Shown here: positions 1-64,000 of the stretch, piece after piece | Layout of the letters: each line of letters begins with the position of its first letter | How positions within the stretch are numbered: the stretch's first letter is position 1 | Source: a virus | Strand: one strand, 5' to 3' | IMG/VR virus record: IMGVR_UViG_3300017991_000004 | Span: 67,701-131,700 of that record | DNA: 64,000 nt | The notes under the pieces: model-generated | What the model saw: the letters and a program-made list of their open reading frames with translations, nothing else | Database searches by the model: none | Told to the model about the DNA's origin: nothing | Translations under genes and position numbers: made by a program

Positions 1-159
1 CTATGCCGTCACCATCGCGTCCCTGCTGGCAACCGTCACGGATGTTCTTTGCGGTAGGCGGCTTGCCTTTCAACTGCACGACCCGGAGGATGGGTCAGAC
101 CCTCGTGACAACGATACCGTGGGCTTTCAGTGGTGGACACCGGGAAAGGAGGAGAACTG

Positions 160-432
160 ATGTACCGATTGAGGCTGAACGAAAACCCGGACCTTGAGGT
201 CGAGGTCGAGCACGCAGAGAAGGTCGGAACCACTGAGGTCGAGTTGAGAGACGTCGCTGTCTTTCCTCCCTCGATGTTCAAAGAGCCGGCCCGAATCTGG
301 AAGGCTGAACTGTTCGACGACCAGGGCGAACTCTGGGCCATGCGGAGAATCCCGGAACACTTCGCGCCACTGGCTTCGCCTTGCATTCAGTTTACATTCA
401 ACTGGACTCTCCGTATCTACCAGGAGGTCTGA
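160..432 (+). CDS. hypothetical phage protein
   Basis: ORF with strong RBS (GGAGGAG) before ATG160; stop overlaps next start. Confidence 0.6.
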   Translation: MYRLRLNENPDLEVEVEHAEKVGTTEVELRDVAVFPPSMFKEPARIWKAELFDDQGELWAMRRIPEHFAPLASPCIQFTFNWTLRIYQEV

Positions 433-650
433 TGTTTCATCGGGGCCTCATGAAACCGGACGAAAAAGGTCTGCTCAACGCAGTTCAAGCAAAGCCACGC
501 AGTTTGTCCGTCCGCGCTGTAGTGCAAAAACTCGGCATACACGAAGAAAGGGCGGCAGCCATCCTCATAAAATGGGTTAACAAAGGATGGTATGAGTACG
601 AAGTGTACATTGACTTAGGATGGCTCACCGAAGAAGGGAAAAACAAATAA
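432..650 (+). CDS. small putative winged-helix protein
   Basis: GGAGG RBS; SVRAVVQKLGIHEERAAAILIKWVNKGW resembles a wHTH. Confidence 0.45.
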   Translation: MFHRGLMKPDEKGLLNAVQAKPRSLSVRAVVQKLGIHEERAAAILIKWVNKGWYEYEVYIDLGWLTEEGKNK

Positions 651-949
651 AGGACCTCGACTTGAACATCTATAGTGAGCCAGTCGTCGCTACACCGCGC
701 CGTCTTCCCGTCAAATGGGACATAAAGGTTTTCGTTGAAGACCACTCCATCGGCGCAGAGGTGATAGTGCTGGACACCATGGCGAAGGAGTTGCAGTTCA
801 GGATGACGAATCCTTGGTGGGTTCTCACCTTCTTCGGTGCGATGTATTTATTTGAGCGTCTGCTGACTGGGGCAGCCAAAGCCTTGCTCGGGAAACCGTA
901 CCGCAAGCGGCGGTGGGTGGACATCAAGTCTGCTGGCACCAGCAGATAG
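620..949 (+). CDS. hypothetical protein with one hydrophobic segment; last 6 codons formed by the 18-bp palindrome
   Basis: ORF track; ends SAGTSR*; start uncertain. Confidence 0.5.
   Translation: MAHRRREKQIKDLDLNIYSEPVVATPRRLPVKWDIKVFVEDHSIGAEVIVLDTMAKELQFRMTNPWWVLTFFGAMYLFERLLTGAAKALLGKPYRKRRWVDIKSAGTSR
929..946. repeat. 18-bp palindrome copy (17/18)
   Basis: TCTGCTGGCACCAGCAGA. Confidence 0.9.
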
Positions 950-950
950 G

Positions 951-964
951 CGCAAGCGATTGCG
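951..964. promoter_or_regulatory. 14-bp YGCAAGCGATTGCR motif copy
   Basis: CGCAAGCGATTGCG directly before the RBS of gene 973. Confidence 0.7.
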
Positions 965-972
965 GAGGAACC

Positions 973-1161
973 ATGTGCAAGTATTGCGACTGGGAAGACA
1001 TGCTCGCCACCATCGAGGAGATGATGGACGACGATGATTTCGACTTCGCCTACGACACCCTTTCAGGTATCAAGGATTGGGTGGAGGAGAATCACCACAT
1101 CACCGAACGGCAAACGGAAGCCGTGAACAATATCAGGGAATCCATTGAGAGGAGACGTTGA
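973..1161 (+). CDS. hypothetical acidic protein
   Basis: GGAGGA RBS, ATG973. Confidence 0.6.
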   Translation: MCKYCDWEDMLATIEEMMDDDDFDFAYDTLSGIKDWVEENHHITERQTEAVNNIRESIERRR

Positions 1162-1523
1162 TGGTGGACGGGGAAAAGGAACCGCAGGAGGAAACTACGG
1201 AAACGGAAGAGGAGTACCAGAAGCGGCGCGACGAAACCCTCTGGCGCTTGCAGAACGAGTTCACTGTTCTGGACCTGGAGGATGTTCTCGTCGACTTGAC
1301 GGACCTGGACCTCGACCCGTCCCTCATTTTCGACGACAACGGCAAGTGGGCTTGCGGCCGCAGATGGTTCGGCTACATCCTCTCCGAACCGGGCTGCGAC
1401 TACCAGACCACTGTCGTCATTCCGGGTGACGACTTCTGCGACAATCCGCGCGAAGCGGTGAAGCAGTTCATCCAAAGGTGCATTGACCTCGACAAGAAGG
1501 AGAAGGAGAAAAACGATGCCTAG
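1161..1523 (+). CDS. hypothetical protein
   Basis: GAGGAG RBS; coupled to upstream gene. Confidence 0.6.
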   Translation: MVDGEKEPQEETTETEEEYQKRRDETLWRLQNEFTVLDLEDVLVDLTDLDLDPSLIFDDNGKWACGRRWFGYILSEPGCDYQTTVVIPGDDFCDNPREAVKQFIQRCIDLDKKEKEKNDA

Positions 1524-2070
1524 AGAGTTCGAGGATTTTGAACTGAGGCCGGTCAAAGAAGGCTTCTGTCACTTGTGCGGGAACCTCTGGCACACAAAGC
1601 CAGGAAACTCCCTGCCGGAATATCTCAAGTACGGCGTATGGGAGTTGGCGGGCTTCCAGGTGTTACAGAGAGGTAGCCGAAAGAAAACTATTCTCCTCTG
1701 TAACGATTGTCTCTCCCTCGTCCACCTTACCAGCATGGAGGTCATGCGGGCGCACCTCAAGTGGCTTGACCAGGAACTCAAGGTAGCGGACGCAGAGGGA
1801 AGGCGTCCTCGAATCAGTGAAGTGGGGTATCACCTGCTGATGGATTACCGCAAGCGATTGCAGAAGGAACTAGGTCCGAAGAACTCCTGGTTTGCGGGCA
1901 AGTGTACCCTCTGTACTTTCCCAGTAGTCGTGACGCAACCGGATGCAGAGTTGTTTCCGCACGCAGATTATTGGTGGTATTGTTCCAACCCGAAGTGTGA
2001 GCGCCACTCCCCTGGCACGCATACGGACGATATGGAGCAGCCCGAGTGGGTTCAATTAAGTGAGGTATAA
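1516..2070 (+). CDS. hypothetical Cys-rich (Zn-binding) protein
   Basis: AAGGAG RBS; several CxxC pairs. Confidence 0.6.
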   Translation: MPREFEDFELRPVKEGFCHLCGNLWHTKPGNSLPEYLKYGVWELAGFQVLQRGSRKKTILLCNDCLSLVHLTSMEVMRAHLKWLDQELKVADAEGRRPRISEVGYHLLMDYRKRLQKELGPKNSWFAGKCTLCTFPVVVTQPDAELFPHADYWWYCSNPKCERHSPGTHTDDMEQPEWVQLSEV

Positions 2071-2071
2071 C

Positions 2072-2293
2072 ATGCTGGTTATCAAGACTACCCGGTACGA
2101 GCTAACGGTAGAGGAAACCAAGGACGCCTTTGTGCAGTATCTCTACCGAAAGTTTCCCGATTTCGAGGTGCATCTCAAAAAGGGCGGCAGCTTCGATAGT
2201 GACTTCGTGCCGACGGAAGACGGCTTTGTCGTCAACGTCGAGTTCACTGTCAGCTTTCCCGCGACTAACGGAGGGGCCGATGGGATTGTTTGA
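2072..2293 (+). CDS. hypothetical protein, paralog of 8558..8749
   Basis: shares RYELTxEET...DFVPxExGFVxNVEF with 8558..8749. Confidence 0.65.
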   Translation: MLVIKTTRYELTVEETKDAFVQYLYRKFPDFEVHLKKGGSFDSDFVPTEDGFVVNVEFTVSFPATNGGADGIV

Positions 2294-2771
2294 CTATGAC
2301 GATATAGTCTGCGGCCTGTGCGAGGGCCAAAACGTCGCGATGGTGCCTCTAATGGAAATCCATTTAGAAGGACCGAACACGATGTACCCTGTCGCCGCTT
2401 GTCGTGACTGCGGTTTCCTGTTCATTCCCCCGAACGAGGTTGTCAAACAAAAACGCGCCGAATGGGGAAAAGCAATACGGACACAAAACCGTAAACCCGT
2501 ACCAAAGGGGATAATCAAACTCGACCCTGAGAAAGTCGCACCAGTGTCTCCTGCTGAATCTAAGCGGCAAGGTTCACCTATTTGCGAAAAGTGCGGAAAG
2601 AAAATGAAGTTGGATAATACTTCAACCGCCCGTTACACCGTCTTCCTTCTTTGGATATGCCAATGTGGCTTTCAAAAGATAGAGAAACAGCGTGAGCACT
2701 TCGAAGAGGAACCTTCTGACGAAGAACTGAAAGACATTGACAAGGAAAAGGACGATGAACTTACCTCCTGA
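2280..2771 (+). CDS. double Zn-ribbon hypothetical protein
   Basis: GGAGG RBS; CGLC/CRDC/CEKC/CQC. Confidence 0.6.
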   Translation: MGLFDYDDIVCGLCEGQNVAMVPLMEIHLEGPNTMYPVAACRDCGFLFIPPNEVVKQKRAEWGKAIRTQNRKPVPKGIIKLDPEKVAPVSPAESKRQGSPICEKCGKKMKLDNTSTARYTVFLLWICQCGFQKIEKQREHFEEEPSDEELKDIDKEKDDELTS

Positions 2772-3216
2772 GTGCGAACATCAATACGAAGTCCGACCCG
2801 GCAAGTGCCCGTTCAAGGCGGTGTGGGTTATCTTCTGCAAAACGGACAACACTCGCACGCTCGTCTGCCAAAGGCACTTCGAGGATTACTATTTCGAGCC
2901 GGAGAAGACGTATGTGATATTCGGTGCAAAGGACTACTCGATTCACGGCGGCCATGACCTTCCGGCCCGAAAGAAGTTCCCGGAGCCTCGAGACAGGTAC
3001 ATCGCGTTTCTTCAGAGTCAGCCAAAGGGCGGCGAGAGAATTGTGTGTCCCGTCATGTGCGGCAAATGTTGCAGTTCTCTTGACTACACCTGCTCCCATC
3101 TGACGGAGACAGGATGCGACTTGCCTGTGGAGGAGCGACCGGTTCACTGCAACATCTATCTGTGCGAAGCAGCCAAGCGAGTCCTTGAATTGGAGAGAAA
3201 CCTTCGCCATGAGTAA
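2755..3216 (+). CDS. Cys-rich protein with possible Fe-S/Zn cluster (CxxxCGxCC...C...RP..C..Y.C)
   Basis: CPVMCGKCC and ERPVHCNIYLC resemble the YkgJ/CxxCxxCC motif. Confidence 0.5.
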   Translation: MNLPPECEHQYEVRPGKCPFKAVWVIFCKTDNTRTLVCQRHFEDYYFEPEKTYVIFGAKDYSIHGGHDLPARKKFPEPRDRYIAFLQSQPKGGERIVCPVMCGKCCSSLDYTCSHLTETGCDLPVEERPVHCNIYLCEAAKRVLELERNLRHE

Positions 3217-3541
3217 AGAATGGTATGACGAGAATTGGAAGGCCAAAGAAACTCCTGAGTTTGTTGCCTTCTGGCTAGAGTGGTACGGCCACGAAGAAGA
3301 CTACGCCGACCCTGACGAGTATTGGATTCGTCGTGGCTTCGCGTTAGCAGGATGGATTAAACGTGACGAATGGCGCGGAAAGAAAGTTCCGAAAGGCCCC
3401 GTCGCAGGAACTTGCTGCGCCTGCGGATATTCAGGCTCGAAGTCATCCTATTGTCCCTCTCGGGAAGAGTTAGTTCACTGCGAACATTGGTGGGACGGCT
3501 CTACTAGCCGAGACAAACGCTCTGCTGGTACCAGCAGATAG
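3209..3541 (+). CDS. hypothetical protein; last 6 codons formed by the 18-bp palindrome
   Basis: GGAGA RBS; ends SAGTSR*. Confidence 0.6.
   Translation: MSKEWYDENWKAKETPEFVAFWLEWYGHEEDYADPDEYWIRRGFALAGWIKRDEWRGKKVPKGPVAGTCCACGYSGSKSSYCPSREELVHCEHWWDGSTSRDKRSAGTSR
3521..3538. repeat. 18-bp palindrome copy (exact)
   Basis: TCTGCTGGTACCAGCAGA followed by TAG. Confidence 0.95.
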
Positions 3542-3558
3542 CACTGTGTGAGGGGAAC

Positions 3559-3804
3559 ATGAAACCTACATTACCGGCCCATGCTGTGCCTGATGCCAAC
3601 GGCTTCCTCGAATGGCACGGGCAGACTTTTGTTCAATTCGGCGGCGCGAACAAGCTCCACATTGCGAATGATTGGAACTTTCCTTTATGCGGCGCGTTTT
3701 CCCCTCAGCCCATGAACCATCCTGAATACGCTTGTGGAAGAAAGTGGCCAGTTTGCATAGCGTGTCGCCGCATATTCGCAGAAAATAATAGTAATGATAA
3801 TTAG
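3559..3804 (+). CDS. hypothetical protein
   Basis: GAGGGG RBS. Confidence 0.55.
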   Translation: MKPTLPAHAVPDANGFLEWHGQTFVQFGGANKLHIANDWNFPLCGAFSPQPMNHPEYACGRKWPVCIACRRIFAENNSNDN

Positions 3805-4990
3805 GAGATTACCGATGGAACTTAAACTTCGTCTCACCATCGAGGGCGCTGACCAGGAAGAGACTTACAAGGAGATAGAACTCCTGAGCACCTGGCTTGG
3901 CTGGTTAGCCTACGCCTCACCCATCGGACCTGTGCCGGGGTGTCTTCTGCGGCTGAATGAAAAGGTTAAAAAATGGTTGGAGAACTACAAGAACTTTCAC
4001 AACTACCCCGACAACCGCGTCTGGAATCAGTGCCCTCCTGAAGGAGTGCTTGCCAAAGACCACTACGCCTCTTTCGGATGGTTTCTGACATACCTCCAGA
4101 ATACGGTATACGCCCGCACGGAGCGGTATGTACCTGACACACTCCAAATTAGTCCTAACCTCTGGCCGGTAGTTGCGAATGTAGCAGGTTGGGAGGATGC
4201 ACCTAAGGAGCAACTAGCCGTCGAGTGTAGTCCAAAACGAGTGGGCAAGTTAGCTCGGCATAATTTGACGGTGTGGGCGGACGCCTCCCTACCCCCTGGA
4301 GGCTTGCTCTATTACTCGTGTGGGGTAGTGCGGCATCCTGACACTAGTATAGACTTCAAGGTTATCGACGAAAAACCTGGTCAGGGATACTTCCCGCTGC
4401 CGGATGACGAATGCCCGCTCTGCAAGAACGGAACCATAGCTTTCGAGGAGGGTGAACTTCGCTGTCGCGGTGAATGCGGCACTATCTGGCGAAAGCCTTT
4501 GTCATCGGAATGGCTGGCGCACACAGGCGAGTTGCTCGCCAAGTTAAAACCTTACTTTGACGAAGTGAACAAACCTTCTCCGCCCCTGCCGCCTGGTAAG
4601 CGTAACATCTCTTACTACGAACAAGAAGGCGCTTTCGTCGAACCTATTGAACTTACTGATATGGTTGGCAATAAAACCTTCTTGACGAAAGAAACTAAAC
4701 CTGTCTATTCGACAGGCAAAGCCTTTCACAAAATCAACGCCGCCAATATCCGAAAAATGTTAGAAACCGAAATGGCGCACCTCACTGCGGCTACTGCGAC
4801 CAAAACAATTCCTGAAATAGAGGGGCAAATATCTGCGCTGTTAAAGCGTATCCTTATTCAGGCACGACCTATACCCAAGGTGACGGTGAAAGAAAAAGAA
4901 ACAGGCGGCATTGAAGTACAGTTCAGTCATCCGAATACTGACTCACCAATGACTACGGAACAACTCTACGCTTACTTAGGATTGACTTAA
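3794..4990 (+). CDS. hypothetical protein with internal Zn ribbon
   Basis: 398-aa ORF; CPLC...CRGEC; AGGAG before the alternative ATG. Confidence 0.7.
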   Translation: MIIRRLPMELKLRLTIEGADQEETYKEIELLSTWLGWLAYASPIGPVPGCLLRLNEKVKKWLENYKNFHNYPDNRVWNQCPPEGVLAKDHYASFGWFLTYLQNTVYARTERYVPDTLQISPNLWPVVANVAGWEDAPKEQLAVECSPKRVGKLARHNLTVWADASLPPGGLLYYSCGVVRHPDTSIDFKVIDEKPGQGYFPLPDDECPLCKNGTIAFEEGELRCRGECGTIWRKPLSSEWLAHTGELLAKLKPYFDEVNKPSPPLPPGKRNISYYEQEGAFVEPIELTDMVGNKTFLTKETKPVYSTGKAFHKINAANIRKMLETEMAHLTAATATKTIPEIEGQISALLKRILIQARPIPKVTVKEKETGGIEVQFSHPNTDSPMTTEQLYAYLGLT

Positions 4991-5134
4991 TAGTGACTAT
5001 TCTCCGCTGCCACTACTGCGAACGAACAGATAACTTACAGATGCAACTATGTAGCTATTGGTTCTGCTTCCCATGCCTGCCCCGTGCTCTGAAGAAAGGC
5101 GCAAGCTACTGGTGGAGGCTCGCGCACAAAAGAT

Positions 5135-5211
5135 AGCCCTGTAGTTCAATCGGATAGAACAACGGATTTTGGGTCCGTAGGTTCCCGGTTCGAGTCCGGG
5201 CAGGGCTTCCA
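5135..5211 (+). tRNA. tRNA with TTG anticodon (nominally Gln), CCA encoded, atypical identity elements
   Basis: AGCCCTG/CAGGGCT acceptor stem, GTTC/GAAC D-stem, ACGGA/TCCGT anticodon stem with TTTTGGG loop, CCCGG-TTCGAGT-CCGGG T-arm, T-CCA end. Confidence 0.9.
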
Positions 5212-5223
5212 ATTTTGAAAGGG

Positions 5224-5493
5224 ATGTCAGTGTCTTATGTCGAACTGAAAGCAACGGCGCTAAGTCGCTACCTGCGAACCGCCTACCCAAAAGGTGCGTG
5301 GGGTTTGCATGACTTCCGGTTCATCCCTCCCTTCGGTTCTTTTGAGAACTTCAAAAGGCTGATGGATTCCATAGGACCTGTTCCGACACACTCCGAAGCC
5401 TTACGGGCGTGCGTCACTGTCGAACCGTTGCCTGTAATGAAGGAGACAAATAATGAAACCTGTTTCAAAGAAAACAACAGTGCTGGAAATTAA
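5224..5493 (+). CDS. hypothetical protein
   Basis: ORF directly after the tRNA. Confidence 0.45.
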   Translation: MSVSYVELKATALSRYLRTAYPKGAWGLHDFRFIPPFGSFENFKRLMDSIGPVPTHSEALRACVTVEPLPVMKETNNETCFKENNSAGN

Positions 5494-5752
5494 CCTGCGT
5501 CTCTACGAAGTCAAAGCGACGAAGGATATGCTAGATAGTCCACTCGTCGCGGAGAGGGATAACGTATCGCTGTTCCTCGAACCGGCTCCAATGCTGGTGC
5601 CGTTTCCCGACAAGGGCAAATGGGGAATGGTTTGCTACGTCACCATCGGAGAACGCGTATTCAAACTCTTCGCCAAAGACCTTGCGAAGACGTTGGACGA
5701 GGTAAGCAAACTGGGGGTCCTTCTTACAGACGACGAATGTGACCATGAGTAG
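5453..5752 (+). CDS. hypothetical protein
   Basis: AAGGAG RBS. Confidence 0.6.
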   Translation: MKPVSKKTTVLEINLRLYEVKATKDMLDSPLVAERDNVSLFLEPAPMLVPFPDKGKWGMVCYVTIGERVFKLFAKDLAKTLDEVSKLGVLLTDDECDHE

Positions 5753-5821
5753 GTCACTGACGGGATGCACCTCAACGTATTCTGTAGAAAGTGTTTCATC
5801 GACAAGCCGAAGGAGTAAGTC

Positions 5822-6700
5822 ATGAGCTTTCACCTGTTCTACCACGATACTACCACATACAAAACCTACACGCTGTCCGGTCTGCGAAACCTTTCGGACC
5901 TTAGAAAAATTCTGGAAGGAATGACAGGAATGGAGCCTGGACCGGGAAACCCTACTGCTGACGAAAAGTATCTGTTGGACAAATACATCGAGAAGGTAAG
6001 TCAACCTGGCGTATCAGCCGCGGGGGCACTCTACGAAGCCGTGGCGGACTTGGAGAACGTATTCGCCTTACGGAGAAGGAAGGCGCAGATAAAGGCGGCC
6101 ATACACGCTAGTGACTTTGAGGCACACATCATCAACGTCGTTCGACTCGATGCCACTCCTCTTGAGGCGTTGAAACACTATGTGCAGAGTGCAGGCGAAG
6201 GTGTCCCTACTGCCATCGCCAATCATCCCCAGCATGGATGGGCGGTTATCTCTTCTGCGGGACAAGGCCCGTTCTTCCTCTGGAAAGAAAAACCTGCAAA
6301 GACAAGCCTGTCGATGACGGACGCCATCGAAGAGGAAAATCAGTTGCAGAAGACGATGGATGCTGTGACATTTACTTCTGAGGGTGGGTATTCATTAGAC
6401 AACTGTGTTGCCGATGACATCTTTCGACTGAAAGGTGACGTACCTCTCTGCGTCTGTGCAGATACTAACAAAATCGCGCGGATGCGGGCCAGGCGATACT
6501 TCCCTGACATCCCGTTGAAACACATCCTCATAGTTACTCCGAGCAACTGGGAGAAAATTCGCGGCCGAAATTTACTCGCCTGCTACACCAAAGGTAGCCT
6601 ACCGCCCGGAGAGGCGCGTAGGATGGTTATGTATCGTATCGAGTCTCGAGGATGCGGCTTGTGCAAAGACTACAAACCGCTTCCGATGTTCCTTGGTTAA
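5822..6700 (+). CDS. hypothetical protein
   Basis: AAGGAG RBS; 292 aa. Confidence 0.7.
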   Translation: MSFHLFYHDTTTYKTYTLSGLRNLSDLRKILEGMTGMEPGPGNPTADEKYLLDKYIEKVSQPGVSAAGALYEAVADLENVFALRRRKAQIKAAIHASDFEAHIINVVRLDATPLEALKHYVQSAGEGVPTAIANHPQHGWAVISSAGQGPFFLWKEKPAKTSLSMTDAIEEENQLQKTMDAVTFTSEGGYSLDNCVADDIFRLKGDVPLCVCADTNKIARMRARRYFPDIPLKHILIVTPSNWEKIRGRNLLACYTKGSLPPGEARRMVMYRIESRGCGLCKDYKPLPMFLG

Positions 6701-6711
6701 GGAGAACTCCA

Positions 6712-7281
6712 ATGGGTTCCGTCCGCTGCCGTTTCTGTCACACAATTTCGTCTACCACTGCTTCACCAAACGATATTGATGGAGTCTTTGTCACCGACAA
6801 AGTGTTGGAATCGTTCTCCGCAGGCATCGACGGCATCAACAACATGGTAGACCTGTCGCGGGAACTATACAAAAGAGGCCGGCAGGGATTCTTGTGCCCG
6901 CACTGCCAGAAAGTAAACTTTCTCCAGCAACCGAAACTGTTGGGATACTGCGCTCGATGTCACTCGGCTATCACTGACAATGACGAATGGTTTGAGAGTG
7001 CAGACCGAACCGTTTGCCTTTGCTCGAAGTGTGCGGAGAATGAAACAGGCGCCCGGATTCCCGGTTCGATAGACGCTGAAGAGATTAGCTACGAGGAAGA
7101 GCCTTGCGTGAAATGCGGCAAGCCCGCCGATTGCCAGTACGCGAATCCTTCCCATCCCGAGAAACGTCCCTTCTGCCTGGATTGCGTTGTCGAAGAGCAT
7201 GAAGCAGAACTCAAAGAGCATAAGAAGCTACTCAAAGCAAAGTCTTGCAAACGCTGTTTGGGAACGGGAGAGGCTCGTTAA
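6712..7281 (+). CDS. multi-Zn-finger hypothetical protein
   Basis: AAGGAG RBS; at least 6 CxxC pairs. Confidence 0.65.
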   Translation: MGSVRCRFCHTISSTTASPNDIDGVFVTDKVLESFSAGIDGINNMVDLSRELYKRGRQGFLCPHCQKVNFLQQPKLLGYCARCHSAITDNDEWFESADRTVCLCSKCAENETGARIPGSIDAEEISYEEEPCVKCGKPADCQYANPSHPEKRPFCLDCVVEEHEAELKEHKKLLKAKSCKRCLGTGEAR

Positions 7282-7434
7282 TCGTCGCCCTGGGAGTAGC
7301 GTGCTAGTTCCTTGACCGCTATGCGAACTGGGAACTCGCGTATGGCCCAAAGGTTGAGGGGAGAATTGACAACCTGGAGAAACGGATAGAGGCGTTGGAG
7401 AAAAGTAAGTAAATCCTGGTAAGGAAAGTGACCT

Positions 7435-7887
7435 ATGCACATCAAAGCAGAACCCGAAAAGCTGCAAGGGTGTCCCTTCCGACACGACATGAACATCCCG
7501 GCACACGCCTATTGCTGGCTGAAGGAGGAAGCCGAAAAGGATGCGTGCCACTCTGAAGCCATTCCAGAGTGGTGCCCGTTGAAGAAGGGACCAGTGACCG
7601 TGAGCATCCCAGAGAGCGAAGAGAAGGCACCGCGCTGTGCTAGGTGCGGCTTGACGGAGGGCATCTTCTATCCCGAGCCGGATGGCACCGTCCTCTGCCA
7701 ACCCTGCTCCAAGAAGGATGAAACTCCGCTCGTCTTCCCGGCTGGCTTCAAGGGCAAGAGTACCCAAGAGGTTTTGGCGTGGATTCTCAACTGGATTCAC
7801 GAACACAACCAAGTGTCACACATCCCTGGACTGAATGAGATGGATGTTCAAAGGATGATAGACGAAGGGCCGACCTGTTTCGGATAG
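7435..7887 (+). CDS. Cys-rich hypothetical protein
   Basis: AAGGA RBS; IPEWCPL and CxxC motifs. Confidence 0.6.
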   Translation: MHIKAEPEKLQGCPFRHDMNIPAHAYCWLKEEAEKDACHSEAIPEWCPLKKGPVTVSIPESEEKAPRCARCGLTEGIFYPEPDGTVLCQPCSKKDETPLVFPAGFKGKSTQEVLAWILNWIHEHNQVSHIPGLNEMDVQRMIDEGPTCFG

Positions 7888-7897
7888 GAGGTATCCC

Positions 7898-8083
7898 ATG
7901 TTCTACAGGGCAACCATGATGTCCATGAAATGGTACGCAATCGAAATCGACTCAGTGGAAGACGATGCAGAGAACATCGAGGAGTTCGCTTCCCAGGGAA
8001 CGGCGGTTGTTATCGTGGACGACCTGGAAGTACTCTCTTCCTTCGGCGCATACGAGGTCGTTCTGGTTGAGGATGATGATTGA
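7898..8083 (+). CDS. small acidic hypothetical protein
   Basis: AGGAGG RBS. Confidence 0.55.
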   Translation: MFYRATMMSMKWYAIEIDSVEDDAENIEEFASQGTAVVIVDDLEVLSSFGAYEVVLVEDDD

Positions 8084-8274
8084 TGTTTGGCAGACAAAAG
8101 AGCTTTAGGATAGGGGACACAGTTACGGTGTGCGGTTTCAAGTCATGGGGTCCGGCGCATGTAACTGGAAAGAATGAGGACGGCACATATTCTGTCGCCT
8201 TCGTTGAAGGTCCGGGGCACAGCAGCATCAAGTCAGTCAAGGTCACGAACCTATTCCTCAGAAAACACTTTTGA
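8083..8274 (+). CDS. small putative SH3/Tudor-like protein
   Basis: FRIGDTV...WGPAHVTGKNEDGTYSVAF pattern. Confidence 0.45.
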   Translation: MFGRQKSFRIGDTVTVCGFKSWGPAHVTGKNEDGTYSVAFVEGPGHSSIKSVKVTNLFLRKHF

Positions 8275-8284
8275 AGAGTTAGGT

Positions 8285-8542
8285 ATGTCTGAGTCACAAG
8301 TGCCGAAGGGTGGGTATCATTCCGCAGACGTTGCTTATGCAGCGATGGACTACTTAGGCTACCCAAAGCGGGGCAGAATCTTCTTCCTTGAATACACCAC
8401 TACCCATCTGCCTATCTATATCGCATCCACGAACCACAAGGTGAGAGCAGAATACAAGGACCAGATGCGAAGGCGCATGGGTACTGTTATCCGCGCACCA
8501 TTTCCGAACCTTAGTGCAGAAGATGTCATGAACGCAGAGTAA
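8285..8542 (+). CDS. hypothetical protein
   Basis: ORF in operon context. Confidence 0.5.
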   Translation: MSESQVPKGGYHSADVAYAAMDYLGYPKRGRIFFLEYTTTHLPIYIASTNHKVRAEYKDQMRRRMGTVIRAPFPNLSAEDVMNAE

Positions 8543-8557
8543 TGTGGAGCATTCCCA

Positions 8558-8749
8558 ATGGAAATCAAAAGAACATTCAGGTACGAGCTTACCGCCGAGG
8601 AAACACGGGCTGCCGTCCTTGCCTATGTCTCCGCACGGCACCCATCTGTGGGCTTGCACGCGGAGAGGGGCGGGGCGGTCGATATAGACTTTGTTCCTGA
8701 TGAAAAGGGTTTCGTCGCCAACGTCGAGTTCAGTACGGTAGGCGAGTAA
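8558..8749 (+). CDS. hypothetical protein, paralog of 2072..2293
   Basis: see 2072..2293. Confidence 0.65.
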   Translation: MEIKRTFRYELTAEETRAAVLAYVSARHPSVGLHAERGGAVDIDFVPDEKGFVANVEFSTVGE

Positions 8750-8760
8750 CTACAGGAGAA

Positions 8761-9150
8761 GTGATACCAATGAAGAGGATATTCGACTGGATAGAACGCA
8801 TGAGGGCGCACAAGCACGCAGGCATCGACAACCTGGAACGCTTGGCGAAGGACGTAAGCGCGGACACGCAGGCACTCAAGGCCAAGGTGGAAGAAAAGGA
8901 CCGGACCATCTCCATCCTGACCTCTGCCTCGATACACAAAGGCAAGGAGTGTAACAGGCTCAAGGCCGACCTCGCAGCGGCAAAGGAGATTATTGAATTG
9001 GGTATGGACGAAAAAGTAAAGGTGGGTAAACTTCGCCAAACTTTAGAGTCCATCATTATACGGTGCGAGGAAGGCAGTAAAGAAACTGACTGGCTGCCCA
9101 TTATCGCCAACATCGCCCATGAAGGACTCAAGGCAACCCAATCAAAATAG
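8761..9150 (+). CDS. coiled-coil hypothetical protein
   Basis: AGGAG RBS. Confidence 0.6.
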   Translation: MIPMKRIFDWIERMRAHKHAGIDNLERLAKDVSADTQALKAKVEEKDRTISILTSASIHKGKECNRLKADLAAAKEIIELGMDEKVKVGKLRQTLESIIIRCEEGSKETDWLPIIANIAHEGLKATQSK

Positions 9151-9220
9151 ACAATTCCATATATGGAAACTCTCCTATCCCGAACGGGCCTTATATAGAG
9201 TACCTTTGAAGGAGACCGTC

Positions 9221-9673
9221 ATGTCGCTCGATGTCTACCTTGAATTGTCCGGCCCCATGCCCGCAACAAAGGGCACTGGCATTTTCATCCGAGAAGACGG
9301 GCAGACGAAAGAACTTACCCGCGAAGAGTGGGACGCAAAGTTTCCTGGCAAGGAACCTCTTGTCGTCGTGCCAGAGAAGGCAGAGACAGATGTGTACTGG
9401 TCGAATATCACAAGCAACCTTCACCGGATGGCGCAGGAAGCAGGCATTGGGGATTACCTGTGGGACCCGAAGAAGGCAGGCGTCACCCACGCCAGGGATT
9501 TAATCGACCCTCTGATAGTCGGGCTGTATAAACTCGAGAACGACCCGGAGAGGTATCAGAAGTTCAACTCTCCGAACAGAAGGGGCTCCCACGACAACCT
9601 TGTGAAGTTTGTTACCAACTACCTGGCAGCGTGCCAGAAGTATCCTGAAGCAGTAGTTCGTGTATCTCGTTAA
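9221..9673 (+). CDS. conserved phage hypothetical protein
   Basis: AAGGAG RBS; MSLDVYL...NITxNL..MA.EAGI..LW.P pattern recalled from many phages. Confidence 0.7.
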   Translation: MSLDVYLELSGPMPATKGTGIFIREDGQTKELTREEWDAKFPGKEPLVVVPEKAETDVYWSNITSNLHRMAQEAGIGDYLWDPKKAGVTHARDLIDPLIVGLYKLENDPERYQKFNSPNRRGSHDNLVKFVTNYLAACQKYPEAVVRVSR

Positions 9674-9684
9674 AGGAAGTAGGC

Positions 9685-9981
9685 ATGGGTGAACCTCTGA
9701 AGGAAAAGGAACTGCGTGAACTAGCGACCTGTCAAATCTGCAAAGAGAAGATTGGGCAGAAACAGGTCCCTATTCTGTGGAAGGTGAGGGCAGAGCGTCA
9801 CGGGTTGGATTCCCACGCTCTCCGCAGACAGCAAGGATTGGGAATGATGATAGGCGCTCCTCTGGCGCAGGTCATGGGACCGGATGAAGACATGACCAAG
9901 GTGCTGGCAGATGTAACATGCATGGTCTGTGACGTTTGCATGATAGAACGGCTCCCCGAATTGTTTGAGAAGGAAGACTAA
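9685..9981 (+). CDS. hypothetical Zn-binding protein
   Basis: CQIC...CDVC. Confidence 0.6.
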   Translation: MGEPLKEKELRELATCQICKEKIGQKQVPILWKVRAERHGLDSHALRRQQGLGMMIGAPLAQVMGPDEDMTKVLADVTCMVCDVCMIERLPELFEKED

Positions 9982-9982
9982 G

Positions 9983-10138
9983 ATGACTGCATCTACTATG
10001 GTCAAGTGGAATGTCTACCTGGGCGATTGTCTGGTTACGTCAGTGTGGTACTCTAAGGACTGCAACAAAGAGTACGTCAAAAGGACGTTGATTGAACACG
10101 ACGGCCACAATCCCGACATCGAAATAAAGAAGGGGTAG
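9983..10138 (+). CDS. small phage hypothetical protein (51 aa; below ORF-track cutoff)
   Basis: MTASTMVKWNVYLGD...LIEHDGHNPDIEIKKG, read manually. Confidence 0.55.
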   Translation: MTASTMVKWNVYLGDCLVTSVWYSKDCNKEYVKRTLIEHDGHNPDIEIKKG

Positions 10139-10143
10139 TAATT

Positions 10144-10338
10144 ATGCGTTATCCAAAACCCTCTCCTGAGCAGTTAGGCTGGATAAAAGAGTTCTGGAAC
10201 GCCAGGGAGCTTTCGCACGGGCAGGGATTCTTCCGCATGGTTGATGCAGTCAAGAAGCTGGAAGAAACGGGGTATCTGGAAAAAGGAATGAAAATGCCTT
10301 CCCTTGATACTTTGTACGCTCAACACGATATTCTCTAG
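10144..10338 (+). CDS. hypothetical protein, last gene of the + block
   Basis: ORF with AAGGGG RBS. Confidence 0.55.
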   Translation: MRYPKPSPEQLGWIKEFWNARELSHGQGFFRMVDAVKKLEETGYLEKGMKMPSLDTLYAQHDIL

Positions 10339-10733
10339 AACCTGTCAATATCCGCGTATATCTACTCTCTCTCTCTCTCTTTCTTTCTCTCTTGTGACAT
10401 GCAATCGCTTGCAGTGTGTAAATCCGGCGTGTATTCAGATACAAGTAACACATAGTCTGTAATTTCCATATATGCTAACTATCCCTCTGCGGCATTTTGC
10501 GAACAAGTAACAAGAGTCAGATGTTTACGGATGGTTTACGGATAATTTGCATATATGGAAATGGTGCTCTGAATTAGGGCATACCCAGGTGCATAATTGT
10601 CTGGTGCCCGCTGTTCTACCCCCGGTTCCTCCCCTACCCCTACCCCTCCTTGATGGTCCTGTTCCGTGGCGGCGTTTCCGGCCGCTATACGGCCCGTTCT
10701 GTAAGGCTGTTTTGGGAATAAACACACCGGCTA

Positions 10734-10751
10734 TCTGCTGGTACCAGCAGA
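10734..10751. repeat. 18-bp palindrome copy (exact; extends to 22 bp TATCTG...CAGATA)
   Basis: direct reading. Confidence 0.95.
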
Positions 10752-10838
10752 TAATTCCTGTATGCCTGTAGTGTCCGTTTCCCCTTCCAAAATACGGCGG
10801 GTTATGCGGCGTTCTACGGCCCATGTTACTCCCCTTAA

Positions 10839-10917
10839 ATAGTTGATAACGGCGATAGTTGATAACGTTGATTATGGCCTAGCGCCGGCCGTTATCAACT
10901 ATATCGTTAGCAACTAT
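10839..10917. repeat. four iteron-like 13-mers ATAGTTGATAACG (two forward, two reverse)
   Basis: 10839-10851 and 10855-10867 forward; 10890-10902 and 10905-10917 (1 mismatch) reverse. Confidence 0.85.
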
Positions 10918-11142
10918 TTATACGTTATTATGGCCGCCGCAGGCGGCCTACATCACACACGCACACGACACTATACATTTCCATATATGCAAATACGGCA
11001 CACACTCCGTAGCCCTCCAAAACGGCGCCACGCCACATACTACCCTTACACAACCCGTGTAGCCCCAATGGCTTCCATTTCCATATATGGAAACTAGACG
11101 GTATCCCGTCCCACCGTATGCACGTTCAGCGAAACGGTCCTA

Positions 11143-11222
11143 TACGTTTTCATGCCTACCCCTACGTTTTCATGCCTACCCCCTATTTTTCATACCTATC
11201 TCCTGATTCTCATACCTACTAA
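11143..11222. repeat. 20-bp tandem repeat, 4 decaying copies
   Basis: TACGTTTTCATGCCTACCCC x2, then two degenerate copies in register. Confidence 0.8.
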
Positions 11223-11398
11223 TGCGTATAGTTACTACTACTATTAGTATATGCTCTCTTACTGCCGGCTTTTTGAAAAATACTATGCCGGAAGACTTGG
11301 TGCAATCGCTTGCGGTGACGCCATAAAAATAGCGACCTGACTAAACTACAAGTCTAATCAGGCCGCCTTATGACTTACCTGACGCGGTCAGCAAGGCA

Positions 11399-12382
11399 CT
11401 ACTGGGGCTGCGTCAGTTCGTCAGCGTGGTCATTGTCAAACTCCTGGAGTCTCTTCGCGACTAGCTGGTTTTGGGCCTTGGTCAGCGACATCTGCTTGTA
11501 GTTCTCGCGGACAGCACCAATGGTGGCATGGCCTACGTCGAGGAATTTGTTCCGCAGAACTTTGGTGAGACCCAGATTGCCAATGTGCCAATCGTTTAGG
11601 CAGTCCTGCTGGGTTAAGGTCTTGCGCTCCTGGGCTTTCTTGGCCTTCTTGGGCTTGTTGAGTATTCTTTTCTCAAAAGATGTGAGAACCGGCTGGTCAT
11701 ACGTGACCTGCATGGTAGGTGTGCGTCCTAACACGCCTCTTTTATCCGGATTACACGCCCACACCTCGTTGACTCTTTTGAGCATTTCCTCAGTCAAAGT
11801 AACTTGCCAGGTTGTACCCCAGAGACCCGCGCGGGCGCGCAGGAAGGCTCTCCACCGACCGTATGCCTTGGTAGGATTGTCTTTGGGATGGCAGAGGGCA
11901 ATCCCGCGAGTCACTATTACGGGACAGCTTTTCATTTTTGCCCTTAAAAGGCAGACAGTGACAACTGGTTGCGACTTGCTGTCTCGCAGGTAGTAGAAGA
12001 ACAACTCTGCTTTTGAGGAGCTGTGGGGTGGAAGGTGCTTGTCGAGCATTTCCTGCGGAGAAGGTCTGTGACCTTTAGGATACTTCGCCTCCCACACTGT
12101 GTGGGGAGCACTCTGCTCCTCGAGGTACTGCTCGAAAGTCAGCAGTGGTAGGCGAGGCCGACGCTTGTGGCGCTCGTTTTTGCGGCGCTCTTTGTCGAAC
12201 TCTACGAGCCGCGAGAACCGCCGACGACACTGCGGACAGGCACAGCGCACGGTAACCTCTTGGCCAGGAGCGCATACTCCCATGGCAGCGAAACCAGGCG
12301 GCAGCACAGTCTTGACCAAACCGTTGCACTGGTGCTTACCTTCAGCGCAACTGTCACAAAGGATTTTAACTCTCGGAGCCAT
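11399..12382 (-). CDS. hypothetical protein: N-terminal Zn finger, C-terminal RNAP alpha-CTD-like domain
   Basis: AGGAGG RBS; DWHIGNLGLTKVLRNKFLDVGHATIGAV. Confidence 0.65.
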   Translation of the reverse strand: MAPRVKILCDSCAEGKHQCNGLVKTVLPPGFAAMGVCAPGQEVTVRCACPQCRRRFSRLVEFDKERRKNERHKRRPRLPLLTFEQYLEEQSAPHTVWEAKYPKGHRPSPQEMLDKHLPPHSSSKAELFFYYLRDSKSQPVVTVCLLRAKMKSCPVIVTRGIALCHPKDNPTKAYGRWRAFLRARAGLWGTTWQVTLTEEMLKRVNEVWACNPDKRGVLGRTPTMQVTYDQPVLTSFEKRILNKPKKAKKAQERKTLTQQDCLNDWHIGNLGLTKVLRNKFLDVGHATIGAVRENYKQMSLTKAQNQLVAKRLQEFDNDHADELTQPQ

Positions 12383-12402
12383 GCCTTCCTCCTTAATAGG
12401 GA

Positions 12403-12612
12403 CTATAACTTTCTTGGAATTGCAGACAGATGCCGATAGGTCATGGCATCGTTGAATGGGAACTCAAAGCCGCAGGCGCACTCTCCCTCGGCGGCCAAGT
12501 GCTTGGGCTTTCGCATGACTATGCCGTCAATGAGTTGAGCGTCCCTCTCGTTGTAACAGCACTTGTTCATGCAGCGAGGGCACAGCCAATAGAAGATGTC
12601 GTAGTCCATCAT
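12403..12612 (-). CDS. small Zn-binding hypothetical protein
   Basis: CPRC...CACG. Confidence 0.5.
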   Translation of the reverse strand: MMDYDIFYWLCPRCMNKCCYNERDAQLIDGIVMRKPKHLAAEGECACGFEFPFNDAMTYRHLSAIPRKL

Positions 12613-12953
12613 GACTTGGGCGCCTTGAACACATCGCCATCAGGAGTTTTGATGACGAACCCCTGCCGGAGCATTTCCTTCGCCGTGAGGTAGAAGTATG
12701 AGAGCCACTGGTCGAACCGATTACCTGCACCGTGCTTGGTAAGGTAAGCGATACGGGCAGCCCTCTGGTCGAGTGTCTTGAACTCCTTTGGCTCGGGAGG
12801 ATTCTCCGCGTACTGTATCAGCGGCTTAACCTTTGCCTTTCCCTTTCCTTTTTTGGCTTGCGACGACTTTGGGCTTGCCTTCTTCTTTGGCTTGCTCACC
12901 GACTTCTTGGAGCTTCCTTTCGGTTTCGCTGAACTCGTTTTCTTTGCGGCCAT
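12609..12953 (-). CDS. Lys-rich (histone H1-like N-terminus) hypothetical protein
   Basis: AGGAGG RBS; MAAKKTSSAKPKGSSKK. Confidence 0.6.
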   Translation of the reverse strand: MAAKKTSSAKPKGSSKKSVSKPKKKASPKSSQAKKGKGKAKVKPLIQYAENPPEPKEFKTLDQRAARIAYLTKHGAGNRFDQWLSYFYLTAKEMLRQGFVIKTPDGDVFKAPKS

Positions 12954-13371
12954 TGGCTTCCTCCTTCAGTACGAGTTTCAGGTTTCCGCAGACGCCTGTG
13001 GCATAGGTCGATGCCTTGCGGTGCTTCTGCAATTGTGCTGGGGACCATGTTACCCGGAGAACACTCTTCATTGTCTCCTTGCCTTTGCCAGGGTCTCGCA
13101 TGATTGTGATAGAGTACCCGGACGGGTTCTCATTCTTGCGCCCGTAGCGCTGCCCGAACACAACCAGGTCGGGCTGGTCGAGAGTTGCTACGAACTGAGC
13201 GACGAGCGCCTCGATTCGTTGACCCATTGCGATGCCGGTGTCGGGGACAGGAGGTACGGCTGTCTCTTCGACGACCTTTTTGAGAACCTTCCTGCGGGCA
13301 GCAGGCTTCCTGCCCTTCTTCCCGAAGTGTTCGTTCAGGATTGCTCTGGCCTTGGGGCTGAGAACTGGCAT
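12826..13371 (-). CDS. basic hypothetical protein
   Basis: AGGAGG RBS; 3' end overlaps next gene by about 128 nt. Confidence 0.55.
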   Translation of the reverse strand: MPVLSPKARAILNEHFGKKGRKPAARRKVLKKVVEETAVPPVPDTGIAMGQRIEALVAQFVATLDQPDLVVFGQRYGRKNENPSGYSITIMRDPGKGKETMKSVLRVTWSPAQLQKHRKASTYATGVCGNLKLVLKEEANGRKENEFSETERKLQEVGEQAKEEGKPKVVASQKRKGKGKG

Positions 13372-13576
13372 GACTTCCTCCTATGTCTTGACGAAAGGTG
13401 GAGCAGGACGAGGAGCGCATCCTCGGCGCTTCAGTTCTGCGTAGATGTTTCCGATACGGATGATTGTGACGAAGTTCATGTCACCTTGCATCAGTTCGTT
13501 GTACTTCTTCCTCAAGGCTTCAGTTGTTCCGCTCATGACTTCCTCCTATAAACTGCAATCGCTTGCGGTTGAGTTA

Positions 13577-13594
13577 TCTGCTGGTACCAGCAGA
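13577..13594. repeat. 18-bp palindrome copy (exact), 9 nt from a 14-bp motif copy at 13554-13567
   Basis: direct reading. Confidence 0.95.
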
Positions 13595-13659
13595 CTGAGT
13601 TAGTAAAGCAGGAGGCGGGGACGAACCCAGGCAAGGCGGTGGCTGACCGTTCGCAGGGT

Positions 13660-13941
13660 TCAATCCCCAACCTCCTCATTCACGTCGATAATAGCGTCGA
13701 GGATGTCATCCTCAAGGAAGTTCAGGTTGATTGCTAGACCTAGTTCCTTGCAGCGTTTGATGTAGAAGTAAGCGGGTAGGTCAAATTCATCGTCGAGGTA
13801 GGCTTCAAAATGGTCAGAGCATACTTTCCAATCACCGTAACGGGTATCGCCTTCGTTCTCGCATCCTCCTACGTCGCATTTATTTCCTACTACCTCTTGT
13901 GTATTTGCTGCCCGAGCGGATTTGCCCTTGCGCCTTGCCAT
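13660..13941 (-). CDS. hypothetical protein
   Basis: AGGAG RBS downstream of a sigma70-type promoter. Confidence 0.6.
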   Translation of the reverse strand: MARRKGKSARAANTQEVVGNKCDVGGCENEGDTRYGDWKVCSDHFEAYLDDEFDLPAYFYIKRCKELGLAINLNFLEDDILDAIIDVNEEVGD

Positions 13942-13983
13942 TGCGGGTATCTCCTATCATAGCCAGCCACCTATCATACTAAT

Positions 13984-14012
13984 ATTCTAGATGGGAGCCA
14001 AACGATTATCAA
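13984..14012 (-). promoter_or_regulatory. sigma70-type promoter TTGATA-N17-TAGAAT
   Basis: 17-bp spacing; AT-rich upstream element; shares CGGGATTGATAAT with the promoter at 56192-56220. Confidence 0.7.
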
Positions 14013-14055
14013 TCCCGCAAGGCGAAAAAATAAAATTATTTTAATGGGAATTTTA

Positions 14056-14073
14056 TCTGCTGGTACCAGCAGA
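14056..14073. repeat. 18-bp palindrome copy (exact)
   Basis: lies between a terminator and a promoter. Confidence 0.95.
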
Positions 14074-14085
14074 AGTGAGAGGAAA

Positions 14086-14114
14086 TAAAAACGCCGCTGC
14101 GATTAACAGCGGCG
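14086..14114 (-). terminator. intrinsic terminator after the modification cluster
   Basis: CGCCGCTG/CAGCGGCG stem followed by a T-run on the - strand. Confidence 0.65.
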
Positions 14115-14253
14115 CTGGCACGAAGTTGCACAAGACCTGTGAAGGCCCGTTCTCTGGAAGCATTAAAAGTTTGGCGAGCGGAATGAGGCGCGAAAGTGCA
14201 GTACGGTGCGGTAGTTTCTGACTGGTAAAGTCAGCCTGTTTGTGCGCCCCAGG

Positions 14254-14967
14254 TCAAGTCGTCTTGGTCTTCTTTTTCTTGCCTATCCGCTTGAGGTAGT
14301 CACGGCAGACAATGCGGAAGACTTCTTCGTCGTCTGCGGTAATGCCCTGGAAGGCTCGTTTGAGGCGATGCCACATGGCAAGGTCTTTTTCAGTCAGGGA
14401 GAACCGCAGGAAACCTTCCTGCTCCATCGGATTTGTTATCTCCCCCAGCTTCTTGTTACGCAGAGCGTCGAGGTCGAAGGAAAGCAGGTTCATGTAGCCC
14501 TCTAGGTCTTCCCGGCTGAAGGGCATCGTGGTTTCGAGGTCATCCAGCCCGTGCTTATCGACGAGCTCCTGAACCAGTTCAGCCATCTTCACATGGTCAG
14601 ACTTGAACCTCGTTTCGTTTATCTCCATCGCCATTCGCTTGGCTGTCGTAACAGGCACCTTGCCCAGGTTGAACGCAACAGCCATCTTCATTCCGGCCTC
14701 GTGGAAGGCATCGACTCGGTGGTTACCGTCCACCACTTCGAGCGTACCATCAGGCATTTCGCGAACGATGATATTCACGACCTGCTTGTTGCGTTTGATG
14801 TTGGCAGCGAGTTTCTTCGACTGCTCGTCGTCGTCTTCTTTGTAGTTCCAGGGAGCCTTCCGTAGCTTTGCTACGGGAACCAGCTGGTACTGCTCAAGGG
14901 ACGCTAGAGCGTTTACCGCTTTGCCTTTCGACTTGCTGGTTTTCTTTTTCTTTTTGGCTTTGGGCAT
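14254..14967 (-). CDS. ParB/Srx N-terminal domain protein
   Basis: LRKAPWNY...IIVRE...VVDGNHR...MEINE. Confidence 0.8.
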   Translation of the reverse strand: MPKAKKKKKTSKSKGKAVNALASLEQYQLVPVAKLRKAPWNYKEDDDEQSKKLAANIKRNKQVVNIIVREMPDGTLEVVDGNHRVDAFHEAGMKMAVAFNLGKVPVTTAKRMAMEINETRFKSDHVKMAELVQELVDKHGLDDLETTMPFSREDLEGYMNLLSFDLDALRNKKLGEITNPMEQEGFLRFSLTEKDLAMWHRLKRAFQGITADDEEVFRIVCRDYLKRIGKKKKTKTT

Positions 14968-15779
14968 GGTCCGTCCTCGTTAAAAAAGATGCCACGCTTC
15001 TCCCACAGACGGGTGACGAATTGTTCGTGCTCTTTGTAGTGCTGCACCATTCTGTGCGTGCGCCGCTTGTAAGGTTTGGTCACTTCAATCAGGGAAGGCT
15101 CGCAGTTCCGCAACAGCCGGCCACCTCGTTGCTTCAGGTGATACGAGCGGCTCTCCTGCTGGACTACTTGCCCGTACTGTTCCCCTGCAAGCCAGGAGGT
15201 AGAGTCAATCGAACAGAATGGAATGGAGATAGCCAGCTTGGTAGTGGTGCAGCCGAAGCCGTGATGCCAGCGGCCTGCGTCATACGCCAAGACACTCATA
15301 CCTGCCAGGGTGTCGCCAGGGATAAAACGCCAACCCTTGCCGCCTGTGGCAACCATTTCGTAGTTCTTTACCAGCTCTTTCCACCCTTTGATTCCTTCGG
15401 CAGGGTGCCATACAGGCATAATCTTCGGCGTCAGTTTAAGTAGAGCCCGTCGCCACTTCTTCACCTGTCGCAGGCCCACTTGCTCTTGGATGTCCATCTC
15501 CGCGAACCAATCTATCCTCGGGTTGTCCCGGTGTGTGCGAACAAAATCCATCCATCCCTTGACGAACTTGTCCAGGTCATATCCTTCTGTGCTCTTTTGC
15601 AGCGAGTGAGCACCGGAGTCGATTGCGACGTGCTGGAACACCTTGCTTCCTAGCACAGCGGTCACGTCTTTATCGGTACGCGCCCGCCAGAACGCAGGAT
15701 AGGCTGCCAGCACGCTCTTTGTGCCGGCGTCTTCCAGCTTTTCCCAGTGGGTCTCTGCACCAGCGAAGTAGTAGCGCAT
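14913..15779 (-). CDS. dpdA: DpdA-like (TGT-fold) DNA deazaguanine transglycosylase
   Basis: YFAG, IDSGAHS, EMD, PVWH, HGFG and SIDSTSW motifs; inside a folE/queD/queE cluster. Confidence 0.75.
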   Translation of the reverse strand: MRYYFAGAETHWEKLEDAGTKSVLAAYPAFWRARTDKDVTAVLGSKVFQHVAIDSGAHSLQKSTEGYDLDKFVKGWMDFVRTHRDNPRIDWFAEMDIQEQVGLRQVKKWRRALLKLTPKIMPVWHPAEGIKGWKELVKNYEMVATGGKGWRFIPGDTLAGMSVLAYDAGRWHHGFGCTTTKLAISIPFCSIDSTSWLAGEQYGQVVQQESRSYHLKQRGGRLLRNCEPSLIEVTKPYKRRTHRMVQHYKEHEQFVTRLWEKRGIFFNEDGPCPKPKRKRKPASRKAKR

Positions 15780-15787
15780 GGTGTCTC

Positions 15788-16909
15788 CTATCGGAACAGG
15801 TTGGCCCCGCAACAAATGTCAACAATACGTTGCAGAGAAGAGTCGTAATACTCTAGCCGTTCCCTGGCCCGACCAAACGACTTAGTTGGACCTGTCATTG
15901 CCTCTTCGATTTTTACCAGAGCGTCATCAAGGCCGGTGTAGAGCCAGCTAGAATTGAAACCGACCACTTCAGGGTGAGAATAGTCATTGGGTACTACAGG
16001 TATCGTACCTAACGCCATAGCCTCGAGAGTGCAGTAGCCGAAGTTCTCTTCGATGGTCGTCGATACCATTACCTTTGCCTCGGCAAGCAGACGGTAGTAG
16101 TCCGTCTTGGAGAGTCCTTCGTGAATTTCGACGATACCTCCCAGTTCAAGCGCCCTGGCGTACTCGCACAGCCACACTTGATTGCTCCGAAACATCTCTC
16201 GGGAGGTGCAGACACCAAACCGCCACTTGGGATGCCGCCGTTTCAGAATAACAGCCAGGTCGAGGAAAAGGTTGGGCCTCTTTTCGTAGTCGAACCGGTT
16301 GGGGAACAGGATGAAGTCCCGTTTCACAATGTCCGGAGCAGCCGCTTGGACCTCTTTGGAGCTAAAGGGGTTACCGGTGACATGAATGTTCCGCAGAACT
16401 TGGTCGTATGACTTGCCTGAGGATTGCAGGCGGCGGTCAACAAACGCAAACTTGTGGTATTCAGTGCCAACGAAGATACCGTCTACTGCGAACGCCCAAC
16501 CGATTTCGAGATACTCCGCCCAGTATGCCATCGGTGCGGCGAAGTCTTCCTTGGTGTACGTTCCAGCGTGAAGGAATACGAATATCTTCGCGTCGATACC
16601 GTTCAGTTGAATGAGGTATTTCAACATTTCGATGGGGAACCACATATCCGCGACGAAGAAAATGTCACCGTCTTGCACCTTTCCTGCGTAGAACAGGGCG
16701 GCAAGGTTCTTTACCTGCTCCGCCTTCCAGTGCATCGTACTGTTGACATCAAGGAAGGCTCCTACCTCTATCTTGTCGCAGAGAGGCTCGCCTATCACCT
16801 CGACATACTCGAAGGTATGATAATCGGCAGCCCGAAACCACCGGAGCCACTGCCCTGTATACCGTTCCTCAAGAGGTTCCAGCGCCAAATGCCAGAAGGT
16901 ATTGCCCAT
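15788..16909 (-). CDS. GT-B (GT4-like) glycosyltransferase
   Basis: FPNRFDYEK and EENFGYCTLEAMALG (ExFGxxxxE motif). Confidence 0.85.
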   Translation of the reverse strand: MGNTFWHLALEPLEERYTGQWLRWFRAADYHTFEYVEVIGEPLCDKIEVGAFLDVNSTMHWKAEQVKNLAALFYAGKVQDGDIFFVADMWFPIEMLKYLIQLNGIDAKIFVFLHAGTYTKEDFAAPMAYWAEYLEIGWAFAVDGIFVGTEYHKFAFVDRRLQSSGKSYDQVLRNIHVTGNPFSSKEVQAAAPDIVKRDFILFPNRFDYEKRPNLFLDLAVILKRRHPKWRFGVCTSREMFRSNQVWLCEYARALELGGIVEIHEGLSKTDYYRLLAEAKVMVSTTIEENFGYCTLEAMALGTIPVVPNDYSHPEVVGFNSSWLYTGLDDALVKIEEAMTGPTKSFGRARERLEYYDSSLQRIVDICCGANLFR

Positions 16910-16919
16910 GGCTGTTCTC

Positions 16920-17540
16920 CTAGTCCAAGCCTATGTAGAGGTTTTCGAGAAGGGTCATCCGAACATCTTGCAGGTCGCGGTCCTTCTCAGCGTCTTGCAG
17001 AAAATAATTGTAGAGCGTCTTCTCGTTGCCGTACCGCGGATGGGGGAAAAGGTACACCGGACAGGCCGGCTTGTGCTTTTGGATGATGGCGATGGCTTCG
17101 TGGTATTCTTTGGCGTTGGTAACTACAAACTTCACCTGGTCAGTTTTCCGCAGAAGGTTAAGGTTACTCAACGCTGTAATACCTGGGCGGACAAACAGGA
17201 AAATCGTCAGTCCTTCGACCGACACGAATCGGTCAAGGCGTTTGAATCCGTTGGTTTGCAGCGTCGGAGAGAAACCTTCTTCGATAAGACAGGTGATGAA
17301 CCGCAGCAGCTCCTCATGTGACTGTAACAGCGGCTCCCCACAGTCGAGGTAGACGTGCCTGATGTTCTTCAGGAGACATAGTTGCAGTAAGGCATCCGGA
17401 GACATCTCTTTGTACTCGTCGTCTTGTCGAGTGCAGTAAGGGCAGCGTGAGTTGCAGCCAAAAAACTCGATGAACAAGGTAGGCAGACCCGCCTTTTGGC
17501 CTTCGGCTTCGATTGAATACATATCGTAAACAATCTTCAT
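16920..17540 (-). CDS. divergent QueE-like radical SAM protein (second copy)
   Basis: SIEAEG..G.P..F...GCNSRCPYC; GEPL; QTNG. Confidence 0.7.
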   Translation of the reverse strand: MKIVYDMYSIEAEGQKAGLPTLFIEFFGCNSRCPYCTRQDDEYKEMSPDALLQLCLLKNIRHVYLDCGEPLLQSHEELLRFITCLIEEGFSPTLQTNGFKRLDRFVSVEGLTIFLFVRPGITALSNLNLLRKTDQVKFVVTNAKEYHEAIAIIQKHKPACPVYLFPHPRYGNEKTLYNYFLQDAEKDRDLQDVRMTLLENLYIGLD

Positions 17541-18208
17541 GGCAGCTCCTTTACCAACGCGTTCCAGTTGACCTTGTGCTTGAACAAGGCGACCTCCGCA
17601 GCCGCCTCACGGTACCGCTGCCGGTCAGACTCGGACAGATTATCCACCGGAGTGAGGTTGCGTAGAACCTCTGCTGCCGTCAGCAGCGTACGCACCTCAC
17701 CCATGATTGGGTGCGGCGCGAAAGGCGACAATGAGTATGCCTCAAAGAGGTAGTACCGCTCGTCGTTCTCCCAGAGTTTCTGCTGACTTGGGTAAAACCT
17801 GTCGAGCATGTTTCGCTTGCCAGCCCGCTCGTCAAGGTCAAGAACCTCATGAGGGACATTCATGGCAACCGAGTAGTAGATTCGCTGGCGAGCGGGGATG
17901 GCTTTGGCCGTGTGGTAGACGTATAGATGGTGCTGGTGTTTCTCTTCCGCCATCGGAATGAATAAGCAGTTGATGTCGTCGGGCATCGCCGGCCACTGGA
18001 AGGGACAGAAACCTAGCTGACTGGCCGCTACTTGCGATTCCTTCACCCGCTGTCCTTCTCGCTCGAAGAAGTAGACCACAGCGTCAATCAGTCCCGCCCG
18101 AATGACCCGATGACAGCCAATGACCTCGTCGTCGGGATGCGGCGCAAGGATAACGCTTCGGCCGCTCCCTTGCTGTACCTGTTTCACGACGTCGGCGAAG
18201 GGAATCAT
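17537..18208 (-). CDS. PIG-L/LmbE-family deacetylase
   Basis: LAPHPDDEVIG; R..E; HQHH; YPSQ. Confidence 0.8.
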   Translation of the reverse strand: MIPFADVVKQVQQGSGRSVILAPHPDDEVIGCHRVIRAGLIDAVVYFFEREGQRVKESQVAASQLGFCPFQWPAMPDDINCLFIPMAEEKHQHHLYVYHTAKAIPARQRIYYSVAMNVPHEVLDLDERAGKRNMLDRFYPSQQKLWENDERYYLFEAYSLSPFAPHPIMGEVRTLLTAAEVLRNLTPVDNLSESDRQRYREAAAEVALFKHKVNWNALVKELP

Positions 18209-18585
18209 AACTCCTCCATACCATCCGTGATGGCTTGCTCTAGTTTCTCGTTAACTATGAACAGATGGTAGTCACGCCCTAGCAATCGCCGCATGGCCCA
18301 GTCGAGGTTTTTGCTTTCGCGCCACACGAAGGTAGGGTCATTTGTCTTGACGAAGATGTAGAGGTCGATGTCGCTGGAGGCGGCAGGCTTTTTAGGATTG
18401 TACTTGCTGTAAGACCCCGACAGATAGATGGAGACTACTTCACTGCCACGGAGGTTAAGGAGCAGGGGAACGAGTTTCTTCGCCCGAGGTCTATCCTCTG
18501 CGTTGAACTGCGCCCTTCTCCCGCTTCCAAATATACTCCGTGACAAACTCTTCCCTATCGACGCCATCAGGGACTTCAGTGACAT
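18205..18585 (-). CDS. minimal nucleotidyltransferase (Pol-beta superfamily)
   Basis: IYLSGSY...SSDIDLYI. Confidence 0.75.
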   Translation of the reverse strand: MSLKSLMASIGKSLSRSIFGSGRRAQFNAEDRPRAKKLVPLLLNLRGSEVVSIYLSGSYSKYNPKKPAASSDIDLYIFVKTNDPTFVWRESKNLDWAMRRLLGRDYHLFIVNEKLEQAITDGMEEL

Positions 18586-19066
18586 TGGGTAGTCCTAGAA
18601 CCAGGGAACGAATGATGGGGTCTACTGCCATCCTGAACTCGTCACTCGGCCGCTTGCCGTCCGACACCCAAGGCAAAGGGCCGTAGAAGAACAGTTGGGA
18701 GTATGTCTTTACCCACTCATGGACAAACAGCTCTATCGCGCGGTAGGTAGGCTGCTCTTTGTCTTCGATGCAGTAGACCGCGTAACCGAAAAAGTCGATA
18801 ACGCTCCGGTCTGCAAGCACAAAGGCCATGTCCCCTCGCAGGCACGCTCTGGTCTCGAGGAGCGCCTGCTGGAGAATGATGTTCGCCTGCGCGGTCGCGT
18901 CATAGTCGAGCAGCACAGGGTCAAAGTACCGCTTGCGGTCTAGAGAAACAAGCGCCTCGACCTGGCACCCCCGCTTGCGGAGGTCGCCTGTTATGGAGTA
19001 GAGGGCAGTTGTCTTCCCTGAGCAACTCGTCCCCACGACAGCGTACTTGCGAGCCGGTATGTTCAC
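18491..19066 (-). CDS. P-loop nucleoside/nucleotide kinase (NadR/AAA_28-like)
   Basis: GTSCSGKTT Walker A; ADRSVID; DGKR. Confidence 0.75.
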   Translation of the reverse strand: MNIPARKYAVVGTSCSGKTTALYSITGDLRKRGCQVEALVSLDRKRYFDPVLLDYDATAQANIILQQALLETRACLRGDMAFVLADRSVIDFFGYAVYCIEDKEQPTYRAIELFVHEWVKTYSQLFFYGPLPWVSDGKRPSDEFRMAVDPIIRSLVLGLPNVTEVPDGVDREEFVTEYIWKREKGAVQRRG

Positions 19067-19207
19067 CTAAAACTCCTCCTCCCAGAACCGGTCGAGGTAG
19101 CGTTCGAGGATTGCGGCATCGCACTCTGTTCCCTCGCCGTCGTCCGTTATGTAAATCCAGAGGCGGCCGGAGGGTAGTTCCTCGACAGTGTATTTGCCTA
19201 CCCGCAT

Positions 19208-19678
19208 CTACTCCCCCGGCCCGTATGTTGCGTGCCACACTTCGAGGTCGTGTACCACTGACGCCTGTGCAGTCAGTTCACCTTTTAGAGTTGCGACCTG
19301 GCGCTCTAGTTCGGAGAGGCGAGCGATTAGCGAGGAATCACTCACGGCATCACGCACTACTTGGGCACCGTTCTCGGCATCCTCCCAAACCGCTACCTCG
19401 ACCATCTCCGGGAAGGCTTCCAGCAGTTCCCCGCACATCATTTCGCAACTGGTAGCCCCCAGGTCTGCCCGGTCAAAATGGTTGCGAAGATAGTCGGTAA
19501 CTGCCCGCTTGAACTGGATGAACTCGATGTCGCGGTCATCGTGGTTTACAGCGGCTTTCGCCTTCACATGGAAGATGTGCCGGTGCTTGTCGCGCAAGAA
19601 GGCGACATCATCGTGAGGACATCCTGGCCAGTGATGGATGGCTTCGAACTGAGTCTTGATAAGGATGAATGTTTGCAT
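19208..19678 (-). CDS. QueD-like T-fold protein with LxxxHRHxF motif (DpdL-like candidate CDG decarboxylase)
   Basis: HHWP...FLRDKHRHIF...HDDRDIEF...SCEM...EDAENGA; AGGAG RBS before ATG19678. Confidence 0.7.
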   Translation of the reverse strand: MQTFILIKTQFEAIHHWPGCPHDDVAFLRDKHRHIFHVKAKAAVNHDDRDIEFIQFKRAVTDYLRNHFDRADLGATSCEMMCGELLEAFPEMVEVAVWEDAENGAQVVRDAVSDSSLIARLSELERQVATLKGELTAQASVVHDLEVWHATYGPGE

Positions 19679-19686
19679 GGCTTCTC

Positions 19687-20262
19687 CTAGTATCTGCACA
19701 GACGATGAAACTCTTCCTTCACATCCTTCTCGGTGAAGCATCCGCGTAAAGCGGAGGTGACCATCACTGAGTTTTGCTTCTCTACTCCTCGCGAAGTCAT
19801 GCAGAAGTGTTGGGCCTCTACTATGACGCCCACTCCGCGTGGAGAGAGGTTGTCGTTCAGCGCGTCGGCGATTTGCTGAGTCATCTTCTCTTGAATCTGA
19901 AGCCTTCTGGCGAAGCACTCGACCAGGCGAGCCAGCTTGGAGATACCTACCACCCGCGTACCCGGAACGTACCCGACGTGCGCCTTACCGAAGAAGGGCA
20001 GGAGATGGTGCTCACAGGTCGAGTACATTTCGATGTCTCGCAGGAGCACCATTTGGTCGTAGTTCTCCGTCTCCTCGAAGACTGTGCAGAGCACATCCTT
20101 CGGGTTTTGCTTGTATCCGCCGTAGAGCTTGTCCCAACTGCGGACAACCCGGTCAGGAGTACCCACCAACCCTTCGCGTTCAGGGTCGTCTCCGATGTGT
20201 TGCAGCAGTAGCCCTATCAGGGTATGTCGAGAATCTTGTGCCCTTGCAGACTGAGTCGCCAT
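19687..20262 (-). CDS. folE: GTP cyclohydrolase I
   Basis: REGL..TP.RV, STCEHHLLPF, GISKLAR, RLQIQE, HFCM..RG. Confidence 0.97.
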   Translation of the reverse strand: MATQSARAQDSRHTLIGLLLQHIGDDPEREGLVGTPDRVVRSWDKLYGGYKQNPKDVLCTVFEETENYDQMVLLRDIEMYSTCEHHLLPFFGKAHVGYVPGTRVVGISKLARLVECFARRLQIQEKMTQQIADALNDNLSPRGVGVIVEAQHFCMTSRGVEKQNSVMVTSALRGCFTEKDVKEEFHRLCRY

Positions 20263-20873
20263 TTGGGGTTCTCCTTTACAAACTGAACTGCCCTGTTCAT
20301 CACAGGAAGGTTAATAGTCAGGGAAGTCGAATATCCGTGAGGACTGGCTTCCCAACAAGGTTGAATGAACAGCCGACCGGGGGGCCAGTCATCCGCGATG
20401 TCTTCAGCCATCGGGATAAGGCTCAAGTTTTCCTCGGTCAGCACGATTTTTATTTCGTGGATACGGTACGGGTCAGTCAGCGTCCACGGTTCGGCGCCGA
20501 CAAACGTTTTGGGGGAAACAGTTATCCAGTCTACCCAGCTCCAGGGCAGGTCTTCCGGCAAGTTGATGGTGCCGTTGGTTTCGATGTGAATTTGGTAGCC
20601 CTGTTCCCGAAGAACCGGTACAAGTTCTTCGAGGTCGAAGAGTTGCCACAGTGGTTCACCCCCTGTGATGACAACTCTCTTCGCGGGGAACCTGCGCATC
20701 TGGGCAAGGACTTCGCCAGGAGTCAATTGCGCGACGATACTGTGATAGTCAGTGTCGCAAAATTCACAGTTTTGATTGCACCCGGACAGGCGTATGAACA
20801 CCGCAGGTGTCCCCGCCCAGGTTCCCTCCATCTGAAGGGAATAGAAAATGGGCTCGGCAAGGTCTAGCGCCAT
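20217..20873 (-). CDS. queE: 7-carboxy-7-deazaguanine synthase
   Basis: SLQMEG, CNQNCEFCDT, ITGGEP, IETNGT, TVSPK, LSLQGHK. Confidence 0.93.
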   Translation of the reverse strand: MALDLAEPIFYSLQMEGTWAGTPAVFIRLSGCNQNCEFCDTDYHSIVAQLTPGEVLAQMRRFPAKRVVITGGEPLWQLFDLEELVPVLREQGYQIHIETNGTINLPEDLPWSWVDWITVSPKTFVGAEPWTLTDPYRIHEIKIVLTEENLSLIPMAEDIADDWPPGRLFIQPCWEASPHGYSTSLTINLPVMNRAVQFVKENPKWRLSLQGHKILDIP

Positions 20874-20876
20874 GAT

Positions 20877-21041
20877 TTACTCCTTCGTTTTAGGTCTGCC
20901 TTGCGACTTCGTCACATCAACCGCAATCTGGATGACCAGCACAAAGACAATCAGCATCCACATCACGTTGAAGTCCCAGTCCCATCCCTCTACTGGGCAA
21001 TACTCCAGGACCAGACAGACAAGAAAAACTACATATCCCAT
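20877..21041 (-). CDS. small two-helix membrane protein (54 aa)
   Basis: GGAGG RBS; MGYVVFLVCLVL...MWMLIVFVLVIQIAV, read manually. Confidence 0.5.
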   Translation of the reverse strand: MGYVVFLVCLVLEYCPVEGWDWDFNVMWMLIVFVLVIQIAVDVTKSQGRPKTKE

Positions 21042-21051
21042 GACAACCTCC

Positions 21052-21069
21052 TCTGCTGGTACCAGCAGA
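21052..21069. repeat. 18-bp palindrome copy (exact), abuts the queD stop
   Basis: direct reading. Confidence 0.95.
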
Positions 21070-21438
21070 CTATCGAGAGTCGTGTCGCACGATAACCATG
21101 CTCCCCGGCGACTCGTTCAGATGCACCTCGACCGCATAGGGCACCTTGTCGAGCAACCACGCGCCGAGCAGTTCGGCAGTGGGGCGGTCAGTCTGAAGCA
21201 CCTCGTTCAGGTAGCAGTGGTCGAGGGCGTTGATGATTTTCTTGATGTCGCCGAAGTCGACCAGCATCCCATCCTTGAGCAGGTTGGCAGGTCCCCGGCA
21301 GACCACCTTACCGAACCAGGTATGGCCGTGCAGATTCGCGCACTTGCCAGGATGACCTTCGAGGCAGTGGGCAGAGTCGAACTTGAACTCCTTTACCAGG
21401 GTGAACACCTTGCCGGCGATGACTTCGTCAGGCTTCAT
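21070..21438 (-). CDS. queD: 6-carboxy-5,6,7,8-tetrahydropterin synthase
   Basis: FDSAH.L...GKCANLHGHTW, DFGDIK, LDHCYLNE, PTAE. Confidence 0.95.
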   Translation of the reverse strand: MKPDEVIAGKVFTLVKEFKFDSAHCLEGHPGKCANLHGHTWFGKVVCRGPANLLKDGMLVDFGDIKKIINALDHCYLNEVLQTDRPTAELLGAWLLDKVPYAVEVHLNESPGSMVIVRHDSR

Positions 21439-21446
21439 GGTACCTC

Positions 21447-22028
21447 CTATAGCCCTCGCGGGATAAGTTTGCCGAAAGCGAATGAATCCATGACGCTCTC
21501 GATGTAGACCTCGTACCCTTCATCCAGGAAGAAGACACCTTCCTGGGTATGCTGGTCGTTGATTTTGATAAGAGCGTCATCCAGCATATTACGGATGAAC
21601 ACGATAAGGCCCGAGACCTTGTGCCCTAGGCGCGTCACAGGAATCCAGCCCGAGCCGTTATGCTCCCACTCGCTATCTTTGCGAGTGTACGGTTCCACTT
21701 TGATGAAGTGGGAGGCGTCGGACTTCCGCTTGTTCTTCAGAACAACGATTCGCCGCAGATGGTCACCCTTGTGCAGCGGGCCGATACGGATACCCGTCAC
21801 AATGGTCTTGCCTTTGTCCGTGCTGCACAGGAAGTCCAGCACAGCGTGTTGTTTCAAGTCATTGTACGCGACGTAAGACGTAACCAGGTTGGAGTCGTCC
21901 AGTACGCACACATAGACATTGAGAACGTTCTTGAACTTCTCCAGAACAATAGCCTCATTTCCCTGCACGGAAATAAGGCGAGAACTGCCCTGGAGCACCT
22001 TGATGTTTTTGCCAATTAAGTCTTTCAT
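21447..22028 (-). CDS. hypothetical protein
   Basis: 193-aa ORF, GGAGG RBS. Confidence 0.65.
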   Translation of the reverse strand: MKDLIGKNIKVLQGSSRLISVQGNEAIVLEKFKNVLNVYVCVLDDSNLVTSYVAYNDLKQHAVLDFLCSTDKGKTIVTGIRIGPLHKGDHLRRIVVLKNKRKSDASHFIKVEPYTRKDSEWEHNGSGWIPVTRLGHKVSGLIVFIRNMLDDALIKINDQHTQEGVFFLDEGYEVYIESVMDSFAFGKLIPRGL

Positions 22029-23521
22029 GCACCGACCTCCTTCGGCGGAGTGATGCCCAGGTGGGCTTCCACAACACCCTTTAGGAGTGGCAGTATCTTG
22101 TCGGTTTCCTTTTTCGTTACCTTCAGTAACAACTTCGAGGCTGTAACGTCTTCTTCCGCGGTAAGGCCCTTCCGAACCTCGAGATTCCCTTCGAAGTCTA
22201 CCACGAAGTAGAATCGTAAAGGTTGAGAGTGGCCCTTGAGGCGGAACCGAAACGCTTGCCCATCCTCCAGAAAAGAACCGAGCGTGTACCCTTTGCCGAT
22301 TACATACTCGGACATCTTCTCGTAGACAGAATGCAGAATACTTTTGTAGTGCAGGAAGGCTTGGTAGGTGGGGGACTCAACCAGACTCTTTTTGAACTTC
22401 TTGAACGTCTTTCCCACCTTGCCTGTACTCTTCTTTATACCTTGCATCGCCTTAGACAGGTTAAAGCCTTGAGTCGCTTTGAGTCTAACTAGGAACTCTT
22501 CATGTGAGTAAATCTTCATGTTAAGCTCCTTGGCATACTTGCCAAAGACCTTCTGTACTTTCCACTGGGGTGACTTCAAGACAACGGACTTGAAGTAACG
22601 GCCGGGCGCCTCAACTATGACAGCCGTAACCTGCTTACCGTCTTCCTCCAACACGACTGCTTGCCCCGGAGGCAGCGGTGTATCCTTCTGTACCAACGTC
22701 TTGGGTGAAAAGTCTGTACCCATTTGAAAGCCGACGTACTGTACCATTCCTTGTAACTGCGGCGAAGCCAAGCCTAGCAAAGACACTGGGCTGTGGGCAG
22801 CCCATTTGTAGTCAAGCCACTGCTGTATCCATGAATAGGCAGACCCTCCCGCCCATATCTTGTTCTTGTTGAACACGATGTTCGTGTTGTGATGCAAAGC
22901 AAAAGCGGTGTCGATAAGGTGAACAATTTCAGTAAGGTCTATGGCATGCCACAGCGCCAAGAGCGTCTGAGCAATTCGCTGCCAAGCCTTGCCGCCGAAT
23001 GCCCCTCCCCACTTGACTTTGCCTGGGTCAAAGGCTTTGCAACAGACCTCGATAAGACTGAGCCCGTGCTGTAGCTCGGCGCTTTTGCCTGCCAGGTAGG
23101 ACCCCTTCCTCTTTTTCGAGTTACTCGCGTTAATGTGCATGACGTACGCGAGGTCATCGTTGAACTCAGGGTCTTTTGACTGAGGAAGAGTTGGGCTGGA
23201 CTTTAACGACTTCCACTTCGAGTACCACAGGGAACCTATGTCCCCGAAGTGCGACTGAAACCAATGGGGCCAAGGGCCGCCATAAGGCTTGGCAGTGTTG
23301 TCGTCGATGTGGCGCAGTTCACAGGCTATGCAGAACTCAATGTCACGGATAAGAGTCCGCTTCCATGAGTTGATAGTCGCCAGCCGATGCTGCTGGAGGA
23401 TGGGTGAGGAATTGAACTGAGAAGGGATGCCCTGACTGAGGATGTAGAAGTCTATCAGGGCAGGCTTGAGGTCTGCGGCTGCGAAAGTTCCATTAGGCAT
23501 TGAAAACTCTCCATCGGGCAA
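22025..23521 (-). CDS. hypothetical phage protein (W..AFGGKAW..IA...D....L.HN....FNK motif)
   Basis: about 498-aa ORF; start uncertain. Confidence 0.7.
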   Translation of the reverse strand: MPDGEFSMPNGTFAAADLKPALIDFYILSQGIPSQFNSSPILQQHRLATINSWKRTLIRDIEFCIACELRHIDDNTAKPYGGPWPHWFQSHFGDIGSLWYSKWKSLKSSPTLPQSKDPEFNDDLAYVMHINASNSKKRKGSYLAGKSAELQHGLSLIEVCCKAFDPGKVKWGGAFGGKAWQRIAQTLLALWHAIDLTEIVHLIDTAFALHHNTNIVFNKNKIWAGGSAYSWIQQWLDYKWAAHSPVSLLGLASPQLQGMVQYVGFQMGTDFSPKTLVQKDTPLPPGQAVVLEEDGKQVTAVIVEAPGRYFKSVVLKSPQWKVQKVFGKYAKELNMKIYSHEEFLVRLKATQGFNLSKAMQGIKKSTGKVGKTFKKFKKSLVESPTYQAFLHYKSILHSVYEKMSEYVIGKGYTLGSFLEDGQAFRFRLKGHSQPLRFYFVVDFEGNLEVRKGLTAEEDVTASKLLLKVTKKETDKILPLLKGVVEAHLGITPPKEVGA

Positions 23522-23542
23522 TAGGCATCAGGGACTAGGTAA

Positions 23543-24577
23543 CTAGCCTTTAATCATCTCCATCATTTTATCAGAAACTCTGGCAAAGGGAAGGGTTCCC
23601 GGAGCCAAGAAAACTGAGGTAACTTCGTCGTCTATCCCCTCAAAGACAAGCAAAGAGTCGCGCACCCTTACAGGCAGATTCCACGCTTGTTGCGAAAGCG
23701 TCACAAGGTTGGACTCGCCGAACAAGGCGACCAACCTACGTCTCCGAATACCCGTAGGTGTCAGCCGGAGCAGACGCCCGGCGTGGACCTCGCTGATTTT
23801 CTTGGATAGAAAATAACTGTCCGCCTTTGCTGCCAGGTAATCAGGCTCGACGCTTTCATGGACGCGCTGTTGTAGCAAGTCATCCCCAGACCAGACCGCA
23901 GCGGCAATTACACGCTCCACGCCCCATTCTTCCAATACGTTCTGCAAGTAAAATAGCCGGTCATCGTCGGCGTAGCAGGACTCCAGCAGCACTGTACCAG
24001 GCATTACTGCGCGGAGACGATAATCGTTGAAGGCTTCGAGAAGGTACACAGCTCCGCAGGCTTCGAGTTTCTCGCGCACCGTGTAAAGGGCAAGACCTTT
24101 CAAAGGTTGACGCAGAGTGACATGCACTTCAACCATTTGGTTCGGACTGGTTTCAAAGGTAGGAAGCACCTGGGACTCAAAAGCCTCAATCACCTCCTTG
24201 TCCAAATGGATACGCCAGGAGAACGTGCATAGCCAACCATCAGCGGCCTCGTTGCAGGTAGGCGGGTCAACTACTGCCCGCGCTCCAAAGCGGCTCAGGA
24301 TGGCTGACATTGTTCGGTCGGCTTCTTCCTTCGTCATTTCCTTCTGAGTTCGAATCGCCGTATCGACAATAAACGAATAAGTAGGCAACCCGCCGTCTGT
24401 CTTCTCGGGGTGCCGGTAGTAGGCGACCGAGTTGCTGTAGTGTTCGGGTGTCTTGGTTGCGAAGACGTAGTTGAACACATTCCGAAGGACTGTGATTTGT
24501 CCGTTGGCAATCTGTTCGATAATGGTAGGAATCGTCCGCGCCTGCGGAGGGCTGCCTAGGTCTTTGTGAAGGTCCAT
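23543..24577 (-). CDS. hypothetical protein
   Basis: GAGG RBS before ATG24577. Confidence 0.65.
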   Translation of the reverse strand: MDLHKDLGSPPQARTIPTIIEQIANGQITVLRNVFNYVFATKTPEHYSNSVAYYRHPEKTDGGLPTYSFIVDTAIRTQKEMTKEEADRTMSAILSRFGARAVVDPPTCNEAADGWLCTFSWRIHLDKEVIEAFESQVLPTFETSPNQMVEVHVTLRQPLKGLALYTVREKLEACGAVYLLEAFNDYRLRAVMPGTVLLESCYADDDRLFYLQNVLEEWGVERVIAAAVWSGDDLLQQRVHESVEPDYLAAKADSYFLSKKISEVHAGRLLRLTPTGIRRRRLVALFGESNLVTLSQQAWNLPVRVRDSLLVFEGIDDEVTSVFLAPGTLPFARVSDKMMEMIKG

Positions 24578-24579
24578 TG

Positions 24580-24873
24580 TTAACCTCTCTTTGTCCAGTC
24601 GATGCAGCACAGGTGCCACTGCTGGTTGAAGTCCCATGTCATAGAAACAAAATGGGTGCCAGGGTCTAGCACAATAATCACCCTACCTTGGCTATCCTCA
24701 ATTCGCACCTGTTCGGTTCCCACAACCACAAAGTGCCGAGTAGCGTGCTGGCGGATTACCTTGTCCGCCAGCATTCGATGGATGGGCGCTAGGAAAGCGT
24801 TTGCCCGGTCAGGTGTTCTTTCAAACCCTCCCGGCACCGAAACAGAATCAGGGACGTTGTGCTTCTCGGTCAT
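24580..24873 (-). CDS. hypothetical protein
   Basis: AAGGAG RBS. Confidence 0.6.
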   Translation of the reverse strand: MTEKHNVPDSVSVPGGFERTPDRANAFLAPIHRMLADKVIRQHATRHFVVVGTEQVRIEDSQGRVIIVLDPGTHFVSMTWDFNQQWHLCCIDWTKRG

Positions 24874-25064
24874 TCGTCGTTCTCCTTGTCTGCTGGTACC
24901 AGCAGATGTTTAGTCATGCCCAAGGCGTCAACTACCTTGTGGCTGAAGAACTGGAAGTGTGCTTCATCCGCTTTCCGTTTTGAAGCGGTAAGCGGCAGGC
25001 GCTTACACTTCTTTACCGGGCGCAAAGGTACTTTCTTAAGTACCCTGAGTTTCTTCGACTTCAT
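24870..25064 (-). CDS. small basic hypothetical protein
   Basis: ORF coupled on both sides; C-terminus includes the palindrome (LLVPAD). Confidence 0.45.
   Translation of the reverse strand: MKSKKLRVLKKVPLRPVKKCKRLPLTASKRKADEAHFQFFSHKVVDALGMTKHLLVPADKENDE
24889..24906. repeat. 18-bp palindrome copy (exact)
   Basis: immediately 5' of the RBS of gene 24873. Confidence 0.95.
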
Positions 25065-25250
25065 CTACTCTAATCCCTTCGACCATGGCGATAAACTGAC
25101 GACCGTAGATACGCAGGTCGCCTACCTGCTCCTGCGTCCGGGTATGGTAAGTAATCCAGCGGTCGTCACCCAAGTGACATCGCCGCTGACATTTTATCAC
25201 GCCCTGTGTCTCGTTCACAATGGCCCGTAACTTCTTGCCTGACAAAATGG

Positions 25251-27080
25251 TCATGACGACCTCACCAGTGACAGCACCGCCTTGGCGATATTCGCCTGGG
25301 TGCATGACACATAATGGAACCCTATAGAGTTGACCAGCGCAATCGACTCCGGGTCACCAGCATGGTTTCCGCAGATACCAAACTGCACTTCTGGATTTGT
25401 TTCCAACGCCGTCATTACGCTTAATGTAATCAACCGACCGACCCCTCTGGCGTCTAGCGACTCAAACGGGTTGTATTCTAGCACACCCAATTGCGCGTAA
25501 TTGGGCAGGTAAGTCGCGTCGTCTCGGGAGAAGGCAAAGGTGAACTGGGTTAAGTCGTTCGTGCCGTAAGACAGAAACTCGCAGTATGGCGCGACTTCGC
25601 CTGCTATCAGGCAGGCGCGAGGAGTTTCTATCATCACACCGAACTTCAGCTCCGCAGGGTCCTCACCGCAAGTCGCCCACACCCGCTCGACCAAATCGCG
25701 CAGAACGATAACCTCTCCGACCTCAGAAACAAGGGGCACCATGATGCCAACCTGGCACTCCTTTCCTGCGGCGATGTAGGCTTCCGCAATCGCTTGCACC
25801 TGCATGGCGTAGAAGTCAGAGAACAGAATCCCAAAGCGGCAACCCCTCAGCCCCATCATGGGATTCTCCTCCTCGAAGCCGGCACCAAATTCATTCAGGG
25901 GAGCGTCGAGTAATCGAATGCAGATGTAGCTGGAACCCACCGCCTCAAAGGCAGCCTTGAACAATCCCTTCGACACCTTGAGGAGTTTCGCAAGAACCTC
26001 CCTCCGGGTATGGTGCTCGTTCTTTAGAGCAGCCTTCATGTACGCAGACAGCAGAACTGTTTGGTCCTGAAACATATGCTCCGTTCGGAACAACCCGATG
26101 CCCATAGCACCAGCATCCAGCGCGGCTGTAATGGCTGACGCCGATTCTGCATTAGCGTAGACTTCCAATTCTACAAAGTCATGGGCATAGTTGAGGATTG
26201 TCCCTACCTGCTCTGACCAGGCACCTTCATCAGATTTAATCTTCAGTCCAGCCAGGTACACCTTGCCGCTGTAAGCGTCTACTGAGACGGCATCCGTATG
26301 ACTGTTGATGGCGAAAATATCCTTCTCCGACAGGCCAACTACACAGGGGATTCCTTCGCTGGCTGCAAGGAGCGCGGCGTGGCTCAACAGACCTCCGCCT
26401 GTAAGGATAACCTTTGCCTTCTTCATGTCGCCTACGTCTGCGGGCGTAGTCAACATAGCCGCGAACCGGTCATGGGCTTCGGCGACCACCAATCCTGGGT
26501 GCGCGGGTGACCCCGTACACAGGGGCTTGTACTTTTTCGGAATAATGAAGTGCTCCTGTTGCAGATTGCCAAGCTCCAGTGGAAGGCTTTTGAGTATCTT
26601 CAGGCGGTGAATCCGATTGGCGAAGTTGAGCAGTTCGCCATAGGCTTTGACCTTCGCCTTCAATGGAAGCTCCAGCGGTTCTTTGTGACAGAGGAATATG
26701 CTCCCCTTCTCCCGCTTTGCGAACACAACCTTCAACGGATAACCGGAATGATGCTCCATGCTCGACACCAGTTCTTGCATTTTGTTCGACATGGGCACCA
26801 CTACTGGCGTACCGTCTCCTAACCGCGACTTGAGGATGTCCGTCTCAACGTCCCCTTCTGCCGTGCGAGAGTTTGTCTGCAAGATGCTAGTAGTGTCAGA
26901 GGGCATCTTGTAGATAGCCTCGCCCGCCGCGACAATGCCTGCGACAACGGGGAGGTCTTTTGCTCTGGAGAGGCGAAAGGTTTTGATGGAAGAGAAGTCT
27001 TCGTAGAGGATGATGTCTTCTGACTTCTCCTCGAACTTTTTCTCCAGAGTTGTGCGCGTCAATTTCAACGGCTTAGTCAT
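25251..27080 (-). CDS. PPDK-like PEP-utilising protein (phospho-His domain plus PEP/pyruvate barrel; no ATP-grasp domain)
   Basis: GGLLSHAA, GIGLFRTEHMF, EENPMMGLRGCR, MIETPRA, SYGTNDLTQF, GICGNHAGDP. Confidence 0.85.
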   Translation of the reverse strand: MTKPLKLTRTTLEKKFEEKSEDIILYEDFSSIKTFRLSRAKDLPVVAGIVAAGEAIYKMPSDTTSILQTNSRTAEGDVETDILKSRLGDGTPVVVPMSNKMQELVSSMEHHSGYPLKVVFAKREKGSIFLCHKEPLELPLKAKVKAYGELLNFANRIHRLKILKSLPLELGNLQQEHFIIPKKYKPLCTGSPAHPGLVVAEAHDRFAAMLTTPADVGDMKKAKVILTGGGLLSHAALLAASEGIPCVVGLSEKDIFAINSHTDAVSVDAYSGKVYLAGLKIKSDEGAWSEQVGTILNYAHDFVELEVYANAESASAITAALDAGAMGIGLFRTEHMFQDQTVLLSAYMKAALKNEHHTRREVLAKLLKVSKGLFKAAFEAVGSSYICIRLLDAPLNEFGAGFEEENPMMGLRGCRFGILFSDFYAMQVQAIAEAYIAAGKECQVGIMVPLVSEVGEVIVLRDLVERVWATCGEDPAELKFGVMIETPRACLIAGEVAPYCEFLSYGTNDLTQFTFAFSRDDATYLPNYAQLGVLEYNPFESLDARGVGRLITLSVMTALETNPEVQFGICGNHAGDPESIALVNSIGFHYVSCTQANIAKAVLSLVRSS

Positions 27081-27095
27081 GACAGCACCTCCACT

Positions 27096-27113
27096 ACTGC
27101 TGGTACCAGCAGA
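27096..27113. repeat. 18-bp palindrome copy (17/18), between a stop codon and the PPDK-like gene RBS
   Basis: ACTGCTGGTACCAGCAGA. Confidence 0.9.
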
Positions 27114-27623
27114 CTAGATAAAGGAAGCCATTCCGTTGACCTCGACGACCTGGGTGAGCTTGAACGACTTGTTAGCCGTCGCTTTGGCGCACGGGTAGAG
27201 ATGGATGACGCCGTTGCGAACGGTCAGCGCCCAGCGGTGGTTCGGATTGCACACCAGGTACTTGAGCGAGTGGCCCGGCGACACCGTCATGAACTCTCCC
27301 TCTTCGATAGAGGCGAAAGCCGCACCCGGTGCGTCAGTGTTGGGCGAAGCGGGAGACCCTTGCGTAATGTCCGCAGGCAGGTAGTCCCCTGTCTCCTTGT
27401 TGAGGTCCGCTTCCTTCTGAAGGTCCTTGAGAAACTGGACATTCGAGGTAACGGTTCGGATTCCTCTGAATCCATTGTCGCCCAGTGTTGTCCGGATAAG
27501 CCGGAGCTTGTTGGGCACTAGGTAAATGAGCCCGCCCTCCGCGACAGTTGCGAGAACCTTGGCAGATGTAACGACGACGATACCTCCGATGGATGCGTTC
27601 ATGACCTTTCCTCCAACTGGCAT
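27114..27623 (-). CDS. hypothetical protein
   Basis: ORF; start uncertain. Confidence 0.6.
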   Translation of the reverse strand: MPVGGKVMNASIGGIVVVTSAKVLATVAEGGLIYLVPNKLRLIRTTLGDNGFRGIRTVTSNVQFLKDLQKEADLNKETGDYLPADITQGSPASPNTDAPGAAFASIEEGEFMTVSPGHSLKYLVCNPNHRWALTVRNGVIHLYPCAKATANKSFKLTQVVEVNGMASFI

Positions 27624-27743
27624 TTGAAAATAAACGCCGCCAATGAACCGACGGCGCAAACCTAAAACCGATTACTAATTATCATTATTATATATGGCTT
27701 GCCTCGAATATCTAGCCTAGCCGCGCAGGAATCTGAAACCAAT

Positions 27744-27778
27744 AAAAAAGCCCCGACGACTGCTCGCCGGGGCCTTTT
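27744..27778 (-). terminator. intrinsic terminator after parB
   Basis: GCCCCG..CGGGGC stem flanked by an A6 run and a T-run. Confidence 0.7.
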
Positions 27779-27789
27779 GCAGGCAGCGC

Positions 27790-28956
27790 CTACTTCTTGG
27801 TCTTGGGCTTCGACTTCTTCTTGGAAGCCTTCTTGGCGGCCTTCTTGCCGTTCTTCTTGTCGTGCGCGTTGAGCGAACCCTTCAGGGAGTCCGCGACAGG
27901 CAGGTTGAGCACGGTCAGGTAAGCGGTCATCTGTCCCCTCGCGTGCGCGAGTTCGACCTTGTCGGGTGACTTCTTCTTGGTCTCGGAGAGGATTGCCTTC
28001 TCCTGGACCTTAATGAGCTTGATGACCTGGTTGGGCGTCTTCATGTCGACCTCGGCCTCCTGGGCGCCCTTCTCCTTGACCTTCTTGCCGGTGTAGATGG
28101 CCTTCTCCGCCTTGCCCACGCCCTTCGACTTCGCCTTCTTGCCCGCTTCCGTGCGCGGCTTCGACTTGCCCTTGGCCCAGCGGATGTCGCCGTCCTTGGC
28201 CTTCTTTTCGAGCAGGTGCCGGAAGGGGTTGAGGCTCAACTTCTTCATGGCGGGCACCAACTGCTCTCGGTCCTTCGGGTGAACCCGCATGAGTTCGTGG
28301 CACTTCCCGATGGTGACCTCTCCCGGTGCGTTCTCGTCGAGCGCCGACTGCACCTTCGCGGGCAGGTCGAGCAGCCCGAGGTGGTCAGCCACCCACCGCG
28401 GGGACCGCCCGAGCGCGTTCGCCAACTTCACGTTGCTCGGGGTCTTGCCCGTCGACTTCTTCAGGAGCTTGGCAGCCCTCTGCATCACCTGAGCCTCCTG
28501 GACGACGCTCATGGGCACGCGCGCCTCATTCTCGTCGAGACCCATGTGCAGCAGTTCGTCATCCGTGCCCTCGACCGTGATGTAGGGCACCGACTTGAGC
28601 TTGGCGATTCGGGCAGCGTCGAGACGCTGGCGACCGCAGACGAGCCTCGCACCCTTCTTGGTCATGTTCAGGACGATGGGCTGGATGAGCGTGCCCAACT
28701 TCTTCACCGACTCGACGAGCTCCTTGAACTTCGCGTCGGTACGCGACACCTCCGGGCGGACGAGAATCTTGGGGTCCAGGATGACCGCCCCCGGCGCGAT
28801 GAAGCGGAAGCCCGCTTCGTTGACCTTCGCGCCCTTGATTGGCTTCCCCTTCGCGTCCTTCGCGACCTTCATGCCTTTCTTGGCGGCCTTCTTCGCCTTC
28901 TTCGCCTTCGTACCCTTCTTCGCCTTCTTCCCCTTTGCTTTTGCCTTCGCGGTCAT
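27790..28956 (-). CDS. parB: ParB/Spo0J-family protein with Lys/Ala-rich tails
   Basis: LVESVKKLG.LIQPIVL...LVCGRQRL.AA...DENEARVPMS..QEA...HTH (NVKLANALGRSPRWV); AGGAGG RBS; strongly GC3-biased codons. Confidence 0.85.
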   Translation of the reverse strand: MTAKAKAKGKKAKKGTKAKKAKKAAKKGMKVAKDAKGKPIKGAKVNEAGFRFIAPGAVILDPKILVRPEVSRTDAKFKELVESVKKLGTLIQPIVLNMTKKGARLVCGRQRLDAARIAKLKSVPYITVEGTDDELLHMGLDENEARVPMSVVQEAQVMQRAAKLLKKSTGKTPSNVKLANALGRSPRWVADHLGLLDLPAKVQSALDENAPGEVTIGKCHELMRVHPKDREQLVPAMKKLSLNPFRHLLEKKAKDGDIRWAKGKSKPRTEAGKKAKSKGVGKAEKAIYTGKKVKEKGAQEAEVDMKTPNQVIKLIKVQEKAILSETKKKSPDKVELAHARGQMTAYLTVLNLPVADSLKGSLNAHDKKNGKKAAKKASKKKSKPKTKK

Positions 28957-29206
28957 GACGACCTCCTGATAAAAGAACGAAAGAAACAACTATAACTACA
29001 AGCATATTCTATATCTACAACATCTATAGACCTACCGAAATACGCGCAAACTCTCAGATTTTCCCACTTTTTCTGGCCCTGTCATATCGGAGCGCATGGG
29101 CTAGTATGCTCACCTTCTGATGGGGGTACCCTGTCAAAATCCAGGGAGTATGGGGGGAATCTCTACCCGAATTAGGCAGGCTAGCAAAGGGCTGTTTCGC
29201 TTGAAG

Positions 29207-29323
29207 TCTGCTGGTACCAGCAGACGGCCCGTATAGCGCGTATGCGCTACTATTGCGATACCCGCTAGATTCGGCAGGTAACAGCATGATAGCCCTGGAT
29301 GAACATCTGCTGGTACCAGCAGA
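29207..29323. repeat. pair of exact 18-bp palindromes upstream of parB (29207-29224, 29306-29323)
   Basis: direct reading; starts 99 bp apart. Confidence 0.95.
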
Positions 29324-29402
29324 CTGACAGAGCCTCTGCGTATAGGTATCTTCTATGGTATTTTCGCCCCGTCCCTATACGCGGGCAGCGGTAGCACAAG
29401 CC

Positions 29403-29435
29403 AAAAAGAAAGGGGCAGGGTTACCCCTGCCCCTT
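29403..29435 (-). terminator. intrinsic terminator
   Basis: AAGGGGCAGGG/CCCTGCCCCTT stem with A-run. Confidence 0.75.
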
Positions 29436-29457
29436 GCGGTGCGGTGAGAGGAAGAAC

Positions 29458-29994
29458 CTAGTCGAGGTCGGCGAGCGCCTTCTTGACCTTCTTGATTTCG
29501 GCGTCGGTCAGCTTGGTCTTTTTCTTGAAAGCCGCCGTCTTCTTGACGCCCTTCTTGACTTCCCCGATAGCCTCGATACCGGCCTTCTCCAGCTTGTTCT
29601 TGATGGACTTGGTCAGACCGAGGTTGTCGATGTGATACTCGTCCCAATCTTCCTGGGCCTCTTCTTCCTCCTCTTCTTCCTCCTCTTCTTCCTCTTCTTC
29701 CTCCTCTTCTTCCTCTTCCTCTTCCTCTTCCTCTTCTTCCTCTTCCTCTTCTTCCTCTTCTTCCTCGGGCTCCTCTTCCTCCTCCTCTTCCTCAGTCTCT
29801 TCCTCTTCCTCTTCCGGCTCCTCTTCCTCCTCGTCGTCTTCAGGGGCGCCGACGTTGATGTTCACGTCGACATCCCCCGGCACGACGACCGGCGTGAGAT
29901 TCCGGCGGCGCATCTCCTCCAGCAACTCTTCGAGAGTCAGGCTGGCGAGGTCTGCACCCTTCTTCTTGGTTCCCTTCTTGGTCTTCTTGGCCAT
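29458..29994 (-). CDS. poly-Glu protein with C-terminal RNAP alpha-CTD-like domain
   Basis: about 60-residue acidic tract, then HIDNLGLTKSIKNKLEKAGIEAIGEV; AGGAG RBS. Confidence 0.75.
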   Translation of the reverse strand: MAKKTKKGTKKKGADLASLTLEELLEEMRRRNLTPVVVPGDVDVNINVGAPEDDEEEEEPEEEEEETEEEEEEEEPEEEEEEEEEEEEEEEEEEEEEEEEEEEEEEEEEEEEAQEDWDEYHIDNLGLTKSIKNKLEKAGIEAIGEVKKGVKKTAAFKKKTKLTDAEIKKVKKALADLD

Positions 29995-30061
29995 GACTGC
30001 AACTCCTGTAAAAACAGAACATCAGAGAACGGACAAACCGGCGCCCGCGCGGATGCGCCGG

Positions 30062-30661
30062 TTACTTCTTCGACTTCTTTTTCTTTGCCGCCTTCTTTTT
30101 CTTTTTGCTAGCCTTCTCCGCGGCCTGCTCCTCCCACACCTCTTCGGATTTGGGGTTGTCAGGTTGCGCCTTCATTTTCTCGGTCCCCTGGTAGGCTTCG
30201 AGGAGAGCGTCCACCTTCTTGTCGAGTTCAGCCTCGTCAGCCTTGATAGCCTTCGACATCATAACCTTCTGTTCCTTGCTCTGTGGCAGTTTGATTGTGA
30301 ACCGAGGCGACCTGCCTGCGGAGAGAACCTTAGAGAAGTCCCGGTCCTCGAAGGCGCGAGAAAGGAAGACCTGCTTCTCCTTGTTGACCGTAGCACCGGC
30401 CAGCAGGGCTGCCATTGTTCGCACATCGAAGTGCTCCATCACCTCCTTCGGTGTCGAAGGCATCTTGATGGAAGTGGACTGCGAGAAAAGGGCGTTCCCG
30501 CCGTTGGCTCCGTCCAGGTTCACGATGCCTTCATCCTCCATGCTCTTTTGCAGAGAGGCTGACAGCGCTGCGGTTGCCTTTTCGTACTCTTTGACAACTG
30601 CTCGCCGGAGCAGTATCTTGTCGAGCAACGCGCGTAGCTTCACTTCTTTTTTGCTGCCCAT
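30062..30661 (-). CDS. hypothetical protein with Lys-rich tail
   Basis: AAGGAG RBS. Confidence 0.7.
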   Translation of the reverse strand: MGSKKEVKLRALLDKILLRRAVVKEYEKATAALSASLQKSMEDEGIVNLDGANGGNALFSQSTSIKMPSTPKEVMEHFDVRTMAALLAGATVNKEKQVFLSRAFEDRDFSKVLSAGRSPRFTIKLPQSKEQKVMMSKAIKADEAELDKKVDALLEAYQGTEKMKAQPDNPKSEEVWEEQAAEKASKKKKKAAKKKKSKK

Positions 30662-30712
30662 GTGACGTATCTCCTTAATGGGTAGGGGTTAGCGGCTTTT
30701 ATTCTATTTCCC

Positions 30713-31108
30713 TTATGCCAATTCCTCAAGCCTGACTGCGTGGTAATTTCCCTTTGTTTCCTCGACCACTTCTTCCTGCGTTTTACCCCTCACAGTGTCA
30801 AACAGTCGCTTGAAGGCTTCGGTCCATATCATCACCTTCGCGTTCGGATGCACACGCAGCATGGCGATACGGCGCATGAGGGATTCCGGCGTCTTGGATG
30901 TCTTGATTAACTGCCCAAACAATTCCTCGACACACTCCAGCACCTTGTCGGACACTGCCTTGCGCGGCCAATAGAGTTCCTTGACCTGGACATATGTTGG
31001 CGTAGCGCCTTCAGGAATAACATCCATGACGTACTCCGAAAGTATTTCGGTGCGGTTTTTTCGTTCCGCAGCGTCAATCAGCGATTCAGGCTTCTGTTCT
31101 TCAGGCAT
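30713..31108 (-). CDS. hypothetical protein
   Basis: GAGGAGG RBS. Confidence 0.65.
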   Translation of the reverse strand: MPEEQKPESLIDAAERKNRTEILSEYVMDVIPEGATPTYVQVKELYWPRKAVSDKVLECVEELFGQLIKTSKTPESLMRRIAMLRVHPNAKVMIWTEAFKRLFDTVRGKTQEEVVEETKGNYHAVRLEELA

Positions 31109-31151
31109 ACTGTCCTCCTCACTTGAGTTTGAAAAGTGCAAGCGATTGCGG

Positions 31152-31670
31152 TTAAATGTCGCCTGCGGCTTGTGCGGCTAGAATTAACGCAGCCGCATCG
31201 ACGATGTGATTGCGTTCACTGTCGGGAAGTTGCGCCCAAAGCGGAGAGGGCCACCTGCGGCGCACGGCAAGTTCCATCAACTCCTTGGATGCGTGTATGT
31301 CGCCTGTCGCAGTTTTCTTATTTCGCTCGGGGGTATAGTAGACCATCGGTTTTCCGTAAGCAGTCGCCCACCCAATGACTGTGCCGCTGACCTGACTCAA
31401 CATTTTCACCGCCCGGAAACTCTGACCGCCGTGCGGCAACTCCAAGAAGACTTTCTCCGGCTTGTGCTTCTTGTTGAACTTGGTAAGGAACTTTGCGACC
31501 TGCTCCATGAACTCTGCGTCAGCTTTCGACGCTCCTAATGCCGCTTTTGCAGTCGCGTAGTCCTTGGGGTCCGACAACAGAGCGCCGTGGTCTTGAATAC
31601 TGTTGCCGACCGCATCGTAGATAACTACACCCAGCGCCCGAAAACCAGGGTCTATGAATATGTGACTCAT
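31152..31670 (-). CDS. ruvC: RuvC-like Holliday junction resolvase
   Basis: FIDPGF..LG, FLE, K...TG...ASKE.M, H..DAA. Confidence 0.8.
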   Translation of the reverse strand: MSHIFIDPGFRALGVVIYDAVGNSIQDHGALLSDPKDYATAKAALGASKADAEFMEQVAKFLTKFNKKHKPEKVFLELPHGGQSFRAVKMLSQVSGTVIGWATAYGKPMVYYTPERNKKTATGDIHASKELMELAVRRRWPSPLWAQLPDSERNHIVDAAALILAAQAAGDI

Positions 31671-31688
31671 TTGCAGGCACCAGCAGAC

Positions 31689-32930
31689 CTACTTCTGCCA
31701 AGGGTTAACCAACTTACCTTTCACCCGATGGCGAGGTTTGCTTTCCTTCAAATTGGCCAGGGCGCGTACCATCGACTCCCGCTTCGGCAGTTTTGCTCTG
31801 CGCCGCTCAACCTCTTTCAGTGTCGCCTGTCGAACCACCAGCTTGTGCCGACAGTTGGTTAAACAGGGAGTCGCCCCGCTCCGGGGTACTGCGGGTAGTG
31901 TATCCTTGGTGAACGGTTGCCGCTCGACGATGTAGGCGCACCCTCGACAGATGCCCTTCTCGCCAGGTTTCGGACCGAACCAGTAAAACAGCAAGTTATT
32001 CGGCATCCCGCTTACCCTACCGTTCTCAAAAACAGCCTGCAACCCCTCGAGGTACATCGCCAGGCGTTCTTCTACAGTGTAGCGGCGTTGAGGCGGCCGC
32101 ACGGTTGCTTGGTCCGTAGCCAGGTCATCCTTGAACGGAACATCACCTGCTTTGACTTCCTTGAGGAAACTCTGCCAGAACTGCAACTCTTCGCGCGTAG
32201 CAGAGCGTAGCCATTCCTTCTCTTTGCGCGTGGGGTTGGCTTCAGGAACGTACAGGTCAAGCCCGCTAGCCTTTCGCCCCGCTTCCCAGATACGCGCGTA
32301 AAAGTGCTCGAAGAAGTCAGCCGAATCACGTTGGAGTTCTGCAAAAGACTTGGAGCCGTCGTGAAACTGCCGAAGCATTCTCCGTAGCTCTGTCTTTGCT
32401 TCCTTTGCCAACCGCTCGTACTGTTTCATCCCTTGAGTCTTCTGCGTACGAAGGTTTCGCTGGTAGTTCGGGCTCGACTTGAGACGCGAAAGGAAAACGC
32501 TGTCACGGGTTCCTGTGCGGGCCTGGGAGGACCCTATAGCCTTGCCTTCACGCAGCGTGCAAAGGCGCATGTCAACCAGCCAGGTATCAAAGTCCCGCAA
32601 TAGCCGGGGCAGGTTTGTGTCGTGGAGCAAGTTTGAGAACGGTTCCTCTACCGAAGAGATGCCGGCGTCGTCTTTGTGAAACCAATAGGTTCCATCGAGT
32701 TCAACAATACCTGACCGTCTGCTGGTACCAGCAGACTCTACCTGCGTCGAAGGGAAGAGTTTTAAGTATGCAATCGCCCGACCAAAATTTTTCGTCAACT
32801 TCTCTTTGAAGGCATTGAAGTGCGCGAGGCTCATTTCCGCGTATTCCCAAGTGCTAGTCGGGAAGAACACACGGGTCACCCATCGGTCGGCATCGTAGTC
32901 GTATTGAATGTTCGGGGTCCGTTTAGCCAT
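31689..32930 (-). CDS. putative head morphogenesis (Mu gpF/SPP1 gp7-like) protein
   Basis: C-terminal C..C...P.SG...CLTNCRH; next to portal. Confidence 0.55.
   Translation of the reverse strand: MAKRTPNIQYDYDADRWVTRVFFPTSTWEYAEMSLAHFNAFKEKLTKNFGRAIAYLKLFPSTQVESAGTSRRSGIVELDGTYWFHKDDAGISSVEEPFSNLLHDTNLPRLLRDFDTWLVDMRLCTLREGKAIGSSQARTGTRDSVFLSRLKSSPNYQRNLRTQKTQGMKQYERLAKEAKTELRRMLRQFHDGSKSFAELQRDSADFFEHFYARIWEAGRKASGLDLYVPEANPTRKEKEWLRSATREELQFWQSFLKEVKAGDVPFKDDLATDQATVRPPQRRYTVEERLAMYLEGLQAVFENGRVSGMPNNLLFYWFGPKPGEKGICRGCAYIVERQPFTKDTLPAVPRSGATPCLTNCRHKLVVRQATLKEVERRRAKLPKRESMVRALANLKESKPRHRVKGKLVNPWQK
32718..32735. repeat. 18-bp palindrome copy (exact), intragenic
   Basis: encodes SAGTSR inside 31689..32930. 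Confidence 0.95.
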
Positions 32931-33108
32931 CAGACATATCCTCAACCGACCAGCACGTCTTCGCTGGTCATGTAGTCACAGTATTTACAAATCCACTGCC
33001 CGTGATAAACCTCCCATTTGTGCTTCCCAGTGGGAGACTTCCGGCAGAACGAGTTCCGCTTCACCAGAATACGAGTGTCAGGTTCCTGGTAGGGCTGTTG
33101 CTCGTCGC

Positions 33109-33375
33109 TCATGACTGCCTCATTTTGTTCAAAAAAGACCTGGCGGCACGGAAATGGATGACGTTCGCAGGTTTCGGCTTGCAGCCGTTCAGAGGTTTGC
33201 CCCGTGGCGCGACTACACCTCGTTGGAATCGGCCGATGTTTCGCATGTGGATGTCGTGCCCGGCGATAAGGTTTCGCTGGAGAACATCCGCAAGGGCCTG
33301 CATTACTCGCTTGGCTTCTTTGCGAGGAATGCGGGCTTCCAGCGACAGCTCGATTATCAAGTCCTGGTACTTCAT
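33109..33375 (-). CDS. HU/IHF-like DNA-binding protein
   Basis: MKYQDLI..L......KEA.......L..G..I....IG.F......R........PA.....FRA.... Confidence 0.75.
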   Translation of the reverse strand: MKYQDLIIELSLEARIPRKEAKRVMQALADVLQRNLIAGHDIHMRNIGRFQRGVVAPRGKPLNGCKPKPANVIHFRAARSFLNKMRQS

Positions 33376-35111
33376 CCGATGCTACAGGCCATGGCGTTCA
33401 AGCGGTCTAACCGCGCCTTGGCCCGTTCCTCCTGCATTTTCCGAACCGTTGCCGCGCCCCCGCTTTTTGCATCGAAGAGGTTGTCGGGAATCTCCTTGTC
33501 TTTGCCAACCTGTACGAACTCCTTCACCCTATCCTCAGTCAGGCCGAGTTGGGGACCAGAGAAGTGCCGGCAGGCTTGCAGGGAACGCTCGACTTCGTTT
33601 AGGTTCTCGACCAGCTCCTTGTTCTCTTTTAACGCCGCTGCCATCTCTGCCGCCTGTGGCGATTCCAGGCTCTCTTCCTGCTGCTGTGCCATCAGCGAAT
33701 CTACTAAGTCAGAAGGCAACTTGCCGACGTTAATGAGAACGTAGCGAATCCAGGTAACAGGATTAAGGCGCAGGTCTTCTGCAACCCGCGCCATGCGGTC
33801 TACCAGGTCCCACCGCATCTGGAGCAATTCGTTGTATTCGATTTCCATGAAGTTGGAAATCGGCATCCCATGAACCTCGAAGCGGTTGGTTTTACGGAAC
33901 GGGTCCATGTTAACCAGCGCCAAGTGAATCATCCCGAGGCGTGTCATGGATTGCAGGAACGAGAACTGTCCGCGCTGGGCACGCTTGGCGAACCTTGGGT
34001 CCTGCTTCGCCAGCGTCATGTCAGAGCGGTAGTCCCCTCCCTCAAATCCGAAGTATCCCTTCGGAACCCCGTTCGTTCCGAGATACTTTGATAACACGAT
34101 GTCCCAGTCACGGTAGAGGTCATTGTTTGCAGACGCGGGGAAATTCTCGATAGTAGTCCCGTTGTTCGGCCCCTTCGGAATAATGAGGTCGCGGTTCTCC
34201 GTCATGGGTATCCCGCGCGATTCCAGGATACGCTGACCAGTGTTCACGTTGATTTCCTTGTAGAGGTACGACTCCCAAACTTTGATGGCCTCGAATGCCT
34301 CCTGGAGAGACATACCAGTCGAATCCATCAAAATCATGAGGCGGTCAGGTCGCCGTAGCAGACGCTGGAGAACAATCTGGTCCATCATAGACTGAAGGTC
34401 TTCCCAATCCTCCCACGACGAATCGAAGAGACCTGTGCCATACTCGGTATCCTGGTCCTTCGACAGGAGACGTTGGTGCAGGATGTCGTAGGGTGGAACG
34501 GCATCACTGTCTATCTTGGATGGCTCACCTGACCCGTCCGCGGGAGCGAAGCCTGACAGGCGATTCAGTTCGTCTTGAATCCGCGCGACTTTCCACGGTT
34601 CGTAATGCCGGAGTGCAACAATGCCCGAAGACCGTTCGGTATATTTCAACCCAAGGAAATTGTCGCCGTGCTTCAACATCGCCCGCACCTGTGCGAACGC
34701 CTTTTCCTGCGCACCTACGGAAGCGTACATATCCGTCAGGATTCTCTGCACATCTTCGTTCTCTGCAACCACCCAAAAGACTACGCCTTTGTCGTAGTTC
34801 AGAGCGGTAATGGCTTCGGCGTAGGCATTGAGGATTTCGTCGTTCAGCGGGTCGCGGTCCATCTCCTCATAAATGGCGTACTTTTCGATTCGGTTCAGGT
34901 GGGCGCGCCGCTTGATGGAATCCGCAATGGTTTGTGAAGGCCGCTGGAAGGGGTCCTTCTGCTGTTCCCTGGACGGGGGCCGTGCGCCGTAGGGGTCTCG
35001 GGGGTCGGATGTCGGCCGAGGGGGAACAGGCCCAGGCGTGACGCGGTGCAAGTTGAACAGGCTGAGAAGAGAGGGGATGGGGTTCTTCAGGTACTCCAGC
35101 AAGTTTGCCAT
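33372..35111 (-). CDS. portal protein (T4 gp20-like)
   Basis: YEEMDRDP...IL..YAE; RL.RRPDR...D; follows the terminase. Confidence 0.75.
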   Translation of the reverse strand: MANLLEYLKNPIPSLLSLFNLHRVTPGPVPPRPTSDPRDPYGARPPSREQQKDPFQRPSQTIADSIKRRAHLNRIEKYAIYEEMDRDPLNDEILNAYAEAITALNYDKGVVFWVVAENEDVQRILTDMYASVGAQEKAFAQVRAMLKHGDNFLGLKYTERSSGIVALRHYEPWKVARIQDELNRLSGFAPADGSGEPSKIDSDAVPPYDILHQRLLSKDQDTEYGTGLFDSSWEDWEDLQSMMDQIVLQRLLRRPDRLMILMDSTGMSLQEAFEAIKVWESYLYKEINVNTGQRILESRGIPMTENRDLIIPKGPNNGTTIENFPASANNDLYRDWDIVLSKYLGTNGVPKGYFGFEGGDYRSDMTLAKQDPRFAKRAQRGQFSFLQSMTRLGMIHLALVNMDPFRKTNRFEVHGMPISNFMEIEYNELLQMRWDLVDRMARVAEDLRLNPVTWIRYVLINVGKLPSDLVDSLMAQQQEESLESPQAAEMAAALKENKELVENLNEVERSLQACRHFSGPQLGLTEDRVKEFVQVGKDKEIPDNLFDAKSGGAATVRKMQEERAKARLDRLNAMACSIG

Positions 35112-35126
35112 TGGAGTCTCCTTTCG

Positions 35127-37184
35127 TTACGGCATGTCGAAGTCACGCCGGATGTTCTCGAGGTCAGGCAAATAGTCGTCATATTTAGACGAGAAACTAG
35201 CAGAGGCGTCCAAGGGGCCATCAGCAGGCGTGAGTTTGTCTATCACGCATTCGTACACTGACCCTGCCAACGCATCTGCACAGTCCTTGCTACCGGGCTG
35301 GCCATCTGACGACGTTTCAGGGTGGTCCACTTTCTCCTGCCCAGGCCCGGACTTGAACAGAAGTTCACCCAACTCCTTCTTCAGATACTCATGGTTCGGG
35401 CACGAAATCTTCCTGTCGTGCATAATCCTACTCAAGATTCTATACGGCATAATGGTCTTGTCAACGGACCTTACGCCAGCGTCGATGCCGAAAGTCTTTA
35501 ACGCTTGAATACTGCCCGCCGACTGCCAGCTGTCGTAAGTCGCTCGACGAATCCAGAAGCCGTTGTTCTTGAGCCAGATGATGAACTCCTCAATCTTGTT
35601 AAAGTCCACATCCTCACCCGAGTCGTCTGTCCTCACCCGGATGACGAAATCAACCTCGAGAAACTTGAGCACCGATTGTTCCTCAGTGCCGTGTACGTCG
35701 TCACCCTTCTGCACGATGAACTCACTGGGATGAACCATGACGATGCCCACTGAGTCCTTGTTGCGTGCAAGGTCAACATGAACATACCGAGGAGCATTGG
35801 GATGCCGGTAGGGCGTACGCCGCGACATACTCACCGCGCAGGCTAAGTCGAGGTCGAATAGTTCCGTCAGTTTTATCGGTGACCGGATGACCATCTTGAT
35901 GGTTTCAGAGCGGAAATACTTAGGTAGGTGTGTACCCGTATCGAACATCTCCTGGATGATTTTCTTCCTGGGAAAGAAGTTCACGGTAGCCGACGTAGCA
36001 ATACCGGCTACGTCTCGAATGGCTCCGATAATGTCTTCCATGAATGCTTTGTAATGCTCAACAGGCACGTCGATGATTTTACCTTCGATACGGGCTTCCT
36101 CATACTGAGACAATCCAGCCCGCACACGCACTCCTCCCGCATCCAGAAAAGTTACCTCGTCTAAAATCTGCGGGTCGTGTGTAGCATCGCCTAGCAGAAC
36201 TCGAAAAGATTCTCCGCAGTAGTTGATTTTGTCCCCCGCGAGAAACTCCCACTGAGGGCCATCCACAACATGCACACCTGGCGTTCCTTTGACTTTCATA
36301 ATTCGCTGGTCCAGATAGTCTGTCTCTGCCTTCTTTGAGGAAATGAAGATACAAATACCAGGTACATCCCTCGCTCCGATACCCGTCATGAATCTGGATT
36401 CAAGACGACGACTAACTGCGTTAGCGAGTTCATGCGCCTTGGCTGCCGTCGCCTTGCCTTTCGCCATGAAGTTGATTTCGTCGATGGCGATGGCGAACAA
36501 ATCCTTCCCGATAGCGTGCAGGGCGCTCGACCCTGTAATGACCTTTAGACTTTTTTGCGGCCACTCGATTGTGTCTGTCCCATACGGCCGACGCGGGAAT
36601 ACTTCCTTGAAGTATGGTGATTCGTCAATGAACTGGTCACGGAGCTTGTAGAAGCCGACATCTTCTGCGTGCGAGAGGGTGAGAGAGTAGACCCCGAAGA
36701 CTATCTGTGACTTCTTGGCAAGCCCAAAGAACCGGGCGGGGTCTCGCAGTTTGGAAATACGGTATATCTTGTAAGCCATCAGGAGCATGGCGACGAAACT
36801 TTTCCCATTTCCAATCGGTCCCGTCAGGATTACTTCATAAATTCCGTTCGCAGGGTCGGCACACTTGAGTAGATGGCCCCACCACGCTTTGTAAATGTCG
36901 CGTCCGATATGCCCCATGTAATCGGACTCGGAAAAGAAGATGTCCGGTTCCACAGGGACACCTTCATAGTCTACAGCGTAAAGGGCTTCGAGGAGAGAGG
37001 TATCACCCTTGTCTAGTGATTCAACCAGGTCAAGAACGAACTGACGCTCAGAGGCATTGAGACTTTGGAAAAGTTCGATGTCTCCCTTGTTGAGCGAATC
37101 AAGCACTGAACCCAGCGCGTCGTCGTCAAGAGGAATGGGAGCATCACTTTTCCACGGCTTCGACTTCGGTAACTTCTTCGTCAT
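35127..37184 (-). CDS. terL: terminase large subunit
   Basis: GPIGNGKS Walker A, AIDE Walker B, HVDLA, TYDSWQS, KVDHP...SKDCADA. Confidence 0.9.
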   Translation of the reverse strand: MTKKLPKSKPWKSDAPIPLDDDALGSVLDSLNKGDIELFQSLNASERQFVLDLVESLDKGDTSLLEALYAVDYEGVPVEPDIFFSESDYMGHIGRDIYKAWWGHLLKCADPANGIYEVILTGPIGNGKSFVAMLLMAYKIYRISKLRDPARFFGLAKKSQIVFGVYSLTLSHAEDVGFYKLRDQFIDESPYFKEVFPRRPYGTDTIEWPQKSLKVITGSSALHAIGKDLFAIAIDEINFMAKGKATAAKAHELANAVSRRLESRFMTGIGARDVPGICIFISSKKAETDYLDQRIMKVKGTPGVHVVDGPQWEFLAGDKINYCGESFRVLLGDATHDPQILDEVTFLDAGGVRVRAGLSQYEEARIEGKIIDVPVEHYKAFMEDIIGAIRDVAGIATSATVNFFPRKKIIQEMFDTGTHLPKYFRSETIKMVIRSPIKLTELFDLDLACAVSMSRRTPYRHPNAPRYVHVDLARNKDSVGIVMVHPSEFIVQKGDDVHGTEEQSVLKFLEVDFVIRVRTDDSGEDVDFNKIEEFIIWLKNNGFWIRRATYDSWQSAGSIQALKTFGIDAGVRSVDKTIMPYRILSRIMHDRKISCPNHEYLKKELGELLFKSGPGQEKVDHPETSSDGQPGSKDCADALAGSVYECVIDKLTPADGPLDASASFSSKYDDYLPDLENIRRDFDMP

Positions 37185-37878
37185 CGTTTTGCTTCGCTTT
37201 CGTAATTAAGGCCCGCACTGTTTTCGGATTGCGGACCAACCGGGTACCCAGGCGCCGCAACGCTTCCCTCTGCTTCGGGTCAAAGGACTGAGGGATGGCG
37301 ATACGTTCATGTGCGCCCGTGAAGTTCTGCTGGAGGTTCACATTCACTCCTTGCGTTTTTCTGTCGTCGATAGCCGACTTCAGCAGACGCAGTAGAGTAT
37401 CCTCCGAGTCTCGAACTCGCTTGTTGGTGTACTTGGCCATCTGGAGCAGCGTGAGCGTATCGGTTGGCTCGCCGCCAGGACCGCCTGCTTCGATTCGCTC
37501 CGGCCGGAAGATTTCGGAATCAAGAGTCTGGAGGTGCTCCAGCATCTTGCGGTAGGTTGCGCTCCGCTCGGCAAGCAACATCATGGCTGTTCCCATGATT
37601 TTGCCGCGAGCCTCGTCAGAGAAAAGGTGCTGACCGACGCGGGTAGCGATGTCGGTCAGAAGAGTGTCGTCCTTGTTGATGGCTTCGACAACCATCTCTG
37701 CGATGTCACCTGCGTAGGCTGACAACGCCGACTTGCTCAGACCGCCGGGAGAGGTAGCGCCGTAGATTCGACGATACTCCGTCAGGTTCAAACCCGGCGA
37801 GCATAGGTCCAAATGGCTTTGTGTAATGCGGGTAAACTCCCGCCCGCATATCTGACACTGGATTTTGCTCTTTGCCAT
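37144..37878 (-). CDS. putative terminase small subunit with N-terminal Zn finger
   Basis: CQICG...HL; helical; directly upstream of terL. Confidence 0.45.
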   Translation of the reverse strand: MAKSKIQCQICGREFTRITQSHLDLCSPGLNLTEYRRIYGATSPGGLSKSALSAYAGDIAEMVVEAINKDDTLLTDIATRVGQHLFSDEARGKIMGTAMMLLAERSATYRKMLEHLQTLDSEIFRPERIEAGGPGGEPTDTLTLLQMAKYTNKRVRDSEDTLLRLLKSAIDDRKTQGVNVNLQQNFTGAHERIAIPQSFDPKQREALRRLGTRLVRNPKTVRALITKAKQNDDEEVTEVEAVEK

Positions 37879-37882
37879 CTAC

Positions 37883-38383
37883 CTACGGCCTTCCAAATCC
37901 AATTACAGTATCGTCATCGTCGTCATCATCGTCGCTCAATTCAGGCGGCAAACCAGAAACCTTTCCTGCTTTGCCTTTCTCCTTCTTGGGCGACTTCTTG
38001 GTCGTAGCGTGAAGGGCGCTCAGGGTGATGTACTGCTCCAGCCACTTCGCGTAGGTGTTGTCGGGAAAGATTAGACGAAGCCGAATGATGCGGGAAGCGA
38101 GACGGGTGCCGTATCGGTAATCGACAACTCCAGCTAGGTCACACCACTCGATGACAGAGAACTCGTAATTCTTCCAAAGCCATGCCCACCGCTCTACAAG
38201 GTCTTTTGGCACCTTCGTCCCGCACACCTTCAACTTAGCAGGTACCTTGCTCCACGCAAGAATCATAGCCATCACGTCTCGGCTTGACTTGAACCAGAGA
38301 AGGGCAGCAGTGTCCTGCTCCTGAGCAGCCTTGAACAGGTCGAGGACATCCTCGACTTCACCGACCTGAGCCTGCGTTACCAT
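37883..38383 (-). CDS. hypothetical protein
   Basis: ORF in operon. Confidence 0.65.
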   Translation of the reverse strand: MVTQAQVGEVEDVLDLFKAAQEQDTAALLWFKSSRDVMAMILAWSKVPAKLKVCGTKVPKDLVERWAWLWKNYEFSVIEWCDLAGVVDYRYGTRLASRIIRLRLIFPDNTYAKWLEQYITLSALHATTKKSPKKEKGKAGKVSGLPPELSDDDDDDDDTVIGFGRP

Positions 38384-38889
38384 GCTATCCCTTTCAGGTG
38401 CCGCAATCGCTTGCGTAGCGTGTCGTCAACCTTCCTAACCTCTTCCTCAGACCACCCCAAACGGTCTGCGACCTCTTTGCGGCTCCCAAGCCTGCGGCAG
38501 AGGAAGAAACACTGGACCCGCTCCACTGTCCCTAAGACTTCCCTAAAGCGAGGGAACCGGAGCCATCTGCTGGTACCAGCAGATGCCAGGGCCTCAGATT
38601 CGACCTCAAACACCCCTCTGTCTTTGCAGGAGAGCAGCGAGACAGCCTCTATATCGCGCGGAAGGCACAGAGTAAGACCGGAAAGACGTCTCAGCAGGGC
38701 GAAGGCTCTGAGGGGCGATATGCGGGCTGTGAGGAAGGTGACCGCCTCCCCGCCAGTGTTACCAGATAGTAACACTTGCGCCAATAGCAATTCCCGCTCC
38801 TTTTGGGACGTATTTTTGTTAAAAAATACGTCCGGCAAGGTCGCGGGCTTCGGCGCACTCTTCGAGTGTGTACTGTTCCTGGCGCCCAT
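38377..38889 (-). CDS. Mor-like/HTH transcription regulator
   Basis: A..LL..LSGLTLCLP and C-terminal HTH SRKEVADRLGWSEEEVRKV. Confidence 0.5.
   Translation of the reverse strand: MGARNSTHSKSAPKPATLPDVFFNKNTSQKERELLLAQVLLSGNTGGEAVTFLTARISPLRAFALLRRLSGLTLCLPRDIEAVSLLSCKDRGVFEVESEALASAGTSRWLRFPRFREVLGTVERVQCFFLCRRLGSRKEVADRLGWSEEEVRKVDDTLRKRLRHLKGIAW
38566..38583. repeat. 18-bp palindrome copy (exact), intragenic
   Basis: encodes SAGTSR. Confidence 0.95.
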
Positions 38890-39493
38890 AGAGGTCCTCG
38901 AACAACAGCCGGGCCTTGAGGATGGCCCGGAAGATAATCAGCCGGCAGGCATCGACTGAGAGGCCAGAACGCACGGCTGCGTTCTTCTCGTTCTGAATAG
39001 TCCCGTAGTCGAGCAGCATATTGACTGCCCACCGCCAAACCTCCTGGTCAGGCGTGACAACGGGACCGGCTTTCAACGCTTTGGAACGTAAATGCTCAAC
39101 CAAATTACCTTCCAGCAATCGAGCGTTCGCCTCAATAGGGATAGGCAACCCGTGAGCAGAATGTCGGGATACTTCCGGGTCACTGTCAAGCGACCGCTCC
39201 GGCAGGCACAGGATGTCTCGGCAGTATTCAGACCACACCGACTTGATGGCGTAGTAGAACCAAGAGTTCCAAGTGTACCCTTTGGGGATAGTCTTATGGC
39301 CAAGCAACCGAATGAACAGCGCCGATACGAGGTCGTCTACAAGAGTCGCCTCGAAGCGAACGCCCTTCTTGCGAAGGAAGCCCACCGTCATCTTGCGGAA
39401 CAGTGCTTGTAGTTCAGAAGCCGCGCCGCCAATGACAGTCCGACCACCATTTCGTGCCGACCGGAGCATTTGATTGAACTTTGCAGTGTCCAC
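38819..39493 (-). CDS. ECF-like RNA polymerase sigma factor
   Basis: region 2-like DDLVSALFIRL...SWFYYAIK...EYCR; region 4-like AAVRSGLSVDACR...RAILKAR. Confidence 0.55.
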   Translation of the reverse strand: MDTAKFNQMLRSARNGGRTVIGGAASELQALFRKMTVGFLRKKGVRFEATLVDDLVSALFIRLLGHKTIPKGYTWNSWFYYAIKSVWSEYCRDILCLPERSLDSDPEVSRHSAHGLPIPIEANARLLEGNLVEHLRSKALKAGPVVTPDQEVWRWAVNMLLDYGTIQNEKNAAVRSGLSVDACRLIIFRAILKARLLFEDLYGRQEQYTLEECAEARDLAGRIF

Positions 39494-40275
39494 TAGCCGA
39501 CCTTCTTTTTCTTCTTTTTCTTCAGAGCCTTCGGTGTTGCCTTCCGGCTACCCTGCACCACCTTGAGCTTGACTCCGTAGATTTTCTCCAGCTGGTCGAT
39601 TAGGTAGCCGAGTTCGATAACGGCTCCACCTTCATCGTCCCGAACGTGCGCAGACAGATACGCCAGCGCCATCATATTCAAACGCTCACCATCGGACTGT
39701 GACGGGAACCGCTTGGTGAGAATGTCGAGCGCCTTGTCCACCGTCTCGGCTTGCGACTCGTTCAGCTTGAACCGACGGTTGACTGTGTTCTCCACCATCG
39801 AGATGGCAACATCGTCATCCGTCTTACCCTTGCCCTCCTGCGCCTCATACTTGACCTTGCTGGTGAGTTCGCGAAGCGTCATGCCCTCCGCCTTCTTGAC
39901 CCACTTCTTCAACTGGGGCACAGTCGAGACGATGCGAAGAACCTGTGACACCTTTGCCCATCCCAGGTCAAGCAGTCGGCGCTTGTAGACCGACGGGGGT
40001 TCCAGGTCCACGATTTTCTTGTGGATGGTGATTAGGTGTTGTGCTTTACGGGAGCGAAACTTAAGCACCTCCTCACACCACTCGTCGAAAAACTCGTACT
40101 CGACTCCATCCCAGTTGACAAACAGTCCCTCGTCCCGAACGCGAAGGAGCAGCGCCCCCAAGTTGTAGTAGCTGGTATGAATAGACGCAACGCACCCACG
40201 CACTGCGCGGGCCATCGCCTTCGGTCCCATCGCTTGAACGTCCTGGGACTCGAGTAGAGAACTGCCTTTCTTCAT
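39493..40275 (-). CDS. hypothetical DNA-binding protein (DUF3102-like N-terminus)
   Basis: LG.LL..VRD..L.....Y..FDEWC......RKA..LI. Confidence 0.55.
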   Translation of the reverse strand: MKKGSSLLESQDVQAMGPKAMARAVRGCVASIHTSYYNLGALLLRVRDEGLFVNWDGVEYEFFDEWCEEVLKFRSRKAQHLITIHKKIVDLEPPSVYKRRLLDLGWAKVSQVLRIVSTVPQLKKWVKKAEGMTLRELTSKVKYEAQEGKGKTDDDVAISMVENTVNRRFKLNESQAETVDKALDILTKRFPSQSDGERLNMMALAYLSAHVRDDEGGAVIELGYLIDQLEKIYGVKLKVVQGSRKATPKALKKKKKKKVG

Positions 40276-40303
40276 GTGCCACCTCCATACCTATTTTACC
40301 TTG

Positions 40304-41275
40304 TTAGGCGAGAAAATTCTCGGGAGCCTTTTTACCCCAACAGGCTTCCTGAAAGAAACACTCGCGTGATTTTGGGTGCCCAACATTCGGGCACACCCGG
40401 TAGTCTGCTTTCGCCTTCAAGTTACCCTTCCGCGCCCATTTCACCTTCTTCAGAATGTCAACCCAATAGGACCGATTGCGTTTCACGAACCGGTACTTCT
40501 GCTGGGAGTTGTCCTTGCAGTAGTAAATGATTAGCCCGAACTCAACATCAGCCAGGTTGAGGTAAGTCTGCATCTGAGGGACATGCTCCTGCTTAGGCAG
40601 CCCTCCCCCATACTTCTCCTCGAACCCGTTTTTGTTGATGGTCTTGTAATCCACGATAACGCGCACCCATACCACTTGCTTACCCACGCGCACCCGCACT
40701 TCCCAAAGACCGTCAATGTGCCCCGTTACCTTCAACATCTCAGGGACACCCTTCACTTTCTCCTGCACTTGCGGCTCAACATATAACCAGGGAGGAAACA
40801 TATAAAGGTTCCCTCCTTTGCACTTCGGGCAAGGCGCAGGGTATTCGACATCAAGGTCCGTCAGTTTATCAAGCACTTCGACCATCGGCATGGCTACCTT
40901 GCGGTGGGTCAGGAATCCACAGGCGGGACAGCGCCACTGACCCTTGCGAACCTTGCGGGTAAGCCCTGCATAGTATTGCAACTGCTTGTGCACCACTGTC
41001 CCTGTATCCACGATGGGGATAACTTTGCCCGGCAACGTCTTGGTACGATTCCACTGCTGCACTTTGTCCCACGCCTTCTTTTTAATGAGCTTGATGGCGA
41101 AGGCTGACTCTACTGGACAGAAGGAGTGCATTGCCGACGCGCGAAAGACGCGCACCTTATTACCGGGAGTAGAAGTAGGCGTAGCATCATGGTAAGTGAT
41201 TACCGCCTTATCTAAGCGAACCCGAGGCAGCAAATCCTCGTAGGAGATTTCCTCTAGCACAGCCGCTTCAACCAT
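40304..41275 (-). CDS. Cas4-like/PD-(D/E)xK exonuclease with Zn-ribbon insertion
   Basis: C near N-terminus, GT.VH, GHIDG, IVDYKT, QMQTY, C-terminal Cys cluster. Confidence 0.75.
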   Translation of the reverse strand: MVEAAVLEEISYEDLLPRVRLDKAVITYHDATPTSTPGNKVRVFRASAMHSFCPVESAFAIKLIKKKAWDKVQQWNRTKTLPGKVIPIVDTGTVVHKQLQYYAGLTRKVRKGQWRCPACGFLTHRKVAMPMVEVLDKLTDLDVEYPAPCPKCKGGNLYMFPPWLYVEPQVQEKVKGVPEMLKVTGHIDGLWEVRVRVGKQVVWVRVIVDYKTINKNGFEEKYGGGLPKQEHVPQMQTYLNLADVEFGLIIYYCKDNSQQKYRFVKRNRSYWVDILKKVKWARKGNLKAKADYRVCPNVGHPKSRECFFQEACWGKKAPENFLA

Positions 41276-41685
41276 TCCTGAGCCTCCTCGAATTGGGAAC
41301 CATTAACCGCAGTCAACACGCCGCACATGACATCAAACACATCAGCGGGTACGGCGAACCAATCACTAGAAAATTCCCCCGGCATCTTGTCGAAACCGAG
41401 TTGCAAAATAGGCACCTTGCCCTCTGCTCTTGCTTCTCGACATATCTTGCAAAGGACTTCCATTTTGATAGCCAGCGACCCCTTGCTAGTTGTCTTTGCT
41501 TCCTCTCTGGCGAAGAAGTTCTTTACATCGCCTTTGTCATTACCGCATCCACTCCCGCGCGTCTTCTCACCGCGAAGGATGCGGGCACCCTCGGCCTCTT
41601 GCCTGTCACACCCGCGGACCACCCGGTCTTTCCGCTTCGGAGGCAACTGTACTGGCCGGTTTCTCTTTTTCGGTCGAAGACTCAT
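41254..41685 (-). CDS. Hjc-like PD-(D/E)xK endonuclease/resolvase
   Basis: QE..A......GSG....KGDV......EAKTT. Confidence 0.65.
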   Translation of the reverse strand: MSLRPKKRNRPVQLPPKRKDRVVRGCDRQEAEGARILRGEKTRGSGCGNDKGDVKNFFAREEAKTTSKGSLAIKMEVLCKICREARAEGKVPILQLGFDKMPGEFSSDWFAVPADVFDVMCGVLTAVNGSQFEEAQEWLKRLC

Positions 41686-42072
41686 TTAGGAACCGTCGCT
41701 CACATAGAAGTCAGTGTTCTCTCCCTGAATTACCGCGCGACCGTCAGGCAGCGCGTTGCCTTTCTCGTCGCAGAGTTCATAGGTGTCGAAAAATGCCTGC
41801 GGCGCAACAGGGAATCGGCTCCCGTTGTGACCTGTGATGATGAAGTCACCGGGGCACACCATGTAGTGCGTCTCCCCTTTGCGCCGGTTCGGATGGTCTT
41901 TCGGCAAAGGCAACGCCCCGTGCTCTGACAAACCTTGCTGACAGATGCCGCATAGTAGCGGAGTGTTGCTGCCTAAGGGCAGCGCCGGGTTGACGGTTAC
42001 ACCTTCTGCGTCGCCTGCCTTGAACCACCGCTCCGCAGTTAGCACCTGCTTCACTCTCACATACGCTTTCAT
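41686..42072 (-). CDS. conserved phage protein (PGD.II.G..G..FP....F..TYE)
   Basis: motif recognition. Confidence 0.6.
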   Translation of the reverse strand: MKAYVRVKQVLTAERWFKAGDAEGVTVNPALPLGSNTPLLCGICQQGLSEHGALPLPKDHPNRRKGETHYMVCPGDFIITGHNGSRFPVAPQAFFDTYELCDEKGNALPDGRAVIQGENTDFYVSDGS

Positions 42073-42086
42073 GTTTACCCCCGTTA

Positions 42087-42104
42087 TCTGCTGGTACCCG
42101 CAGA
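42087..42104. repeat. 18-bp palindrome copy (17/18), abuts the recA stop
   Basis: TCTGCTGGTACCCGCAGA. Confidence 0.9.
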
Positions 42105-43589
42105 CTACACTACCTCGAACAGCTCCTCGTTCAGCGACTTCTTTTTCTTCTTGGCCTTCCGCTCCGCCTTCACCTCTGCGACGGTTTTCATTTTCTTTTT
42201 CTTCATCGCCTTTTCATCCTCCGCCGCAATTTTCTCTGACGGCAAGGTGATAGTGATGTCTTCTCCAATGAGGTGAGACAGCACTCGGTTGCGAAGGTCT
42301 AGATACACTGAAACATTCTCATTCAAGAACTGCCGCAGCGCCTTTTGGGTCTTGAAGTGCCCCACTCCCTCAGACAGAAACTCAGACTGAAGAAGGTAAC
42401 CCTTCGCCTTGACGATGAAGCCGTGCTCCAGGCCGTGCTCCATCACCATCTCGACATCTTCCGTATCGCCTACCAGCTTACCCTTGCCGGGACGCAGCCA
42501 GAATCGAAAGATTCCCGATGACCGGGGAAAGCCGCCCACTTTCGATTTTGCTATCCGGCACCCGAAGTTGCCGAACAATGCACTCGCCCCTTTGTACTCA
42601 TACTTCTTTGGCTCAAGTTTGACATCGAGGCTGATACCATGCCCCACCGCCCAGCCGCCTGACGGCGACAAGCTGGCCCAGGGCTTGCCAATGTCTTTCG
42701 CCCGAACCTGCGCGACGATAACGATGGTAGGCGTGTAGCGATTGAGTAGCCCACCTGCATTGATGGCGCTTGTCCACTTCTGCATGGCGCGAGTCATGAC
42801 GTTCGCCTTACCCGCAACCTTCGGAGTTTGCGACAGCGCCTTTTCCAGTGTGTCGCCGGGAGTGAGCATATCGAGGGAATCGAGAATGACCAGGTCAACC
42901 TCATTCATGAGGATGATGTCTTCCGTTAAGTCGAGAACCTGCTCCGCCCAGTTGCCGCCCATGAGCAGCAACAGGTCTGTATCTACCCCATTCGCCTTCG
43001 CCCACGCTTCGTCGATGGAACCTTCTGTGTCGATGTAGAGGCAGCGGAAAGGCTCACAGCGGTCAGTGTGCATGAACTCGATATTCACTTTCTTCCCGGC
43101 ATCGTTCTTTCCCGCCATCACCGCGAAACCGCCCGTTTTCTTCTTTGCCTTCTGCGGCAGCTGACCTGCCAGGAGATTGAAACTGGACTCATAGTCGAAC
43201 TCTGACAGCGCGTTGAACTGCGTAGGGTCCATCATGGTCCAGCGAGGTTTGGGGCAGGCACAGTCCATGTCACCCGTCTCCGGATTCAAGACGATGGGCA
43301 ACTTGCAGTGCCGGCAGTAGTGCTGCCCGGTGCGAACCACCCGAAGGCAAGTGGTGGACTTGAGACTCGATGGCTTTCCCCATATCCGACTGATACGGTT
43401 CATGGGAACCCCGCCTGCCGTGCGCCAATCGAGTTCGAGAATACCGAAGGGCAATCGAAGCACCCGCGCTACCGCCGCCTTGCTCAAAGGCAGCGTAACG
43501 TGCGACCCGAACTTCGTGTTGACGGAAGCGGAAATTTCCGCCAATCGTTTGCGCCCTTTGGTCGGAGAGCCTTTCTGGTCGTGCAACAT
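42105..43589 (-). CDS. recA: RecA/UvsX-like recombinase with Cys-rich insertion
   Basis: LD...GG.P..RI..IWGKPSSLKST, YIDTEG, VILDS, Q.R, SGG. Confidence 0.85.
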   Translation of the reverse strand: MLHDQKGSPTKGRKRLAEISASVNTKFGSHVTLPLSKAAVARVLRLPFGILELDWRTAGGVPMNRISRIWGKPSSLKSTTCLRVVRTGQHYCRHCKLPIVLNPETGDMDCACPKPRWTMMDPTQFNALSEFDYESSFNLLAGQLPQKAKKKTGGFAVMAGKNDAGKKVNIEFMHTDRCEPFRCLYIDTEGSIDEAWAKANGVDTDLLLLMGGNWAEQVLDLTEDIILMNEVDLVILDSLDMLTPGDTLEKALSQTPKVAGKANVMTRAMQKWTSAINAGGLLNRYTPTIVIVAQVRAKDIGKPWASLSPSGGWAVGHGISLDVKLEPKKYEYKGASALFGNFGCRIAKSKVGGFPRSSGIFRFWLRPGKGKLVGDTEDVEMVMEHGLEHGFIVKAKGYLLQSEFLSEGVGHFKTQKALRQFLNENVSVYLDLRNRVLSHLIGEDITITLPSEKIAAEDEKAMKKKKMKTVAEVKAERKAKKKKKSLNEELFEVV

Positions 43590-43614
43590 AAATCCTCCTA
43601 GTGCCGTGCCAAAG

Positions 43615-43632
43615 TCTGCTGGTACCAGCAGA
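43615..43632. repeat. 18-bp palindrome copy (exact), abuts a stop codon
   Basis: direct reading. Confidence 0.95.
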
Positions 43633-43968
43633 TTAGTTGATGACCTCCTGTACGTCTTTCATGGCAGATTCCAGCAGCGCCCTACTGCCTTCTCTGCGAG
43701 GTTGACCGTTGCGGTCGGCAACCCACTTCCACTCACCACGAACAAGCGTCACCATGCCGTAGCCTGTGGGTCGAACGTACTGAACAACTTTGTCAGAGAT
43801 GTGCGTCCATCCTTCCTTCTCTTTTTTCATGACGGCCCGCATCATTTCCTCGTTGTCCTTCTGCCTGTCCGCTTGCGACCGGTCCCGAAGGTTGACTTGC
43901 TCCTTCGGTTCGGCGTCAGGGGCGTTATCCAGGCCCGAAAGGTCGTACTTCTTTTTGTCTAGACTCAT
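43633..43968 (-). CDS. hypothetical protein
   Basis: GGAGG RBS. Confidence 0.6.
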   Translation of the reverse strand: MSLDKKKYDLSGLDNAPDAEPKEQVNLRDRSQADRQKDNEEMMRAVMKKEKEGWTHISDKVVQYVRPTGYGMVTLVRGEWKWVADRNGQPRREGSRALLESAMKDVQEVIN

Positions 43969-44381
43969 GCGTCCAAATCCTCCTTCCGTAATTCACGGTT
44001 GAACAAACGCGCGGCTGCCCGGTGCGCCAGTTTCGCGTTGAAGTCCAAAACCTCGGCTGTCAGCACATCGACCAGCGCTGACCTCGCTTGGGGATGCGAG
44101 ATGGTACTGTCTTCGATTTCGACAGACGCTTGTACAGAATTGTAGTCCCCCATATTGAACGTCCCGTGCGTCTTGACGCGCACAGTTGACAGCGGCACTT
44201 CAATGGGAAATACGGAGACGCCCAGTTTCTTCTGAACCAGCTTCTCCGCGCCTGCCTTCGCCGCCTTGTTCACCGTCATTTTCAAAGTGACGGTTCGCTC
44301 AGTGATTTTCAAGCTAGCCTTCCCTTTGTCCACGCCCTTCTGCACAACCTTCTTTTTCTTTTTCTTTTTCTTTGCTGCCAT
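43965..44381 (-). CDS. hypothetical protein with poly-Lys N-terminus
   Basis: GGAGG RBS before ATG44381; T.N.G.Y.S motif. Confidence 0.6.
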   Translation of the reverse strand: MAAKKKKKKKKVVQKGVDKGKASLKITERTVTLKMTVNKAAKAGAEKLVQKKLGVSVFPIEVPLSTVRVKTHGTFNMGDYNSVQASVEIEDSTISHPQARSALVDVLTAEVLDFNAKLAHRAAARLFNRELRKEDLDA

Positions 44382-44865
44382 TTGGCAGTACCTCCAATTT
44401 AGACGCCTGTACCTTTGCGGTAAGTATCTCTTTGAACCGGCGCGAGTTTCCCCGCAGATTCTCCTGTAACATTTCGTAGAAGGCTTCGACGATGACATTG
44501 CAGTAGTCCCGGTGAAACAGACGATAGCTGCCCCATCGTTCGGAATATCCCGGCAAAACTCCCTGCGCCAGCCACGCCTGCACAGTGTCGCGGGAGCGGT
44601 CGAGTACATACCCTAACCCTGTCGTCGTAAGCCCCACAGTTTCAGATGATACGATGCCTAACCTGGGCACAGACAGCGACCCGTCAAATGACTGGATAAG
44701 TCTCTGCTTCATCCCTGCTAACACGCCTTCGAGTTTCTCTTGACGAAGTTTCTGACGGCGAGCCTGGTCACGCTCCTTCTGCCGCTTGCGGAAAGCGGGG
44801 TCCTCCGCCCACTTCTTCTTCCGCTTGACAGACAGCGCCTTCTTGTTTTTCTCCCAGTAATTCAT
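44314..44865 (-). CDS. putative MerR-like HTH DNA-binding protein
   Basis: T...LG..L.RS.DTV..W...G.LP......YRLF. Confidence 0.55.
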   Translation of the reverse strand: MNYWEKNKKALSVKRKKKWAEDPAFRKRQKERDQARRQKLRQEKLEGVLAGMKQRLIQSFDGSLSVPRLGIVSSETVGLTTTGLGYVLDRSRDTVQAWLAQGVLPGYSERWGSYRLFHRDYCNVIVEAFYEMLQENLRGNSRRFKEILTAKVQASKLEVLPNGSKEKEKEKEGCAEGRGQREG

Positions 44866-46256
44866 GCTACAGGTATCCCCGTCATGAATTTGAATCCTTC
44901 GCGTCGGTAGTAGGGAGCGCGACCGTCCCGCGCCCATTTCACTAGAGTCTTGTGTCGGTCTACAAAATCGGCAATCACAGGGCGCATCTTGTCTTCATGC
45001 TGTCGAAGGATTCTGCCAACAGGTTGCTCGACGTCTTTCACCGGAGTCGCCAGAGTCAGCATATCAATGTCAGGAACGTCCATGCCCTCATACGCCATTC
45101 CATAGGTTCCAAACAGGATTTGCTTACTCGCTGCCTTGTCGAGTTCCTCCTCCGAGCGGCCACCAATATAAAAACCCGCCCTCTTGCGTATGATGGGCGG
45201 GAGCATTTCAAACAGGTTCGCAAGATGGTCCCGCGTCGAGGCGATAACCAGGTTCTTGCGTCCTTGCTTATAGGCTTTGATGACGTGCTCTATTATAAGT
45301 TCATTTCGATAGTCTAGCGAGGCGAACGTCGTGCCTATCTTTGCCAAAGATAAGACACCCGCAGCCCGCAATCTGCCAGGTTGGATGATGAACGGAACGG
45401 GAATGAAAAACACTTTGCCCTGCACATCTTTTCTGACCATCGTGTAGAGGGTATCACCCAACGCCTGCGCGAATACTTTTTCAGTACCGTCTTTACGCCG
45501 CAGCGTTGCAGTAGTGCCTAGCAGGTACTTTGCTTTGAATTTGTATGCTACTGTCAGGAACGTAGTAGCGGGTAGATGATGGCATTCGTCAAACAACACG
45601 GTACGAAACGCTGAGTAAAGTTCTTCGGGGTAGTCCTTTTCTGCAAGCGATTGCACCGTCGCAATCACGAAGGGATAGCGAGGACCGAACTGACATTTGG
45701 GACCCCGAATGTAGCCTATCCTGGGCTTCTTGTTTCCCAAGCGAATCGTCCATACCTTTTTACCATCCACCTCAAAACCCTGGATGGAGTTGCGCCAATT
45801 TTTAATAAGGTCGGACTTGTGGACCACAATGAGCGTAGGCCCGCCTAGCAACGCGCCGATGTATGAGTTCATCAAGGTCTTGCCGGAGGCAGTAGGCGCT
45901 ACCGCGAACCCTCCGAAACCGTTTTTCTTCGCCTTCTCTACTACCCGCTTCACCAGAATACTCTGGTCAGGCGGGTAAGGCGGCTGGTCGAGAAGACTCC
46001 AGTTCACCTTAAACGGTAGGTCCGGCCCCATCGCCCGCTTGTCTTGAAAGGTAAAACCTTTGCGGCGCAAGTGGCGGTAACCGAATACTCGAGGTAGCCA
46101 CAGCCACTTGTCGTTCTCAACGAAAACCTCTACCTCATGAAACTCGCGGAACCCTTTGGTACGAATCGTCAGGTCCTTCTTGAGTTTATTCAAGGCAGTC
46201 TTCGTCAAGGCTGACTTCTTGACGGCTACCATCTCGTTTATCCAAGCCTTCTTCAT
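44862..46256 (-). CDS. superfamily 2 DNA helicase (UvsW/XPB-like)
   Basis: APTASGKT, FDECHH, TAT, EGMDVP, EQ.VGRILR. Confidence 0.9.
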   Translation of the reverse strand: MKKAWINEMVAVKKSALTKTALNKLKKDLTIRTKGFREFHEVEVFVENDKWLWLPRVFGYRHLRRKGFTFQDKRAMGPDLPFKVNWSLLDQPPYPPDQSILVKRVVEKAKKNGFGGFAVAPTASGKTLMNSYIGALLGGPTLIVVHKSDLIKNWRNSIQGFEVDGKKVWTIRLGNKKPRIGYIRGPKCQFGPRYPFVIATVQSLAEKDYPEELYSAFRTVLFDECHHLPATTFLTVAYKFKAKYLLGTTATLRRKDGTEKVFAQALGDTLYTMVRKDVQGKVFFIPVPFIIQPGRLRAAGVLSLAKIGTTFASLDYRNELIIEHVIKAYKQGRKNLVIASTRDHLANLFEMLPPIIRKRAGFYIGGRSEEELDKAASKQILFGTYGMAYEGMDVPDIDMLTLATPVKDVEQPVGRILRQHEDKMRPVIADFVDRHKTLVKWARDGRAPYYRREGFKFMTGIPVA

Positions 46257-46534
46257 TTCAAATCCTCGCTGGTCAGTCCAGTGTTCCAGTTGGCTATTTC
46301 CTCGTTTATCAACTGACCAGCAGCCTGCGCGATTCGGAGCGCAGGTTTGCGTCGAACGAACCGCCCACACTCAGTTACAAAACCAGACTCGGCTCGATTG
46401 ACCATTAGTCGGTCAGCCTCTTCCGCGTGCCCGGCATCGAAAGCCTCCCGGTGGTTGGCTCCGGTGAATACCCTTCCGTCTTCGAGACGAATGGCTGCGC
46501 ACTTGATACGCATACCTTTGATGTCGTCATTCAT
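46253..46534 (-). CDS. conserved small phage protein
   Basis: CAAI...G..H...GF....GRFV.R..A..IA..AGQ...L.SEDL; GGAGG RBS. Confidence 0.65.
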   Translation of the reverse strand: MNDDIKGMRIKCAAIRLEDGRVFTGANHREAFDAGHAEEADRLMVNRAESGFVTECGRFVRRKPALRIAQAAGQLINEEIANWNTGLTSEDLK

Positions 46535-46547
46535 GGCTGCCTCCACT

Positions 46548-46565
46548 TCTGCTGGTACCAGCAGA
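46548..46565. repeat. 18-bp palindrome copy (exact), intergenic
   Basis: direct reading. Confidence 0.95.
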
Positions 46566-46568
46566 TAA

Positions 46569-46850
46569 CTAACAGGGTTTCTCCCACCCGCAGTTCGAAC
46601 ACTTGGCGCGGCAAGCGTTGGGCATGGGAGTTCCACACTGGTCACACTTGTAATCGAGCGCCACAGTCGCAAGCACCTTTGGGAGCGATTCCATCTGTTG
46701 CCGTTCGCGGGTGTCCAAAGAGTCCAACAGGTCTGTGCAATACTTCGGGAAGGAGACTCCGCGAATCTGCTCCTCGGTGACAACCTGTTTCTGACAGCGC
46801 GGACAATACCCACCCTGTAGCTTAATTCCGCATTCGCAGTAGTCTGTCAT
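46569..46850 (-). CDS. Zn-ribbon protein
   Basis: four Cys pairs. Confidence 0.6.
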   Translation of the reverse strand: MTDYCECGIKLQGGYCPRCQKQVVTEEQIRGVSFPKYCTDLLDSLDTRERQQMESLPKVLATVALDYKCDQCGTPMPNACRAKCSNCGWEKPC

Positions 46851-49057
46851 TTTGCCTCCTGCCAGTTGGGTCCCGAATTTATGTCAGCCAGTACAGGCAC
46901 AACTAGCTTGCCTGCCTGCTCCATCGTAGCCCGAATCCACACTTTGACTTTTTCTTCGTGTTCCTTCGGCGCTTCAAACACTAGTTCGTCGTGAACTTGC
47001 AGCAGTAAACGGCATCCGTATTTTTTCAGATACTTCCGCTTGCGCCACAACAGGAACATCGCAGTATTGATAATGACAGCAGTACCACCCTGTCCGGTGT
47101 TATTCATTATTTCACGCATAAGTGCGAACTTCTGCCGGTTATACCTTCGCCGTCCTTCCTCCCCTTGCGCCCGAGCAAGCACGTCCAGTTTCTCAAGGTC
47201 ACGGTTGAACCTCCGCTTCTGTCCGTTCAACATTCTAAAGTATCCTTGAGCCTTCACTACCTCGAAGATGTGGTTGGCGTAGGCGCGTACCCCTGGATGC
47301 GTAGAATGGTAAGCGTTCAACACTTCAGAGGCTTCGTCATTCGACGTATCAATCTGCTTGGCAAGAGTGAAGGCTCCCATCAAGTAAATAGCACCGAAAT
47401 TCACTTCCTTCGCATCCTGCCTACCCTGCTTGCTACCCCGCTTGGCTACCAAGCCAGTAGACTTAGCAGTTTGCATGTGGATGTCTGCACCCAATTTGAA
47501 CTTACCGCCACCCTCCTTGTCAGGCTCACCGCAAACCGGACAAGCGTGATAAGGCTTGTTCGTCTCACCCTTCTTCTTGCACTTGGGGCATTTCCATGTC
47601 CGGTAAGACTTGACGAACGCAGGGTCGCGCGTAGCGTGCGCCATCACCCGCAAGTCACACTGGGAGTAGTCAGCAACCAGCAAGACGTGACCCTTCGGGG
47701 CGACAAAGCAGGCGCGAAGAGACGGGCAGTCAGGGATATACTTTTTCAGAGTATCCCACCGCGGAATGTTCTGAAGGTTAGGGTCAGAACTGCCCCACCG
47801 GGAAGTACGTTTAATAATACTGAACGAAGTGTGGATGCGCCCTTCCGGGTCGGCTTCAGCCTCTTCGATTAAGGGGAGCACATAAGTGCCCAATGTCTTT
47901 GACAACTTCCGTCGAACAAGCAAGTCGGTCAAAAAGGTATGACCTTGCTCAACTAGCCACTCTATGATTTCCTCACCCGACCCAGGCAAACCGTCCTTCC
48001 CATAGTCGCCGGGCTTCAGCCAGGGTGGAGGTTTTAGTTTCTTCACCTTCCACAGCAGGTTCTTCACTTGCGGAGCACTAGCAGGATTGAACTCCTGACC
48101 GAATTGCTTCCGAATCTTCTTTTCTATCTTCGCTAACTGTCCCTGCAACAGGTCGCGGATTTCCTTCAGTTTGGGTAAGTCTACCTTAACGCCGGCAATC
48201 TCCATCTGGATTGCTTGGCGCATGACATTCTGGTAGAGGTTCCAATAAATCTGACCGAAGCCTTCAGCCTGTATCAAGGGCAAGTAATACTTGTGCAACT
48301 GCAACGTCCACAGTGCATCTTTTCGAGCGTAATTGTGAAACCGGGCAATCGCCTTCTTCCGTGCACGGGAAAGAATCCGCTTACCAACCTCCTTCATGGC
48401 AACCGACATCACGTCGTCCTTCTTTGTCTTCTCAGGCAAGCGGGCTACCAGGTCGCGAATGTATCCTTCGGGCAAGTCGTCCAACGCGATTAGGTCTTTG
48501 TGGTAATCCCGATAGACTTCCCAGACTTCCTGCTGCACCTCCTTTACTCTCTTCTTTGCCTCTTTGAGGATGTTCGCGATTTCCTTCTGAGTAGCTGCGT
48601 GCGACTTCGCGCCCTCAGCGCCAAGATGGTCCTTCGCGCACGTTTTCAAGTCATGCGGTCGATTTTCGTCAAGCAGGAAATCCATAATCATCGTATCGGA
48701 GATTCGCTTCGTCTTGGGCCATAGCCCTCTCGCGTAGAAAACCTTTAGGTCATAGGAGGCATTGTGAAACGCCAACATCACTGCCTTGCGATTAAATAAC
48801 GGCTGGAGCAATCTACGGCGAAACTTTTCCCACCGCGCGGCCGCTACGGTTTGCGGCATCTCTTCTGAGTTAAAGCTCCAATAGTGTGACCATTCGTGGC
48901 CTTCATGCGTCCAGGAAATAGACACTCCCTTTAGACGACAATTCAAAGGCGGCGGCACCTTTTTAATCGCCGGACCCTTGTGGCCTGTCTCAGTGTCAAC
49001 TGACACTTCCGGCGACTTTAGAATAGCCTTTACTACTTTCGGACTTAACTTCACCAC
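46847..49057 (-). CDS. polA: family A DNA polymerase (3'-5' exonuclease plus polymerase)
   Basis: VDTET, HNASYD, YARKD, SSDPNLQNIP, ADYSQCDLR, R..AKEVNFG..Y, LQVHDEL. Confidence 0.95.
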   Translation of the reverse strand: MVKLSPKVVKAILKSPEVSVDTETGHKGPAIKKVPPPLNCRLKGVSISWTHEGHEWSHYWSFNSEEMPQTVAAARWEKFRRRLLQPLFNRKAVMLAFHNASYDLKVFYARGLWPKTKRISDTMIMDFLLDENRPHDLKTCAKDHLGAEGAKSHAATQKEIANILKEAKKRVKEVQQEVWEVYRDYHKDLIALDDLPEGYIRDLVARLPEKTKKDDVMSVAMKEVGKRILSRARKKAIARFHNYARKDALWTLQLHKYYLPLIQAEGFGQIYWNLYQNVMRQAIQMEIAGVKVDLPKLKEIRDLLQGQLAKIEKKIRKQFGQEFNPASAPQVKNLLWKVKKLKPPPWLKPGDYGKDGLPGSGEEIIEWLVEQGHTFLTDLLVRRKLSKTLGTYVLPLIEEAEADPEGRIHTSFSIIKRTSRWGSSDPNLQNIPRWDTLKKYIPDCPSLRACFVAPKGHVLLVADYSQCDLRVMAHATRDPAFVKSYRTWKCPKCKKKGETNKPYHACPVCGEPDKEGGGKFKLGADIHMQTAKSTGLVAKRGSKQGRQDAKEVNFGAIYLMGAFTLAKQIDTSNDEASEVLNAYHSTHPGVRAYANHIFEVVKAQGYFRMLNGQKRRFNRDLEKLDVLARAQGEEGRRRYNRQKFALMREIMNNTGQGGTAVIINTAMFLLWRKRKYLKKYGCRLLLQVHDELVFEAPKEHEEKVKVWIRATMEQAGKLVVPVLADINSGPNWQEAK

Positions 49058-49119
49058 TCACCTCAAAAGAAGAGTGCAGGGGACCGACCGGAGCCGGTCC
49101 CCCGCTCTCTGTATTTCGA

Positions 49120-50052
49120 CTAGAGGCTCTTTTTCTTCTTTTTCTTTCCCTTCTTGCCCTTCTTGACTTTCTTTTTCTTGGCCTTCTTTTTGGGCTTGGG
49201 CGGTGCCTCCTCTTCCTCGTCTTCGAAGTCAGTGAAGTCCTCCTCCTCTTCATCGTCGTCCACCGAAGCGTCCGCGCTGGAGGTTTCCTCCTCTTCATCG
49301 TCATCCGAGTAGTCGTAGGATTCCGATTCAGACTCTTCCACCTTCGGGGCGTCACCGAGGCCCAGGTAACCGAGGAAGAAGTCAATCCGCTTCTTGGTCG
49401 GCTCCAGTTCCTTCTCGTAGTCGAACGGCGCAATCAACATTTTTAGCGCCTCCTTCTCCGAGATGGTTTGCCCCTTCCGCTTGAAGTAGTCCTGAATCAT
49501 TTTGATTCGGGGCGAGTTCGCGAAGAACTTGGGACGGTTGACTCGCTTAATCCACATCCAATCGTCCCCGACCGTAGGCGACGTCTTCTCGTTGCGGAAG
49601 ATTTTGAACATCCCTCCCTTGAGGGAACCGAACTCCTCCCGCCTGGTGAGAAGCCGTTTGGCTGCCTGCGAGTTCAGGGGGACCAGCTTGCGCGTGTGCG
49701 TGTACTGCCGCCCCTCAATCTCAAACTTGGACAAGTCGATGCAGGACAGGTACGCGACGAACTTCCGCGCAATCCTTTCGTCCTTAATCATCGCGTTACA
49801 GATGCGGCACTTGCCCGGTACGGGGTCGGGTCCGGGAGACGTGCAGGTGACCTTCATCTTCATGGCGTTCTTATCGCCCTGAATGAAGACGGAGTGTTCG
49901 TACACCTGTACTGCCTCGTCATCCAGCAGAATGAGTTTAGTGCCCTTCCCGATAGGCAGGTACAACCTGTTTGCGAAGTCCGGTCGCACCGAAGTGCTGC
50001 CCGGCATCTTCTTGGCCGTTTCGAGACCCCGATTCATGTAAGAGGAACCCAT
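49120..50052 (-). CDS. putative ssDNA-binding protein (gp32-like) with acidic then Lys-rich tail
   Basis: lies between polA and primase; H...C...C..C; acidic tail; biased codons. Confidence 0.55.
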   Translation of the reverse strand: MGSSYMNRGLETAKKMPGSTSVRPDFANRLYLPIGKGTKLILLDDEAVQVYEHSVFIQGDKNAMKMKVTCTSPGPDPVPGKCRICNAMIKDERIARKFVAYLSCIDLSKFEIEGRQYTHTRKLVPLNSQAAKRLLTRREEFGSLKGGMFKIFRNEKTSPTVGDDWMWIKRVNRPKFFANSPRIKMIQDYFKRKGQTISEKEALKMLIAPFDYEKELEPTKKRIDFFLGYLGLGDAPKVEESESESYDYSDDDEEEETSSADASVDDDEEEEDFTDFEDEEEEAPPKPKKKAKKKKVKKGKKGKKKKKKSL

Positions 50053-50122
50053 CTGAACCTTCCTTTCTGGCTACTAACGAGCCGCCTTTTCGTCTCATAA
50101 ACGAGACTCATTCGATGAACTA

Positions 50123-51106
50123 TCAGGTCACTCCTTTTGACCCCCAGTCCACCAAGGACCAAAGTTTACGCTCCTCCATCGCCATCTTCCGTTCCTCGGC
50201 CGAGGCGTCGAAGGGGTCCAACCCTTCAGGGAGGAAACCGACGAACAGAACGAAATGCTTAAACAGGCGCAAGCCCACTTTGAACATCCCTGTTGACCCT
50301 GCCGAATCTGCGTCAAAGAGAAGAGTCAACGCCTGGAACCATCGCTTCAGTCGCTGCAATCGAGCGTCGGTCATAGTCGCCACACCGCTCATTCCGAGAA
50401 CATTCGGATAATGTCGACTCGTTGCGATAGTGTCTAACGGACCTTCTACCAAAACACCTTCCGGTACAGTCGGGTCAAGAAACTGCTCGCCGTAAAACAT
50501 CTTTGTCAGTGAGTCAGGATTCTTCCCGTAGTGGTAATACTTCGGGAGCTGTTCCGCATGAACGCGCCTTCCGCTGATGGCTATCAACTTGCCGCTGAAG
50601 TCGTACATGGGGAAGAGGTCCCGATGGTTTAGAGGGTCATACCGCAAGTTCCACTTCTTGACATCGCCAGGAGTGATGCCCCGCGCACGCAGGATAGGAG
50701 ACACCTCTTTTGTGGAGGCTTGGAGAATATAGTTCAGTGTCGGGTCGAGCTTAATTGCCTTGGACTTTTTCTTTACCGCCTTCGTCACTTTCAGAGGGTC
50801 ATACGGTCCCCCTTCGTTCTTTTTGACGAAAGCATACCCGACTTGGTACCGCTTCAGGTCAGATTCAGTTGCCAGCCGATAAGCAACTTGCTTAAGGGTG
50901 CCCCCATTCCCGCAGGCGAAGCAAAAGCATACCGACGGTCCCTGGTCAGGGGTGGTTATGCTGAAGTTAGGATTCTGGTCTACCGGGTTGCGGTGACCAT
51001 GCCCTAGCGGCGCGAACGGGCACTGCATATAGACTTCCCGCTCAGTAATGCGGGAAACTTCTACTTCCCAAATCGTCGCCAATGTTTGTACGTCAGACCT
51101 GTCCAT
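50123..51106 (-). CDS. dnaG: DNA primase (Zn finger plus TOPRIM)
   Basis: CPF...H...CFAC; LVEGPLD; LFDADSAG. Confidence 0.88.
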   Translation of the reverse strand: MDRSDVQTLATIWEVEVSRITEREVYMQCPFAPLGHGHRNPVDQNPNFSITTPDQGPSVCFCFACGNGGTLKQVAYRLATESDLKRYQVGYAFVKKNEGGPYDPLKVTKAVKKKSKAIKLDPTLNYILQASTKEVSPILRARGITPGDVKKWNLRYDPLNHRDLFPMYDFSGKLIAISGRRVHAEQLPKYYHYGKNPDSLTKMFYGEQFLDPTVPEGVLVEGPLDTIATSRHYPNVLGMSGVATMTDARLQRLKRWFQALTLLFDADSAGSTGMFKVGLRLFKHFVLFVGFLPEGLDPFDASAEERKMAMEERKLWSLVDWGSKGVT

Positions 51107-51566
51107 TTAACTGCGCCTTTGCAAACCTGTCCGCCATCTCATTAAAGAGAATCCCGGCGTGACCTTTTACCCACTTCAGTTTGAACGGAGACTTGAAGTA
51201 CAGTTCCTTCGCCCTCCGCACAACACCCGGATGCGTCTTTGATGGAAACTCGCCTCGAATTGCAGAGAGGGAAAACTTGCTGTCTGAAAATACTGTAGCC
51301 CTCTTCGCTTTTAACCGATGCAGGTAATAGAGCGCCCAGTAGACTCCACTCAACTCTGCCGACTGACTCGATACCTTCGTCACTCCTATGAACATTGATG
51401 CGAACGGGTCTGTCTCAACATAACCGCTATACCAAGCGCTGACTTCTCCAGCGTTATGAACCTTAAGGTCAGGCTTCTCCACAATTACAATGGCCCATGC
51501 CGCGCAAGGTCCATACGCTTTTCGATGCCCTACAACTGCTCCATCGGTATAGACGGCTATCGTCAT
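51093..51566 (-). CDS. rnhA: ribonuclease HI
   Basis: YTDGA, AEL, SDSKF, WVKGHAG..FNE.AD. Confidence 0.9.
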   Translation of the reverse strand: MTIAVYTDGAVVGHRKAYGPCAAWAIVIVEKPDLKVHNAGEVSAWYSGYVETDPFASMFIGVTKVSSQSAELSGVYWALYYLHRLKAKRATVFSDSKFSLSAIRGEFPSKTHPGVVRRAKELYFKSPFKLKWVKGHAGILFNEMADRFAKAQLNGQV

Positions 51567-51583
51567 CTGCTGGTACCCGCAGA
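51566..51583. repeat. 18-bp palindrome copy (17/18) filling the dnaB-rnhA junction exactly
   Basis: TCTGCTGGTACCCGCAGA between the dnaB stop and rnhA ATG. Confidence 0.9.
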
Positions 51584-52867
51584 CTATTCGTAGGCGTACT
51601 CGAGGTCGACTTCGGCGTCTATCTCCTCGTCCACCTTCGCGTCAGAACCTACCATCGAAGTGGAAATCTCACTGAAGTTTCCAGCGTCAATGTCCCACTT
51701 CAATAACAACTCGTTCAGTTCAATGCCCTCCCGCACCTTCAAAGACCGAAGTAGCATCTCCTTCATCAATTTCATGGAAGGTGTCTGAAACAGCGCAAAA
51801 ACAAAGTCAGCATCGTGCAGAATCGAATCAGTGAAGGCTGCGGCGACCTGGTCCGCTTTGGTATGCGACTCGCGCACCTCTTTGTTGAACTGGGAAGTAA
51901 CCATGATAGGTACCGCGGCGCGCGTAGCGACTTTCTTGATGTCGGCAATCAACTGCGCGAACTCTTCCCACTTCTTTTTCTTCGCAGCCAGGTAAAACGA
52001 ATCCCACACCACAAAGCCGTATTTGCCAAGCTGGATGTTCAGCTCCAGGTCGAGCGGAGAGGAGATTTCATTCGGGCCACAGATGTCTACATATCCCCAC
52101 TTCTTGCTTTTCTCCAACCGCTCGTACCACTTGTCCATTTTCTTCGACTCTGCCTTGGTCAACTTGCCTTTGCGGTAACGGTCTACGCTAACCTTGGCAC
52201 CTACGCCATCAAAACGAATCCCCATCCGCTCTGAAAACATCTCCATCGAAGTGAGCAGTCCGTTCGTGCCGCTCTGCATCGCCGCCTGTTCATTCAAGAT
52301 TGAAAAGAATGTCTTACCAATGCCGGCCCTGGACAGCACAACAATCAGGTCACCCGGCTGCCAGCCCTGCGTTACTGCATTCAAACTCTTCCAGGGTGAG
52401 GGCACCCCTAGCATTCCTTTCAGTTTCTTTCGCTTAAGGTACGCCTTCTTACGTTTGAGCGTTTGTCGATTCATCCGCAAGGGACCTTGCGCCTCTGCCC
52501 GCTGCAATCGCTCTACGGTAAGCACTATGCCTTTCAACGCATCCACACTGCCGTCGATATTATTTGCCGACCGCATCGGGGTGTACTTCGTTCTCAGTCC
52601 AGTCTCCAGCAAGTTGAATGCGTGACGGGTTCGCAGTTCTTTCGCGTAGAACGGCGTAGGCTCAATGGCTTTCAAAAAAGACATTTCCTTGAACCGGTCC
52701 TTGGTGGTGCCTAAGCGAGGCAACCGCCCATACTGCGAATTGAACTTCTGTATGAACTCGAATACCTCCTTCCAGTCCTCCTCGAAGTAATCGGCCTGCA
52801 TTCCTTTCAGGAACTGCGGCTTCCTACTTTTGAGCAACGCGGAAAAATATAAAGAATCGGCATCCAT
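51584..52867 (-). CDS. dnaB: replicative DNA helicase
   Basis: G.P.PW..LN..T.G..PG.L....RAGIGKT, SMEM, SQFN, DAD. Confidence 0.88.
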   Translation of the reverse strand: MDADSLYFSALLKSRKPQFLKGMQADYFEEDWKEVFEFIQKFNSQYGRLPRLGTTKDRFKEMSFLKAIEPTPFYAKELRTRHAFNLLETGLRTKYTPMRSANNIDGSVDALKGIVLTVERLQRAEAQGPLRMNRQTLKRKKAYLKRKKLKGMLGVPSPWKSLNAVTQGWQPGDLIVVLSRAGIGKTFFSILNEQAAMQSGTNGLLTSMEMFSERMGIRFDGVGAKVSVDRYRKGKLTKAESKKMDKWYERLEKSKKWGYVDICGPNEISSPLDLELNIQLGKYGFVVWDSFYLAAKKKKWEEFAQLIADIKKVATRAAVPIMVTSQFNKEVRESHTKADQVAAAFTDSILHDADFVFALFQTPSMKLMKEMLLRSLKVREGIELNELLLKWDIDAGNFSEISTSMVGSDAKVDEEIDAEVDLEYAYE

Positions 52868-53475
52868 TAGTTTCCGCCTCCTTTGCCCCACTGGGTTGAC
52901 TTGATTTCCACGATGGCGACCGTTCGTTTGATGATGTTCACGATAGCTTCGGTATACACTTCAGTAAGTTTGGGCGGCGCGTAGTTAGACGTAACTACGA
53001 TAGGCAAGCAGCGGTCGTACCTATCCCGAAAAACACCCTCAAGTTCAGCCCCGCCTCCTTTCTTGGAACTGAAACCTTCCGACCCCAGGTCATCCAGAAC
53101 CAGGAGGTCTACTTGCTGCATCCTGTGACGAATTAAACCCAGGCCGTCCGGGGTCTCCTCATTGTCATAGACCGCGCGAAGCAGATGCCGCATCCGCATG
53201 AAAAACGGCTGGCCGCCTCGCCGGATAACTTCCTTGAGAATAGCGACGGCCGCTGAAGTCTTTCCTGTCTCGAAACCGCCGAAGACATAGAGGCCCTGAC
53301 CCTTCTCCACTTGCAGGTGCAGCGTCTTCAGGTACCGAAACAGTTTTTTCTTGTGAGGAGAATCCTCAATTTGTTCAAGGGACACCCTCCAATACCGCTC
53401 AGGAACACCTGCGGAGTGCAGCGCCACTCGGGTAACTTTTGCTATTCGATTCGGGGATAGTCTTCGTCGCTTCAT
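52867..53475 (-). CDS. DnaC/IstB-like helicase loader ATPase
   Basis: GLY..G...TGKT, DLLVLDDLG.E, R.....P..VTSN. Confidence 0.85.
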   Translation of the reverse strand: MKRRRLSPNRIAKVTRVALHSAGVPERYWRVSLEQIEDSPHKKKLFRYLKTLHLQVEKGQGLYVFGGFETGKTSAAVAILKEVIRRGGQPFFMRMRHLLRAVYDNEETPDGLGLIRHRMQQVDLLVLDDLGSEGFSSKKGGGAELEGVFRDRYDRCLPIVVTSNYAPPKLTEVYTEAIVNIIKRTVAIVEIKSTQWGKGGGN

Positions 53476-53483
53476 GGCTCTGC

Positions 53484-54206
53484 CTAGAACTGAACCCAAT
53501 CCTCAATCGCTTCCGTAGCCATCGCAGTTTGCTTGCCCCTGTCGTGAATCGCGTTCTTGGATTGGGGCATCCCACGGTCCTTGACATCTTTGACGGTATG
53601 GAAGTAAGTCTTGAACAGCCCAGGATTCGGTAACCCGTACCACTTGAAGTGCAGTTTCAGCACGTCAAAATTCATCACAAAGAAGTCGGCTACCTCTTTT
53701 GCTGGACGCACACCTACTTCGGCTATTAGGCGTTGCATCTGCGCCCGCCCCTTCGCTTTCGCAGTCGAACATCCTTTCCCACGCTCTTTGAATTTGTCGA
53801 ATATCATTTGCCAGAGCGTTGTACCTGACCATTTATCAAGAGGAAGCCAGCGCCATTCCACCAACTGCACTGACCCGTCCTTCTTCCGACGAGCTCCTCG
53901 AAACTTGCGTTCGAGTTCTTCCACCATGAAATACCTGCTGGGCTTCCCTACAACAAAAACAACCTTCTTGTCTTCCTTAAATTTTCGCGCCCATCGCAAG
54001 TTGAGCAGCCGATTGATTTCCCGCTCAACAGCGCCGACCTCAAGGTCAAGAGACTTCGCTATCCGTTTCGCAGTGGGCAGGCATACCCGCTCCCCGATAG
54101 GTAGCTGAATTGTCTTGGTAATCGGATTGGCACACTTTAGAAAAGCGAGTGAACCTCGCACCTCCTCAAAATAAGCAGAGCGTATAAATGTTTTTGTATC
54201 TATCAT
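53484..54206 (-). CDS. putative replication initiator (wHTH)
   Basis: PT...IAKSL.L....VER.I..L; upstream of the DnaC-like gene. Confidence 0.45.
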   Translation of the reverse strand: MIDTKTFIRSAYFEEVRGSLAFLKCANPITKTIQLPIGERVCLPTAKRIAKSLDLEVGAVEREINRLLNLRWARKFKEDKKVVFVVGKPSRYFMVEELERKFRGARRKKDGSVQLVEWRWLPLDKWSGTTLWQMIFDKFKERGKGCSTAKAKGRAQMQRLIAEVGVRPAKEVADFFVMNFDVLKLHFKWYGLPNPGLFKTYFHTVKDVKDRGMPQSKNAIHDRGKQTAMATEAIEDWVQF

Positions 54207-54221
54207 TATTTATTTGCCTCC

Positions 54222-54800
54222 TTAGCTTTTCTTCCCTTTTGCCTTCCCGTTGGGATGCACTTGCGTCAGGTGATGGCGGAACTGAATGAGAAAGGTTCGT
54301 TGCGCGAAAGACTCGACTTGAATACCGTTTACCTTTCGCTTGTCTCTGAACCGCACCCATTCCGCCAACAACCCAATAGCCAATCCTGTTCGACCTACCC
54401 CCGCCGAACAGTGAACCACTGCCTTCTTCGTCTTCTCCCGCAGAACATCGTCCATCGCCCTTGCGAGTTTGTACGCAAAGGTAAGGCGGGGAACGCCGAA
54501 GTCAGGAATTGGGAACCGATGAACCTTGAACCCGTGCACCCTGTAATATCCAACGAGGTCTTTGCCATAGTATTTGAAATACTCGCCGTCAGTCAGCAGG
54601 CAGAAAATGTCGGTAATACTATCTTCCTTGAACCCCAAAATGGCTTCTTTTAGCGTTTTAGGTCTTACTGTCTTCAACGGGTAACCTGGTCGCGATGCCT
54701 TATACAATCGTGGAAATCCCTCAACTGGTTGAATCGAGTAAACCGGGATTCCCCAATCCGGCTGCTCGATGCCTTCTAAGGCTGACTGTTCTTCCGCCAT
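54222..54800 (-). CDS. protein-tyrosine/dual-specificity phosphatase family protein
   Basis: FPIPDFGVP and VVHCSAGVGRTG (HCxxGxxR). Confidence 0.9.
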   Translation of the reverse strand: MAEEQSALEGIEQPDWGIPVYSIQPVEGFPRLYKASRPGYPLKTVRPKTLKEAILGFKEDSITDIFCLLTDGEYFKYYGKDLVGYYRVHGFKVHRFPIPDFGVPRLTFAYKLARAMDDVLREKTKKAVVHCSAGVGRTGLAIGLLAEWVRFRDKRKVNGIQVESFAQRTFLIQFRHHLTQVHPNGKAKGKKS

Positions 54801-54811
54801 GACTTCCTCCG

Positions 54812-55246
54812 CTATTGCCCCAGTATGTCTTCTGCATCATTTTTGTTGATAAAGTCACTGTCGTCTTCGACCTCTTCCTCTTCGTCCTCAAAGTCGTCTT
54901 CCTCGTCGTCTTCGCCAACCTCTAGCAACTCCTCCATTGTCACGCCCGATTCATCATCGTCATCCTCGACCGCCTGAAGCACATCCTCTTCCTCTTCCGT
55001 TTCCTCGTCCTCCACCAGGTCCAACACTTCCTTCAGGGCATCTTCATTCTGCTGTTTCTTGGAAAACCAAGGCGAGACGCTTTTGGGGAACTTCTGGAGA
55101 ATCGGATTTTCATGTTTGCTGTCGTCGCCCGGAGTAGCCTTGGGGGCTCCACCTCCTACCATCCAAGGTGTCGCACCCGCTGACGGCAGCAACCTAAACG
55201 TCAACTTGATGGTGCGGTTTGCAAACCTGTGAAAGATACGCTCCAT
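54812..55246 (-). CDS. highly acidic hypothetical protein
   Basis: D/E-rich C-terminal half. Confidence 0.6.
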   Translation of the reverse strand: MERIFHRFANRTIKLTFRLLPSAGATPWMVGGGAPKATPGDDSKHENPILQKFPKSVSPWFSKKQQNEDALKEVLDLVEDEETEEEEDVLQAVEDDDDESGVTMEELLEVGEDDEEDDFEDEEEEVEDDSDFINKNDAEDILGQ

Positions 55247-55253
55247 GCCCTTC

Positions 55254-56153
55254 TCAGTCTGCTGGTACCAGCAGACTGCCCTTCTCTAGTTCTCGGCTCA
55301 ATAGCGTTTCCGAATGCCCCAACCAGGACCAGTTACGAAACTTCTGCGGAACCCGTGACTCAACGGTCAACTCTCTGAACAACTTCAACGAGAATACTGC
55401 TTCCTCTAATTGTTCTTTCACCTTCTTGTTGTAAACCTTGCCGCTCGACTTAACGCCCTGCCGCAACCACCAGGCGGGGTGCCTGATGTGTAGGAATCTC
55501 ATGCCGCCGAAGTTGACCGTGCGATTGCAGTTCACTGGCAAGTTCTTCTCCCCCTTCTGCGGGTCGGCAATCGGGAAGAAAGTTCTCGCCGCGTGCGCTC
55601 CGATAAGCACTACCCCTTTGGGCTTGGTGTTATCGAGAAAGGCAAGAAGACGAATGAGGCAACACGCCTTCTCCCAATGGTGAGGGTCGCGGTTATTCGG
55701 AGGACGGCAGAGGACTGTATTCGTTATCGCGTAGTCCTGCCCGAAGCCTGCATTGGCGAACATCCAATCGAGCAGTTTCCCTGACCGCCCGACGAAGGGT
55801 GTACCCGTCTCGGCTTCCTTCGCACCTGGAGCTTCGCCTATCGCGACAATAAGAGGTTTCTTACGGCCCCGGAAGAAGACAGGCCGCTCACCGTAAAGGG
55901 TGCAGACCTTTCCAGGGCAGAGGTCGTTGTTGACCTTTAGGAGGGATGCCTTGGCCCACGACTCATCCGGGTACGGAATAGTAGCGCAAGCGATTGCGGG
56001 CTTGCCGCCGACAGCGCCTTTGAAGTGCGCCCTCGCTGCCTGCTTGAGTCGTTTCCTAGTTGTGAGTTTATCGAGATACCGTCCACCCTCTCGGGCATAC
56101 AAGACGGTATCTTCTCCCCGCGTAGCGCGGAGGAATAGAATACGCCTTCGCAC
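55254..56153 (-). CDS. uracil-DNA glycosylase family 4
   Basis: IGEAPG..E...G.PFVGRSG..L, TN.V.CRPP.NR.P, HPA. Confidence 0.9.
   Translation of the reverse strand: MRRRILFLRATRGEDTVLYAREGGRYLDKLTTRKRLKQAARAHFKGAVGGKPAIACATIPYPDESWAKASLLKVNNDLCPGKVCTLYGERPVFFRGRKKPLIVAIGEAPGAKEAETGTPFVGRSGKLLDWMFANAGFGQDYAITNTVLCRPPNNRDPHHWEKACCLIRLLAFLDNTKPKGVVLIGAHAARTFFPIADPQKGEKNLPVNCNRTVNFGGMRFLHIRHPAWWLRQGVKSSGKVYNKKVKEQLEEAVFSLKLFRELTVESRVPQKFRNWSWLGHSETLLSRELEKGSLLVPAD
55258..55275. repeat. 18-bp palindrome copy (exact) at the 3' end of UDG
   Basis: encodes the terminal LLVPAD*. Confidence 0.95.
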
Positions 56154-56191
56154 GGTCTTGCTCCTGTCATGTGAACTCCTATGCCGCTTAT

Positions 56192-56220
56192 ATTTTATAT
56201 TGGTGTGAAAGAATTATCAA
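56192..56220 (-). promoter_or_regulatory. sigma70-type promoter TTGATA-N17-TAAAAT for the replication block
   Basis: 17-bp spacing; just downstream of a terminator-like hairpin at 56230-56261. Confidence 0.7.
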
Positions 56221-56296
56221 TCCCGAGACAAAAAGAGAGCCGGCACGCCAAGCACCGGCTCAAAGAGATACTACCACGAGGGCAGCAAAGGGCTGG

Positions 56297-56839
56297 TTAG
56301 GCTTTCGCCAGTTCTCCGACGACCAGAGAACGGAGGACGTTGACGGCCAGGTTGCCAAGCGTCTTGAGGAACTCAGTCGCCTGCGCCTCGAAGGTTGCCC
56401 GCTTGATGGTAGCTTCCTTCAGCGCCTCGTTGTTCTCCTTCATGGCCGCGATAAGGCCGTCGGGGCCGAGCTTGGTCCGGATGAAGTGGTCCCGAGCCTT
56501 CCCCTTCGCGCCGGAACTGAGAAGGTTCAGGAACTCGTCGAGACCAGCCTTGCCCAGGTCGAAGAGGTCTTCCTTGTGGTCCTTCAGGTAGTTGAGGGCG
56601 ACCTTCGCGTGGCCCTTCAACTGCGGCGGAAGGTCTTCCGCCTTCTTCTCGCCTTCCTTCAGCATGGCGTCGTACCAGCCGGGGTCTTCCTTCTTCGCAG
56701 CCGGCTTCTCCTTCGGCTTCGACGCAGCCTTGGGCTTCTCCTTGGGCTTCTCCTCCTTCGGTTCGGACTTCGGCATCTCCTCCTTCGGTTCCTCGGGAAG
56801 GGCGTCAGCCGTGTCCTTTTTGGCAGACTTCTTTGCCAT
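56297..56839 (-). CDS. hypothetical protein (K/E/P-rich N-terminus)
   Basis: AAGGAG RBS; biased codons. Confidence 0.7.
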   Translation of the reverse strand: MAKKSAKKDTADALPEEPKEEMPKSEPKEEKPKEKPKAASKPKEKPAAKKEDPGWYDAMLKEGEKKAEDLPPQLKGHAKVALNYLKDHKEDLFDLGKAGLDEFLNLLSSGAKGKARDHFIRTKLGPDGLIAAMKENNEALKEATIKRATFEAQATEFLKTLGNLAVNVLRSLVVGELAKA

Positions 56840-56883
56840 CGCTCACTCCTTTCAAACAATTGTGACGGTTGTGAATGGACAGG

Positions 56884-57186
56884 CTACCCGCCGTCCCCTC
56901 CGTCGGGTTTCTTTTCAGCCTCCTCCATCTTGTCGAGGAGTTTCTTGGCTTCCTCGTCATCGTTGAGGCCCCAGTCGAGAATGAGAAGTGTCTTGAGGCA
57001 CTCGCGCACGACCTTCTGGTCCTGCTCTTGCGTCGTCTTTCCTTTGTCCATGAAGTTGAGAACGTAGGCTTCGACGGCGACCCGCTGTTCGTGGGTCTTG
57101 TTCTTCACCTCCGTCGAGACGCAGCACCCGGATACCAGAACGACTGAAACCAGGGCCATCAGCAGGATTGTTAGAAACTGTTTCAT
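56884..57186 (-). CDS. putative lipoprotein (spanin-like position)
   Basis: signal peptide with lipobox VSGC. Confidence 0.6.
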   Translation of the reverse strand: MKQFLTILLMALVSVVLVSGCCVSTEVKNKTHEQRVAVEAYVLNFMDKGKTTQEQDQKVVRECLKTLLILDWGLNDDEEAKKLLDKMEEAEKKPDGGDGG

Positions 57187-57217
57187 TGGGCATCTCCTTC
57201 AAACAGAAACTGGGAAC

Positions 57218-57505
57218 TTACTTGTGAGGCTTGTTGTGGTCCATCGCCTTGAGGAAAGCGTCGAGCAGCGGCTTGTCGTCACCGACTTTCTCGAGGAGAG
57301 CGTCGATGTACTTCTTTGCCGCGTCGGGGTCCAGACCCTTGAGGTCGTCGAGTGTACCTGTGAGCCAGGTAGCAACTCGCTTGGACTCTTCGACCGTCTC
57401 GCGGTCCACCTTTCCCTGCTTCACCAAGTAGGCAACGATGCCGCCGCCTACCATAAGGATCACTTGTAGCGCCAGAATGATAATGGTTGCTGTCTGCCCG
57501 TCCAT
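57218..57505 (-). CDS. single-TM membrane protein (holin/spanin candidate)
   Basis: N-terminal hydrophobic helix; GGAG RBS. Confidence 0.55.
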   Translation of the reverse strand: MDGQTATIIILALQVILMVGGGIVAYLVKQGKVDRETVEESKRVATWLTGTLDDLKGLDPDAAKKYIDALLEKVGDDKPLLDAFLKAMDHNKPHK

Positions 57506-57811
57506 GCCTAACCTCCGTTTTTCTTTTTGATTTTCTCGTCTAAGTCTCTAGAGATTCTGTCGAGACGGTCGTGCGTTTCAGCCATCTTCTGCGACCGAAG
57601 GCTAATCGTCTCGTCCAGTTCTTGTTTCAAATGAGCCTGTGTCTGGGGACGTTTCGACGGAGAGGATGAACGAGAATTGTAGCTGTTGTGTCTTCCGACG
57701 GGAAACAGGCTTCCGGTTCCATATAGGTATCCGGAGTAGCTACCTTGACATCGTTATCCCGACCTAGGAAAAAGTCCACCATCTTGGCAAAGAAACTCAT
57801 GGCGGTCCTCA

Positions 57812-58036
57812 CTAGCGAAGAAGTTCCGTCACCTTCTCCATCACGCAGTTAACCTTGTCTAAGGTATTGACTGTCTGCCGATTGTAGACTGTCGCTTCCT
57901 GCATGATTTTGACAGACGTATCCTTCGCCTTTAGAAGTTCACGCACCAGGTACAGGATGAATCCTCCGAGGAAAGGATAACCGGCCACTGCGCCCACCAG
58001 AAGCCATTTGATTAGGTCTACTTGCTCGTTACCCAT
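57812..58036 (-). CDS. single-TM protein with coiled-coil C-terminus (holin candidate)
   Basis: WLLVGAVAGYPFLGGFILYLV. Confidence 0.55.
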   Translation of the reverse strand: MGNEQVDLIKWLLVGAVAGYPFLGGFILYLVRELLKAKDTSVKIMQEATVYNRQTVNTLDKVNCVMEKVTELLR

Positions 58037-58052
58037 CGACGCTGTCCCCCAG

Positions 58053-58607
58053 TCAGTACAAGATGTAGCAGTCAGTCTTGTCCCCATAGAAAAGTCGAAT
58101 CAACCGGTCTTCATCTCCGGGACGTCCTGACCCCAACACTCGAGAGTTCGATAGTAAATAAATGACTGTGGGAGACCCCTCCGGGTAAAACATGAGCATG
58201 GCGTGTGCTCGGTCCTCCTTTGATGAAACGGATACCCGTTTCGTCCTTCCCTTATATTTCAAAACAGCTTCCCACAGGCACATGAAGTCGTCACAGTCGC
58301 CTCGCTTCCTTGCGATAGTTACCCAAGCATAGGAAGTGAAGTCCACACTCTCCGCGTGCCAGTGAAAGCCGTCTGTTTGCAGTTGATTTGCAACGGCATA
58401 AGGGGAATCCATACCCCGCAGAGTTCGCAAATATGCGCGGGCCTCAGTTTCGTTTTCTTGATATTTTGCCGCCTCTGAGTCTGCCAGAACCCAGTTGTAA
58501 GTTTTCTTGATGTGCTGTCGCCAAAACTTACGAAACGGCTTCTGTTGTTGGCAGGTACACCCCACAGCCAGCAAAGAAAACAAAACAGCTAACAAGCTAC
58601 GCAGCAT
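58053..58607 (-). CDS. lipoprotein with transglutaminase-like cysteine protease domain
   Basis: lipobox AVGC; GDCDDF...HA. Confidence 0.6.
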   Translation of the reverse strand: MLRSLLAVLFSLLAVGCTCQQQKPFRKFWRQHIKKTYNWVLADSEAAKYQENETEARAYLRTLRGMDSPYAVANQLQTDGFHWHAESVDFTSYAWVTIARKRGDCDDFMCLWEAVLKYKGRTKRVSVSSKEDRAHAMLMFYPEGSPTVIYLLSNSRVLGSGRPGDEDRLIRLFYGDKTDCYILY

Positions 58608-58627
58608 TGGGGTACCTGACAAAACTT

Positions 58628-58846
58628 TTACTTCTGGTCCTCTGTTTCCATCTCCTGTAGAGCTTCGGTGAGGAGAGCTTTGGTTGCTGCCCTCGTATCT
58701 ACCAGAGCGACTTTCCGAGGAAACTTCTTGCGATGGTCTTCCCGCAGTTTCTTCCACGCCGCTTTGCGTTTCTTGATAGTTTCACCGACCACGCCGTAGG
58801 CAAAGTCCGCGGTCTCCGTCTGCTTTGTGCAATCCTTCTTGGGCAT
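58628..58846 (-). CDS. hypothetical protein
   Basis: GGAGG RBS. Confidence 0.55.
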   Translation of the reverse strand: MPKKDCTKQTETADFAYGVVGETIKKRKAAWKKLREDHRKKFPRKVALVDTRAATKALLTEALQEMETEDQK

Positions 58847-58848
58847 GA

Positions 58849-60441
58849 CTAACCTCCCCATGCCACGTTAGCCAGGTCGTAATCAGTCAACTCGATATAA
58901 CCGATAACGCACATGGCGAACAACGCACTGTTAAGAATGGTGACTGTGAGATTGACCTTACGAGTCGCGTCAAGTTGCAACCAGAACCCGTCGTAATTGT
59001 GGTCTTCATCTCCAGACACAGTGGCTTCGTTGTAAATCTCTTTGATGAAGGCATCACAGTTAGCGCACTGCTCGAAAATACCCATGTTATTGCTAGTGTT
59101 CCACTCTAGTTCAGCGTTAACTGTTGAAGGACCGCCATCCTCCTGGGCCATAGAGTATGTATTGACAAAGGCACACATCGCAATGGGCGATACATGCTCT
59201 GACATATCAATCGCTGTAGTGACCAAGTTTGCAGTCCAAAGCAAGTCTTCCGCGTGCCCTGCACAATTACCCGTGGCTCCTTTGCTCTTTCCGCTGCCCG
59301 TGGGCTGAATCTTCTGAACGTAGTTGTCGTACTTGACCATCGGAACGGCTTTGGGCGTAGCGCTCCCGTCACCTTCGATGCAAGTGACAAGACGCCATAC
59401 AGTGTAAACATCTGCGCCGCCGGTAAACGCCGGGTCGGTCAGTCCAGGCCCCACAGTGGGGTCATTCGTGGAATACACCAGCGCAACCGCACCGGTGTTC
59501 GGCGCACCAATCGCGTAGGCATATAACCAACCGTTCTGGAAATTGACTTGCAGTGCGTCAGTGTCGTCGGCTCCGCCTGGCCCGATATTGTTTCCAGTAC
59601 CTCCTGCATCCACAGGAAATAACGTGAGCAACTCTGCCACTGACGGGTCAATGTCAAACCAAAATGTCGCATCGTTCCACGCCCGACCTTGAAACTGGTG
59701 TAACAGCCAATTGTAGTTGTTGTTGTTCGGAAGAACTGTCTGGTCGCGACACGCGAAGAGGCAAGTCGTAGACCGGGCGTGCGGTGTAGCCAGAGACGCC
59801 TGCGCTGCTGCACTGAGCTTGTGAATATGGTCCCGCCGCGAGTACACAAACAACGACCCTGGCGATTCTCCGCTGAGTTCGACGTCTTCCGGGTTCACCC
59901 CATCAACGTTGGGAACGTGCTGGTGGTCGATAGGGACACGATTCCAGTTCGTGCCTAGTACAGCTACTGCACCCGCAGTGTTGTCCGACTGAATTGAGCC
60001 CACTACGCCGCGCTGGAGATTGTTCATGTAGGCGCGAATGAGCGTAATGTCGGTGACAATGACGACTACACCACCTGCTTCGTCCACCTGCACCCAGGCA
60101 AGCGGAAAAACGGTAGCTGCCGTGAAAGGAGACCCGTTGCCCGGAGCCCCTGTGTAATCGGCGACAGGAGTGATTTGCTCCGCACCGGCCTCGACCTGTG
60201 CAACTCCCTGGTCGTCCAAGTACACCAAGTCCCACCGAACTCGCCCTGCCCCACTCACAGCTCCGAATGGTCCTGCGGTCTGAGCAGCCTTTTGATACAC
60301 CTGACCGTCAGAATGGTTTGTGAAAAACCCTGCTCCGACGTTCACCAGGTTGTCAGCAGGAGCCCGTTCTGTTACCTCGAAACCATCGAGGTCCGGCCCT
60401 AGAGTGACCTGTCTTTTCTGAAGTTGCGGAGGTGATGCCAT
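58849..60441 (-). CDS. virion structural protein (tail fibre-like)
   Basis: G/A/T/N-rich; R.DLVY.D..G; YSRRDH.H motif; tail context. Confidence 0.6.
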   Translation of the reverse strand: MASPPQLQKRQVTLGPDLDGFEVTERAPADNLVNVGAGFFTNHSDGQVYQKAAQTAGPFGAVSGAGRVRWDLVYLDDQGVAQVEAGAEQITPVADYTGAPGNGSPFTAATVFPLAWVQVDEAGGVVVIVTDITLIRAYMNNLQRGVVGSIQSDNTAGAVAVLGTNWNRVPIDHQHVPNVDGVNPEDVELSGESPGSLFVYSRRDHIHKLSAAAQASLATPHARSTTCLFACRDQTVLPNNNNYNWLLHQFQGRAWNDATFWFDIDPSVAELLTLFPVDAGGTGNNIGPGGADDTDALQVNFQNGWLYAYAIGAPNTGAVALVYSTNDPTVGPGLTDPAFTGGADVYTVWRLVTCIEGDGSATPKAVPMVKYDNYVQKIQPTGSGKSKGATGNCAGHAEDLLWTANLVTTAIDMSEHVSPIAMCAFVNTYSMAQEDGGPSTVNAELEWNTSNNMGIFEQCANCDAFIKEIYNEATVSGDEDHNYDGFWLQLDATRKVNLTVTILNSALFAMCVIGYIELTDYDLANVAWGG

Positions 60442-60465
60442 TGTCCGTTCTCCTTTAAGTCCTGC

Positions 60466-61326
60466 TTACCAGCGCAGGTGACGGAAGTACAGCACGTCGA
60501 TGGCCGGTCCTTGCAGCGTAATCGACGTGAGTGCAATCCCCTTGAGTGCACCAATAGTGGTTTCGATGTAGTCCCGCGTGTAGTAAAGCCGCTGACCGTT
60601 CAGGTACACTTCCAGGCGCTTGGCCCCGACCACAAAGTCGATAGGAACCACTACCTGAGTCTCACCGCCTGCGGCGTCGTAGATGTAGTCTTCCACAGTG
60701 TATGACGAGCCCACCAGCGAAACTCCGTAGCAGGCTTCCTCGCAGGCATCCAGCACACTGAACGTCAGCATCCAAGTGAAGGTCATGCTGAACGCAGCGG
60801 TCTTGACGATGCTGAATCCTGTCTTCCGGGCGAACATCGTTCCGGCCCCGAACGGATTGGTGAACAGCCCTGCCTCTGTAAAGGTGAAACCATTGCCCTC
60901 GCCGACCGCCCAGGTTGCTACAAAGGTTGCAGTGTTGTTCAGCACTGTGGGTGCAACTGCCTTTTGTTGGCCGGTAGTTTGCTCCAGAGTGGTGTCCGAC
61001 AACGAAGGCGGTGTCGCAGGGGCAGGGTCGCCAAGTTCGATGTACCCGATTTCCGAGTTGGCGATACCCGCAGCCATCGCAGCCATCAGGGAAGCGGCTT
61101 GCGAAACGACCAGGTTCTTGTCTTCGAGAACCACGGTCTCTTCGCCAGTTTCGGCGTCCTTCAGGACAACCTTCACCGACCCTCTTACGAGAGGGCCAGG
61201 GTCACCGAGAGCAATACTGGACTGTCCTTTCGCTCCCTTGTGCGCGAGACCGGGTATCGCAGGAGGCGTGCCTACCAATGAACGGTAGAGTTGCTTCCTG
61301 AGTTCTACGTCGCTTTTCTTCACCAT
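60466..61326 (-). CDS. tail collar/baseplate-associated protein
   Basis: NLVV...G.G...P...DT.L...NG....EAGLF....MFARK....I.K; VYLNGQ. Confidence 0.65.
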   Translation of the reverse strand: MVKKSDVELRKQLYRSLVGTPPAIPGLAHKGAKGQSSIALGDPGPLVRGSVKVVLKDAETGEETVVLEDKNLVVSQAASLMAAMAAGIANSEIGYIELGDPAPATPPSLSDTTLEQTTGQQKAVAPTVLNNTATFVATWAVGEGNGFTFTEAGLFTNPFGAGTMFARKTGFSIVKTAAFSMTFTWMLTFSVLDACEEACYGVSLVGSSYTVEDYIYDAAGGETQVVVPIDFVVGAKRLEVYLNGQRLYYTRDYIETTIGALKGIALTSITLQGPAIDVLYFRHLRW

Positions 61327-61344
61327 TGGACACTCCTTGAAACA

Positions 61345-61362
61345 TCTGCTGGTACCAGCAGA
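61345..61362. repeat. 18-bp palindrome copy (exact), abuts a stop codon
   Basis: direct reading. Confidence 0.95.
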
Positions 61363-61833
61363 CTAGCCGACCAGGATAACGTACCCCGCGATTGCCGCGG
61401 TATGTGTGACCACCACTCGCATCCACTGACCGGCTACCTGCACATGCTGAACATTGGCCGGCACCAGCTGGTTGTTCGCGCTGTCGAAACACTGCACCAA
61501 GGGCTTTACCCCCAGGTTGTGATTGATTACCCATGACACCGCCGCTACAGCTACAGGGATTTCCCTGCGACGAGCCAGCGTGATATACAACTCCATGTGT
61601 TCTACGAGCGTCCGCCACGACCCGTTGTGAAACCACTGCAACTTGATGTTGGTTCCCGCTCCTGCGTCATCGTAGAGCCGGGTCATCCCTGTCCGTGGAG
61701 TCAGCGGATAGGACGGATTCGTGGTGTAGTTTGTCGTGCCCAACGAATTGAGGTTCTTCCGAACCACTTCGGAGGCCAGGTTCGATTCTGTCTCCGGCTG
61801 GTCAGGCACGAACGGCGGTAGCGTGTCAGCCAT
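61363..61833 (-). CDS. virion structural protein
   Basis: W.INHNLG..P.V...D motif. Confidence 0.6.
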   Translation of the reverse strand: MADTLPPFVPDQPETESNLASEVVRKNLNSLGTTNYTTNPSYPLTPRTGMTRLYDDAGAGTNIKLQWFHNGSWRTLVEHMELYITLARRREIPVAVAAVSWVINHNLGVKPLVQCFDSANNQLVPANVQHVQVAGQWMRVVVTHTAAIAGYVILVG

Positions 61834-61845
61834 GTATCTATGCCT

Positions 61846-63087
61846 TTAATACGAGCCGTCAGACGGCTGTGGCGGATTCGATGTTATCACAAGAGGGTCG
61901 CCCATTAAAGGGTGAATGAACGGTGTCAGGTCATCGAGGATGATGTTTTTCTGACCATTCGTGTCGATAGTTAGGTGAGTGTCCTGCGGCACCGGTCCCT
62001 TATCTCCGATGTAATACTTGTCTTCAGTCTCCCAGTGGTCCACCCCCACACTGGGGCCGCAACATCCACCATCCGTAACAGCATCGACGAGTTCTTCGTC
62101 TACCTCCATGATTAAATTAAACGTCCGAAGAACAACGTGAATGGGCCGCACCTCTTCCAGGTACCTCTTGATTTTGTTGACAAACTCAGGTGTTACACCA
62201 GGAGGAGCGCTACCATCCAGCGGCACTAGGAAGAAGTCAAAATCTACCCGTGCTGCGTGATAGGGATACTCGTCGTTGACTGTTTCGCCATCGAGAGTAA
62301 TGGGTCCAACCGGACCAGGAGGATTAAACACTAGCTGCATGGCTCCTGTCAGGTAGTTCACCGTACCGTAACCCCCCAGGCTTCCGATGAAGTTACCTTT
62401 CCCGTCGTCCCGCAGCACCTCCGTACCGTCGGTCACTACTAGCGTATACGGCCGCAAAGGTGCCTGTGACAGTGAATTGACAAACACACCGGGAAGCGCA
62501 ACGCCCGTAAAGGGAGTAGTAGTGACGTAGCGGTCCCGGTCATAACGGTCTTGTTCCTCGGCGTATTCCTTCTTCCACAAAGGATAGTAGAGTATCTTGA
62601 ATCCAATCATTCGGTAGAACACTGTCCATGACAACGGAGTACCGTGATGGTGATACGTGTCCAGTATGCCTCGAATGGTTGCCCGCTGTGCGGCTTCGGA
62701 AAGGCTATCGTCCAGGTCATACCCCAATGAAGTTGCCATGTAAGGAAGGAACTGTGCCGGACACCTATCGGGGTCCGTCAGTTCATCCATATCTTTCAAC
62801 TCCTCGAGAAGAGTTTCGTGCTGCGTTTCCAGGCACCAGAACAGCCGCTGGATAACGGGCCGCAACCCCAACCGGTCCCAAGTCGCTATGAACGGCTCGG
62901 TCTGGTCCCACTTGTAGACCTCCCCGTCCGGATTGTCCCATTGGTCTAGGTATGCCATTGTCCCCGTGCGCGAATCCTCGTCACGAATCGGGGGCAACAG
63001 CAGCCCGTACAAATCCGGACGCAAAGAGCCCGCTGTCTGTACTGCACAAGCGTTCCCGCCGTATGTCCAACTGCTGAAACTGGGCAT
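61846..63087 (-). CDS. baseplate/tail protein (P2 gpI-like)
   Basis: DPDRCP..FLPY.A..LG...R..I.......GT; L..VRP.HV. Confidence 0.7.
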   Translation of the reverse strand: MPSFSSWTYGGNACAVQTAGSLRPDLYGLLLPPIRDEDSRTGTMAYLDQWDNPDGEVYKWDQTEPFIATWDRLGLRPVIQRLFWCLETQHETLLEELKDMDELTDPDRCPAQFLPYMATSLGYDLDDSLSEAAQRATIRGILDTYHHHGTPLSWTVFYRMIGFKILYYPLWKKEYAEEQDRYDRDRYVTTTPFTGVALPGVFVNSLSQAPLRPYTLVVTDGTEVLRDDGKGNFIGSLGGYGTVNYLTGAMQLVFNPPGPVGPITLDGETVNDEYPYHAARVDFDFFLVPLDGSAPPGVTPEFVNKIKRYLEEVRPIHVVLRTFNLIMEVDEELVDAVTDGGCCGPSVGVDHWETEDKYYIGDKGPVPQDTHLTIDTNGQKNIILDDLTPFIHPLMGDPLVITSNPPQPSDGSY

Positions 63088-64000
63088 CAATCCCTCCGAG
63101 CACGAACGCGGTAATAGAATACCCCATCCGTACCGTGCTGTACTTCGTAGAAGGTATTGGTTCCAACGTAGATAGTCTTCGGGCTACCAAAATTCGGGTC
63201 AGCGTCCTCCTCTAGCTCATAAGCGTCCGCGCCGATTGATGGCGTCCAGGTTACAGTGTAAATGCCCGTCTTGGATTCCGACGGTACCTGGAGCACCGTG
63301 GGAGGTGCTACCGGTAAAACCGCTGTGGGGTCAGTGCCCGCGAGGTATGCGCTAGTGCCGTAGATATTGCCCGCACGGACACGATAGTAGTAAGTTCCTT
63401 CCTCGCGGTCCTCCACAATGAAGCTGGTGTCCGGGCCGCTATATATCTGAACAGCATCTGAGAAGTCAGGCTGCGTTGCTTCTTCCAGTTCGTAATAGGT
63501 AGCTAGTGGTGATGACGCCCAGGAAATTTCGTAGGACCCCGACAACGACTCTTCCGGTACCGCAATACTCGCAGGTGGAGCGGGTAACGGACTGATATAA
63601 GCAAAACTGAACGGTCCCGCGATACCTTCGTCGTTTCCGAACGGAACTGAATTGATAGTCAGTCGAAACCAGACATCTCCAGTATAACTATCAGTAATCT
63701 CCACAGGTACGTTGAATGCTTGCCCTGCGGGCGTACCCGCTGCGGGAAATGAATACAGCGGGTCGCCACTGAGAATCGTCAAAGGCAGCCATGGTCCCGA
63801 TTCACTTACCTGAGAATACTCAACATCCACTAAGGAAATGTTCGCCCCGTTGGTGTTGTAAATCTTACCGCTTAAATCACCCTCGTTGTTACCGGGTCGC
63901 TGTAAGTAATTTTCTACAATAGCAACAATCGTATTGGAAGAGTCTACCGTAACGAGCCCTAGCTCCCGTGCATAGGAGTGGTAGTCTTTCGCAAAAAAGC
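63087..64000 (-). CDS. fibronectin type III-domain virion protein (5' end outside window)
   Basis: two FN3 repeats (W....A..YELEE...F......Y.G......G.YYYRVRA); frame stays open to the window edge. Confidence 0.75.
   Translation of the reverse strand, partial: FFAKDYHSYARELGLVTVDSSNTIVAIVENYLQRPGNNEGDLSGKIYNTNGANISLVDVEYSQVSESGPWLPLTILSGDPLYSFPAAGTPAGQAFNVPVEITDSYTGDVWFRLTINSVPFGNDEGIAGPFSFAYISPLPAPPASIAVPEESLSGSYEISWASSPLATYYELEEATQPDFSDAVQIYSGPDTSFIVEDREEGTYYYRVRAGNIYGTSAYLAGTDPTAVLPVAPPTVLQVPSESKTGIYTVTWTPSIGADAYELEEDADPNFGSPKTIYVGTNTFYEVQHGTDGVFYYRVRARRD

Follow-up and report, generated by a model that had tools for sequence, protein, structure and literature searches.

A dispersed 18-bp palindrome as a candidate loading site for a ParB-family protein on an uncultured phage chromosome

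A palindrome dispersed over the phage chromosome

The 64,000-nt stretch of phage DNA analysed here (the window) contains an 18-bp palindrome scattered among its genes. A whole-window scan recovered the 19 sites given in the earlier note, 14 of them exact, four with one mismatch (929, 27096, 42087 and 51566) and one with three (31670), at the density it had estimated, about one per 3.4 kb. The source replicon is an uncultured phage of ~132 kb. The sites, to which no strand is assigned, are as follows.

929–946: one mismatch (central T to C); last six codons (SAGTSR), then the stop, of ORF 620–949 (plus strand)
3521–3538: exact; last six codons of plus-strand ORF 3185–3541; the downstream gene begins at 3559
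10734–10751: exact; in the middle of a non-coding, repeat-rich region of ~1 kb (10340–11330), a candidate origin, which separates a plus-strand from a minus-strand gene block
13577–13594: exact; 65 nt past the stop of gene 13660–13941 (minus strand), before the next ribosome-binding site
14056–14073: exact; between a strong terminator (14116–14090, minus strand) and a sigma-70-like promoter match (14012–13984), 180 nt downstream of the ParB_N-only gene; probably untranscribed
21052–21069: exact; sandwiched between the queD (PTPS) stop and the next ribosome-binding site, abutting both
24889–24906: exact; minus-strand gene junction, just before the ribosome-binding site of 24580–24873
27096–27113: one mismatch (position 1); preceded by the stop of 27114–27659 and followed by the ribosome-binding site and ATG of a PEP-utilising enzyme gene
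29207–29224: exact; in the non-coding ParB leader, where it is the proximal member of a pair
29306–29323: exact; 99 bp from the 29207 copy, just past terminator 29435–29410
31670–31687: degenerate, three mismatches; 1 nt past the stop of 31689–32945, overlapping the ATG of a RuvC-like gene
32718–32735: exact; codons 71–76 of the long ORF 31689–32945
38566–38583: exact; within the Mor-like gene, encoding SAGTSR
42087–42104: uncompensated variant; abuts the recA stop
43615–43632: exact; abuts the stop of 43633–43968, upstream of the recA ribosome-binding site
46548–46565: exact; 3 nt past the stop of 46569–46850
51566–51583: uncompensated variant; abuts the dnaB stop
55258–55275: exact; last codons (LLVPAD) and stop of a UDG-family gene
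61345–61362: exact; abuts the stop of 61363–61833

Dinucleotide-preserving shuffles predicted 0.02 sites (maximum 1) versus the 19 observed in the window, in which lone half-sites showed no enrichment, each 8-mer having only one or two extra copies. The spacing is slightly more regular than random (CV 0.64 vs 0.96, with 2.4% of random sets equally even). Among 185,579 bacterial and archaeal species genomes (596 Gb), we found ten single matches to the 18-mer, compared with ~8.7 expected arithmetically by chance. Since these matches are close to the chance level and the 18-mer is kept in related uncultured phages, the possibilities that it is a host repeat or an artefact, both raised in the earlier note, are ruled out. 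A low-depth DNA run contained no breaks at the palindromes, though the sites were barely covered.

Placement at gene ends

Six sites directly abut minus-strand stop codons (queD 21070, 27114, recA 42105, 43633, dnaB 51584 and 61363), two more follow a stop at a distance of 1 nt (31670) or 3 nt (46548), and at 929, 3521 and 55258 the palindrome forms the final codons of a gene, all as previously described. The proposed enrichment next to stop codons is likewise borne out, with 8 of the 19 sites lying 0–3 nt past a stop codon (ORFs of 60 aa or longer; random per-site probability 0.020; binomial P 1.7e-9) and four occupying the last 6–7 codons of ORFs (P 2.8e-5). Thirteen are found at tight co-directional junctions, in the order stop codon, palindrome, next ribosome-binding site, the start codon of the next gene being only ~12–25 nt past the palindrome, and about one-fifth of the genes are flanked by a site. 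The position at gene ends can be attributed to the cost of maintaining an exact 18-mer within coding sequence and to the minimal intergenic space. Symmetry of the flanks, also claimed earlier, holds only in part: a purine precedes the palindrome at 15 sites and a pyrimidine follows it at 18, but the flanks are complementary at only five, and the preference is confounded by the directly adjoining stop codons, whose first base is T and whose last is a purine.

Such placement is equally expected of an intercistronic RNA hairpin with a 7-bp stem and a GUAC loop, read at cistron boundaries by a sequence-specific phage or host factor. Hairpins no more than a few nucleotides away from a stop can influence the preceding cistron, an effect reported for REP elements, and the palindrome RNA folds into a 7-bp stem of −9.6 kcal/mol. 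However, four of the 19 sites (10734, 14056, 29207 and 29306) lie in non-coding spacers that either run from a terminator to a promoter match or are origin-like; these copies are probably untranscribed, so that an mRNA signal is not expected there. The palindromes also lack a U-tract, and canonical terminators are present at other places in the phage. Neither an RNase III-like nor a Cas6-like gene was identified among the 90 ORF products scanned, and the Rfam search returned tRNA as the only match. The uncompensated stem variant from which the earlier note argued for DNA over RNA is indeed present (window 42087 and 51566, and once in a relative, L074 1881), but one variant is by itself a weak argument, and the comparison with relatives is more telling.

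Conservation and switching in related phages

The motif retrieved 72 loci, 26 of which encode proteins in common with the window (45–78% identity), and these related uncultured phages carry the exact 18-mer at orthologous gene junctions. Contig L074 retains four of four window junctions, L080 retains five sites, the ParB-leader pair among them, and paired palindromes 76 bp apart precede ParB in L011/L080. Site 13577 is kept in L029 and L069, the junction of 61345 is likewise occupied in L039 and L074, the dnaB-stop junction (51566) holds the exact 18-mer in L002, L006 and L007, and the end of the UDG-family gene (55258) has a site at the same junction in L005 and L010.

More distant syntenic relatives, retrieved through TerL without using the motif, contain other palindromes, CTGTCGGnnCCGACAG in L081 and CTGACGGnnCCGTCAG in L083, at three orthologous places, namely, after recA (L081 site 974, orthologous to 42087, abuts the L081 recA stop), within the Mor-like gene and at the position of site 32718, which in relatives is the boundary between a small upstream ORF and the main gene and where L081 carries its own palindrome (11096). 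The 38566 place in the Mor-like gene is kept in L026, L009/L080, L081 and L083, where every lineage shows its own palindrome. Between lineages, the half-site switches on both arms jointly (CTGCTGG, CTGTCGG, CTGACGG), and the stem sequence is uniform inside each genome. The central dinucleotide is variable and occurs in both orientations (GA and TC) in co-directional L081 genes, and G7 and C10 are invariant across the lineage palindromes.

Pairing is preserved through these lineage-to-lineage changes, and one within-lineage variant (L004 3384) is compensated, both being compatible with a hairpin. Yet the stems within a genome are identical in sequence, not merely complementary; only one of ten variant sites in relatives is a symmetric double change, the others being uncompensated; G7 and C10 are kept even in L081 and L083, where the 2-nt centre is too short for them to pair; and the asymmetric centre is indifferent to the direction of co-directional genes. 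We consider it unlikely that the palindrome acts in RNA, be it in the processing or stabilisation of polycistronic mRNA or in the tuning of translational coupling. A DNA site for a dimeric protein, as preferred in the earlier note, is supported by the uniform stems, the switching of both arms at orthologous places, the sites between terminators and promoters, and the ParB-linked sites in two lineages.

The second of these lineages is represented by G001, a distant syntenic relative of 116 kb (DnaB 37%) with a ParB orthologue, which lacks the window motif but has seven copies of its own palindrome, CTGTCGCTACCGACAG. One copy lies between a terminator and the ParB start, in the same layout as in the window, and another (15322) is beside the ParB_N-only gene of G001. 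The replication and packaging modules of G001 are devoid of the lattice, and the window palindromes resemble 18-bp insertions into junctions that are tight in G001, as might be expected of a selfish or neutral mini-palindrome (REP/MITE-like) residing in intergenic gaps without function for the phage. This explanation is highly improbable, considering that the 18-mer is exact at orthologous junctions even though the flanking proteins are down to 45–78% identity, that all copies change in concert between lineages, that copies inside coding sequence are retained, and that, beyond chance, it is absent from the genomes of the host domains. No transposase was detected among the 90 ORF products scanned.

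Candidate readers and known systems

The genes and signals that bear on the identity of the reader are the following.

27790–28956, minus strand: ParB-family candidate reader, 388 aa, with a ParB_N fold and an HTH_ParB/KorB domain
28957–29435, minus strand: ParB leader, with terminator 29435–29410, two palindromes, weak promoter matches (29085–29058 and 29017–28989) and a ribosome-binding site
27745–27778, minus strand: terminator directly after the ParB stop
14254–14967, minus strand: ParB_N-only protein (22.8 bits, under the Pfam cut-off of 26.3), without an HTH, beside 7-deazaguanine genes; possibly an accessory protein
38377–38889, minus strand: candidate Mor-like dimeric HTH activator, whose own gene carries site 38566

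The ParB-family protein has Lys-rich N- and C-terminal tails (the former Lys/Ala-rich and of low confidence in the model), a GRQR box and an ENxxR box, and matches the Pfam families ParB_N (2.9e-9) and HTH_ParB (7.4e-6). Its family profile retrieved the solved structures of Spo0J (8.7e-21), Noc (2.2e-16) and KorB (1.9e-4), and the predicted structure (pLDDT 71.8) matches crystal structures of ParB, Noc (7ol9, 7nfu and 6y93) and KorB over ~205 columns, the best target-normalised fold match over both domains being KorB chain 8qa9_B (TM 0.64). No ParA/IncC partner was found for this protein. Two palindromes lie within the 440-nt leader, and terminators on both sides of the gene point to a single-gene transcription unit, terminators and promoters being called here as consensus matches. 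Given the fraction of genes flanked by a site, a palindrome close to ParB is weak evidence if only the window is considered, and the linkage in G001 is based on seven sites. The covariation of ParB and palindrome covers only two motif classes, the L081 and L083 contigs ending short of the ParB region, and recognition-helix residues differ even among ParBs that probably share one motif. It is from linkage that we infer this ParB to be the reader.

The uniform stems, the change on both arms and the untranscribed sites would suit another dimeric phage protein equally well, with ParB being just one of the flanked genes. The best such candidate is the Mor-like HTH protein; Mor and C of phage Mu bind as dimers to dyad-symmetric sites, activating middle and late promoters. 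The window protein resembles Mor-family clusters of the ESM Atlas (features 0.91, structure TM 0.68), its gene contains an internal site at a conserved position, with the own-lineage palindrome in five of five aligned close relatives, and the window clade and L081/L083 differ in the C-terminal helix region of the protein. Nevertheless, L081 and L083 differ in their palindromes whereas their helices are near-identical (RAYKAV vs RNYKAV), the start codons at 13 sites are too close for a promoter to fit in after an activator site, and the Mor-like homologue of G001 (87547–87870) has no palindrome in or beside its gene, whereas the G001 ParB has one. Sequence searches of Pfam, PHROGs and the PDB returned no significant family for the Mor-like protein, so its assignment rests on a single source. 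We regard a reader other than ParB as rather unlikely.

The palindrome could alternatively be the DNA target of an enzyme, such as a site-specific nick, a hotspot for RecA/RuvC/Cas4-like recombination or a signal targeting modification by 7-deazaguanine machinery (DpdA-like plus ParB_N-only proteins). The window encodes FolE, QueD, QueE-like and ParB_N-only proteins as well as several recombination nucleases, and site 14056 in the window and site 15322 in G001 both neighbour ParB_N-only genes. However, modifying one site every 3.4 kb would be of no use against restriction, the analysis identified neither a nicking nor a homing endonuclease, nothing links the recombination genes to the palindrome, and no breaks at palindromes were seen in the low-depth run that barely covered them. 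An enzyme target is very unlikely.

The reading we favour, with a probability of about 55%, is that the palindromes serve the phage ParB as loading sites on double-stranded DNA, by analogy with KorB at OB or Noc at NBS. Among the three roles suggested in the earlier note, the parS/Noc type fits best; a stoperator-like network does not fit, stoperator sites being asymmetric and oriented according to the accessible part of one report (PMC4351075). Each palindrome would consist of two half-sites, with the core CTGCTGG in each arm, read by a ParB dimer acting without a ParA partner; on the model of ParB, KorB and Noc, every copy would bind or load dimers. Given a working CTP switch, these dimers would then form closed clamps that spread over neighbouring DNA, and with a palindrome every ~3.4 kb, most of the phage chromosome could be reached. 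The ENxxR box is missing from G001 ParB, indicating that CTP switching may not be general. The two leader palindromes may serve ParB autoregulation, and the downstream purpose could be KorB-like genome-wide transcription control or a Noc/parS-like compaction or marking of phage DNA.

Chromosomal and plasmid ParABS centromeres resemble the phage system in protein family and in class of site (16–18 bp palindromes), with sites beside parB. In contrast, the phage is without ParA, its ~19 sites per 64 kb are dispersed instead of being a few grouped close to an origin, there is no evidence of a plasmid-prophage lifestyle, and, to our knowledge, the palindrome sequence is unlike the parS consensus. 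Noc of Bacillus subtilis is a ParB paralogue without ParA that recognizes dozens of dispersed palindromes distinct from parS, its specificity having split from that of parS through changes on both half-sites, and tethers DNA to the membrane via an N-terminal amphipathic helix. A partner-less ParB-type protein and palindromes dispersed across a chromosome are common to both systems, but the N-terminus of the phage ParB is a Lys/Ala-rich tail modelled with low confidence, the site density is far higher in the window, and the context is a phage.

Among phages, according to the accessible part of PMC4351075, the apparently lytic Cluster O mycobacteriophages carry more than 30 copies of a 17-bp dyad repeat, 5'-TGTTCGGNNNCCGAACA, with an invariant 7-bp inverted repeat and a variable centre lacking orientation relative to transcription, placed between genes, near gene starts and inside genes. 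Its authors predict a dimeric DNA-binding reader with a role other than promoter control; these phages also encode a ParB-like domain protein, which the authors discount, naming no reader (PMC4351075). The dispersed dyads with invariant arms and variable centre and the presence of a phage ParB-like protein are thus shared, but those phages, which are Mycobacterium siphoviruses, are unrelated, their spacer measures 3 nt versus 2–4 here, and the accessible part of that report describes no lineage-to-lineage switching of sites (PMC4351075).

KorB of the IncP-1 plasmid RK2 loads at OB as a CTP clamp, slides and acts at a distance, as stated in the accessible parts of the reports (PMC11790492, PMC13768133, PMC13584720). 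Both systems have a ParB-family protein that combines an N-domain of CTPase fold with an HTH, and in both, as far as those parts of the KorB reports go, one short palindrome covers the whole replicon at kilobase spacing, with copies near and far from promoters. Unlike in RK2, no ParA/IncC partner and no KorA/TrbA-like clamp-locking partner was identified in the phage, its ParB is closer in sequence to chromosomal ParB and Noc than to KorB, most sites occupy junctions of stop codons and ribosome-binding sites and not positions ahead of promoters, the phage replicon measures ~132 kb, its site has an unrelated sequence, and binding and CTP dependence are putative. Our literature search found no description of a ParB-type lattice of this kind on a phage. 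If the ParB reading is true, the phage would have an arrangement already known from a plasmid and a bacterial chromosome.

Placement of the palindrome in the window

A pattern search recovered all 19 sites listed in the earlier note (14 of them exact, four differing at one position and one at three), against 0.02 expected in shuffled sequence. Isolated 8-mer half-sites occur just one or two further times in the window, and because lone half-sites are nearly absent, we take the whole palindrome to be the unit. The proximity to stop codons noted previously is also borne out: with ORFs of at least 60 aa, 8 of the 19 sites lie 0-3 nt past a stop codon (random per-site probability 0.020, binomial P = 1.7e-9), and in four the motif fills the last 6-7 codons of an ORF (P = 2.8e-5). 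Thirteen sites form tight co-directional junctions, in the order stop codon, motif, ribosome-binding site and start codon, and have no promoter match. The junction at 32718 is read through in frame, site 38566 is intragenic, and four sites (10734, 14056, 29207 and 29306) fall in longer non-coding regions, the last three being the only ones upstream of promoter matches. Any exact 18-mer that is needed locally but is costly in coding sequence would be expected to fit gene ends this closely. The spacing of ~3.4 kb is slightly more even than random, with weak support for the evenness. The symmetry ascribed to the flanks stood in part: a purine was found in 15 and a pyrimidine in 18 of the 19 sites, but complementary flanks in just five, and the preference is confounded by the stop codons that abut the motif.

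In a collection of one genome per species (185,579 species), the exact 18-mer had ten prokaryotic matches, each of them single, compared with ~8.7 expected arithmetically for a palindrome in 596 Gb; the motif is also present in 13 stretches of viral and 49 of metagenome sequence. With genome matches close to chance and the motif present in several independent assemblies, neither a host repeat nor an assembly artefact, two of the outcomes against which the earlier note had weighed its claim, accounts for the sites. Low-depth contigs of one DNA sequencing run covered 17 of 30 bins without joints or differences and were uninformative on the motif sites. REP elements are imperfect palindromes of 20-40 bp, abundant in the host chromosome and mobilised by a Y1 transposase (excerpts of PMC3733652); a REP/RAYT origin was rejected for a perfect 18-mer with ten single matches, and the window ORF products that were scanned included no transposase. 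A CRISPR array was likewise dismissed, as before, the copies being kilobases apart and not arrayed. The stoperator-like network once proposed does not hold: the motif is a perfect palindrome, unlike the stoperators of Cluster A mycobacteriophages, which lack symmetry, follow the direction of transcription and bind the immunity repressor (excerpts of PMC4351075), and neither a repressor nor an integrase gene appeared among those of the window. Nor is the motif an intrinsic terminator, since it lacks a following T-run, apart from a chance one at 3521 on the non-coding strand, and canonical terminators lie elsewhere. A restriction site of the EcoP15I or KpnI type was also considered and dropped, as it leaves the conservation at junctions unexplained.

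Other repeats are present in the window. The dispersed motif YGCAATCGCTTGC has ten copies at no more than one mismatch (0.12 expected), at 952, 1850, 10400, 11301, 13554, 25785, 31138, 38402, 45643 and 55986; two are within 10 nt of the 18-mer sites 929 and 13577, and two others bracket a non-coding region of ~1 kb (10340-11330). A second regulator might act at this motif; a KorB-type network would include a clamp-locking co-repressor (KorA/TrbA type), for which no candidate emerged. The non-coding region separates the plus-strand from the minus-strand gene block, is bounded by a terminator (11367-11331) and has 18-mer site 10734 in its middle; with a further palindrome (ATTTCCATATATGGAAAT type) present four times, ATAGTTGATAACG iterons in direct and inverted orientation, and tandem 20-mers, it is a candidate replication origin.

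Relatives and the rewriting of the half-site

The window comes from a tailed phage that has not been cultured; the product of its ParB gene is recorded on a 131,719-bp contig. The gene content of the window is as follows.

Gene content of the window
Structure and packaging: T4-like portal, large terminase (TerL)
Replication: family A DNA polymerase, DnaB, helicase loader, primase
Recombination: RecA-like protein, two junction resolvases, Cas4-like exonuclease
Other: UDG-family protein
7-deazaguanine pathway: FolE, QueD, radical-SAM proteins; plus a glycosyltransferase
5135-5211, plus-strand block: tRNA-Gln (anticodon TTG), the sole Rfam match
25251-27080: PEP-utilising enzyme (PEP-binding and mobile domains, 1.6e-60), conserved in the related contig L065 and the distant relative G001
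27790-28956 (-): ParB-family protein, 388 aa

The 7-deazaguanine set lies at 14254-21438 (FolE, 19687-20262; QueE-like radical SAM, 20217-20873; QueD, 21070-21438) and is accompanied by a second radical SAM gene, an AAA_28 kinase-like gene, a nucleotidyltransferase, the glycosyltransferase (15788-16909) and a gene with a ParB_N domain only (14254-14967, minus strand), a combination that suggests hypermodified DNA. The products of 29458-29994, which carries a run of ~60 Glu, and 11399-12382 share a C-terminal helix-hairpin-helix-like segment (..NLGLTK.I/L.NK...G....G.V..), an ending that we take, as an impression, to resemble the RNA polymerase alpha C-terminal domain.

The cultured-phage collection contained no near-identical DNA, and no annotated relative is informative because the closest cultured TerL (Maribacter phages Colly and Molly) is just 32% identical. 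Among 72 loci carrying the motif, 26 share window proteins at 45-78% identity; none of the ten genome loci included, nor 36 metagenome loci, does so. Retrieval by motif guarantees one site per locus, and extra sites on the same contigs are unbiased. The motif recurs at the junction after dnaB (L002, L006, L007), where the UDG gene ends (L005, L010), as a pair upstream of ParB (L011/L080) and inside the homologue of the 38377-38889 gene (L026, L009); one contig (L074) has four sites at all four window junctions that it covers, and another (L080) has five sites. TerL alignment, which is independent of the motif, found five contigs. The closest two (77-78% identity) have one 1-mismatch copy (L079) and the five copies of L080, whereas L081, L082 and L083 (67-71%) are syntenic, yet have zero copies even at four mismatches. 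Instead, L081 carries the palindrome CTGTCGGnnCCGACAG at three orthologous places (directly after the recA stop, inside the 38377-38889 homologue and at the 32718 place) and L083 carries CTGACGGnnCCGTCAG, also at the in-gene place, with one outer mismatch. The intragenic motif thereby dictates different peptides at one aligned place: SAGTSR in the window, TVGPDS in L081 and FDGTVR in L083. Because other palindromes occupy orthologous places, the site positions are old; each lineage has altered the half-site on both arms, the sequence remaining uniform within a genome. A scan with the L081-type palindrome gave ten loci, of which L081's own contig alone shares window proteins; the L083-type scan gave at least 120 loci, which are chance matches, two of the matches listed having weak PolA similarity and none being a relative. 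The large terminase homologue of L083 is split by ~1.1 kb (3857-4995; matches at 3216-3857 and 4995-6482); the gap includes a copy of the L083 palindrome at 4084, and an intein or some mobile insertion could account for it.

A more distant relative, G001 (a 116-kb contig, CheckV 85% complete), was found via DnaB (37% identity) and is syntenic with the window over ~55 kb. The window motif is absent from it at up to three mismatches, and it has its own palindrome, CTGTCGCTACCGACAG, in seven copies.

Copies of the G001 palindrome
Four copies: start of a giant gene
One copy: immediately ahead of a second giant gene and next to a ParB_N-only gene
One copy: between a terminator and the start of the ParB orthologue
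One copy: elsewhere

The replication and packaging modules of G001 have no CTGTCGCTACCGACAG sites, and for this reason the dense lattice looks like a later expansion in the branch of the window, L081 and L083. The giant open frames of G001 (locus L086; 667-12726, 4019 codons, and 15368-21517, 2049 codons; ORF calls are crude in this contig of 63% GC) are each preceded by palindrome copies. At one end of the contig (locus L091, 101138-111901), seven near-identical sigma-70-type promoter cassettes lie on one strand, each consisting of TTGAAA, 17 nt, TATAAT and then TAATAGACGG.

The comparison also bears on whether the palindrome acts as double-stranded DNA or, within transcripts, as an intercistronic hairpin. 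The stereotyped place between stop codon and next ribosome-binding site, a stable 7-bp stem and pairing kept between lineages would all suit RNA. However, the stems are identical within each genome, beyond what complementarity demands, and a symmetric double change was seen in just one of ten variant sites in relatives; G7 and C10 are conserved although they cannot pair across the two-letter centre. The centre is without orientation: in L081 its dinucleotide varies (GA, TC, CA), GA and TC being mutual reverse complements in co-directional genes. Transcripts are not expected to cover four of the window sites or the site at the G001 ParB gene, which lie between a terminator and a promoter match or in the repeat-rich origin-like region. 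The motif carries no U-tract, ordinary terminators exist in the phage, and the Rfam search matched no RNA family other than tRNA-Gln. We therefore regard an RNA hairpin as unlikely and favour a DNA site.

A ParB-family protein as candidate reader

The product of 27790-28956 has a Pfam ParB_N domain (2.9e-9; 37.3 bits against a cut-off of 26.3), placing the ParB/Srx CTPase fold at its N-terminus, and a central helix-turn-helix (HTH) DNA-binding domain (HTH_ParB, 7.4e-6; KorB, 1.5e-4). A profile of nine homologues, aligned over the N-domain and HTH, matched Spo0J (6sdk, 8.7e-21), Noc (2.2e-16), other ParBs and, more weakly, KorB (1.9e-4) in the PDB. The AlphaFold model (pLDDT 71.8) matched crystal structures of ParB, Noc and KorB over ~205 columns (Foldseek E down to 3e-11), with a target-normalised TM of 0.76 to the Noc DNA-binding domain (6y93). 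Both nucleotide-binding boxes, GxxR (GRQR) and ENxxR (ENEAR), are present; all nine close homologues share R111 (fourth position of GRQR) and the ENEAR arginine, the remaining letters varying in at least one, and the G001 orthologue has GxxR (GYNR) but lacks ENxxR. The C-terminal part, where a dimerisation domain would be expected, is modelled as three helices (308-381, pLDDT ~75-84) that are conserved through G001 and had no reported structural match; the ends of the protein are Lys-rich tails.

A ParABS partition system was rejected for the window and G001: none of 90 window ORF products scanned belongs to a ParA-type family, G001 has no AAA_31 match (the control was positive in 14 of 14 genomes), and the N-terminus of ParB is a Lys/Ala tail without the LG[KR]GL-type ParA-binding motif, as defined in excerpts of PMC12704722. 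The ParB gene stands alone between two strong terminators, and its 440-nt leader has the sole closely spaced palindrome pair in the window. Of the ParB-based scans of viral contigs, one recovered nothing, one only the L080 contig and one only G001. The covariation of ParB with the motif covers two classes.

The main alternative reader is the Mor-like dimeric HTH protein encoded at 38377-38889 (minus strand), whose gene contains a conserved internal site. The geometry of most sites is too tight for a promoter and the G001 homologue has no site, and we consider this reader rather improbable. Taken together, the real, conserved, genome-wide palindrome most likely represents docking sites for the phage's orphan ParB, a reading to which we assign a probability of roughly 55%.

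A putative ParB lattice in a phage

If ParB is the reader, its dimers would recognise the palindrome and, by analogy with ParB, KorB and Noc, would load at and spread from each copy; spreading from sites ~3.4 kb apart would give them access to most of the genome. The leader pair would allow ParB to regulate its own gene. We infer binding, CTP dependence and a purpose such as silencing, compaction or marking. More tentatively, a virulent-type phage might tag its entire chromosome with sites at which a ParB clamp lacking a partner loads, forming a 'self-chromatin' that coats or organises phage DNA only, times transcription, or compacts or shields the replicating genome. Such a lattice of several dozen sites could have grown from a handful of operator-like sites (seven in G001), its code then being rewritten on both half-sites, at dozens of orthologous positions, in step with the reader. 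The record of putative site-and-reader co-evolution is unusually clear, its ParB/motif covariation comprising two classes.

In mechanism, the nearest parallels are KorB and the OB sites of RK2 (excerpts of PMC11790492 and PMC13768133) and Noc and its binding sites. The repetition of one palindrome across the replicon (19 sites in 64 kb) recalls KorB-OB, whose operators lie both near to and far from promoters; here three sites lie upstream of promoter matches and thirteen at tight junctions that have none. The closest phage observation in print is the 17-bp dyad repeat of Cluster O mycobacteriophages, for which a dimeric reader was predicted by the authors (excerpts of PMC4351075). Palindromes are unmentioned in the available portion of a ParB-fold survey that includes phages (PMC12704722). 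The literature searched, with subscription journals mostly outside its coverage, contained no phage ParB site lattice, and a KorB/Noc-like arrangement in a phage setting would be new.

Known settings of ParB-family CTP clamps are centromere binding (ParB), silencing across a plasmid (KorB) and the tethering of a chromosome to the membrane (Noc). If the reading is correct, a lytic-type phage that tiles its genome for an orphan ParB would be a fourth setting of these clamps, and would point to sliding clamps as a means by which phages regulate or organise their DNA as a whole. The same reading might also account for the as yet unexplained dyad repeats found in Cluster O mycobacteriophages. The family constitutes a natural experiment, with constant positions, three half-site codes and a sparse, possibly ancestral, seven-site version, and makes it possible to test directly how specificity shifts jointly in a DNA-binding protein and in dozens of its sites.

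Follow-up and report, generated by a model that had tools for sequence, protein, structure and literature searches.

To our knowledge, the C7 substituents of the natural 7-deazaguanines in DNA are all small (hydrogen, carboxyl, amide, nitrile, aminomethyl with its methyl and formyl forms, and amidine), and the known DNA sugars sit on pyrimidines. In the bacterial Dpd system, the ParB-like ATPase DpdB helps DpdA to insert preQ0. In Cellulophaga phage phiST, a DpdL/DpdA3 system leads to 2'-deoxy-7-deazaguanosine (dDG) (Cui, Hutinet et al., NAR 2023, PMC10516641). The accessible part of that paper names DpdL and describes its LxxxHRHxF motif, which stands in place of the CxxxHGH of QueD; DpdL is proposed to decarboxylate 7-carboxy-7-deazaguanine (CDG) to 7-deazaguanine and is modelled with the free base as its substrate. 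When dpdL and dpdA from phiST or from ACP17 were expressed together in E. coli, no dDG was formed, and the authors suggest that further enzymes may be required (PMC10516641). Outside DNA, the accessible text on HuiG of the huimycin pathway (Kutzneria), a glycosyltransferase whose family carries PF13439, describes the transfer of GlcNAc from UDP-GlcNAc to a 7-deazapurine base (bioRxiv 10.64898/2026.04.15.718813).

Here, we analyse a viral locus in which a glycosyltransferase (GT) and a deacetylase are embedded among 7-deazaguanine genes. The window, that is the whole stretch of DNA analysed, covers 64 kb of a 131,719-bp contig.

Organization of the operon

The operon lies on the minus strand, in the order QueD, QueE, FolE, DpdL, P-loop protein, NTase, PIG-L/LmbE-like deacetylase, second QueE-like radical SAM protein, GT4, DpdA and ParB-like protein, and a terminator-like hairpin closes it after the ParB-like gene (Table 1). 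The original prediction had described five tightly coupled genes between positions 15788 and 19066, from the P-loop protein to the GT, flanked by 7-deazaguanine genes. The five gene calls and their strand were confirmed, as were the flanks, with FolE, QueE and QueD upstream and DpdA downstream. The tight coupling is borne out by the spacing of the five genes, which leave a single gap of 10 nt and otherwise overlap, twice by 4 nt and once by 95 nt, and by the hairpin after the last gene of the operon. The DpdL gene, omitted from that description, proved to be the key partner; its start was set at an internal ATG, 9 nt past the FolE stop.

Table 1. Features of the operon in the window
Feature	Position	Strand	Evidence
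QueD (6-carboxytetrahydropterin synthase), first gene of the run	21070..21438	-	TIGR03367 E 4.9e-24
QueE (7-carboxy-7-deazaguanine synthase), canonical copy	20217..20873	-	phrog_2076 E 2.1e-30; PF04055 E 3.5e-11
FolE (GTP cyclohydrolase I)	19687..20262	-	PF01227 E 4.6e-71
DpdL, QueD-derived T-fold protein	19208..19678	-	phrog_17812 E 2.9e-20; LRDKHRHIF motif
P-loop AAA_28 protein (NadR-kinase-like)	18491..19066	-	PF13521 E 1.8e-9, 38.5 bits vs cut-off 27
Putative minimal Pol-beta-type NTase	18205..18585	-	PF18765 E 2.2e-4; Polbeta 21.8 bits vs cut-off 26.9 (below)
LmbE/PIG-L-type metal-dependent deacetylase	17537..18208	-	PF02585 15.5 bits vs 28.2 (below); fold and motifs
Second QueE-like radical SAM protein	16920..17540	-	PF04055 35.2 bits vs 29.5; TIGR03963 E 2.7e-22, below cut-off
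GT4-like retaining GT-B glycosyltransferase	15788..16909	-	PF00534 (Glycos_transf_1, C-terminal domain) E 1.1e-16, 61.2 bits vs cut-off 26.4
DpdA (predicted DNA guanine transglycosylase)	14913..15815	-	phrog_887 E 1e-23; alternative ATG start at 15779
ParB-like protein after DpdA	14254..14967	-	phrog_723 E 1.5e-21; PF02195 E 9.5e-5, below cut-off
Terminator-like hairpin	14090..14116	-	11-bp stem, 7 G-C pairs, T-run; top terminator-like site among those listed

By homology, FolE, QueD and QueE are predicted to make CDG. The Cys and His residues of the CxxxHGH type are invariant in the QueD alignment, as are C32/C36/C39 and GGEP in that of the canonical QueE. There would be no QueC to take CDG further: none was found in the window, and QueC exceeded its cut-off in 0/5 complete GT-carrying phage genomes. 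The combination of FolE, QueD, QueE, DpdL and DpdA in the absence of QueC is thus the pattern found in the 64-kb window. DpdL carries the motif L28-x3-H32-R33-H34-x-F36, with L28, H32, H34 and F36 invariant in 10/10 sequences. It is homologous to the QueD family and shares its T-fold (hhalign probability 95.8%, E 7.6e-9); a phmmer search against the PDB returned nothing significant. Its proposed role as a CDG decarboxylase is a putative activity.

DpdA gave tblastn matches to annotated phage DpdA and queuine tRNA-ribosyltransferase genes. Searches for it in Pfam (TGT) and the PDB gave no match, and the phrog_887 hit is the family evidence. The ParB-like family also follows DpdA in loci L019 and L031 and is present in 8/57 further metagenome loci (presence only, order not scored); it is possibly a counterpart of bacterial DpdB.

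The P-loop protein has a GTSCSGKT Walker A motif, and its homologs of 296-321 aa in L003, L019, L036 and L037 bear a C-terminal NTase-like domain. The window NTase, with a GS...DID motif (G57-S58 ... D72-I-D74), is a separate frame overlapping the P-loop gene; on inspection by eye, its sequence corresponds to the C-terminal end of the L019 fusion protein, and its HMM matches L019 at 1e-47 and L096 at 1e-10. Judged from these alignments, the two proteins appear to be the N-terminal (P-loop) and C-terminal (NTase) halves of a rare two-domain unit, which relatives encode as a single protein and the window as two. Among 45 GT loci, the NTase occurs in 1/45 and the P-loop protein in 5/45, so that a general role of kinase and NTase in the module, as in sugar activation, was not borne out.

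The second QueE-like protein has a Radical_SAM domain with CxxxCxxC at C29/C33/C36, as the term 'divergent radical SAM' had implied; what that term overlooked is a QueE-derived family placed beside the GT. The protein scores 79.5 bits against the QueE equivalog TIGR03963 and does not reach its cut-off of 260.1. In hhalign it matches QueE (98.8%, E 6e-17) and a family of 128-176 aa proteins, 'h143' (89.6%, E 1.9e-6), and its L019 homolog lacks the Cys motif. It is thus predicted to be an intact member of a mostly degenerate QueE-derived family sited just upstream of the GT.

A glycosyltransferase and deacetylase that travel with DpdL

The predicted GT model (AF2; pLDDT 92, pTM 0.90) has the two Rossmann-like domains of the GT-B fold and can be aligned over 300-340 residues with solved GT4 enzymes, among them BshA, MshA and PimA, at Z 25-28. 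BshA, MshA and sucrose-phosphate synthase lie at Z 26-28, with 27.0-27.1 for BshA and 26.4 for MshA. R205, K210, E288 and E296 are invariant in 30/30 sequences; we take E288/E296 to be the EX7E motif and R205/K210 to be the basic residues that bind diphosphate. On this model, the protein is predicted to be a BshA/MshA-like GT4 enzyme. The fold alone cannot name the donor sugar, because glucose- or mannose-using GT4 enzymes tie in Z score, as sucrose-phosphate synthase and glycogen synthase do with BshA. By analogy with MshA, BshA and HuiG, and because the GT pairs with an LmbE deacetylase, UDP-GlcNAc is most likely the donor.

For the deacetylase, the AF2 model reaches a pLDDT of 86.2 overall and above 90 for residues 1-160. 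All 26 Foldseek matches at E<=1e-3 are LmbE-family chains (TT1542, BshB and others; probability 1.00 each), including BshB at E 8.4e-6 and MshB at E 1.2e-3. P23, H24, D26, D27, H91 and H94 are invariant in 26/26 sequences, leaving HxDD and HxxH intact; presumably (A/P)HxDDE and HxxH are the metal and catalytic motifs, with residue roles as in MshB. The PF02585 match spans residues 20-37 only and stays below the gathering score. The fold nevertheless predicts an LmbE/PIG-L type enzyme, similar to BshB and MshB. The pairing of a GT4 with a PIG-L-type enzyme, as originally proposed, is therefore real, and among solved structures it comes closest to BshA/BshB and MshA/MshB, pairs that transfer GlcNAc and then deacetylate it.

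The GT has 144 relatives at E<=1e-5. A tblastn search with it retrieved 18 phage records from six lineages, and the GT lies inside a FolE/QueE/DpdA cluster in 6/6 lineages inspected. DpdL is present in 18/18 of these records. This is more than chance, because DpdL is held by only 29 of 50,697 records. An HMM survey gave 45 GT loci, which do not stand for as many separate lineages (L013-L016, for instance, are almost the same): 38/45 have the deacetylase, 39/45 DpdL and 43/45 at least one of them. A single frame encodes a fusion of deacetylase and DpdL in 22/45, and the two are present but separate in 12/45. Some DpdA, drawn from three families, occurs in 37/45. The association was replicated in the 57 further metagenome loci (fused in 15/57, separate in 11/57), and of the 19 such loci that extend 3 kb or more upstream of the GT, 18 contain the deacetylase, DpdL or both. 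Moreover, the GT is found at 38 loci in viral contigs as against one locus in genome_contigs (one genome each for 185,579 bacterial and archaeal species).

The GT is the signature gene of the module and not a passenger, and its partner is DpdL with the QueC-less pathway, without involvement of the routes to preQ0, preQ1 or G+. The original prediction had staked itself on the co-occurrence of GT and PIG-L genes with dpdA in other genomes, and in many phages both are indeed accompanied by 7-deazaguanine genes and by DpdA from three different families.

The deacetylase is absent genome-wide from four complete genomes with GT and DpdL (ACP17, BUCT-ZZ01, PAC2 and Phosso). In a GT tree of 39 rows (the 43 GT rows of at least 250 aa from the 45 loci and the window, minus 4 identical; ACP17 and PAC2 not included), every member of a 32-row clade has a deacetylase. 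The deacetylase tracks the GT type, because deacetylase-less genomes and contigs (BUCT-ZZ01, Phosso, L017 and L031) fall outside this clade.

A possible route to an aminosugar-bearing base

The reading that we favour, and that we consider slightly more probable than its negation, is that of a QueC-less 7-deazaguanine DNA-modification operon with a sugar-tailoring module: a hexosamine would be built on the DpdL-dependent 7-deazaguanine as a free base, which DpdA then inserts into DNA. CDG would be bound and processed by DpdL, the GT4 would move an N-acetylhexosamine onto the processed base, and the LmbE-type enzyme would strip the acetyl group, exposing a cationic amine. DpdA, probably aided by the ParB-like protein, would then put the finished base in place of guanine in the phage DNA. 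The QueE-derived protein beside the GT probably presents or alters the substrate and may still be catalytic in the window phage, while the P-loop/NTase unit could provide an optional extra decoration or activation step in a few lineages. The modification would probably serve to shield the DNA against restriction and other nucleases.

The sugar steps are placed on the free base, before insertion, because the deacetylase is so often fused to a small-molecule T-fold protein and because the GT family is acidic (median pI 5.8; window GT 5.4). Alternatively, DpdA could first insert an undecorated base, 7-deazaguanine or CDG, which would then be modified in double-stranded DNA by the GT, followed by the deacetylase, much as the T4 glucosyltransferases act on 5-hydroxymethylcytosine. 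The known sugar modifications of phage DNA, as in T4, are added after replication, which speaks for this order, and the GT adjoins DpdA in the window and in many other loci. In addition, the accessible part of the phiST report indicates that DpdA3 can insert undecorated 7-deazaguanine, with full replacement (PMC10516641). However, decoration within DNA agrees poorly with the acidic GT family and with the fusion of the deacetylase to DpdL, modelled on the free base, in 22/45 and 15/57 loci. No GT fused to DpdA or to any longer protein was found, which is weak evidence, and T4 AGT and BGT are absent from the structural neighbours of the GT among the matches listed, which is inconclusive. We regard such late decoration as possible but unlikely.

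A difficulty for the favoured reading is that neither 7-deazaguanine nor CDG has an ordinary hydroxyl as acceptor. Attachment would call for uncommon chemistry, giving a C-glycoside, an acyl glycoside or amide, or an N2 glycoside. The strict dependence of the GT on DpdL, and not on any QueC-type pathway, would point to C7 as the attachment point. The GT4 might then form a C-C bond, placing GlcNAc on the pyrrole C7 freed by DpdL decarboxylation, possibly in a coupled reaction, and after deacetylation DpdA would insert 7-(aminohexosyl)-7-deazaguanine. This specific chemistry is a speculative proposal, to which we attach rather low probability.

Still less probable is that the sugar is a transient handle, an activating or carrier group aiding decarboxylation or delivery to DpdA, the DNA ending with plain dDG as in phiST. 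Such a handle could account for the failure of dpdL and dpdA alone to yield dDG in E. coli, and the GT never occurs without DpdL among the 18 phage records. On the other hand, there is no GT in phiST or in 10 other DpdL records, yet replacement by dDG is complete in phiST; the need for a deacetylase is hard to see if the group is thrown away; and second GTs in L003 (E 1e-4 only), L018 and L035 of the 45-locus set and L084 of the 57-locus set suggest chain building.

Finally, it is very improbable that the GT and deacetylase act elsewhere (on a second DNA base, on tRNA or, as a 'moron', on the host envelope) and sit in the cluster by chance or for co-regulation: phage GT4 genes often modify host surface glycans, and JGI labels the GT relatives 'glycosyltransferase involved in cell wall biosynthesis', but this reading has against it the strict GT-DpdL co-occurrence, the deacetylase-DpdL fusion, the association of the module with three unrelated DpdA families and different phage backbones, the near absence of the GT from cellular genomes, and the lack of any hydroxymethylase or thymidylate-synthase family match among 39 window ORFs searched against Pfam, PHROGs or NCBIfam.

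If the favoured reading is true, deazaguanine with a hexosamine would add a new class to the bases of DNA, and the enzymology would be new as well: a GT4 acting on a deazapurine, and the union of an LmbE and a T-fold domain in one protein. Attachment at C7 would make it the first sugar-bearing purine analogue in any DNA and the first C-glycosylated DNA base, built free and then swapped in ready-made; no report of a sugar-bearing purine analogue in DNA was found in the literature open to search. Phage PA5oct, a carrier of the GT and of DpdL, shows resistance at several restriction sites that contain G, and it is reported, in the accessible part of the source, to have a modified G of unidentified nature (PMC12191111). 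A sugar-bearing deazaguanine could explain this 'modified G' of PA5oct-like therapeutic jumbo phages, and it would bear on restriction, CRISPR and glycosylase-based defences as well as on how such phages are sequenced and engineered. The module is carried by cultured phages (BUDD, X1, BCSR5, ACP17 and PA5oct), which opens the question to direct test; BUDD, X1 and BCSR5 have GT, deacetylase and DpdL together.

Comparison with known systems

Like phiST, the only DpdL phage in Table 1 of PMC10516641 (as far as the accessible part of the paper goes), the window has FolE, QueD, QueE, a DpdL with the LxxxHRHxF motif and a DpdA, and lacks QueC. However, phiST has neither the GT nor the deacetylase, and its DpdA is of the phrog_10773 type, whereas that of the window is of the phrog_887 type. 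Beyond the phiST set, the window adds the GT, the LmbE deacetylase, the second QueE-like protein, the P-loop/NTase unit and the ParB-like protein.

The MshA/MshB (mycothiol) and BshA/BshB (bacillithiol) pairs show the same two folds as the window GT and deacetylase, with catalytic motifs kept, and are top structural neighbours. Identity is only 11-17%, and the candidate acceptor is tied to a deazapurine; unlike the Msh and Bsh enzymes, the phage deacetylase is often fused to a T-fold domain, and the family is essentially viral. HuiG shares the fold, but its pathway makes a secondary metabolite from preQ0, and HuiG acts after O-methylation, with no DpdA and no DNA involved. The T4 alpha- and beta-glucosyltransferases are likewise phage GT-B enzymes, and the window GT would likewise sugar a non-canonical DNA base against restriction; the T4 enzymes differ in targeting a pyrimidine hydroxymethyl group within DNA and in having no deacetylase. 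Finally, as in the bacterial DpdA/DpdB system, a ParB-like gene directly follows dpdA in the window, whereas here the ParB_N match is below the Pfam cut-off, there are no dpdC-K genes and the base inserted would be another one.

Gene content of the window operon

The original prediction placed a kinase, a nucleotidyltransferase (NTase), a PIG-L deacetylase, a radical SAM protein and a GT4-like glycosyltransferase (GT) inside a deazaguanine cluster and read them as a possible amino-sugar DNA modification system; the DpdL gene at 19208-19678 was not part of that prediction. All five genes are present on the minus strand where they had been placed, in a run extending from QueD to a ParB-like gene, and the junctions among the genes of the run include one 10-nt gap, two 4-nt overlaps and one 95-nt overlap. 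The interpretation is supported in part, for GT and the deacetylase, whereas the kinase and the NTase turned out to be optional extras (see below). The QueC of phage SHIN8 detected no counterpart in the 64-kb window by tblastn (best E-value 0.33).

Features of the minus-strand run, in order of transcription
Feature	Position	Strand	Evidence or remark
QueD	21070-21438	-	first gene of the run
QueE (canonical)	20217-20873	-	in run with QueD and FolE
FolE	19687-20262	-	in run with QueD and QueE
DpdL	19208-19678	-	LRDKHRHIF, corresponding to the LxxxHRHxF signature
AAA_28 P-loop protein	18491-19066	-	above Pfam cut-off
Small Pol-beta-type NTase	18205-18585	-	Pfam score below cut-off; GS...DID motif
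PIG-L-like protein	17537-18208	-	Pfam score below cut-off
QueE-like radical SAM (second copy)	16920-17540	-	PF04055 above cut-off; CxxxCxxC at C29/C33/C36
GT	15788-16909	-	PF00534, E 1.1e-16
DpdA	14913-15815	-	phrog_887, E 1e-23
ParB-like gene	14254-14967	-	after DpdA
Hairpin followed by T-run	14116-14090	-	strong; closes the run

The window is phage DNA, with genes for a portal protein, a family A DNA polymerase, a UvsX-like recombinase and a DnaB-like helicase. A near-identity DNA search with positions 14000-22000 found no match among 50,697 phage records. A search of sequencing runs returned one weak DNA dataset match (share 0.19), and no RNA dataset was among the matches listed. The genes beyond QueD (orf193, orf498, orf364 and a PPDK-like gene) were considered as parts of the module and rejected, as they occur in 0 of 44 GT loci and have no Pfam matches. 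The PPDK-like gene, a few genes upstream of the cluster, encodes a 609-aa PEP-utilising protein (25251-27080); its absence from all 44 loci places it outside the module. Elsewhere in the window, a domain of the uracil-DNA glycosylase superfamily (PF03167, E 1e-23) is found in a 299-aa protein encoded at 55254-56153, and the phage encoding it probably has modified guanines.

Distribution of GT and its conserved partners

In the phage collection, tblastn of GT recovered homologs in 18 records belonging to six lineages. These include Xanthomonas phages BUDD and X1, Burkholderia phage BCSR5, Synechococcus phage BUCT-ZZ01, Sinorhizobium phage Phosso and Acidovorax phage ACP17, as well as eleven PA5oct-like Pseudomonas jumbo phages. 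A FolE/QueE cluster surrounds the GT homolog in each of the six lineages inspected. Moreover, QueC exceeded the Pfam cut-off in none of the five complete GT-carrying genomes, against 12 of 14 control genomes. GT very probably forms part of the deazaguanine pathway. PA5oct is reported to have a modified G, its nature unidentified (PMC12191111), and a term search of the X1 phage paper found no mention of the deazaguanine pathway. At E<=1e-5, a large protein collection contains 144 members of the GT family, and their contigs reach ~200 kb. Pattern scans detected at least 38 loci in viral contigs and, in genome_contigs (185,579 bacterial and archaeal species, each represented by one genome), at least one, on a 71-kb MAG contig; these counts are minima because the patterns are strict. 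No longer or fused form of GT was found, which is weak evidence.

To survey the neighbourhoods, profile HMMs were built from the gene families around GT and run against 45 loci, of which 6 come from isolates, 38 from viral contigs and one from a MAG contig. The deacetylase was present in 38 of them and DpdL, a QueD-derived T-fold protein, in 39; one further contig (L032) holds DpdL outside the stretch searched. Both genes occur together in 34 loci and at least one of them in 43; L031 and L043, which have neither, are cut beside GT. The strongest result concerns a fused gene: in 22/45 loci the deacetylase (~150 aa) and DpdL (~110 aa) share one reading frame. Some DpdA is found in 37 loci, drawn from three families without mutual BLAST matches (a phrog_887 type, a phrog_10773 type and a third weakly like phrog_887). 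A PAPS-reductase-type PP-loop enzyme (PF01507, E 5.7e-12), which tblastn did not find in the window, is present in 26/45 loci; it is sometimes duplicated or ~351 aa long (L009:8205-8831, L010:8931-9986, L036:6939-7526 and others).

An independent metagenome sample gives the same picture. After 23 of its 80 loci with an identical GT C-terminus were dropped, the remaining 57 comprised 15 with the fusion, 11 with both genes separate, 8 with the deacetylase only, 5 with DpdL only and 18 with neither. Less than 3 kb lies upstream of GT in 17 of these 18; where 3 kb or more is available there (19 loci), one or both genes occur in 18. In these counts loci do not equal independent lineages, some being near-copies.

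Several loci carry additional genes. A second GT4-like glycosyltransferase (L018:8180-9574, 464 aa; also L035, L084 and, weakly, L003) suggests a disaccharide variant. Another second radical SAM protein, of family f49, was detected at E<=1e-3 in five loci of the first set (L017, L021, L025, L041 and L046) and four of the second (L060, L061, L076 and L107). An HNH endonuclease gene lies between the fusion gene and GT in L028 (2509-3120), L029 and L030, and in L020 GT is followed by a 1735-aa ORF (11082-16289) with intein, LAGLIDADG, DNA ligase and XkdF protease domains. A small phosphoribosyltransferase (PF00156) found in three clusters (L004:3072-3545, L006:10315-10749 and L007:7317-7781) might salvage the guanine released by DpdA, or might be a sign of a nucleotide-level route.

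Structure and relationships of the module proteins

A search of the PDB with phmmer gave no match for GT, DpdL or DpdA. The GT model (pLDDT 92) has a GT-B fold nearest to retaining GT4-type enzymes, with sucrose-phosphate synthase (Z 27.7), BshA (27.0-27.1), MshA (26.4), LmbT (26.1) and SenB (25.8) tied as neighbours. E288 and E296 of the EX7E motif, R205 and K210 are invariant in 30/30 sequences, across which the N-terminal acceptor domain is also strongly conserved. GT is acidic (pI 5.4; family median 5.8). The deacetylase model (pLDDT 86; >90 over residues 1-160) matched only LmbE-family chains in Foldseek at E<=1e-3 (26/26, including TT1542, BshB, BC1534, diacetylchitobiose deacetylases, Dbv21, LnmX and Orf2*), with MshB next at 1.2e-3. 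H24, D26, D27, H91 and H94 are invariant in 26/26 sequences; by analogy with MshB we take them to be the zinc ligands and the general base. The predicted pairing of a GT4 enzyme with an LmbE enzyme is therefore real, given the fold of both models and their invariant motifs.

The pairing is also specific. In four complete genomes with GT and DpdL (ACP17, BUCT-ZZ01, PAC2 and Phosso) the LmbE domain is absent genome-wide, and their GTs are the most divergent (25-30% identity). BUDD, X1 and BCSR5 carry GT, DpdL and the deacetylase, whereas PA5oct, like ACP17, has GT and DpdL only. A GT tree was built from the first set of loci with 39 rows, that is, the 43 rows of at least 250 aa (45 loci plus the window) minus 4 identical ones; the tree has no rows for ACP17 (L002) and PAC2 (L006). 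The deacetylase is present in all members of a 32-row clade, to which BUCT-ZZ01, Phosso and the contigs L017 and L031, themselves without the deacetylase, do not belong; the window stands alone on a deep branch.

The 'kinase' and 'NTase' of the original prediction make up one two-domain unit. Both domains form a single 299-aa protein in L019, and P-loop proteins of 296-321 aa in L003, L036 and L037 end in a related, partly degenerate domain. In the window they occupy two frames overlapping by 95 nt (18491-18585), which may mean that the gene is truly split, that it is frameshifted or that the sequence contains an error. An Atlas look-up of the P-loop protein returned AAA_28. The unit is rare: the P-loop domain occurs in 5/45 loci and the NTase in 1/45, and the second sample has the P-loop in L096, L106 and L109, more weakly in L114 and L126, and the NTase in L096 only.

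The second radical SAM protein of the window is related to QueE (hhalign 98.8%, E 6e-17). Its one clear homolog, in the same position in L019 (9393-9992), shares 31% identity and has lost the CxxxCxxC motif. The same slot before GT is filled in 20/45 loci by small proteins of 128-176 aa (family h143), which lack a conserved cysteine, were not found in the window by tblastn, and are remote relatives of the window/L019 pair (hhalign 89.6%, E 1.9e-6) with a weak match to canonical QueE (26%, E 7e-4). Together with the L019 homolog they look like a QueE-derived pseudoenzyme family. The window protein is therefore the sole member seen with an intact iron-sulfur motif in a mostly non-catalytic family accompanying GT. 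The ParB-like gene follows DpdA in the window, L019 and L031, and the same family is present in 8 metagenome loci (presence only); it recalls bacterial DpdB.

A proposed route to a sugar-bearing deazaguanine

By homology, 7-carboxy-7-deazaguanine (CDG) is made by FolE, QueD and QueE, no QueC was detected in the window, and a DpdA is available for putting a base into DNA. DpdL is a QueD relative (hhalign probability 95.8%, E 7.6e-9) that retains the three zinc histidines and two glutamates; the catalytic Cys is replaced by Leu and the Asp-His segment is absent. It occurs in only 29 of 50,697 phage records, which include all 18 with GT; the 11 without GT include the phiST group. This QueD-like protein has been proposed by Cui et al. 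as the CDG decarboxylase behind the 2'-deoxy-7-deazaguanosine (dDG) of phage phiST (PMC10516641), which lacks GT and is the only DpdL phage for which Table 1 of that paper gives DNA measurements. Co-expression of ACP17 dpdL and dpdA yielded no dDG, and the authors considered that other unknown enzymes may be needed (PMC10516641).

We propose that DpdL acts on CDG, that GT adds an N-acetylhexosamine, the donor being UDP-GlcNAc by analogy with MshA, BshA and HuiG, that the LmbE enzyme frees the amine of the hexosamine, and that DpdA would then insert the sugar-bearing product into DNA. The DpdL product is favoured as acceptor, with chemistry on the free base, because GT was not seen without DpdL (18/18 phage records), because DpdL, a small-molecule T-fold protein, is the fusion partner of the deacetylase, and because GT is acidic and accompanied by a QueE-derived protein. 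Candidate attachments are a C-glycoside at C7, an ester or amide at the CDG carboxyl, or N2 as in huimycin; we also considered that CDG might be joined to the freed sugar amine by a QueC-like reaction giving an amide. An enzyme of the PP-loop type would suit carboxyl activation; in the 26/45 loci that have it, it may act on the carboxyl of CDG or on a phosphate. Cationic groups recur in hypermodified phage DNA, and the freed amine fits this trend.

It is highly probable that GT, the deacetylase and their partners work in a deazaguanine DNA-modification pathway; we lean slightly towards the reading that a deazaguanine bearing a hexosamine is present in the DNA itself, and the question is directly testable in cultured phages. 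Among the open-access articles searched (main text), none connects deazaguanine in DNA with a glycosyltransferase or with an amino sugar. In huimycin synthesis HuiG, of a glycosyltransferase family with Pfam PF13439, transfers GlcNAc onto a 7-deazapurine base (bioRxiv 10.64898/2026.04.15.718813).

Follow-up and report, generated by a model that had tools for sequence, protein, structure and literature searches.

A large, uncultured phage encodes a ParB-family protein without a ParA partner, and sequence comparisons suggest, with a probability that we put at about 0.55, that a palindrome repeated across its genome, (R)TCTGCTGGTACCAGCAGA(Y), is the docking site of this protein and the counterpart of parS, NBS or OB. 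Our analysis covered a 64-kb window (the whole 64,000-nucleotide stretch) from a contig 131,719 bp long, together with related contigs. The 18-mer TCTGCTGGTACCAGCAGA, which extends to a palindrome of 18-20 bp, occurs 19 times in the window at three or fewer mismatches and 14 times exactly, compared to 0.02 occurrences expected from 100 shuffles, and two of these copies lie upstream of parB. The parB locus contains the following features:

27790-28956, minus strand: parB, encoding a 388-aa ParB/Spo0J-family protein, no ParA partner found (ORF with ATG start, Pfam, TIGR00180, Foldseek)
28816-28956, minus strand: N-terminal Lys/Ala-rich tail, residues 1-47 (Lys count, AF2 pLDDT)
28528-28746, minus strand: ParB N-terminal (CTPase-fold) domain, with GRQR inside and DENEAR just after (Pfam residues 71-143, Spo0J alignment)
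28246-28443, minus strand: ParB-type helix-turn-helix (HTH) DNA-binding domain (Pfam HTH_ParB, residues 172-237)
27793-27864, minus strand: C-terminal Lys-rich tail, residues 365-388 (Lys count, AF2 pLDDT; zero invariant columns)
27745-27778, minus strand: terminator-like hairpin and T run 3' of parB (hairpin scan)
28989-29017, minus strand: predicted sigma-70-type parB promoter, TAGATA-17-TATAGT (consensus scan)
29207-29224, unstranded: exact palindrome copy, with the predicted parB promoter about 190 bp downstream (motif scan)
29306-29323, unstranded: exact palindrome copy, 99 bp start to start from the 29207 copy (motif scan)
29410-29435, minus strand: terminator-like hairpin of the gene upstream of parB (hairpin scan)

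The 388-aa product is a true ParB-family member, as the initial annotation had proposed from its GRQR and DENEAR boxes and its HTH. Pfam places ParB_N (PF02195) at residues 71-143 (2.8e-9, 37.4 bits versus a cut-off of 26.3) and HTH_ParB (PF17762) at residues 172-237 (5.9e-6, 26.8 bits versus a cut-off of 22.6), and the whole protein exceeds the cut-off of NCBIfam model TIGR00180 (71.7 versus 58.45 bits), with the KorB domain PF08535 falling just under its Pfam cut-off (22.1 versus 22.3 bits). Profile matches in the PDB include Spo0J (1.1e-17), Noc and KorB (8qa8, 1.7e-4). The best Foldseek matches of the predicted structure were likewise ParB, Noc and KorB, with ParB-CDP/CTP structures at E 2.6e-11, and the best local fold match paired the HTH with the Noc DNA-binding domain 6y93 (TM 0.80, rmsd 2.2). 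The HTH is also the best-conserved part of the protein, with 26 of 90 positions invariant. When aligned to Spo0J, GRQR falls on GERR and DENEAR on ENLQR, so that the glycine and last arginine are kept, the second arginine is replaced by glutamine, and ENEAR is kept; G108, R111, N143 and R146 show no variation across nine clade members. The C-terminal region adopts a family-specific three-helix arrangement in the AF2 model, and the C-terminal dimerisation domain PF23552 is absent from the precomputed Pfam annotation of this ParB (PF17762 and PF02195 only), whereas chromosomal matches do list it.

The Lys/Ala-rich ends and strong codon bias first described for this gene were borne out by counting. 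Lysine accounts for 20 of the first 45 residues and 14 of the last 30, and both ends are predicted to be disordered, AF2 pLDDT dropping below 50 at residues 1-31, 373-376 and 380-388. GC3 of parB is 0.90, compared to 0.53-0.77 for 40 other ORFs, and is the top value both in the window and in relatives, while 97% of its Lys codons (n=77) are AAG; such a high GC3 fits a protein that may be abundant. The N-terminal Lys/Ala tail is missing or short in most ParB relatives, and only 6 of the 14 family members have a pronounced Lys-rich tail, some of them at both ends. In two deep relatives, G001 and G002, which share gene order with the window and whose ParB is about 33% identical, the boxes read GY[NQ]R and the E and N of ENxxR are lost. 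Because of these losses and the patchy occurrence of the tails, neither ENxxR nor the Lys tails can, by this comparison, be essential for the core function of the family. The glutamine in place of the second arginine of GERR in the window ParB, together with the altered ENxxR of the deep clade, likewise makes a CTP switch uncertain.

Palindrome copies occur in the window about once per 3-3.4 kb. In addition to the two at parB, the motif scan located these unstranded copies:

929-946: copy with 1 mismatch at the central base
3521-3538: copy followed by TAG, with the next ATG 20 nt on
10734-10751: copy within a 1.2-kb repeat-rich non-coding region
13577-13594: copy
14056-14073: copy 180 bp past the stop codon of the second ParB-fold gene
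21052-21069: copy adjoining a stop codon, kept in L016 (also relative comparison)
24889-24906: copy with a start codon 15 nt on
27096-27113: copy with 1 mismatch, stop codon at 0 nt and RBS/ATG at 15 nt
31670-31687: degenerate copy with 3 mismatches, not kept in relatives
32718-32735: copy kept in contig 000428
38566-38583: copy with a 1-mismatch orthologue in contig 000428
42087-42104: copy with 1 mismatch, adjoining the stop of a UvsX-like gene
43615-43632: copy adjoining a stop codon
46548-46565: copy kept in L003
51566-51583: copy with 1 mismatch, adjoining a stop codon, kept in L002, L006 and L010
55258-55275: copy kept in L002 and L005
61345-61362: copy adjoining a stop codon, kept in L010

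Most of these sites form stop-palindrome-RBS-ATG junctions. The copies are always full dyads, with TCTGCTGG appearing three times outside them compared to 2.6 expected, and their spacing is mildly more even than random (CV 0.64 versus 0.95, P = 0.024) when random placement is not confined to intergenic DNA. Restriction-site avoidance and half-site scatter do not account for the motif, as the counts of GGTACC, CAGCAG and half-sites not belonging to a copy match or approach expectation. A promoter was ruled out because the motif is symmetric and most copies lie only 11-26 nt before the next ATG; the deep clade has a separate and clearly sigma-70-like repeated promoter (family D1) that is distinct from its palindrome.

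The same layout could arise if the palindrome acted in RNA, as an intercistronic operon hairpin, an RNase-recognised element, or an mRNA stabiliser or terminator whose association with parB is incidental, and we regard this as improbable. Six copies adjoin a stop codon, with an RBS and then an ATG following at 11-26 nt, the palindromes of G002 show the same junction layout as those of the window, predicted hairpins have energies of -11.4 to -13.7 kcal/mol, and the deep-clade (clade-B) palindromes often have A and T runs on either side, in the manner of bidirectional terminators. However, window-clade copies carry no T run, the z-scores for folding, -1.7 to -2.9, are modest, and no Rfam family matched. 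Stem pairs are broken without compensation in 10 of 13 variant copies and compensated in only 1, and such uncompensated changes would be better tolerated by a dimeric protein site than by a 7-bp RNA stem. Some copies also precede the predicted parB promoter or lie in the repeat-rich non-coding region, and the sequence is identical over genomes of 43-66% GC, where a constraint on structure alone would permit drift.

Conservation of the palindrome was assessed across relatives. The same 18-mer is kept in contigs that are 65-70% identical in DNA and range from 43% to 66% GC, and for eight of nine testable sites the palindrome is present at the orthologous junction when the window is compared with relatives, supporting its reading as a strongly conserved putative cis-element of this phage group. 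These orthologous positions in diverged relatives, together with flanks that show no target-site duplication pattern, leave little room for the idea that the many identical intergenic copies derive from a selfish or domesticated mobile palindrome of the REP or MITE kind, which we consider barely credible; nor does the motif occur in bacterial genomes beyond chance. As a candidate host element it gave 10 single matches, in unrelated genomes, among 185,579 bacterial and archaeal species genomes (596 billion bases), compared to an estimated 9 or so expected, suggesting that it is read by a protein of the phage and not by one of the host. The same species genomes contained no relatives of this ParB, GenBank phages gave no DNA match to the window, and the tblastn matches, to records of Listeria, Staphylococcus and Hydrogenophilus, were all weak. 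Two weak ParB_N matches, L055 and L056, carry no repeated palindromes.

The deep relatives carry a palindrome of their own. The window-type palindrome has no sites in G001 or G002, where we instead found CTGTCG-GTAG-CGACAG in 6+1 and 7+2 places, respectively (7-9 sites per genome), a sequence with no copies in the 64-kb window. The window clade carries a 7-deazaguanine cluster, and the deep clade is without FolE. Only three proteins flanking G002 sites have homologues in the window, and at the one testable cross-clade junction (G002 site at 60272) the junction is not conserved in the window. Co-variation between palindrome and ParB, which had been put forward as a check on their pairing, holds in part: the palindrome changes with the ParB lineage from clade to clade, but with just two palindrome types any diverged phage protein would co-vary.

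The initial annotation had described parB as a standalone unit between two terminators with a close pair of 18-mers upstream, and terminator-like hairpins do lie on either side (27778-27745 and 29435-29410, minus strand), while the 99-bp separation of the pair is the tightest among the 19 copies. One or two copies are kept in the parB upstream gap of relatives, and at least one is present in six of six genomes showing the region (the window, contig 000428, L015, L017, G001 and G002), either beside the -35 box or 190-300 bp off, an arrangement like that of KorB, which has proximal and distal OB sites. In L017, a similar TATAGT box precedes the RBS (read by eye). Copies upstream of parB would be expected by chance in the window clade, because sites are so dense there that most long intergenic gaps hold one. 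For G002, the chance that one of nine intergenic sites hits the roughly 190-bp parB gap is about 0.11 by arithmetic estimate.

This bears on whether the palindrome is read by another dimeric regulator of the phage, either an unannotated small protein or one encoded outside the window, with ParB having another target or none. We consider such a reader unlikely. In its favour, most window ORFs have no family match, 64 kb of the 131.7-kb contig was covered, the density of sites makes parB-proximal copies unsurprising in the window clade, and in Cluster O mycobacteriophages no reader has been assigned to a set of more than 30 dyad repeats (PMC4351075). On the other hand, the copy upstream of parB persists in the deep clade despite just 7-9 sites per genome. 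Moreover, Pfam recognised no sequence-specific HTH protein, and no further sequence-specific DNA-binding family, among the 78 window ORFs scanned other than ParB; the remaining DNA binders found are an HU-like protein and zinc-ribbon domains.

Absence of a visible parA, also part of the initial annotation, extends to relatives. All six frames of the 64-kb window are free of the KGGxGK[ST] motif, and the suggested search of further sequence, carried out in relatives, found no PF13614 or PF01656 ParA in the complete 131-kb genome of G002 or in G001, with controls positive in 14 of 14 genomes. It is thus very unlikely that this ParB serves as the centromere-binding component of a conventional plasmid-prophage partition system with parA elsewhere in the genome and the sites serving as scattered centromeres, an arrangement reportedly found in N15. 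The protein does pass the TIGR00180 partition model, and half of the contig lies outside the window. Yet the complete 131-kb relative encodes no tyrosine integrase, none of the 185,579 species genomes holds a relative of this ParB, and the ParA-binding motif [LFI]G[KR]G[LFI], taken as defined in PMC12704722, is found in 0 of 14 ParB family members.

We then compared the proposed ParB-palindrome pair with known systems, the nearest of which are the KorB-OB operator and Noc-NBS pairs. ParB-family clamps serve chromosome and plasmid segregation, and a few are derived regulators (Noc, KorB, VirB, BisD). Noc is a partner-less, chromosomal ParB paralogue in Firmicutes that has many dispersed palindromic NBS sites and no ParA, and its N-terminal amphipathic helix tethers DNA to the membrane, with division blocked. 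The phage resembles this arrangement in having a partner-less ParB-type protein, many dispersed palindromes and the 6y93 fold match, but the N-terminus of its ParB is a Lys/Ala-rich tail instead of an amphipathic helix, and a score of 64.9 bits against the Noc model TIGR04285 (cut-off 315) indicates that it is not Noc. KorB reportedly has 12 OB sites. In the IncP-1 plasmid RK2, KorB is described as a CTP-gated sliding clamp used in regulation from dispersed OB operators near and far from promoters (PMC11790492). The likeness lies in a ParB-family HTH protein accompanied by several dispersed palindromes near and far from promoters, which in the phage are candidate operators. KorB differs in having a ParA partner, IncC, and the clamp-locking KorA, whereas no ParA was found for the phage ParB; the phage site is an unrelated 18-20-bp sequence in many more copies, most of them where one gene meets the next, and its replicon is a large phage that shows no sign of lysogeny. 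Chromosomal and plasmid ParB-parS systems share the fold, HTH, box motifs, TIGR00180 score and a candidate palindrome in or near parB, but the phage protein has no ParA, ParA-binding motif or recorded PF23552, and its palindrome is unrelated to parS and genome-wide instead of clustered.

Among phages, Cluster O mycobacteriophages carry a 17-bp dyad repeat in more than 30 copies and a ParB-like gp90, and a dimeric reader was predicted by the authors (PMC4351075). They resemble the window phage in lacking an integrase and parAB and in having an invariant, dispersed and often intergenic dyad repeat and a ParB-fold gene, as described there, but in that text the authors make no link between the repeat and gp90, about one-third of the repeats lie inside genes (PMC4351075), and the lineage is unrelated. 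Corndog gp90 has ParB_N and no HTH (Pfam), and with six repeats in the 7 kb around its gene it was uninformative as an independent replicate. Cluster A stoperators are similarly sites of one repressor, present genome-wide in many copies, in short intergenic gaps, and acting on transcription elongation, but are described as asymmetric, oriented with transcription and bound by a monomeric immunity repressor of temperate phages (PMC9283540; PMC4351075). Phage ParB-fold proteins without a DNA-binding domain are reported to activate DNA-modifying enzymes (bioRxiv 10.1101/2025.08.14.668559). The 388-aa ParB differs from these in keeping its HTH and in having no adjacent modification enzyme. A second ParB-fold protein of the phage, at 14254-14967, is similar to them, being without an HTH and encoded beside the 7-deazaguanine gene cluster; the HTH-less ParB-fold proteins of the phage also have Lys-rich ends and a palindrome nearby.

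If the palindrome is the docking site of ParB, ParB dimers would recognise it via the HTH, and the window-clade protein, which keeps GxxR and ENxxR, would probably close into a nucleotide-gated clamp and move onto flanking DNA. At least 19 junction sites per 64 kb could let ParB occupy the entire phage chromosome, with the two upstream copies giving feedback on its own promoter and the Lys-rich tails adding non-specific DNA affinity. From the junctions, ParB may modulate transcription much as KorB and stoperator repressors do, draw the phage DNA together into a ParB-bound body, or do both. The nucleoid role accounts for the preponderance of stop-palindrome-RBS-ATG junctions among the sites no better than a transcriptional role of the KorB or stoperator type. 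A fuller version, in which palindromes spread more evenly than chance act as loading stations, and the ParB clamp and HTH-less ParB-fold proteins cover the chromosome without ParA, collecting phage DNA in a ParB-bound compartment as it replicates or carrying DNA-modifying enzymes along it, seems to us quite doubtful.

The text available of a 2025 survey describes partner-less ParB as common and ParB-fold proteins in phages, and assigns no DNA targets to the phage proteins (PMC12704722). Our literature search found no paper on a partner-less phage ParB with dispersed sites, though supplements might list such sites. Our comparison provides a candidate target set for one phage ParB lineage, and the two clades with their two palindromes offer a natural specificity pair that makes the claim directly testable by binding swap. 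If ParB does read the palindrome, large phages with no sign of lysogeny would run a plasmid-style ParB-operator network genome-wide, which would inform our view of the organisation, timing or shielding of phage DNA in infection and may suggest what kind of protein reads other unexplained dyad repeats, for instance those in Cluster O mycobacteriophages.

We identified ParB-type domains in the parB product with Pfam (ParB_N, 2.8e-9; HTH_ParB, 5.9e-6). It exceeded the cut-off of the NCBIfam partition model TIGR00180 (71.7 bits, cut-off 58.45), scored slightly below that of Pfam's KorB domain and fell far below that of NCBIfam's Noc model (64.9 bits, cut-off 315).

27790-28956, minus strand: parB, ORF with ATG start, 388-aa ParB-family protein
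29017-28989: predicted parB promoter, sigma-70-like

A profile built from the nine nearest homologues matched solved structures of Spo0J/ParB (1.1e-17), Noc and KorB, aligning GRQR of the window ParB to the nucleotide-binding box GERR and ENEAR to ENLQR; the AF2 model (mean pLDDT 71.5) had ParB-CDP/CTP, Noc and KorB as top structure matches. The parB clade holds 9 proteins at 51-65% identity, followed by chromosomal ParBs at 33%. Both protein ends are Lys-rich and predicted to be disordered, a feature kept by some, not all, family members. GC3 reaches 0.90 in parB versus 0.53-0.77 in 40 other window ORFs, with AAG making up 97% of its 77 Lys codons; relatives share the bias, with GC3 of 0.93, 0.96 and, in a 43%-GC contig, 0.62. 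These data bear out the initial annotation of a full ParB with Lys-rich ends and biased codons, and terminator-like hairpins on both sides agree with its description as a standalone unit.

The surrounding DNA, from a 131,719-bp contig, is that of a phage (T4-type portal, terminase, family-A polymerase, helicase, UvsX-like recombinase, RuvC). Gene order around parB is common to the window and its deep relatives: RuvC-like, small gene, Lys-tailed protein, acidic protein, ParB, PPDK-like. The product of the gene directly upstream (29458-29994, minus strand) has 43% D+E overall, with a Lys-rich N-terminus, a ~60-residue Glu run and a C-terminus resembling helix-hairpin-helix; that of the next gene (30062-30661, minus strand) has a Lys-rich tail at its end. 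The deep relative G001 keeps both genes in synteny with parB. The PPDK-like PEP-utilising-enzyme protein (25251-27080, minus strand; 609 aa, no recognisable nucleotide-binding domain) adjoins parB in G001 and in a second deep relative, G002, too. Elsewhere lie an 88-aa HU-like protein adjoining the portal gene (33109-33375, minus strand; Bac_DNA_binding, 1.5e-7) and one tRNA gene (5135-5208, plus strand; Rfam RF00005, 65.7 bits).

The 64-kb window has 19 copies of the palindrome TCTGCTGGTACCAGCAGA, 14 of them exact and 5 with 1-3 mismatches, where 0.02 are expected. By manual count its flanking bases are mostly purine 5' and pyrimidine 3', so the dyad spans 20 bp. Crude ORF calls place 6 copies directly behind the stop codon of a gene and possibly one or two within ORFs; where a gene follows, its ATG stands 11-26 nt away behind a GGAGG-like box. 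Copies are spaced a little more evenly than at random (CV 0.64 versus 0.95, P = 0.024), and we found neither half-site enrichment outside the palindrome nor GGTACC avoidance in the window. The palindrome could act as an RNA hairpin, with a predicted 7-8-bp fold of -11 to -14 kcal/mol whose z-scores are modest; among 13 variant copies from the window and relatives, 10 carry uncompensated stem changes, 2 centre-only changes and 1 a compensated change, and we consider this reading unlikely.

The exact 18-mer is present in 13 stretches from eleven IMG/VR contigs, and 9 of these stretches (L002, L003, L005-L007, L009-L012) align to the window at 64-70% DNA identity over their long matches. The palindrome is unchanged across relatives of 43-66% GC. 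Of 9 window sites whose flanks are recognisable in a relative, 8 have a palindrome at the orthologous junction, the exception being the 3-mismatch copy at 31670. Bacterial and archaeal genomes gave only 10 scattered single matches. A mobile palindrome, which dispersed copies might suggest, is scarcely credible beside these conserved junctions.

A full HMMER scan over 1.84 billion representatives added four family members (P0030-P0033, 33-45% identity), and ParBs of the P0032 type occur in two IMG/VR records: G001, of 116 kb and 85% complete, and G002, of 131,295 bp, 100% complete and with terminal repeats. The window-type palindrome is absent from both, even allowing one mismatch. In its place stands CTGTCG-GTAG-CGACAG (6 exact and 1 near copies in G001, 7 exact and 2 near in G002), which has 0 matches in the window and whose reversed control has 0 in G001 and G002. 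The same two bases differ in each arm (CTGCTG versus CTGTCG), and 3 of 9 G002 sites keep the stop-palindrome-RBS-ATG layout. The proposed co-variation of ParB and palindrome is supported insofar as each of two clades has its own dyad, with two palindrome types only to compare. Separately, four variant copies lie within 1.1 kb of G001 (L037, 384-1424), flanked by A and T runs and extended to a ~30-bp dyad (TGAACGACTGTCG...CGACAGTCGTTCA); this cluster is centromere-like or origin-like, and the window clade shows none.

The gap upstream of parB holds at least one copy in all six genomes where it is visible (two each in the window and contig 000428; one each in L015, L017, G001 and G002). In L015, G001 and G002, 7-26 bp separate the copy from a -35-like box; in the window, contig 000428 and L017 the distance is 190-300 bp, the two window copies standing 190 and 290 bp ahead of the predicted promoter. 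KorB operators (OB) show the same proximal and distal arrangements (PMC11790492). We give these copies moderate weight as a link to ParB, because sites are dense in the window clade and the chance for G002 is ~0.11. A different phage-encoded reader is a lesser possibility: the 78 window ORFs scanned gave no Pfam match to any other family of sequence-specific DNA binders, the further DNA binders being only the HU-like protein and zinc-ribbon domains. The best reading of these comparisons is that the palindrome is recognised by ParB, in the manner of KorB on OB or Noc on its NBS, and that ParB would act from many sites genome-wide.

The partition-model match might suggest classical partition, which we regard as very improbable. 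In line with the initial annotation, no ParA-type Walker A motif occurs within the 64-kb window, and a wider search, in relatives, found no PF13614 or PF01656 match in complete G002 or in G001 (control genomes positive, 14/14). The ParA-binding motif, as defined in PMC12704722, appears in 0 of 14 family members. A search for a tyrosine integrase in complete G002 gave none.

Nucleotide-gated clamping by window-clade ParBs is plausible because G108, R111, N143 and R146 are invariant there, and uncertain because the second Arg of GERR is Gln in the window ParB, the Glu of ENxxR is Ala in one member, and deep-clade ParBs have lost the E/N of ENxxR. In the alignment, P0031, P0032 and the G002 ParB carry GY[NQ]R for GERR and FDLS/FDLN for EN, so deep-clade ParBs may have lost nucleotide hydrolysis while keeping HTH and palindromes.

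Further features of the window stand beside this system.

14254-14967, minus strand: second ParB-fold protein, 237 aa, DGNHR and INETR motifs, both ends Lys-rich
10340-11400: 1.2-kb non-coding region where gene orientation switches
952, 1850, 10401, 11302, 13555, 25786, 31138, 38403, 45643, 55986: copies of a second dispersed motif, GCAATCGCTTGC

The second ParB-fold protein has no HTH match, and in the window, G001 and G002 alike a palindrome copy follows its stop codon within a few hundred bp. Its gene closes a 7-deazaguanine cluster (GTP cyclohydrolase I, radical-SAM QueE-like, PTPS/QueD, glycosyltransferase, P-loop protein); G001 and G002 have weak homologues of it and no FolE. GCAATCGCTTGC occurs 10 times exactly (0.34 expected), at 952 and 13555 between palindrome and following start codon, and in G001 and G002 the parB promoter has a GCAATCG box resembling it at position -35. 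The repeat-rich non-coding region looks like a replication origin; it contains four palindromes resembling TTCCATATATGGAA, of which a fifth stands at 9155, together with iteron-like direct repeats, TAGTTGATAAC as inverted repeats, a (CT)n run and one 18-mer palindrome.

The nearest working analogue is KorB-OB, and the nearest one lacking ParA is Noc-NBS; by score the phage ParB lies well outside Noc and falls just short of KorB. In the available text of PMC4351075, Cluster O mycobacteriophages carry an unexplained 17-bp dyad repeat in >30 copies and a ParB-like gene that the authors do not connect to it. A 2025 survey describes partner-less ParB proteins and ParB-fold fusions in phages (PMC12704722), and a 2025 preprint shows thymidine dioxygenases to be activated by phage ParBs lacking HTH (bioRxiv 10.1101/2025.08.14.668559). 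Our literature search, confined to text outside supplements, returned no account of a phage ParB that lacks a partner and has sites throughout the genome.

The original observation of ParB and dispersed palindromes is confirmed, and its interpretation as a nucleoid-organising system is partly supported: the comparative link and the lack of a ParA in the sequences searched stand; coating, condensing or protecting is not singled out. The window ParB would dock on the palindromes and work from many sites along the entire phage chromosome, where it might control junction transcription, autoregulate, compact or shield, with none favoured. The two clades form a natural specificity pair, which makes the ParB-palindrome claim directly testable.
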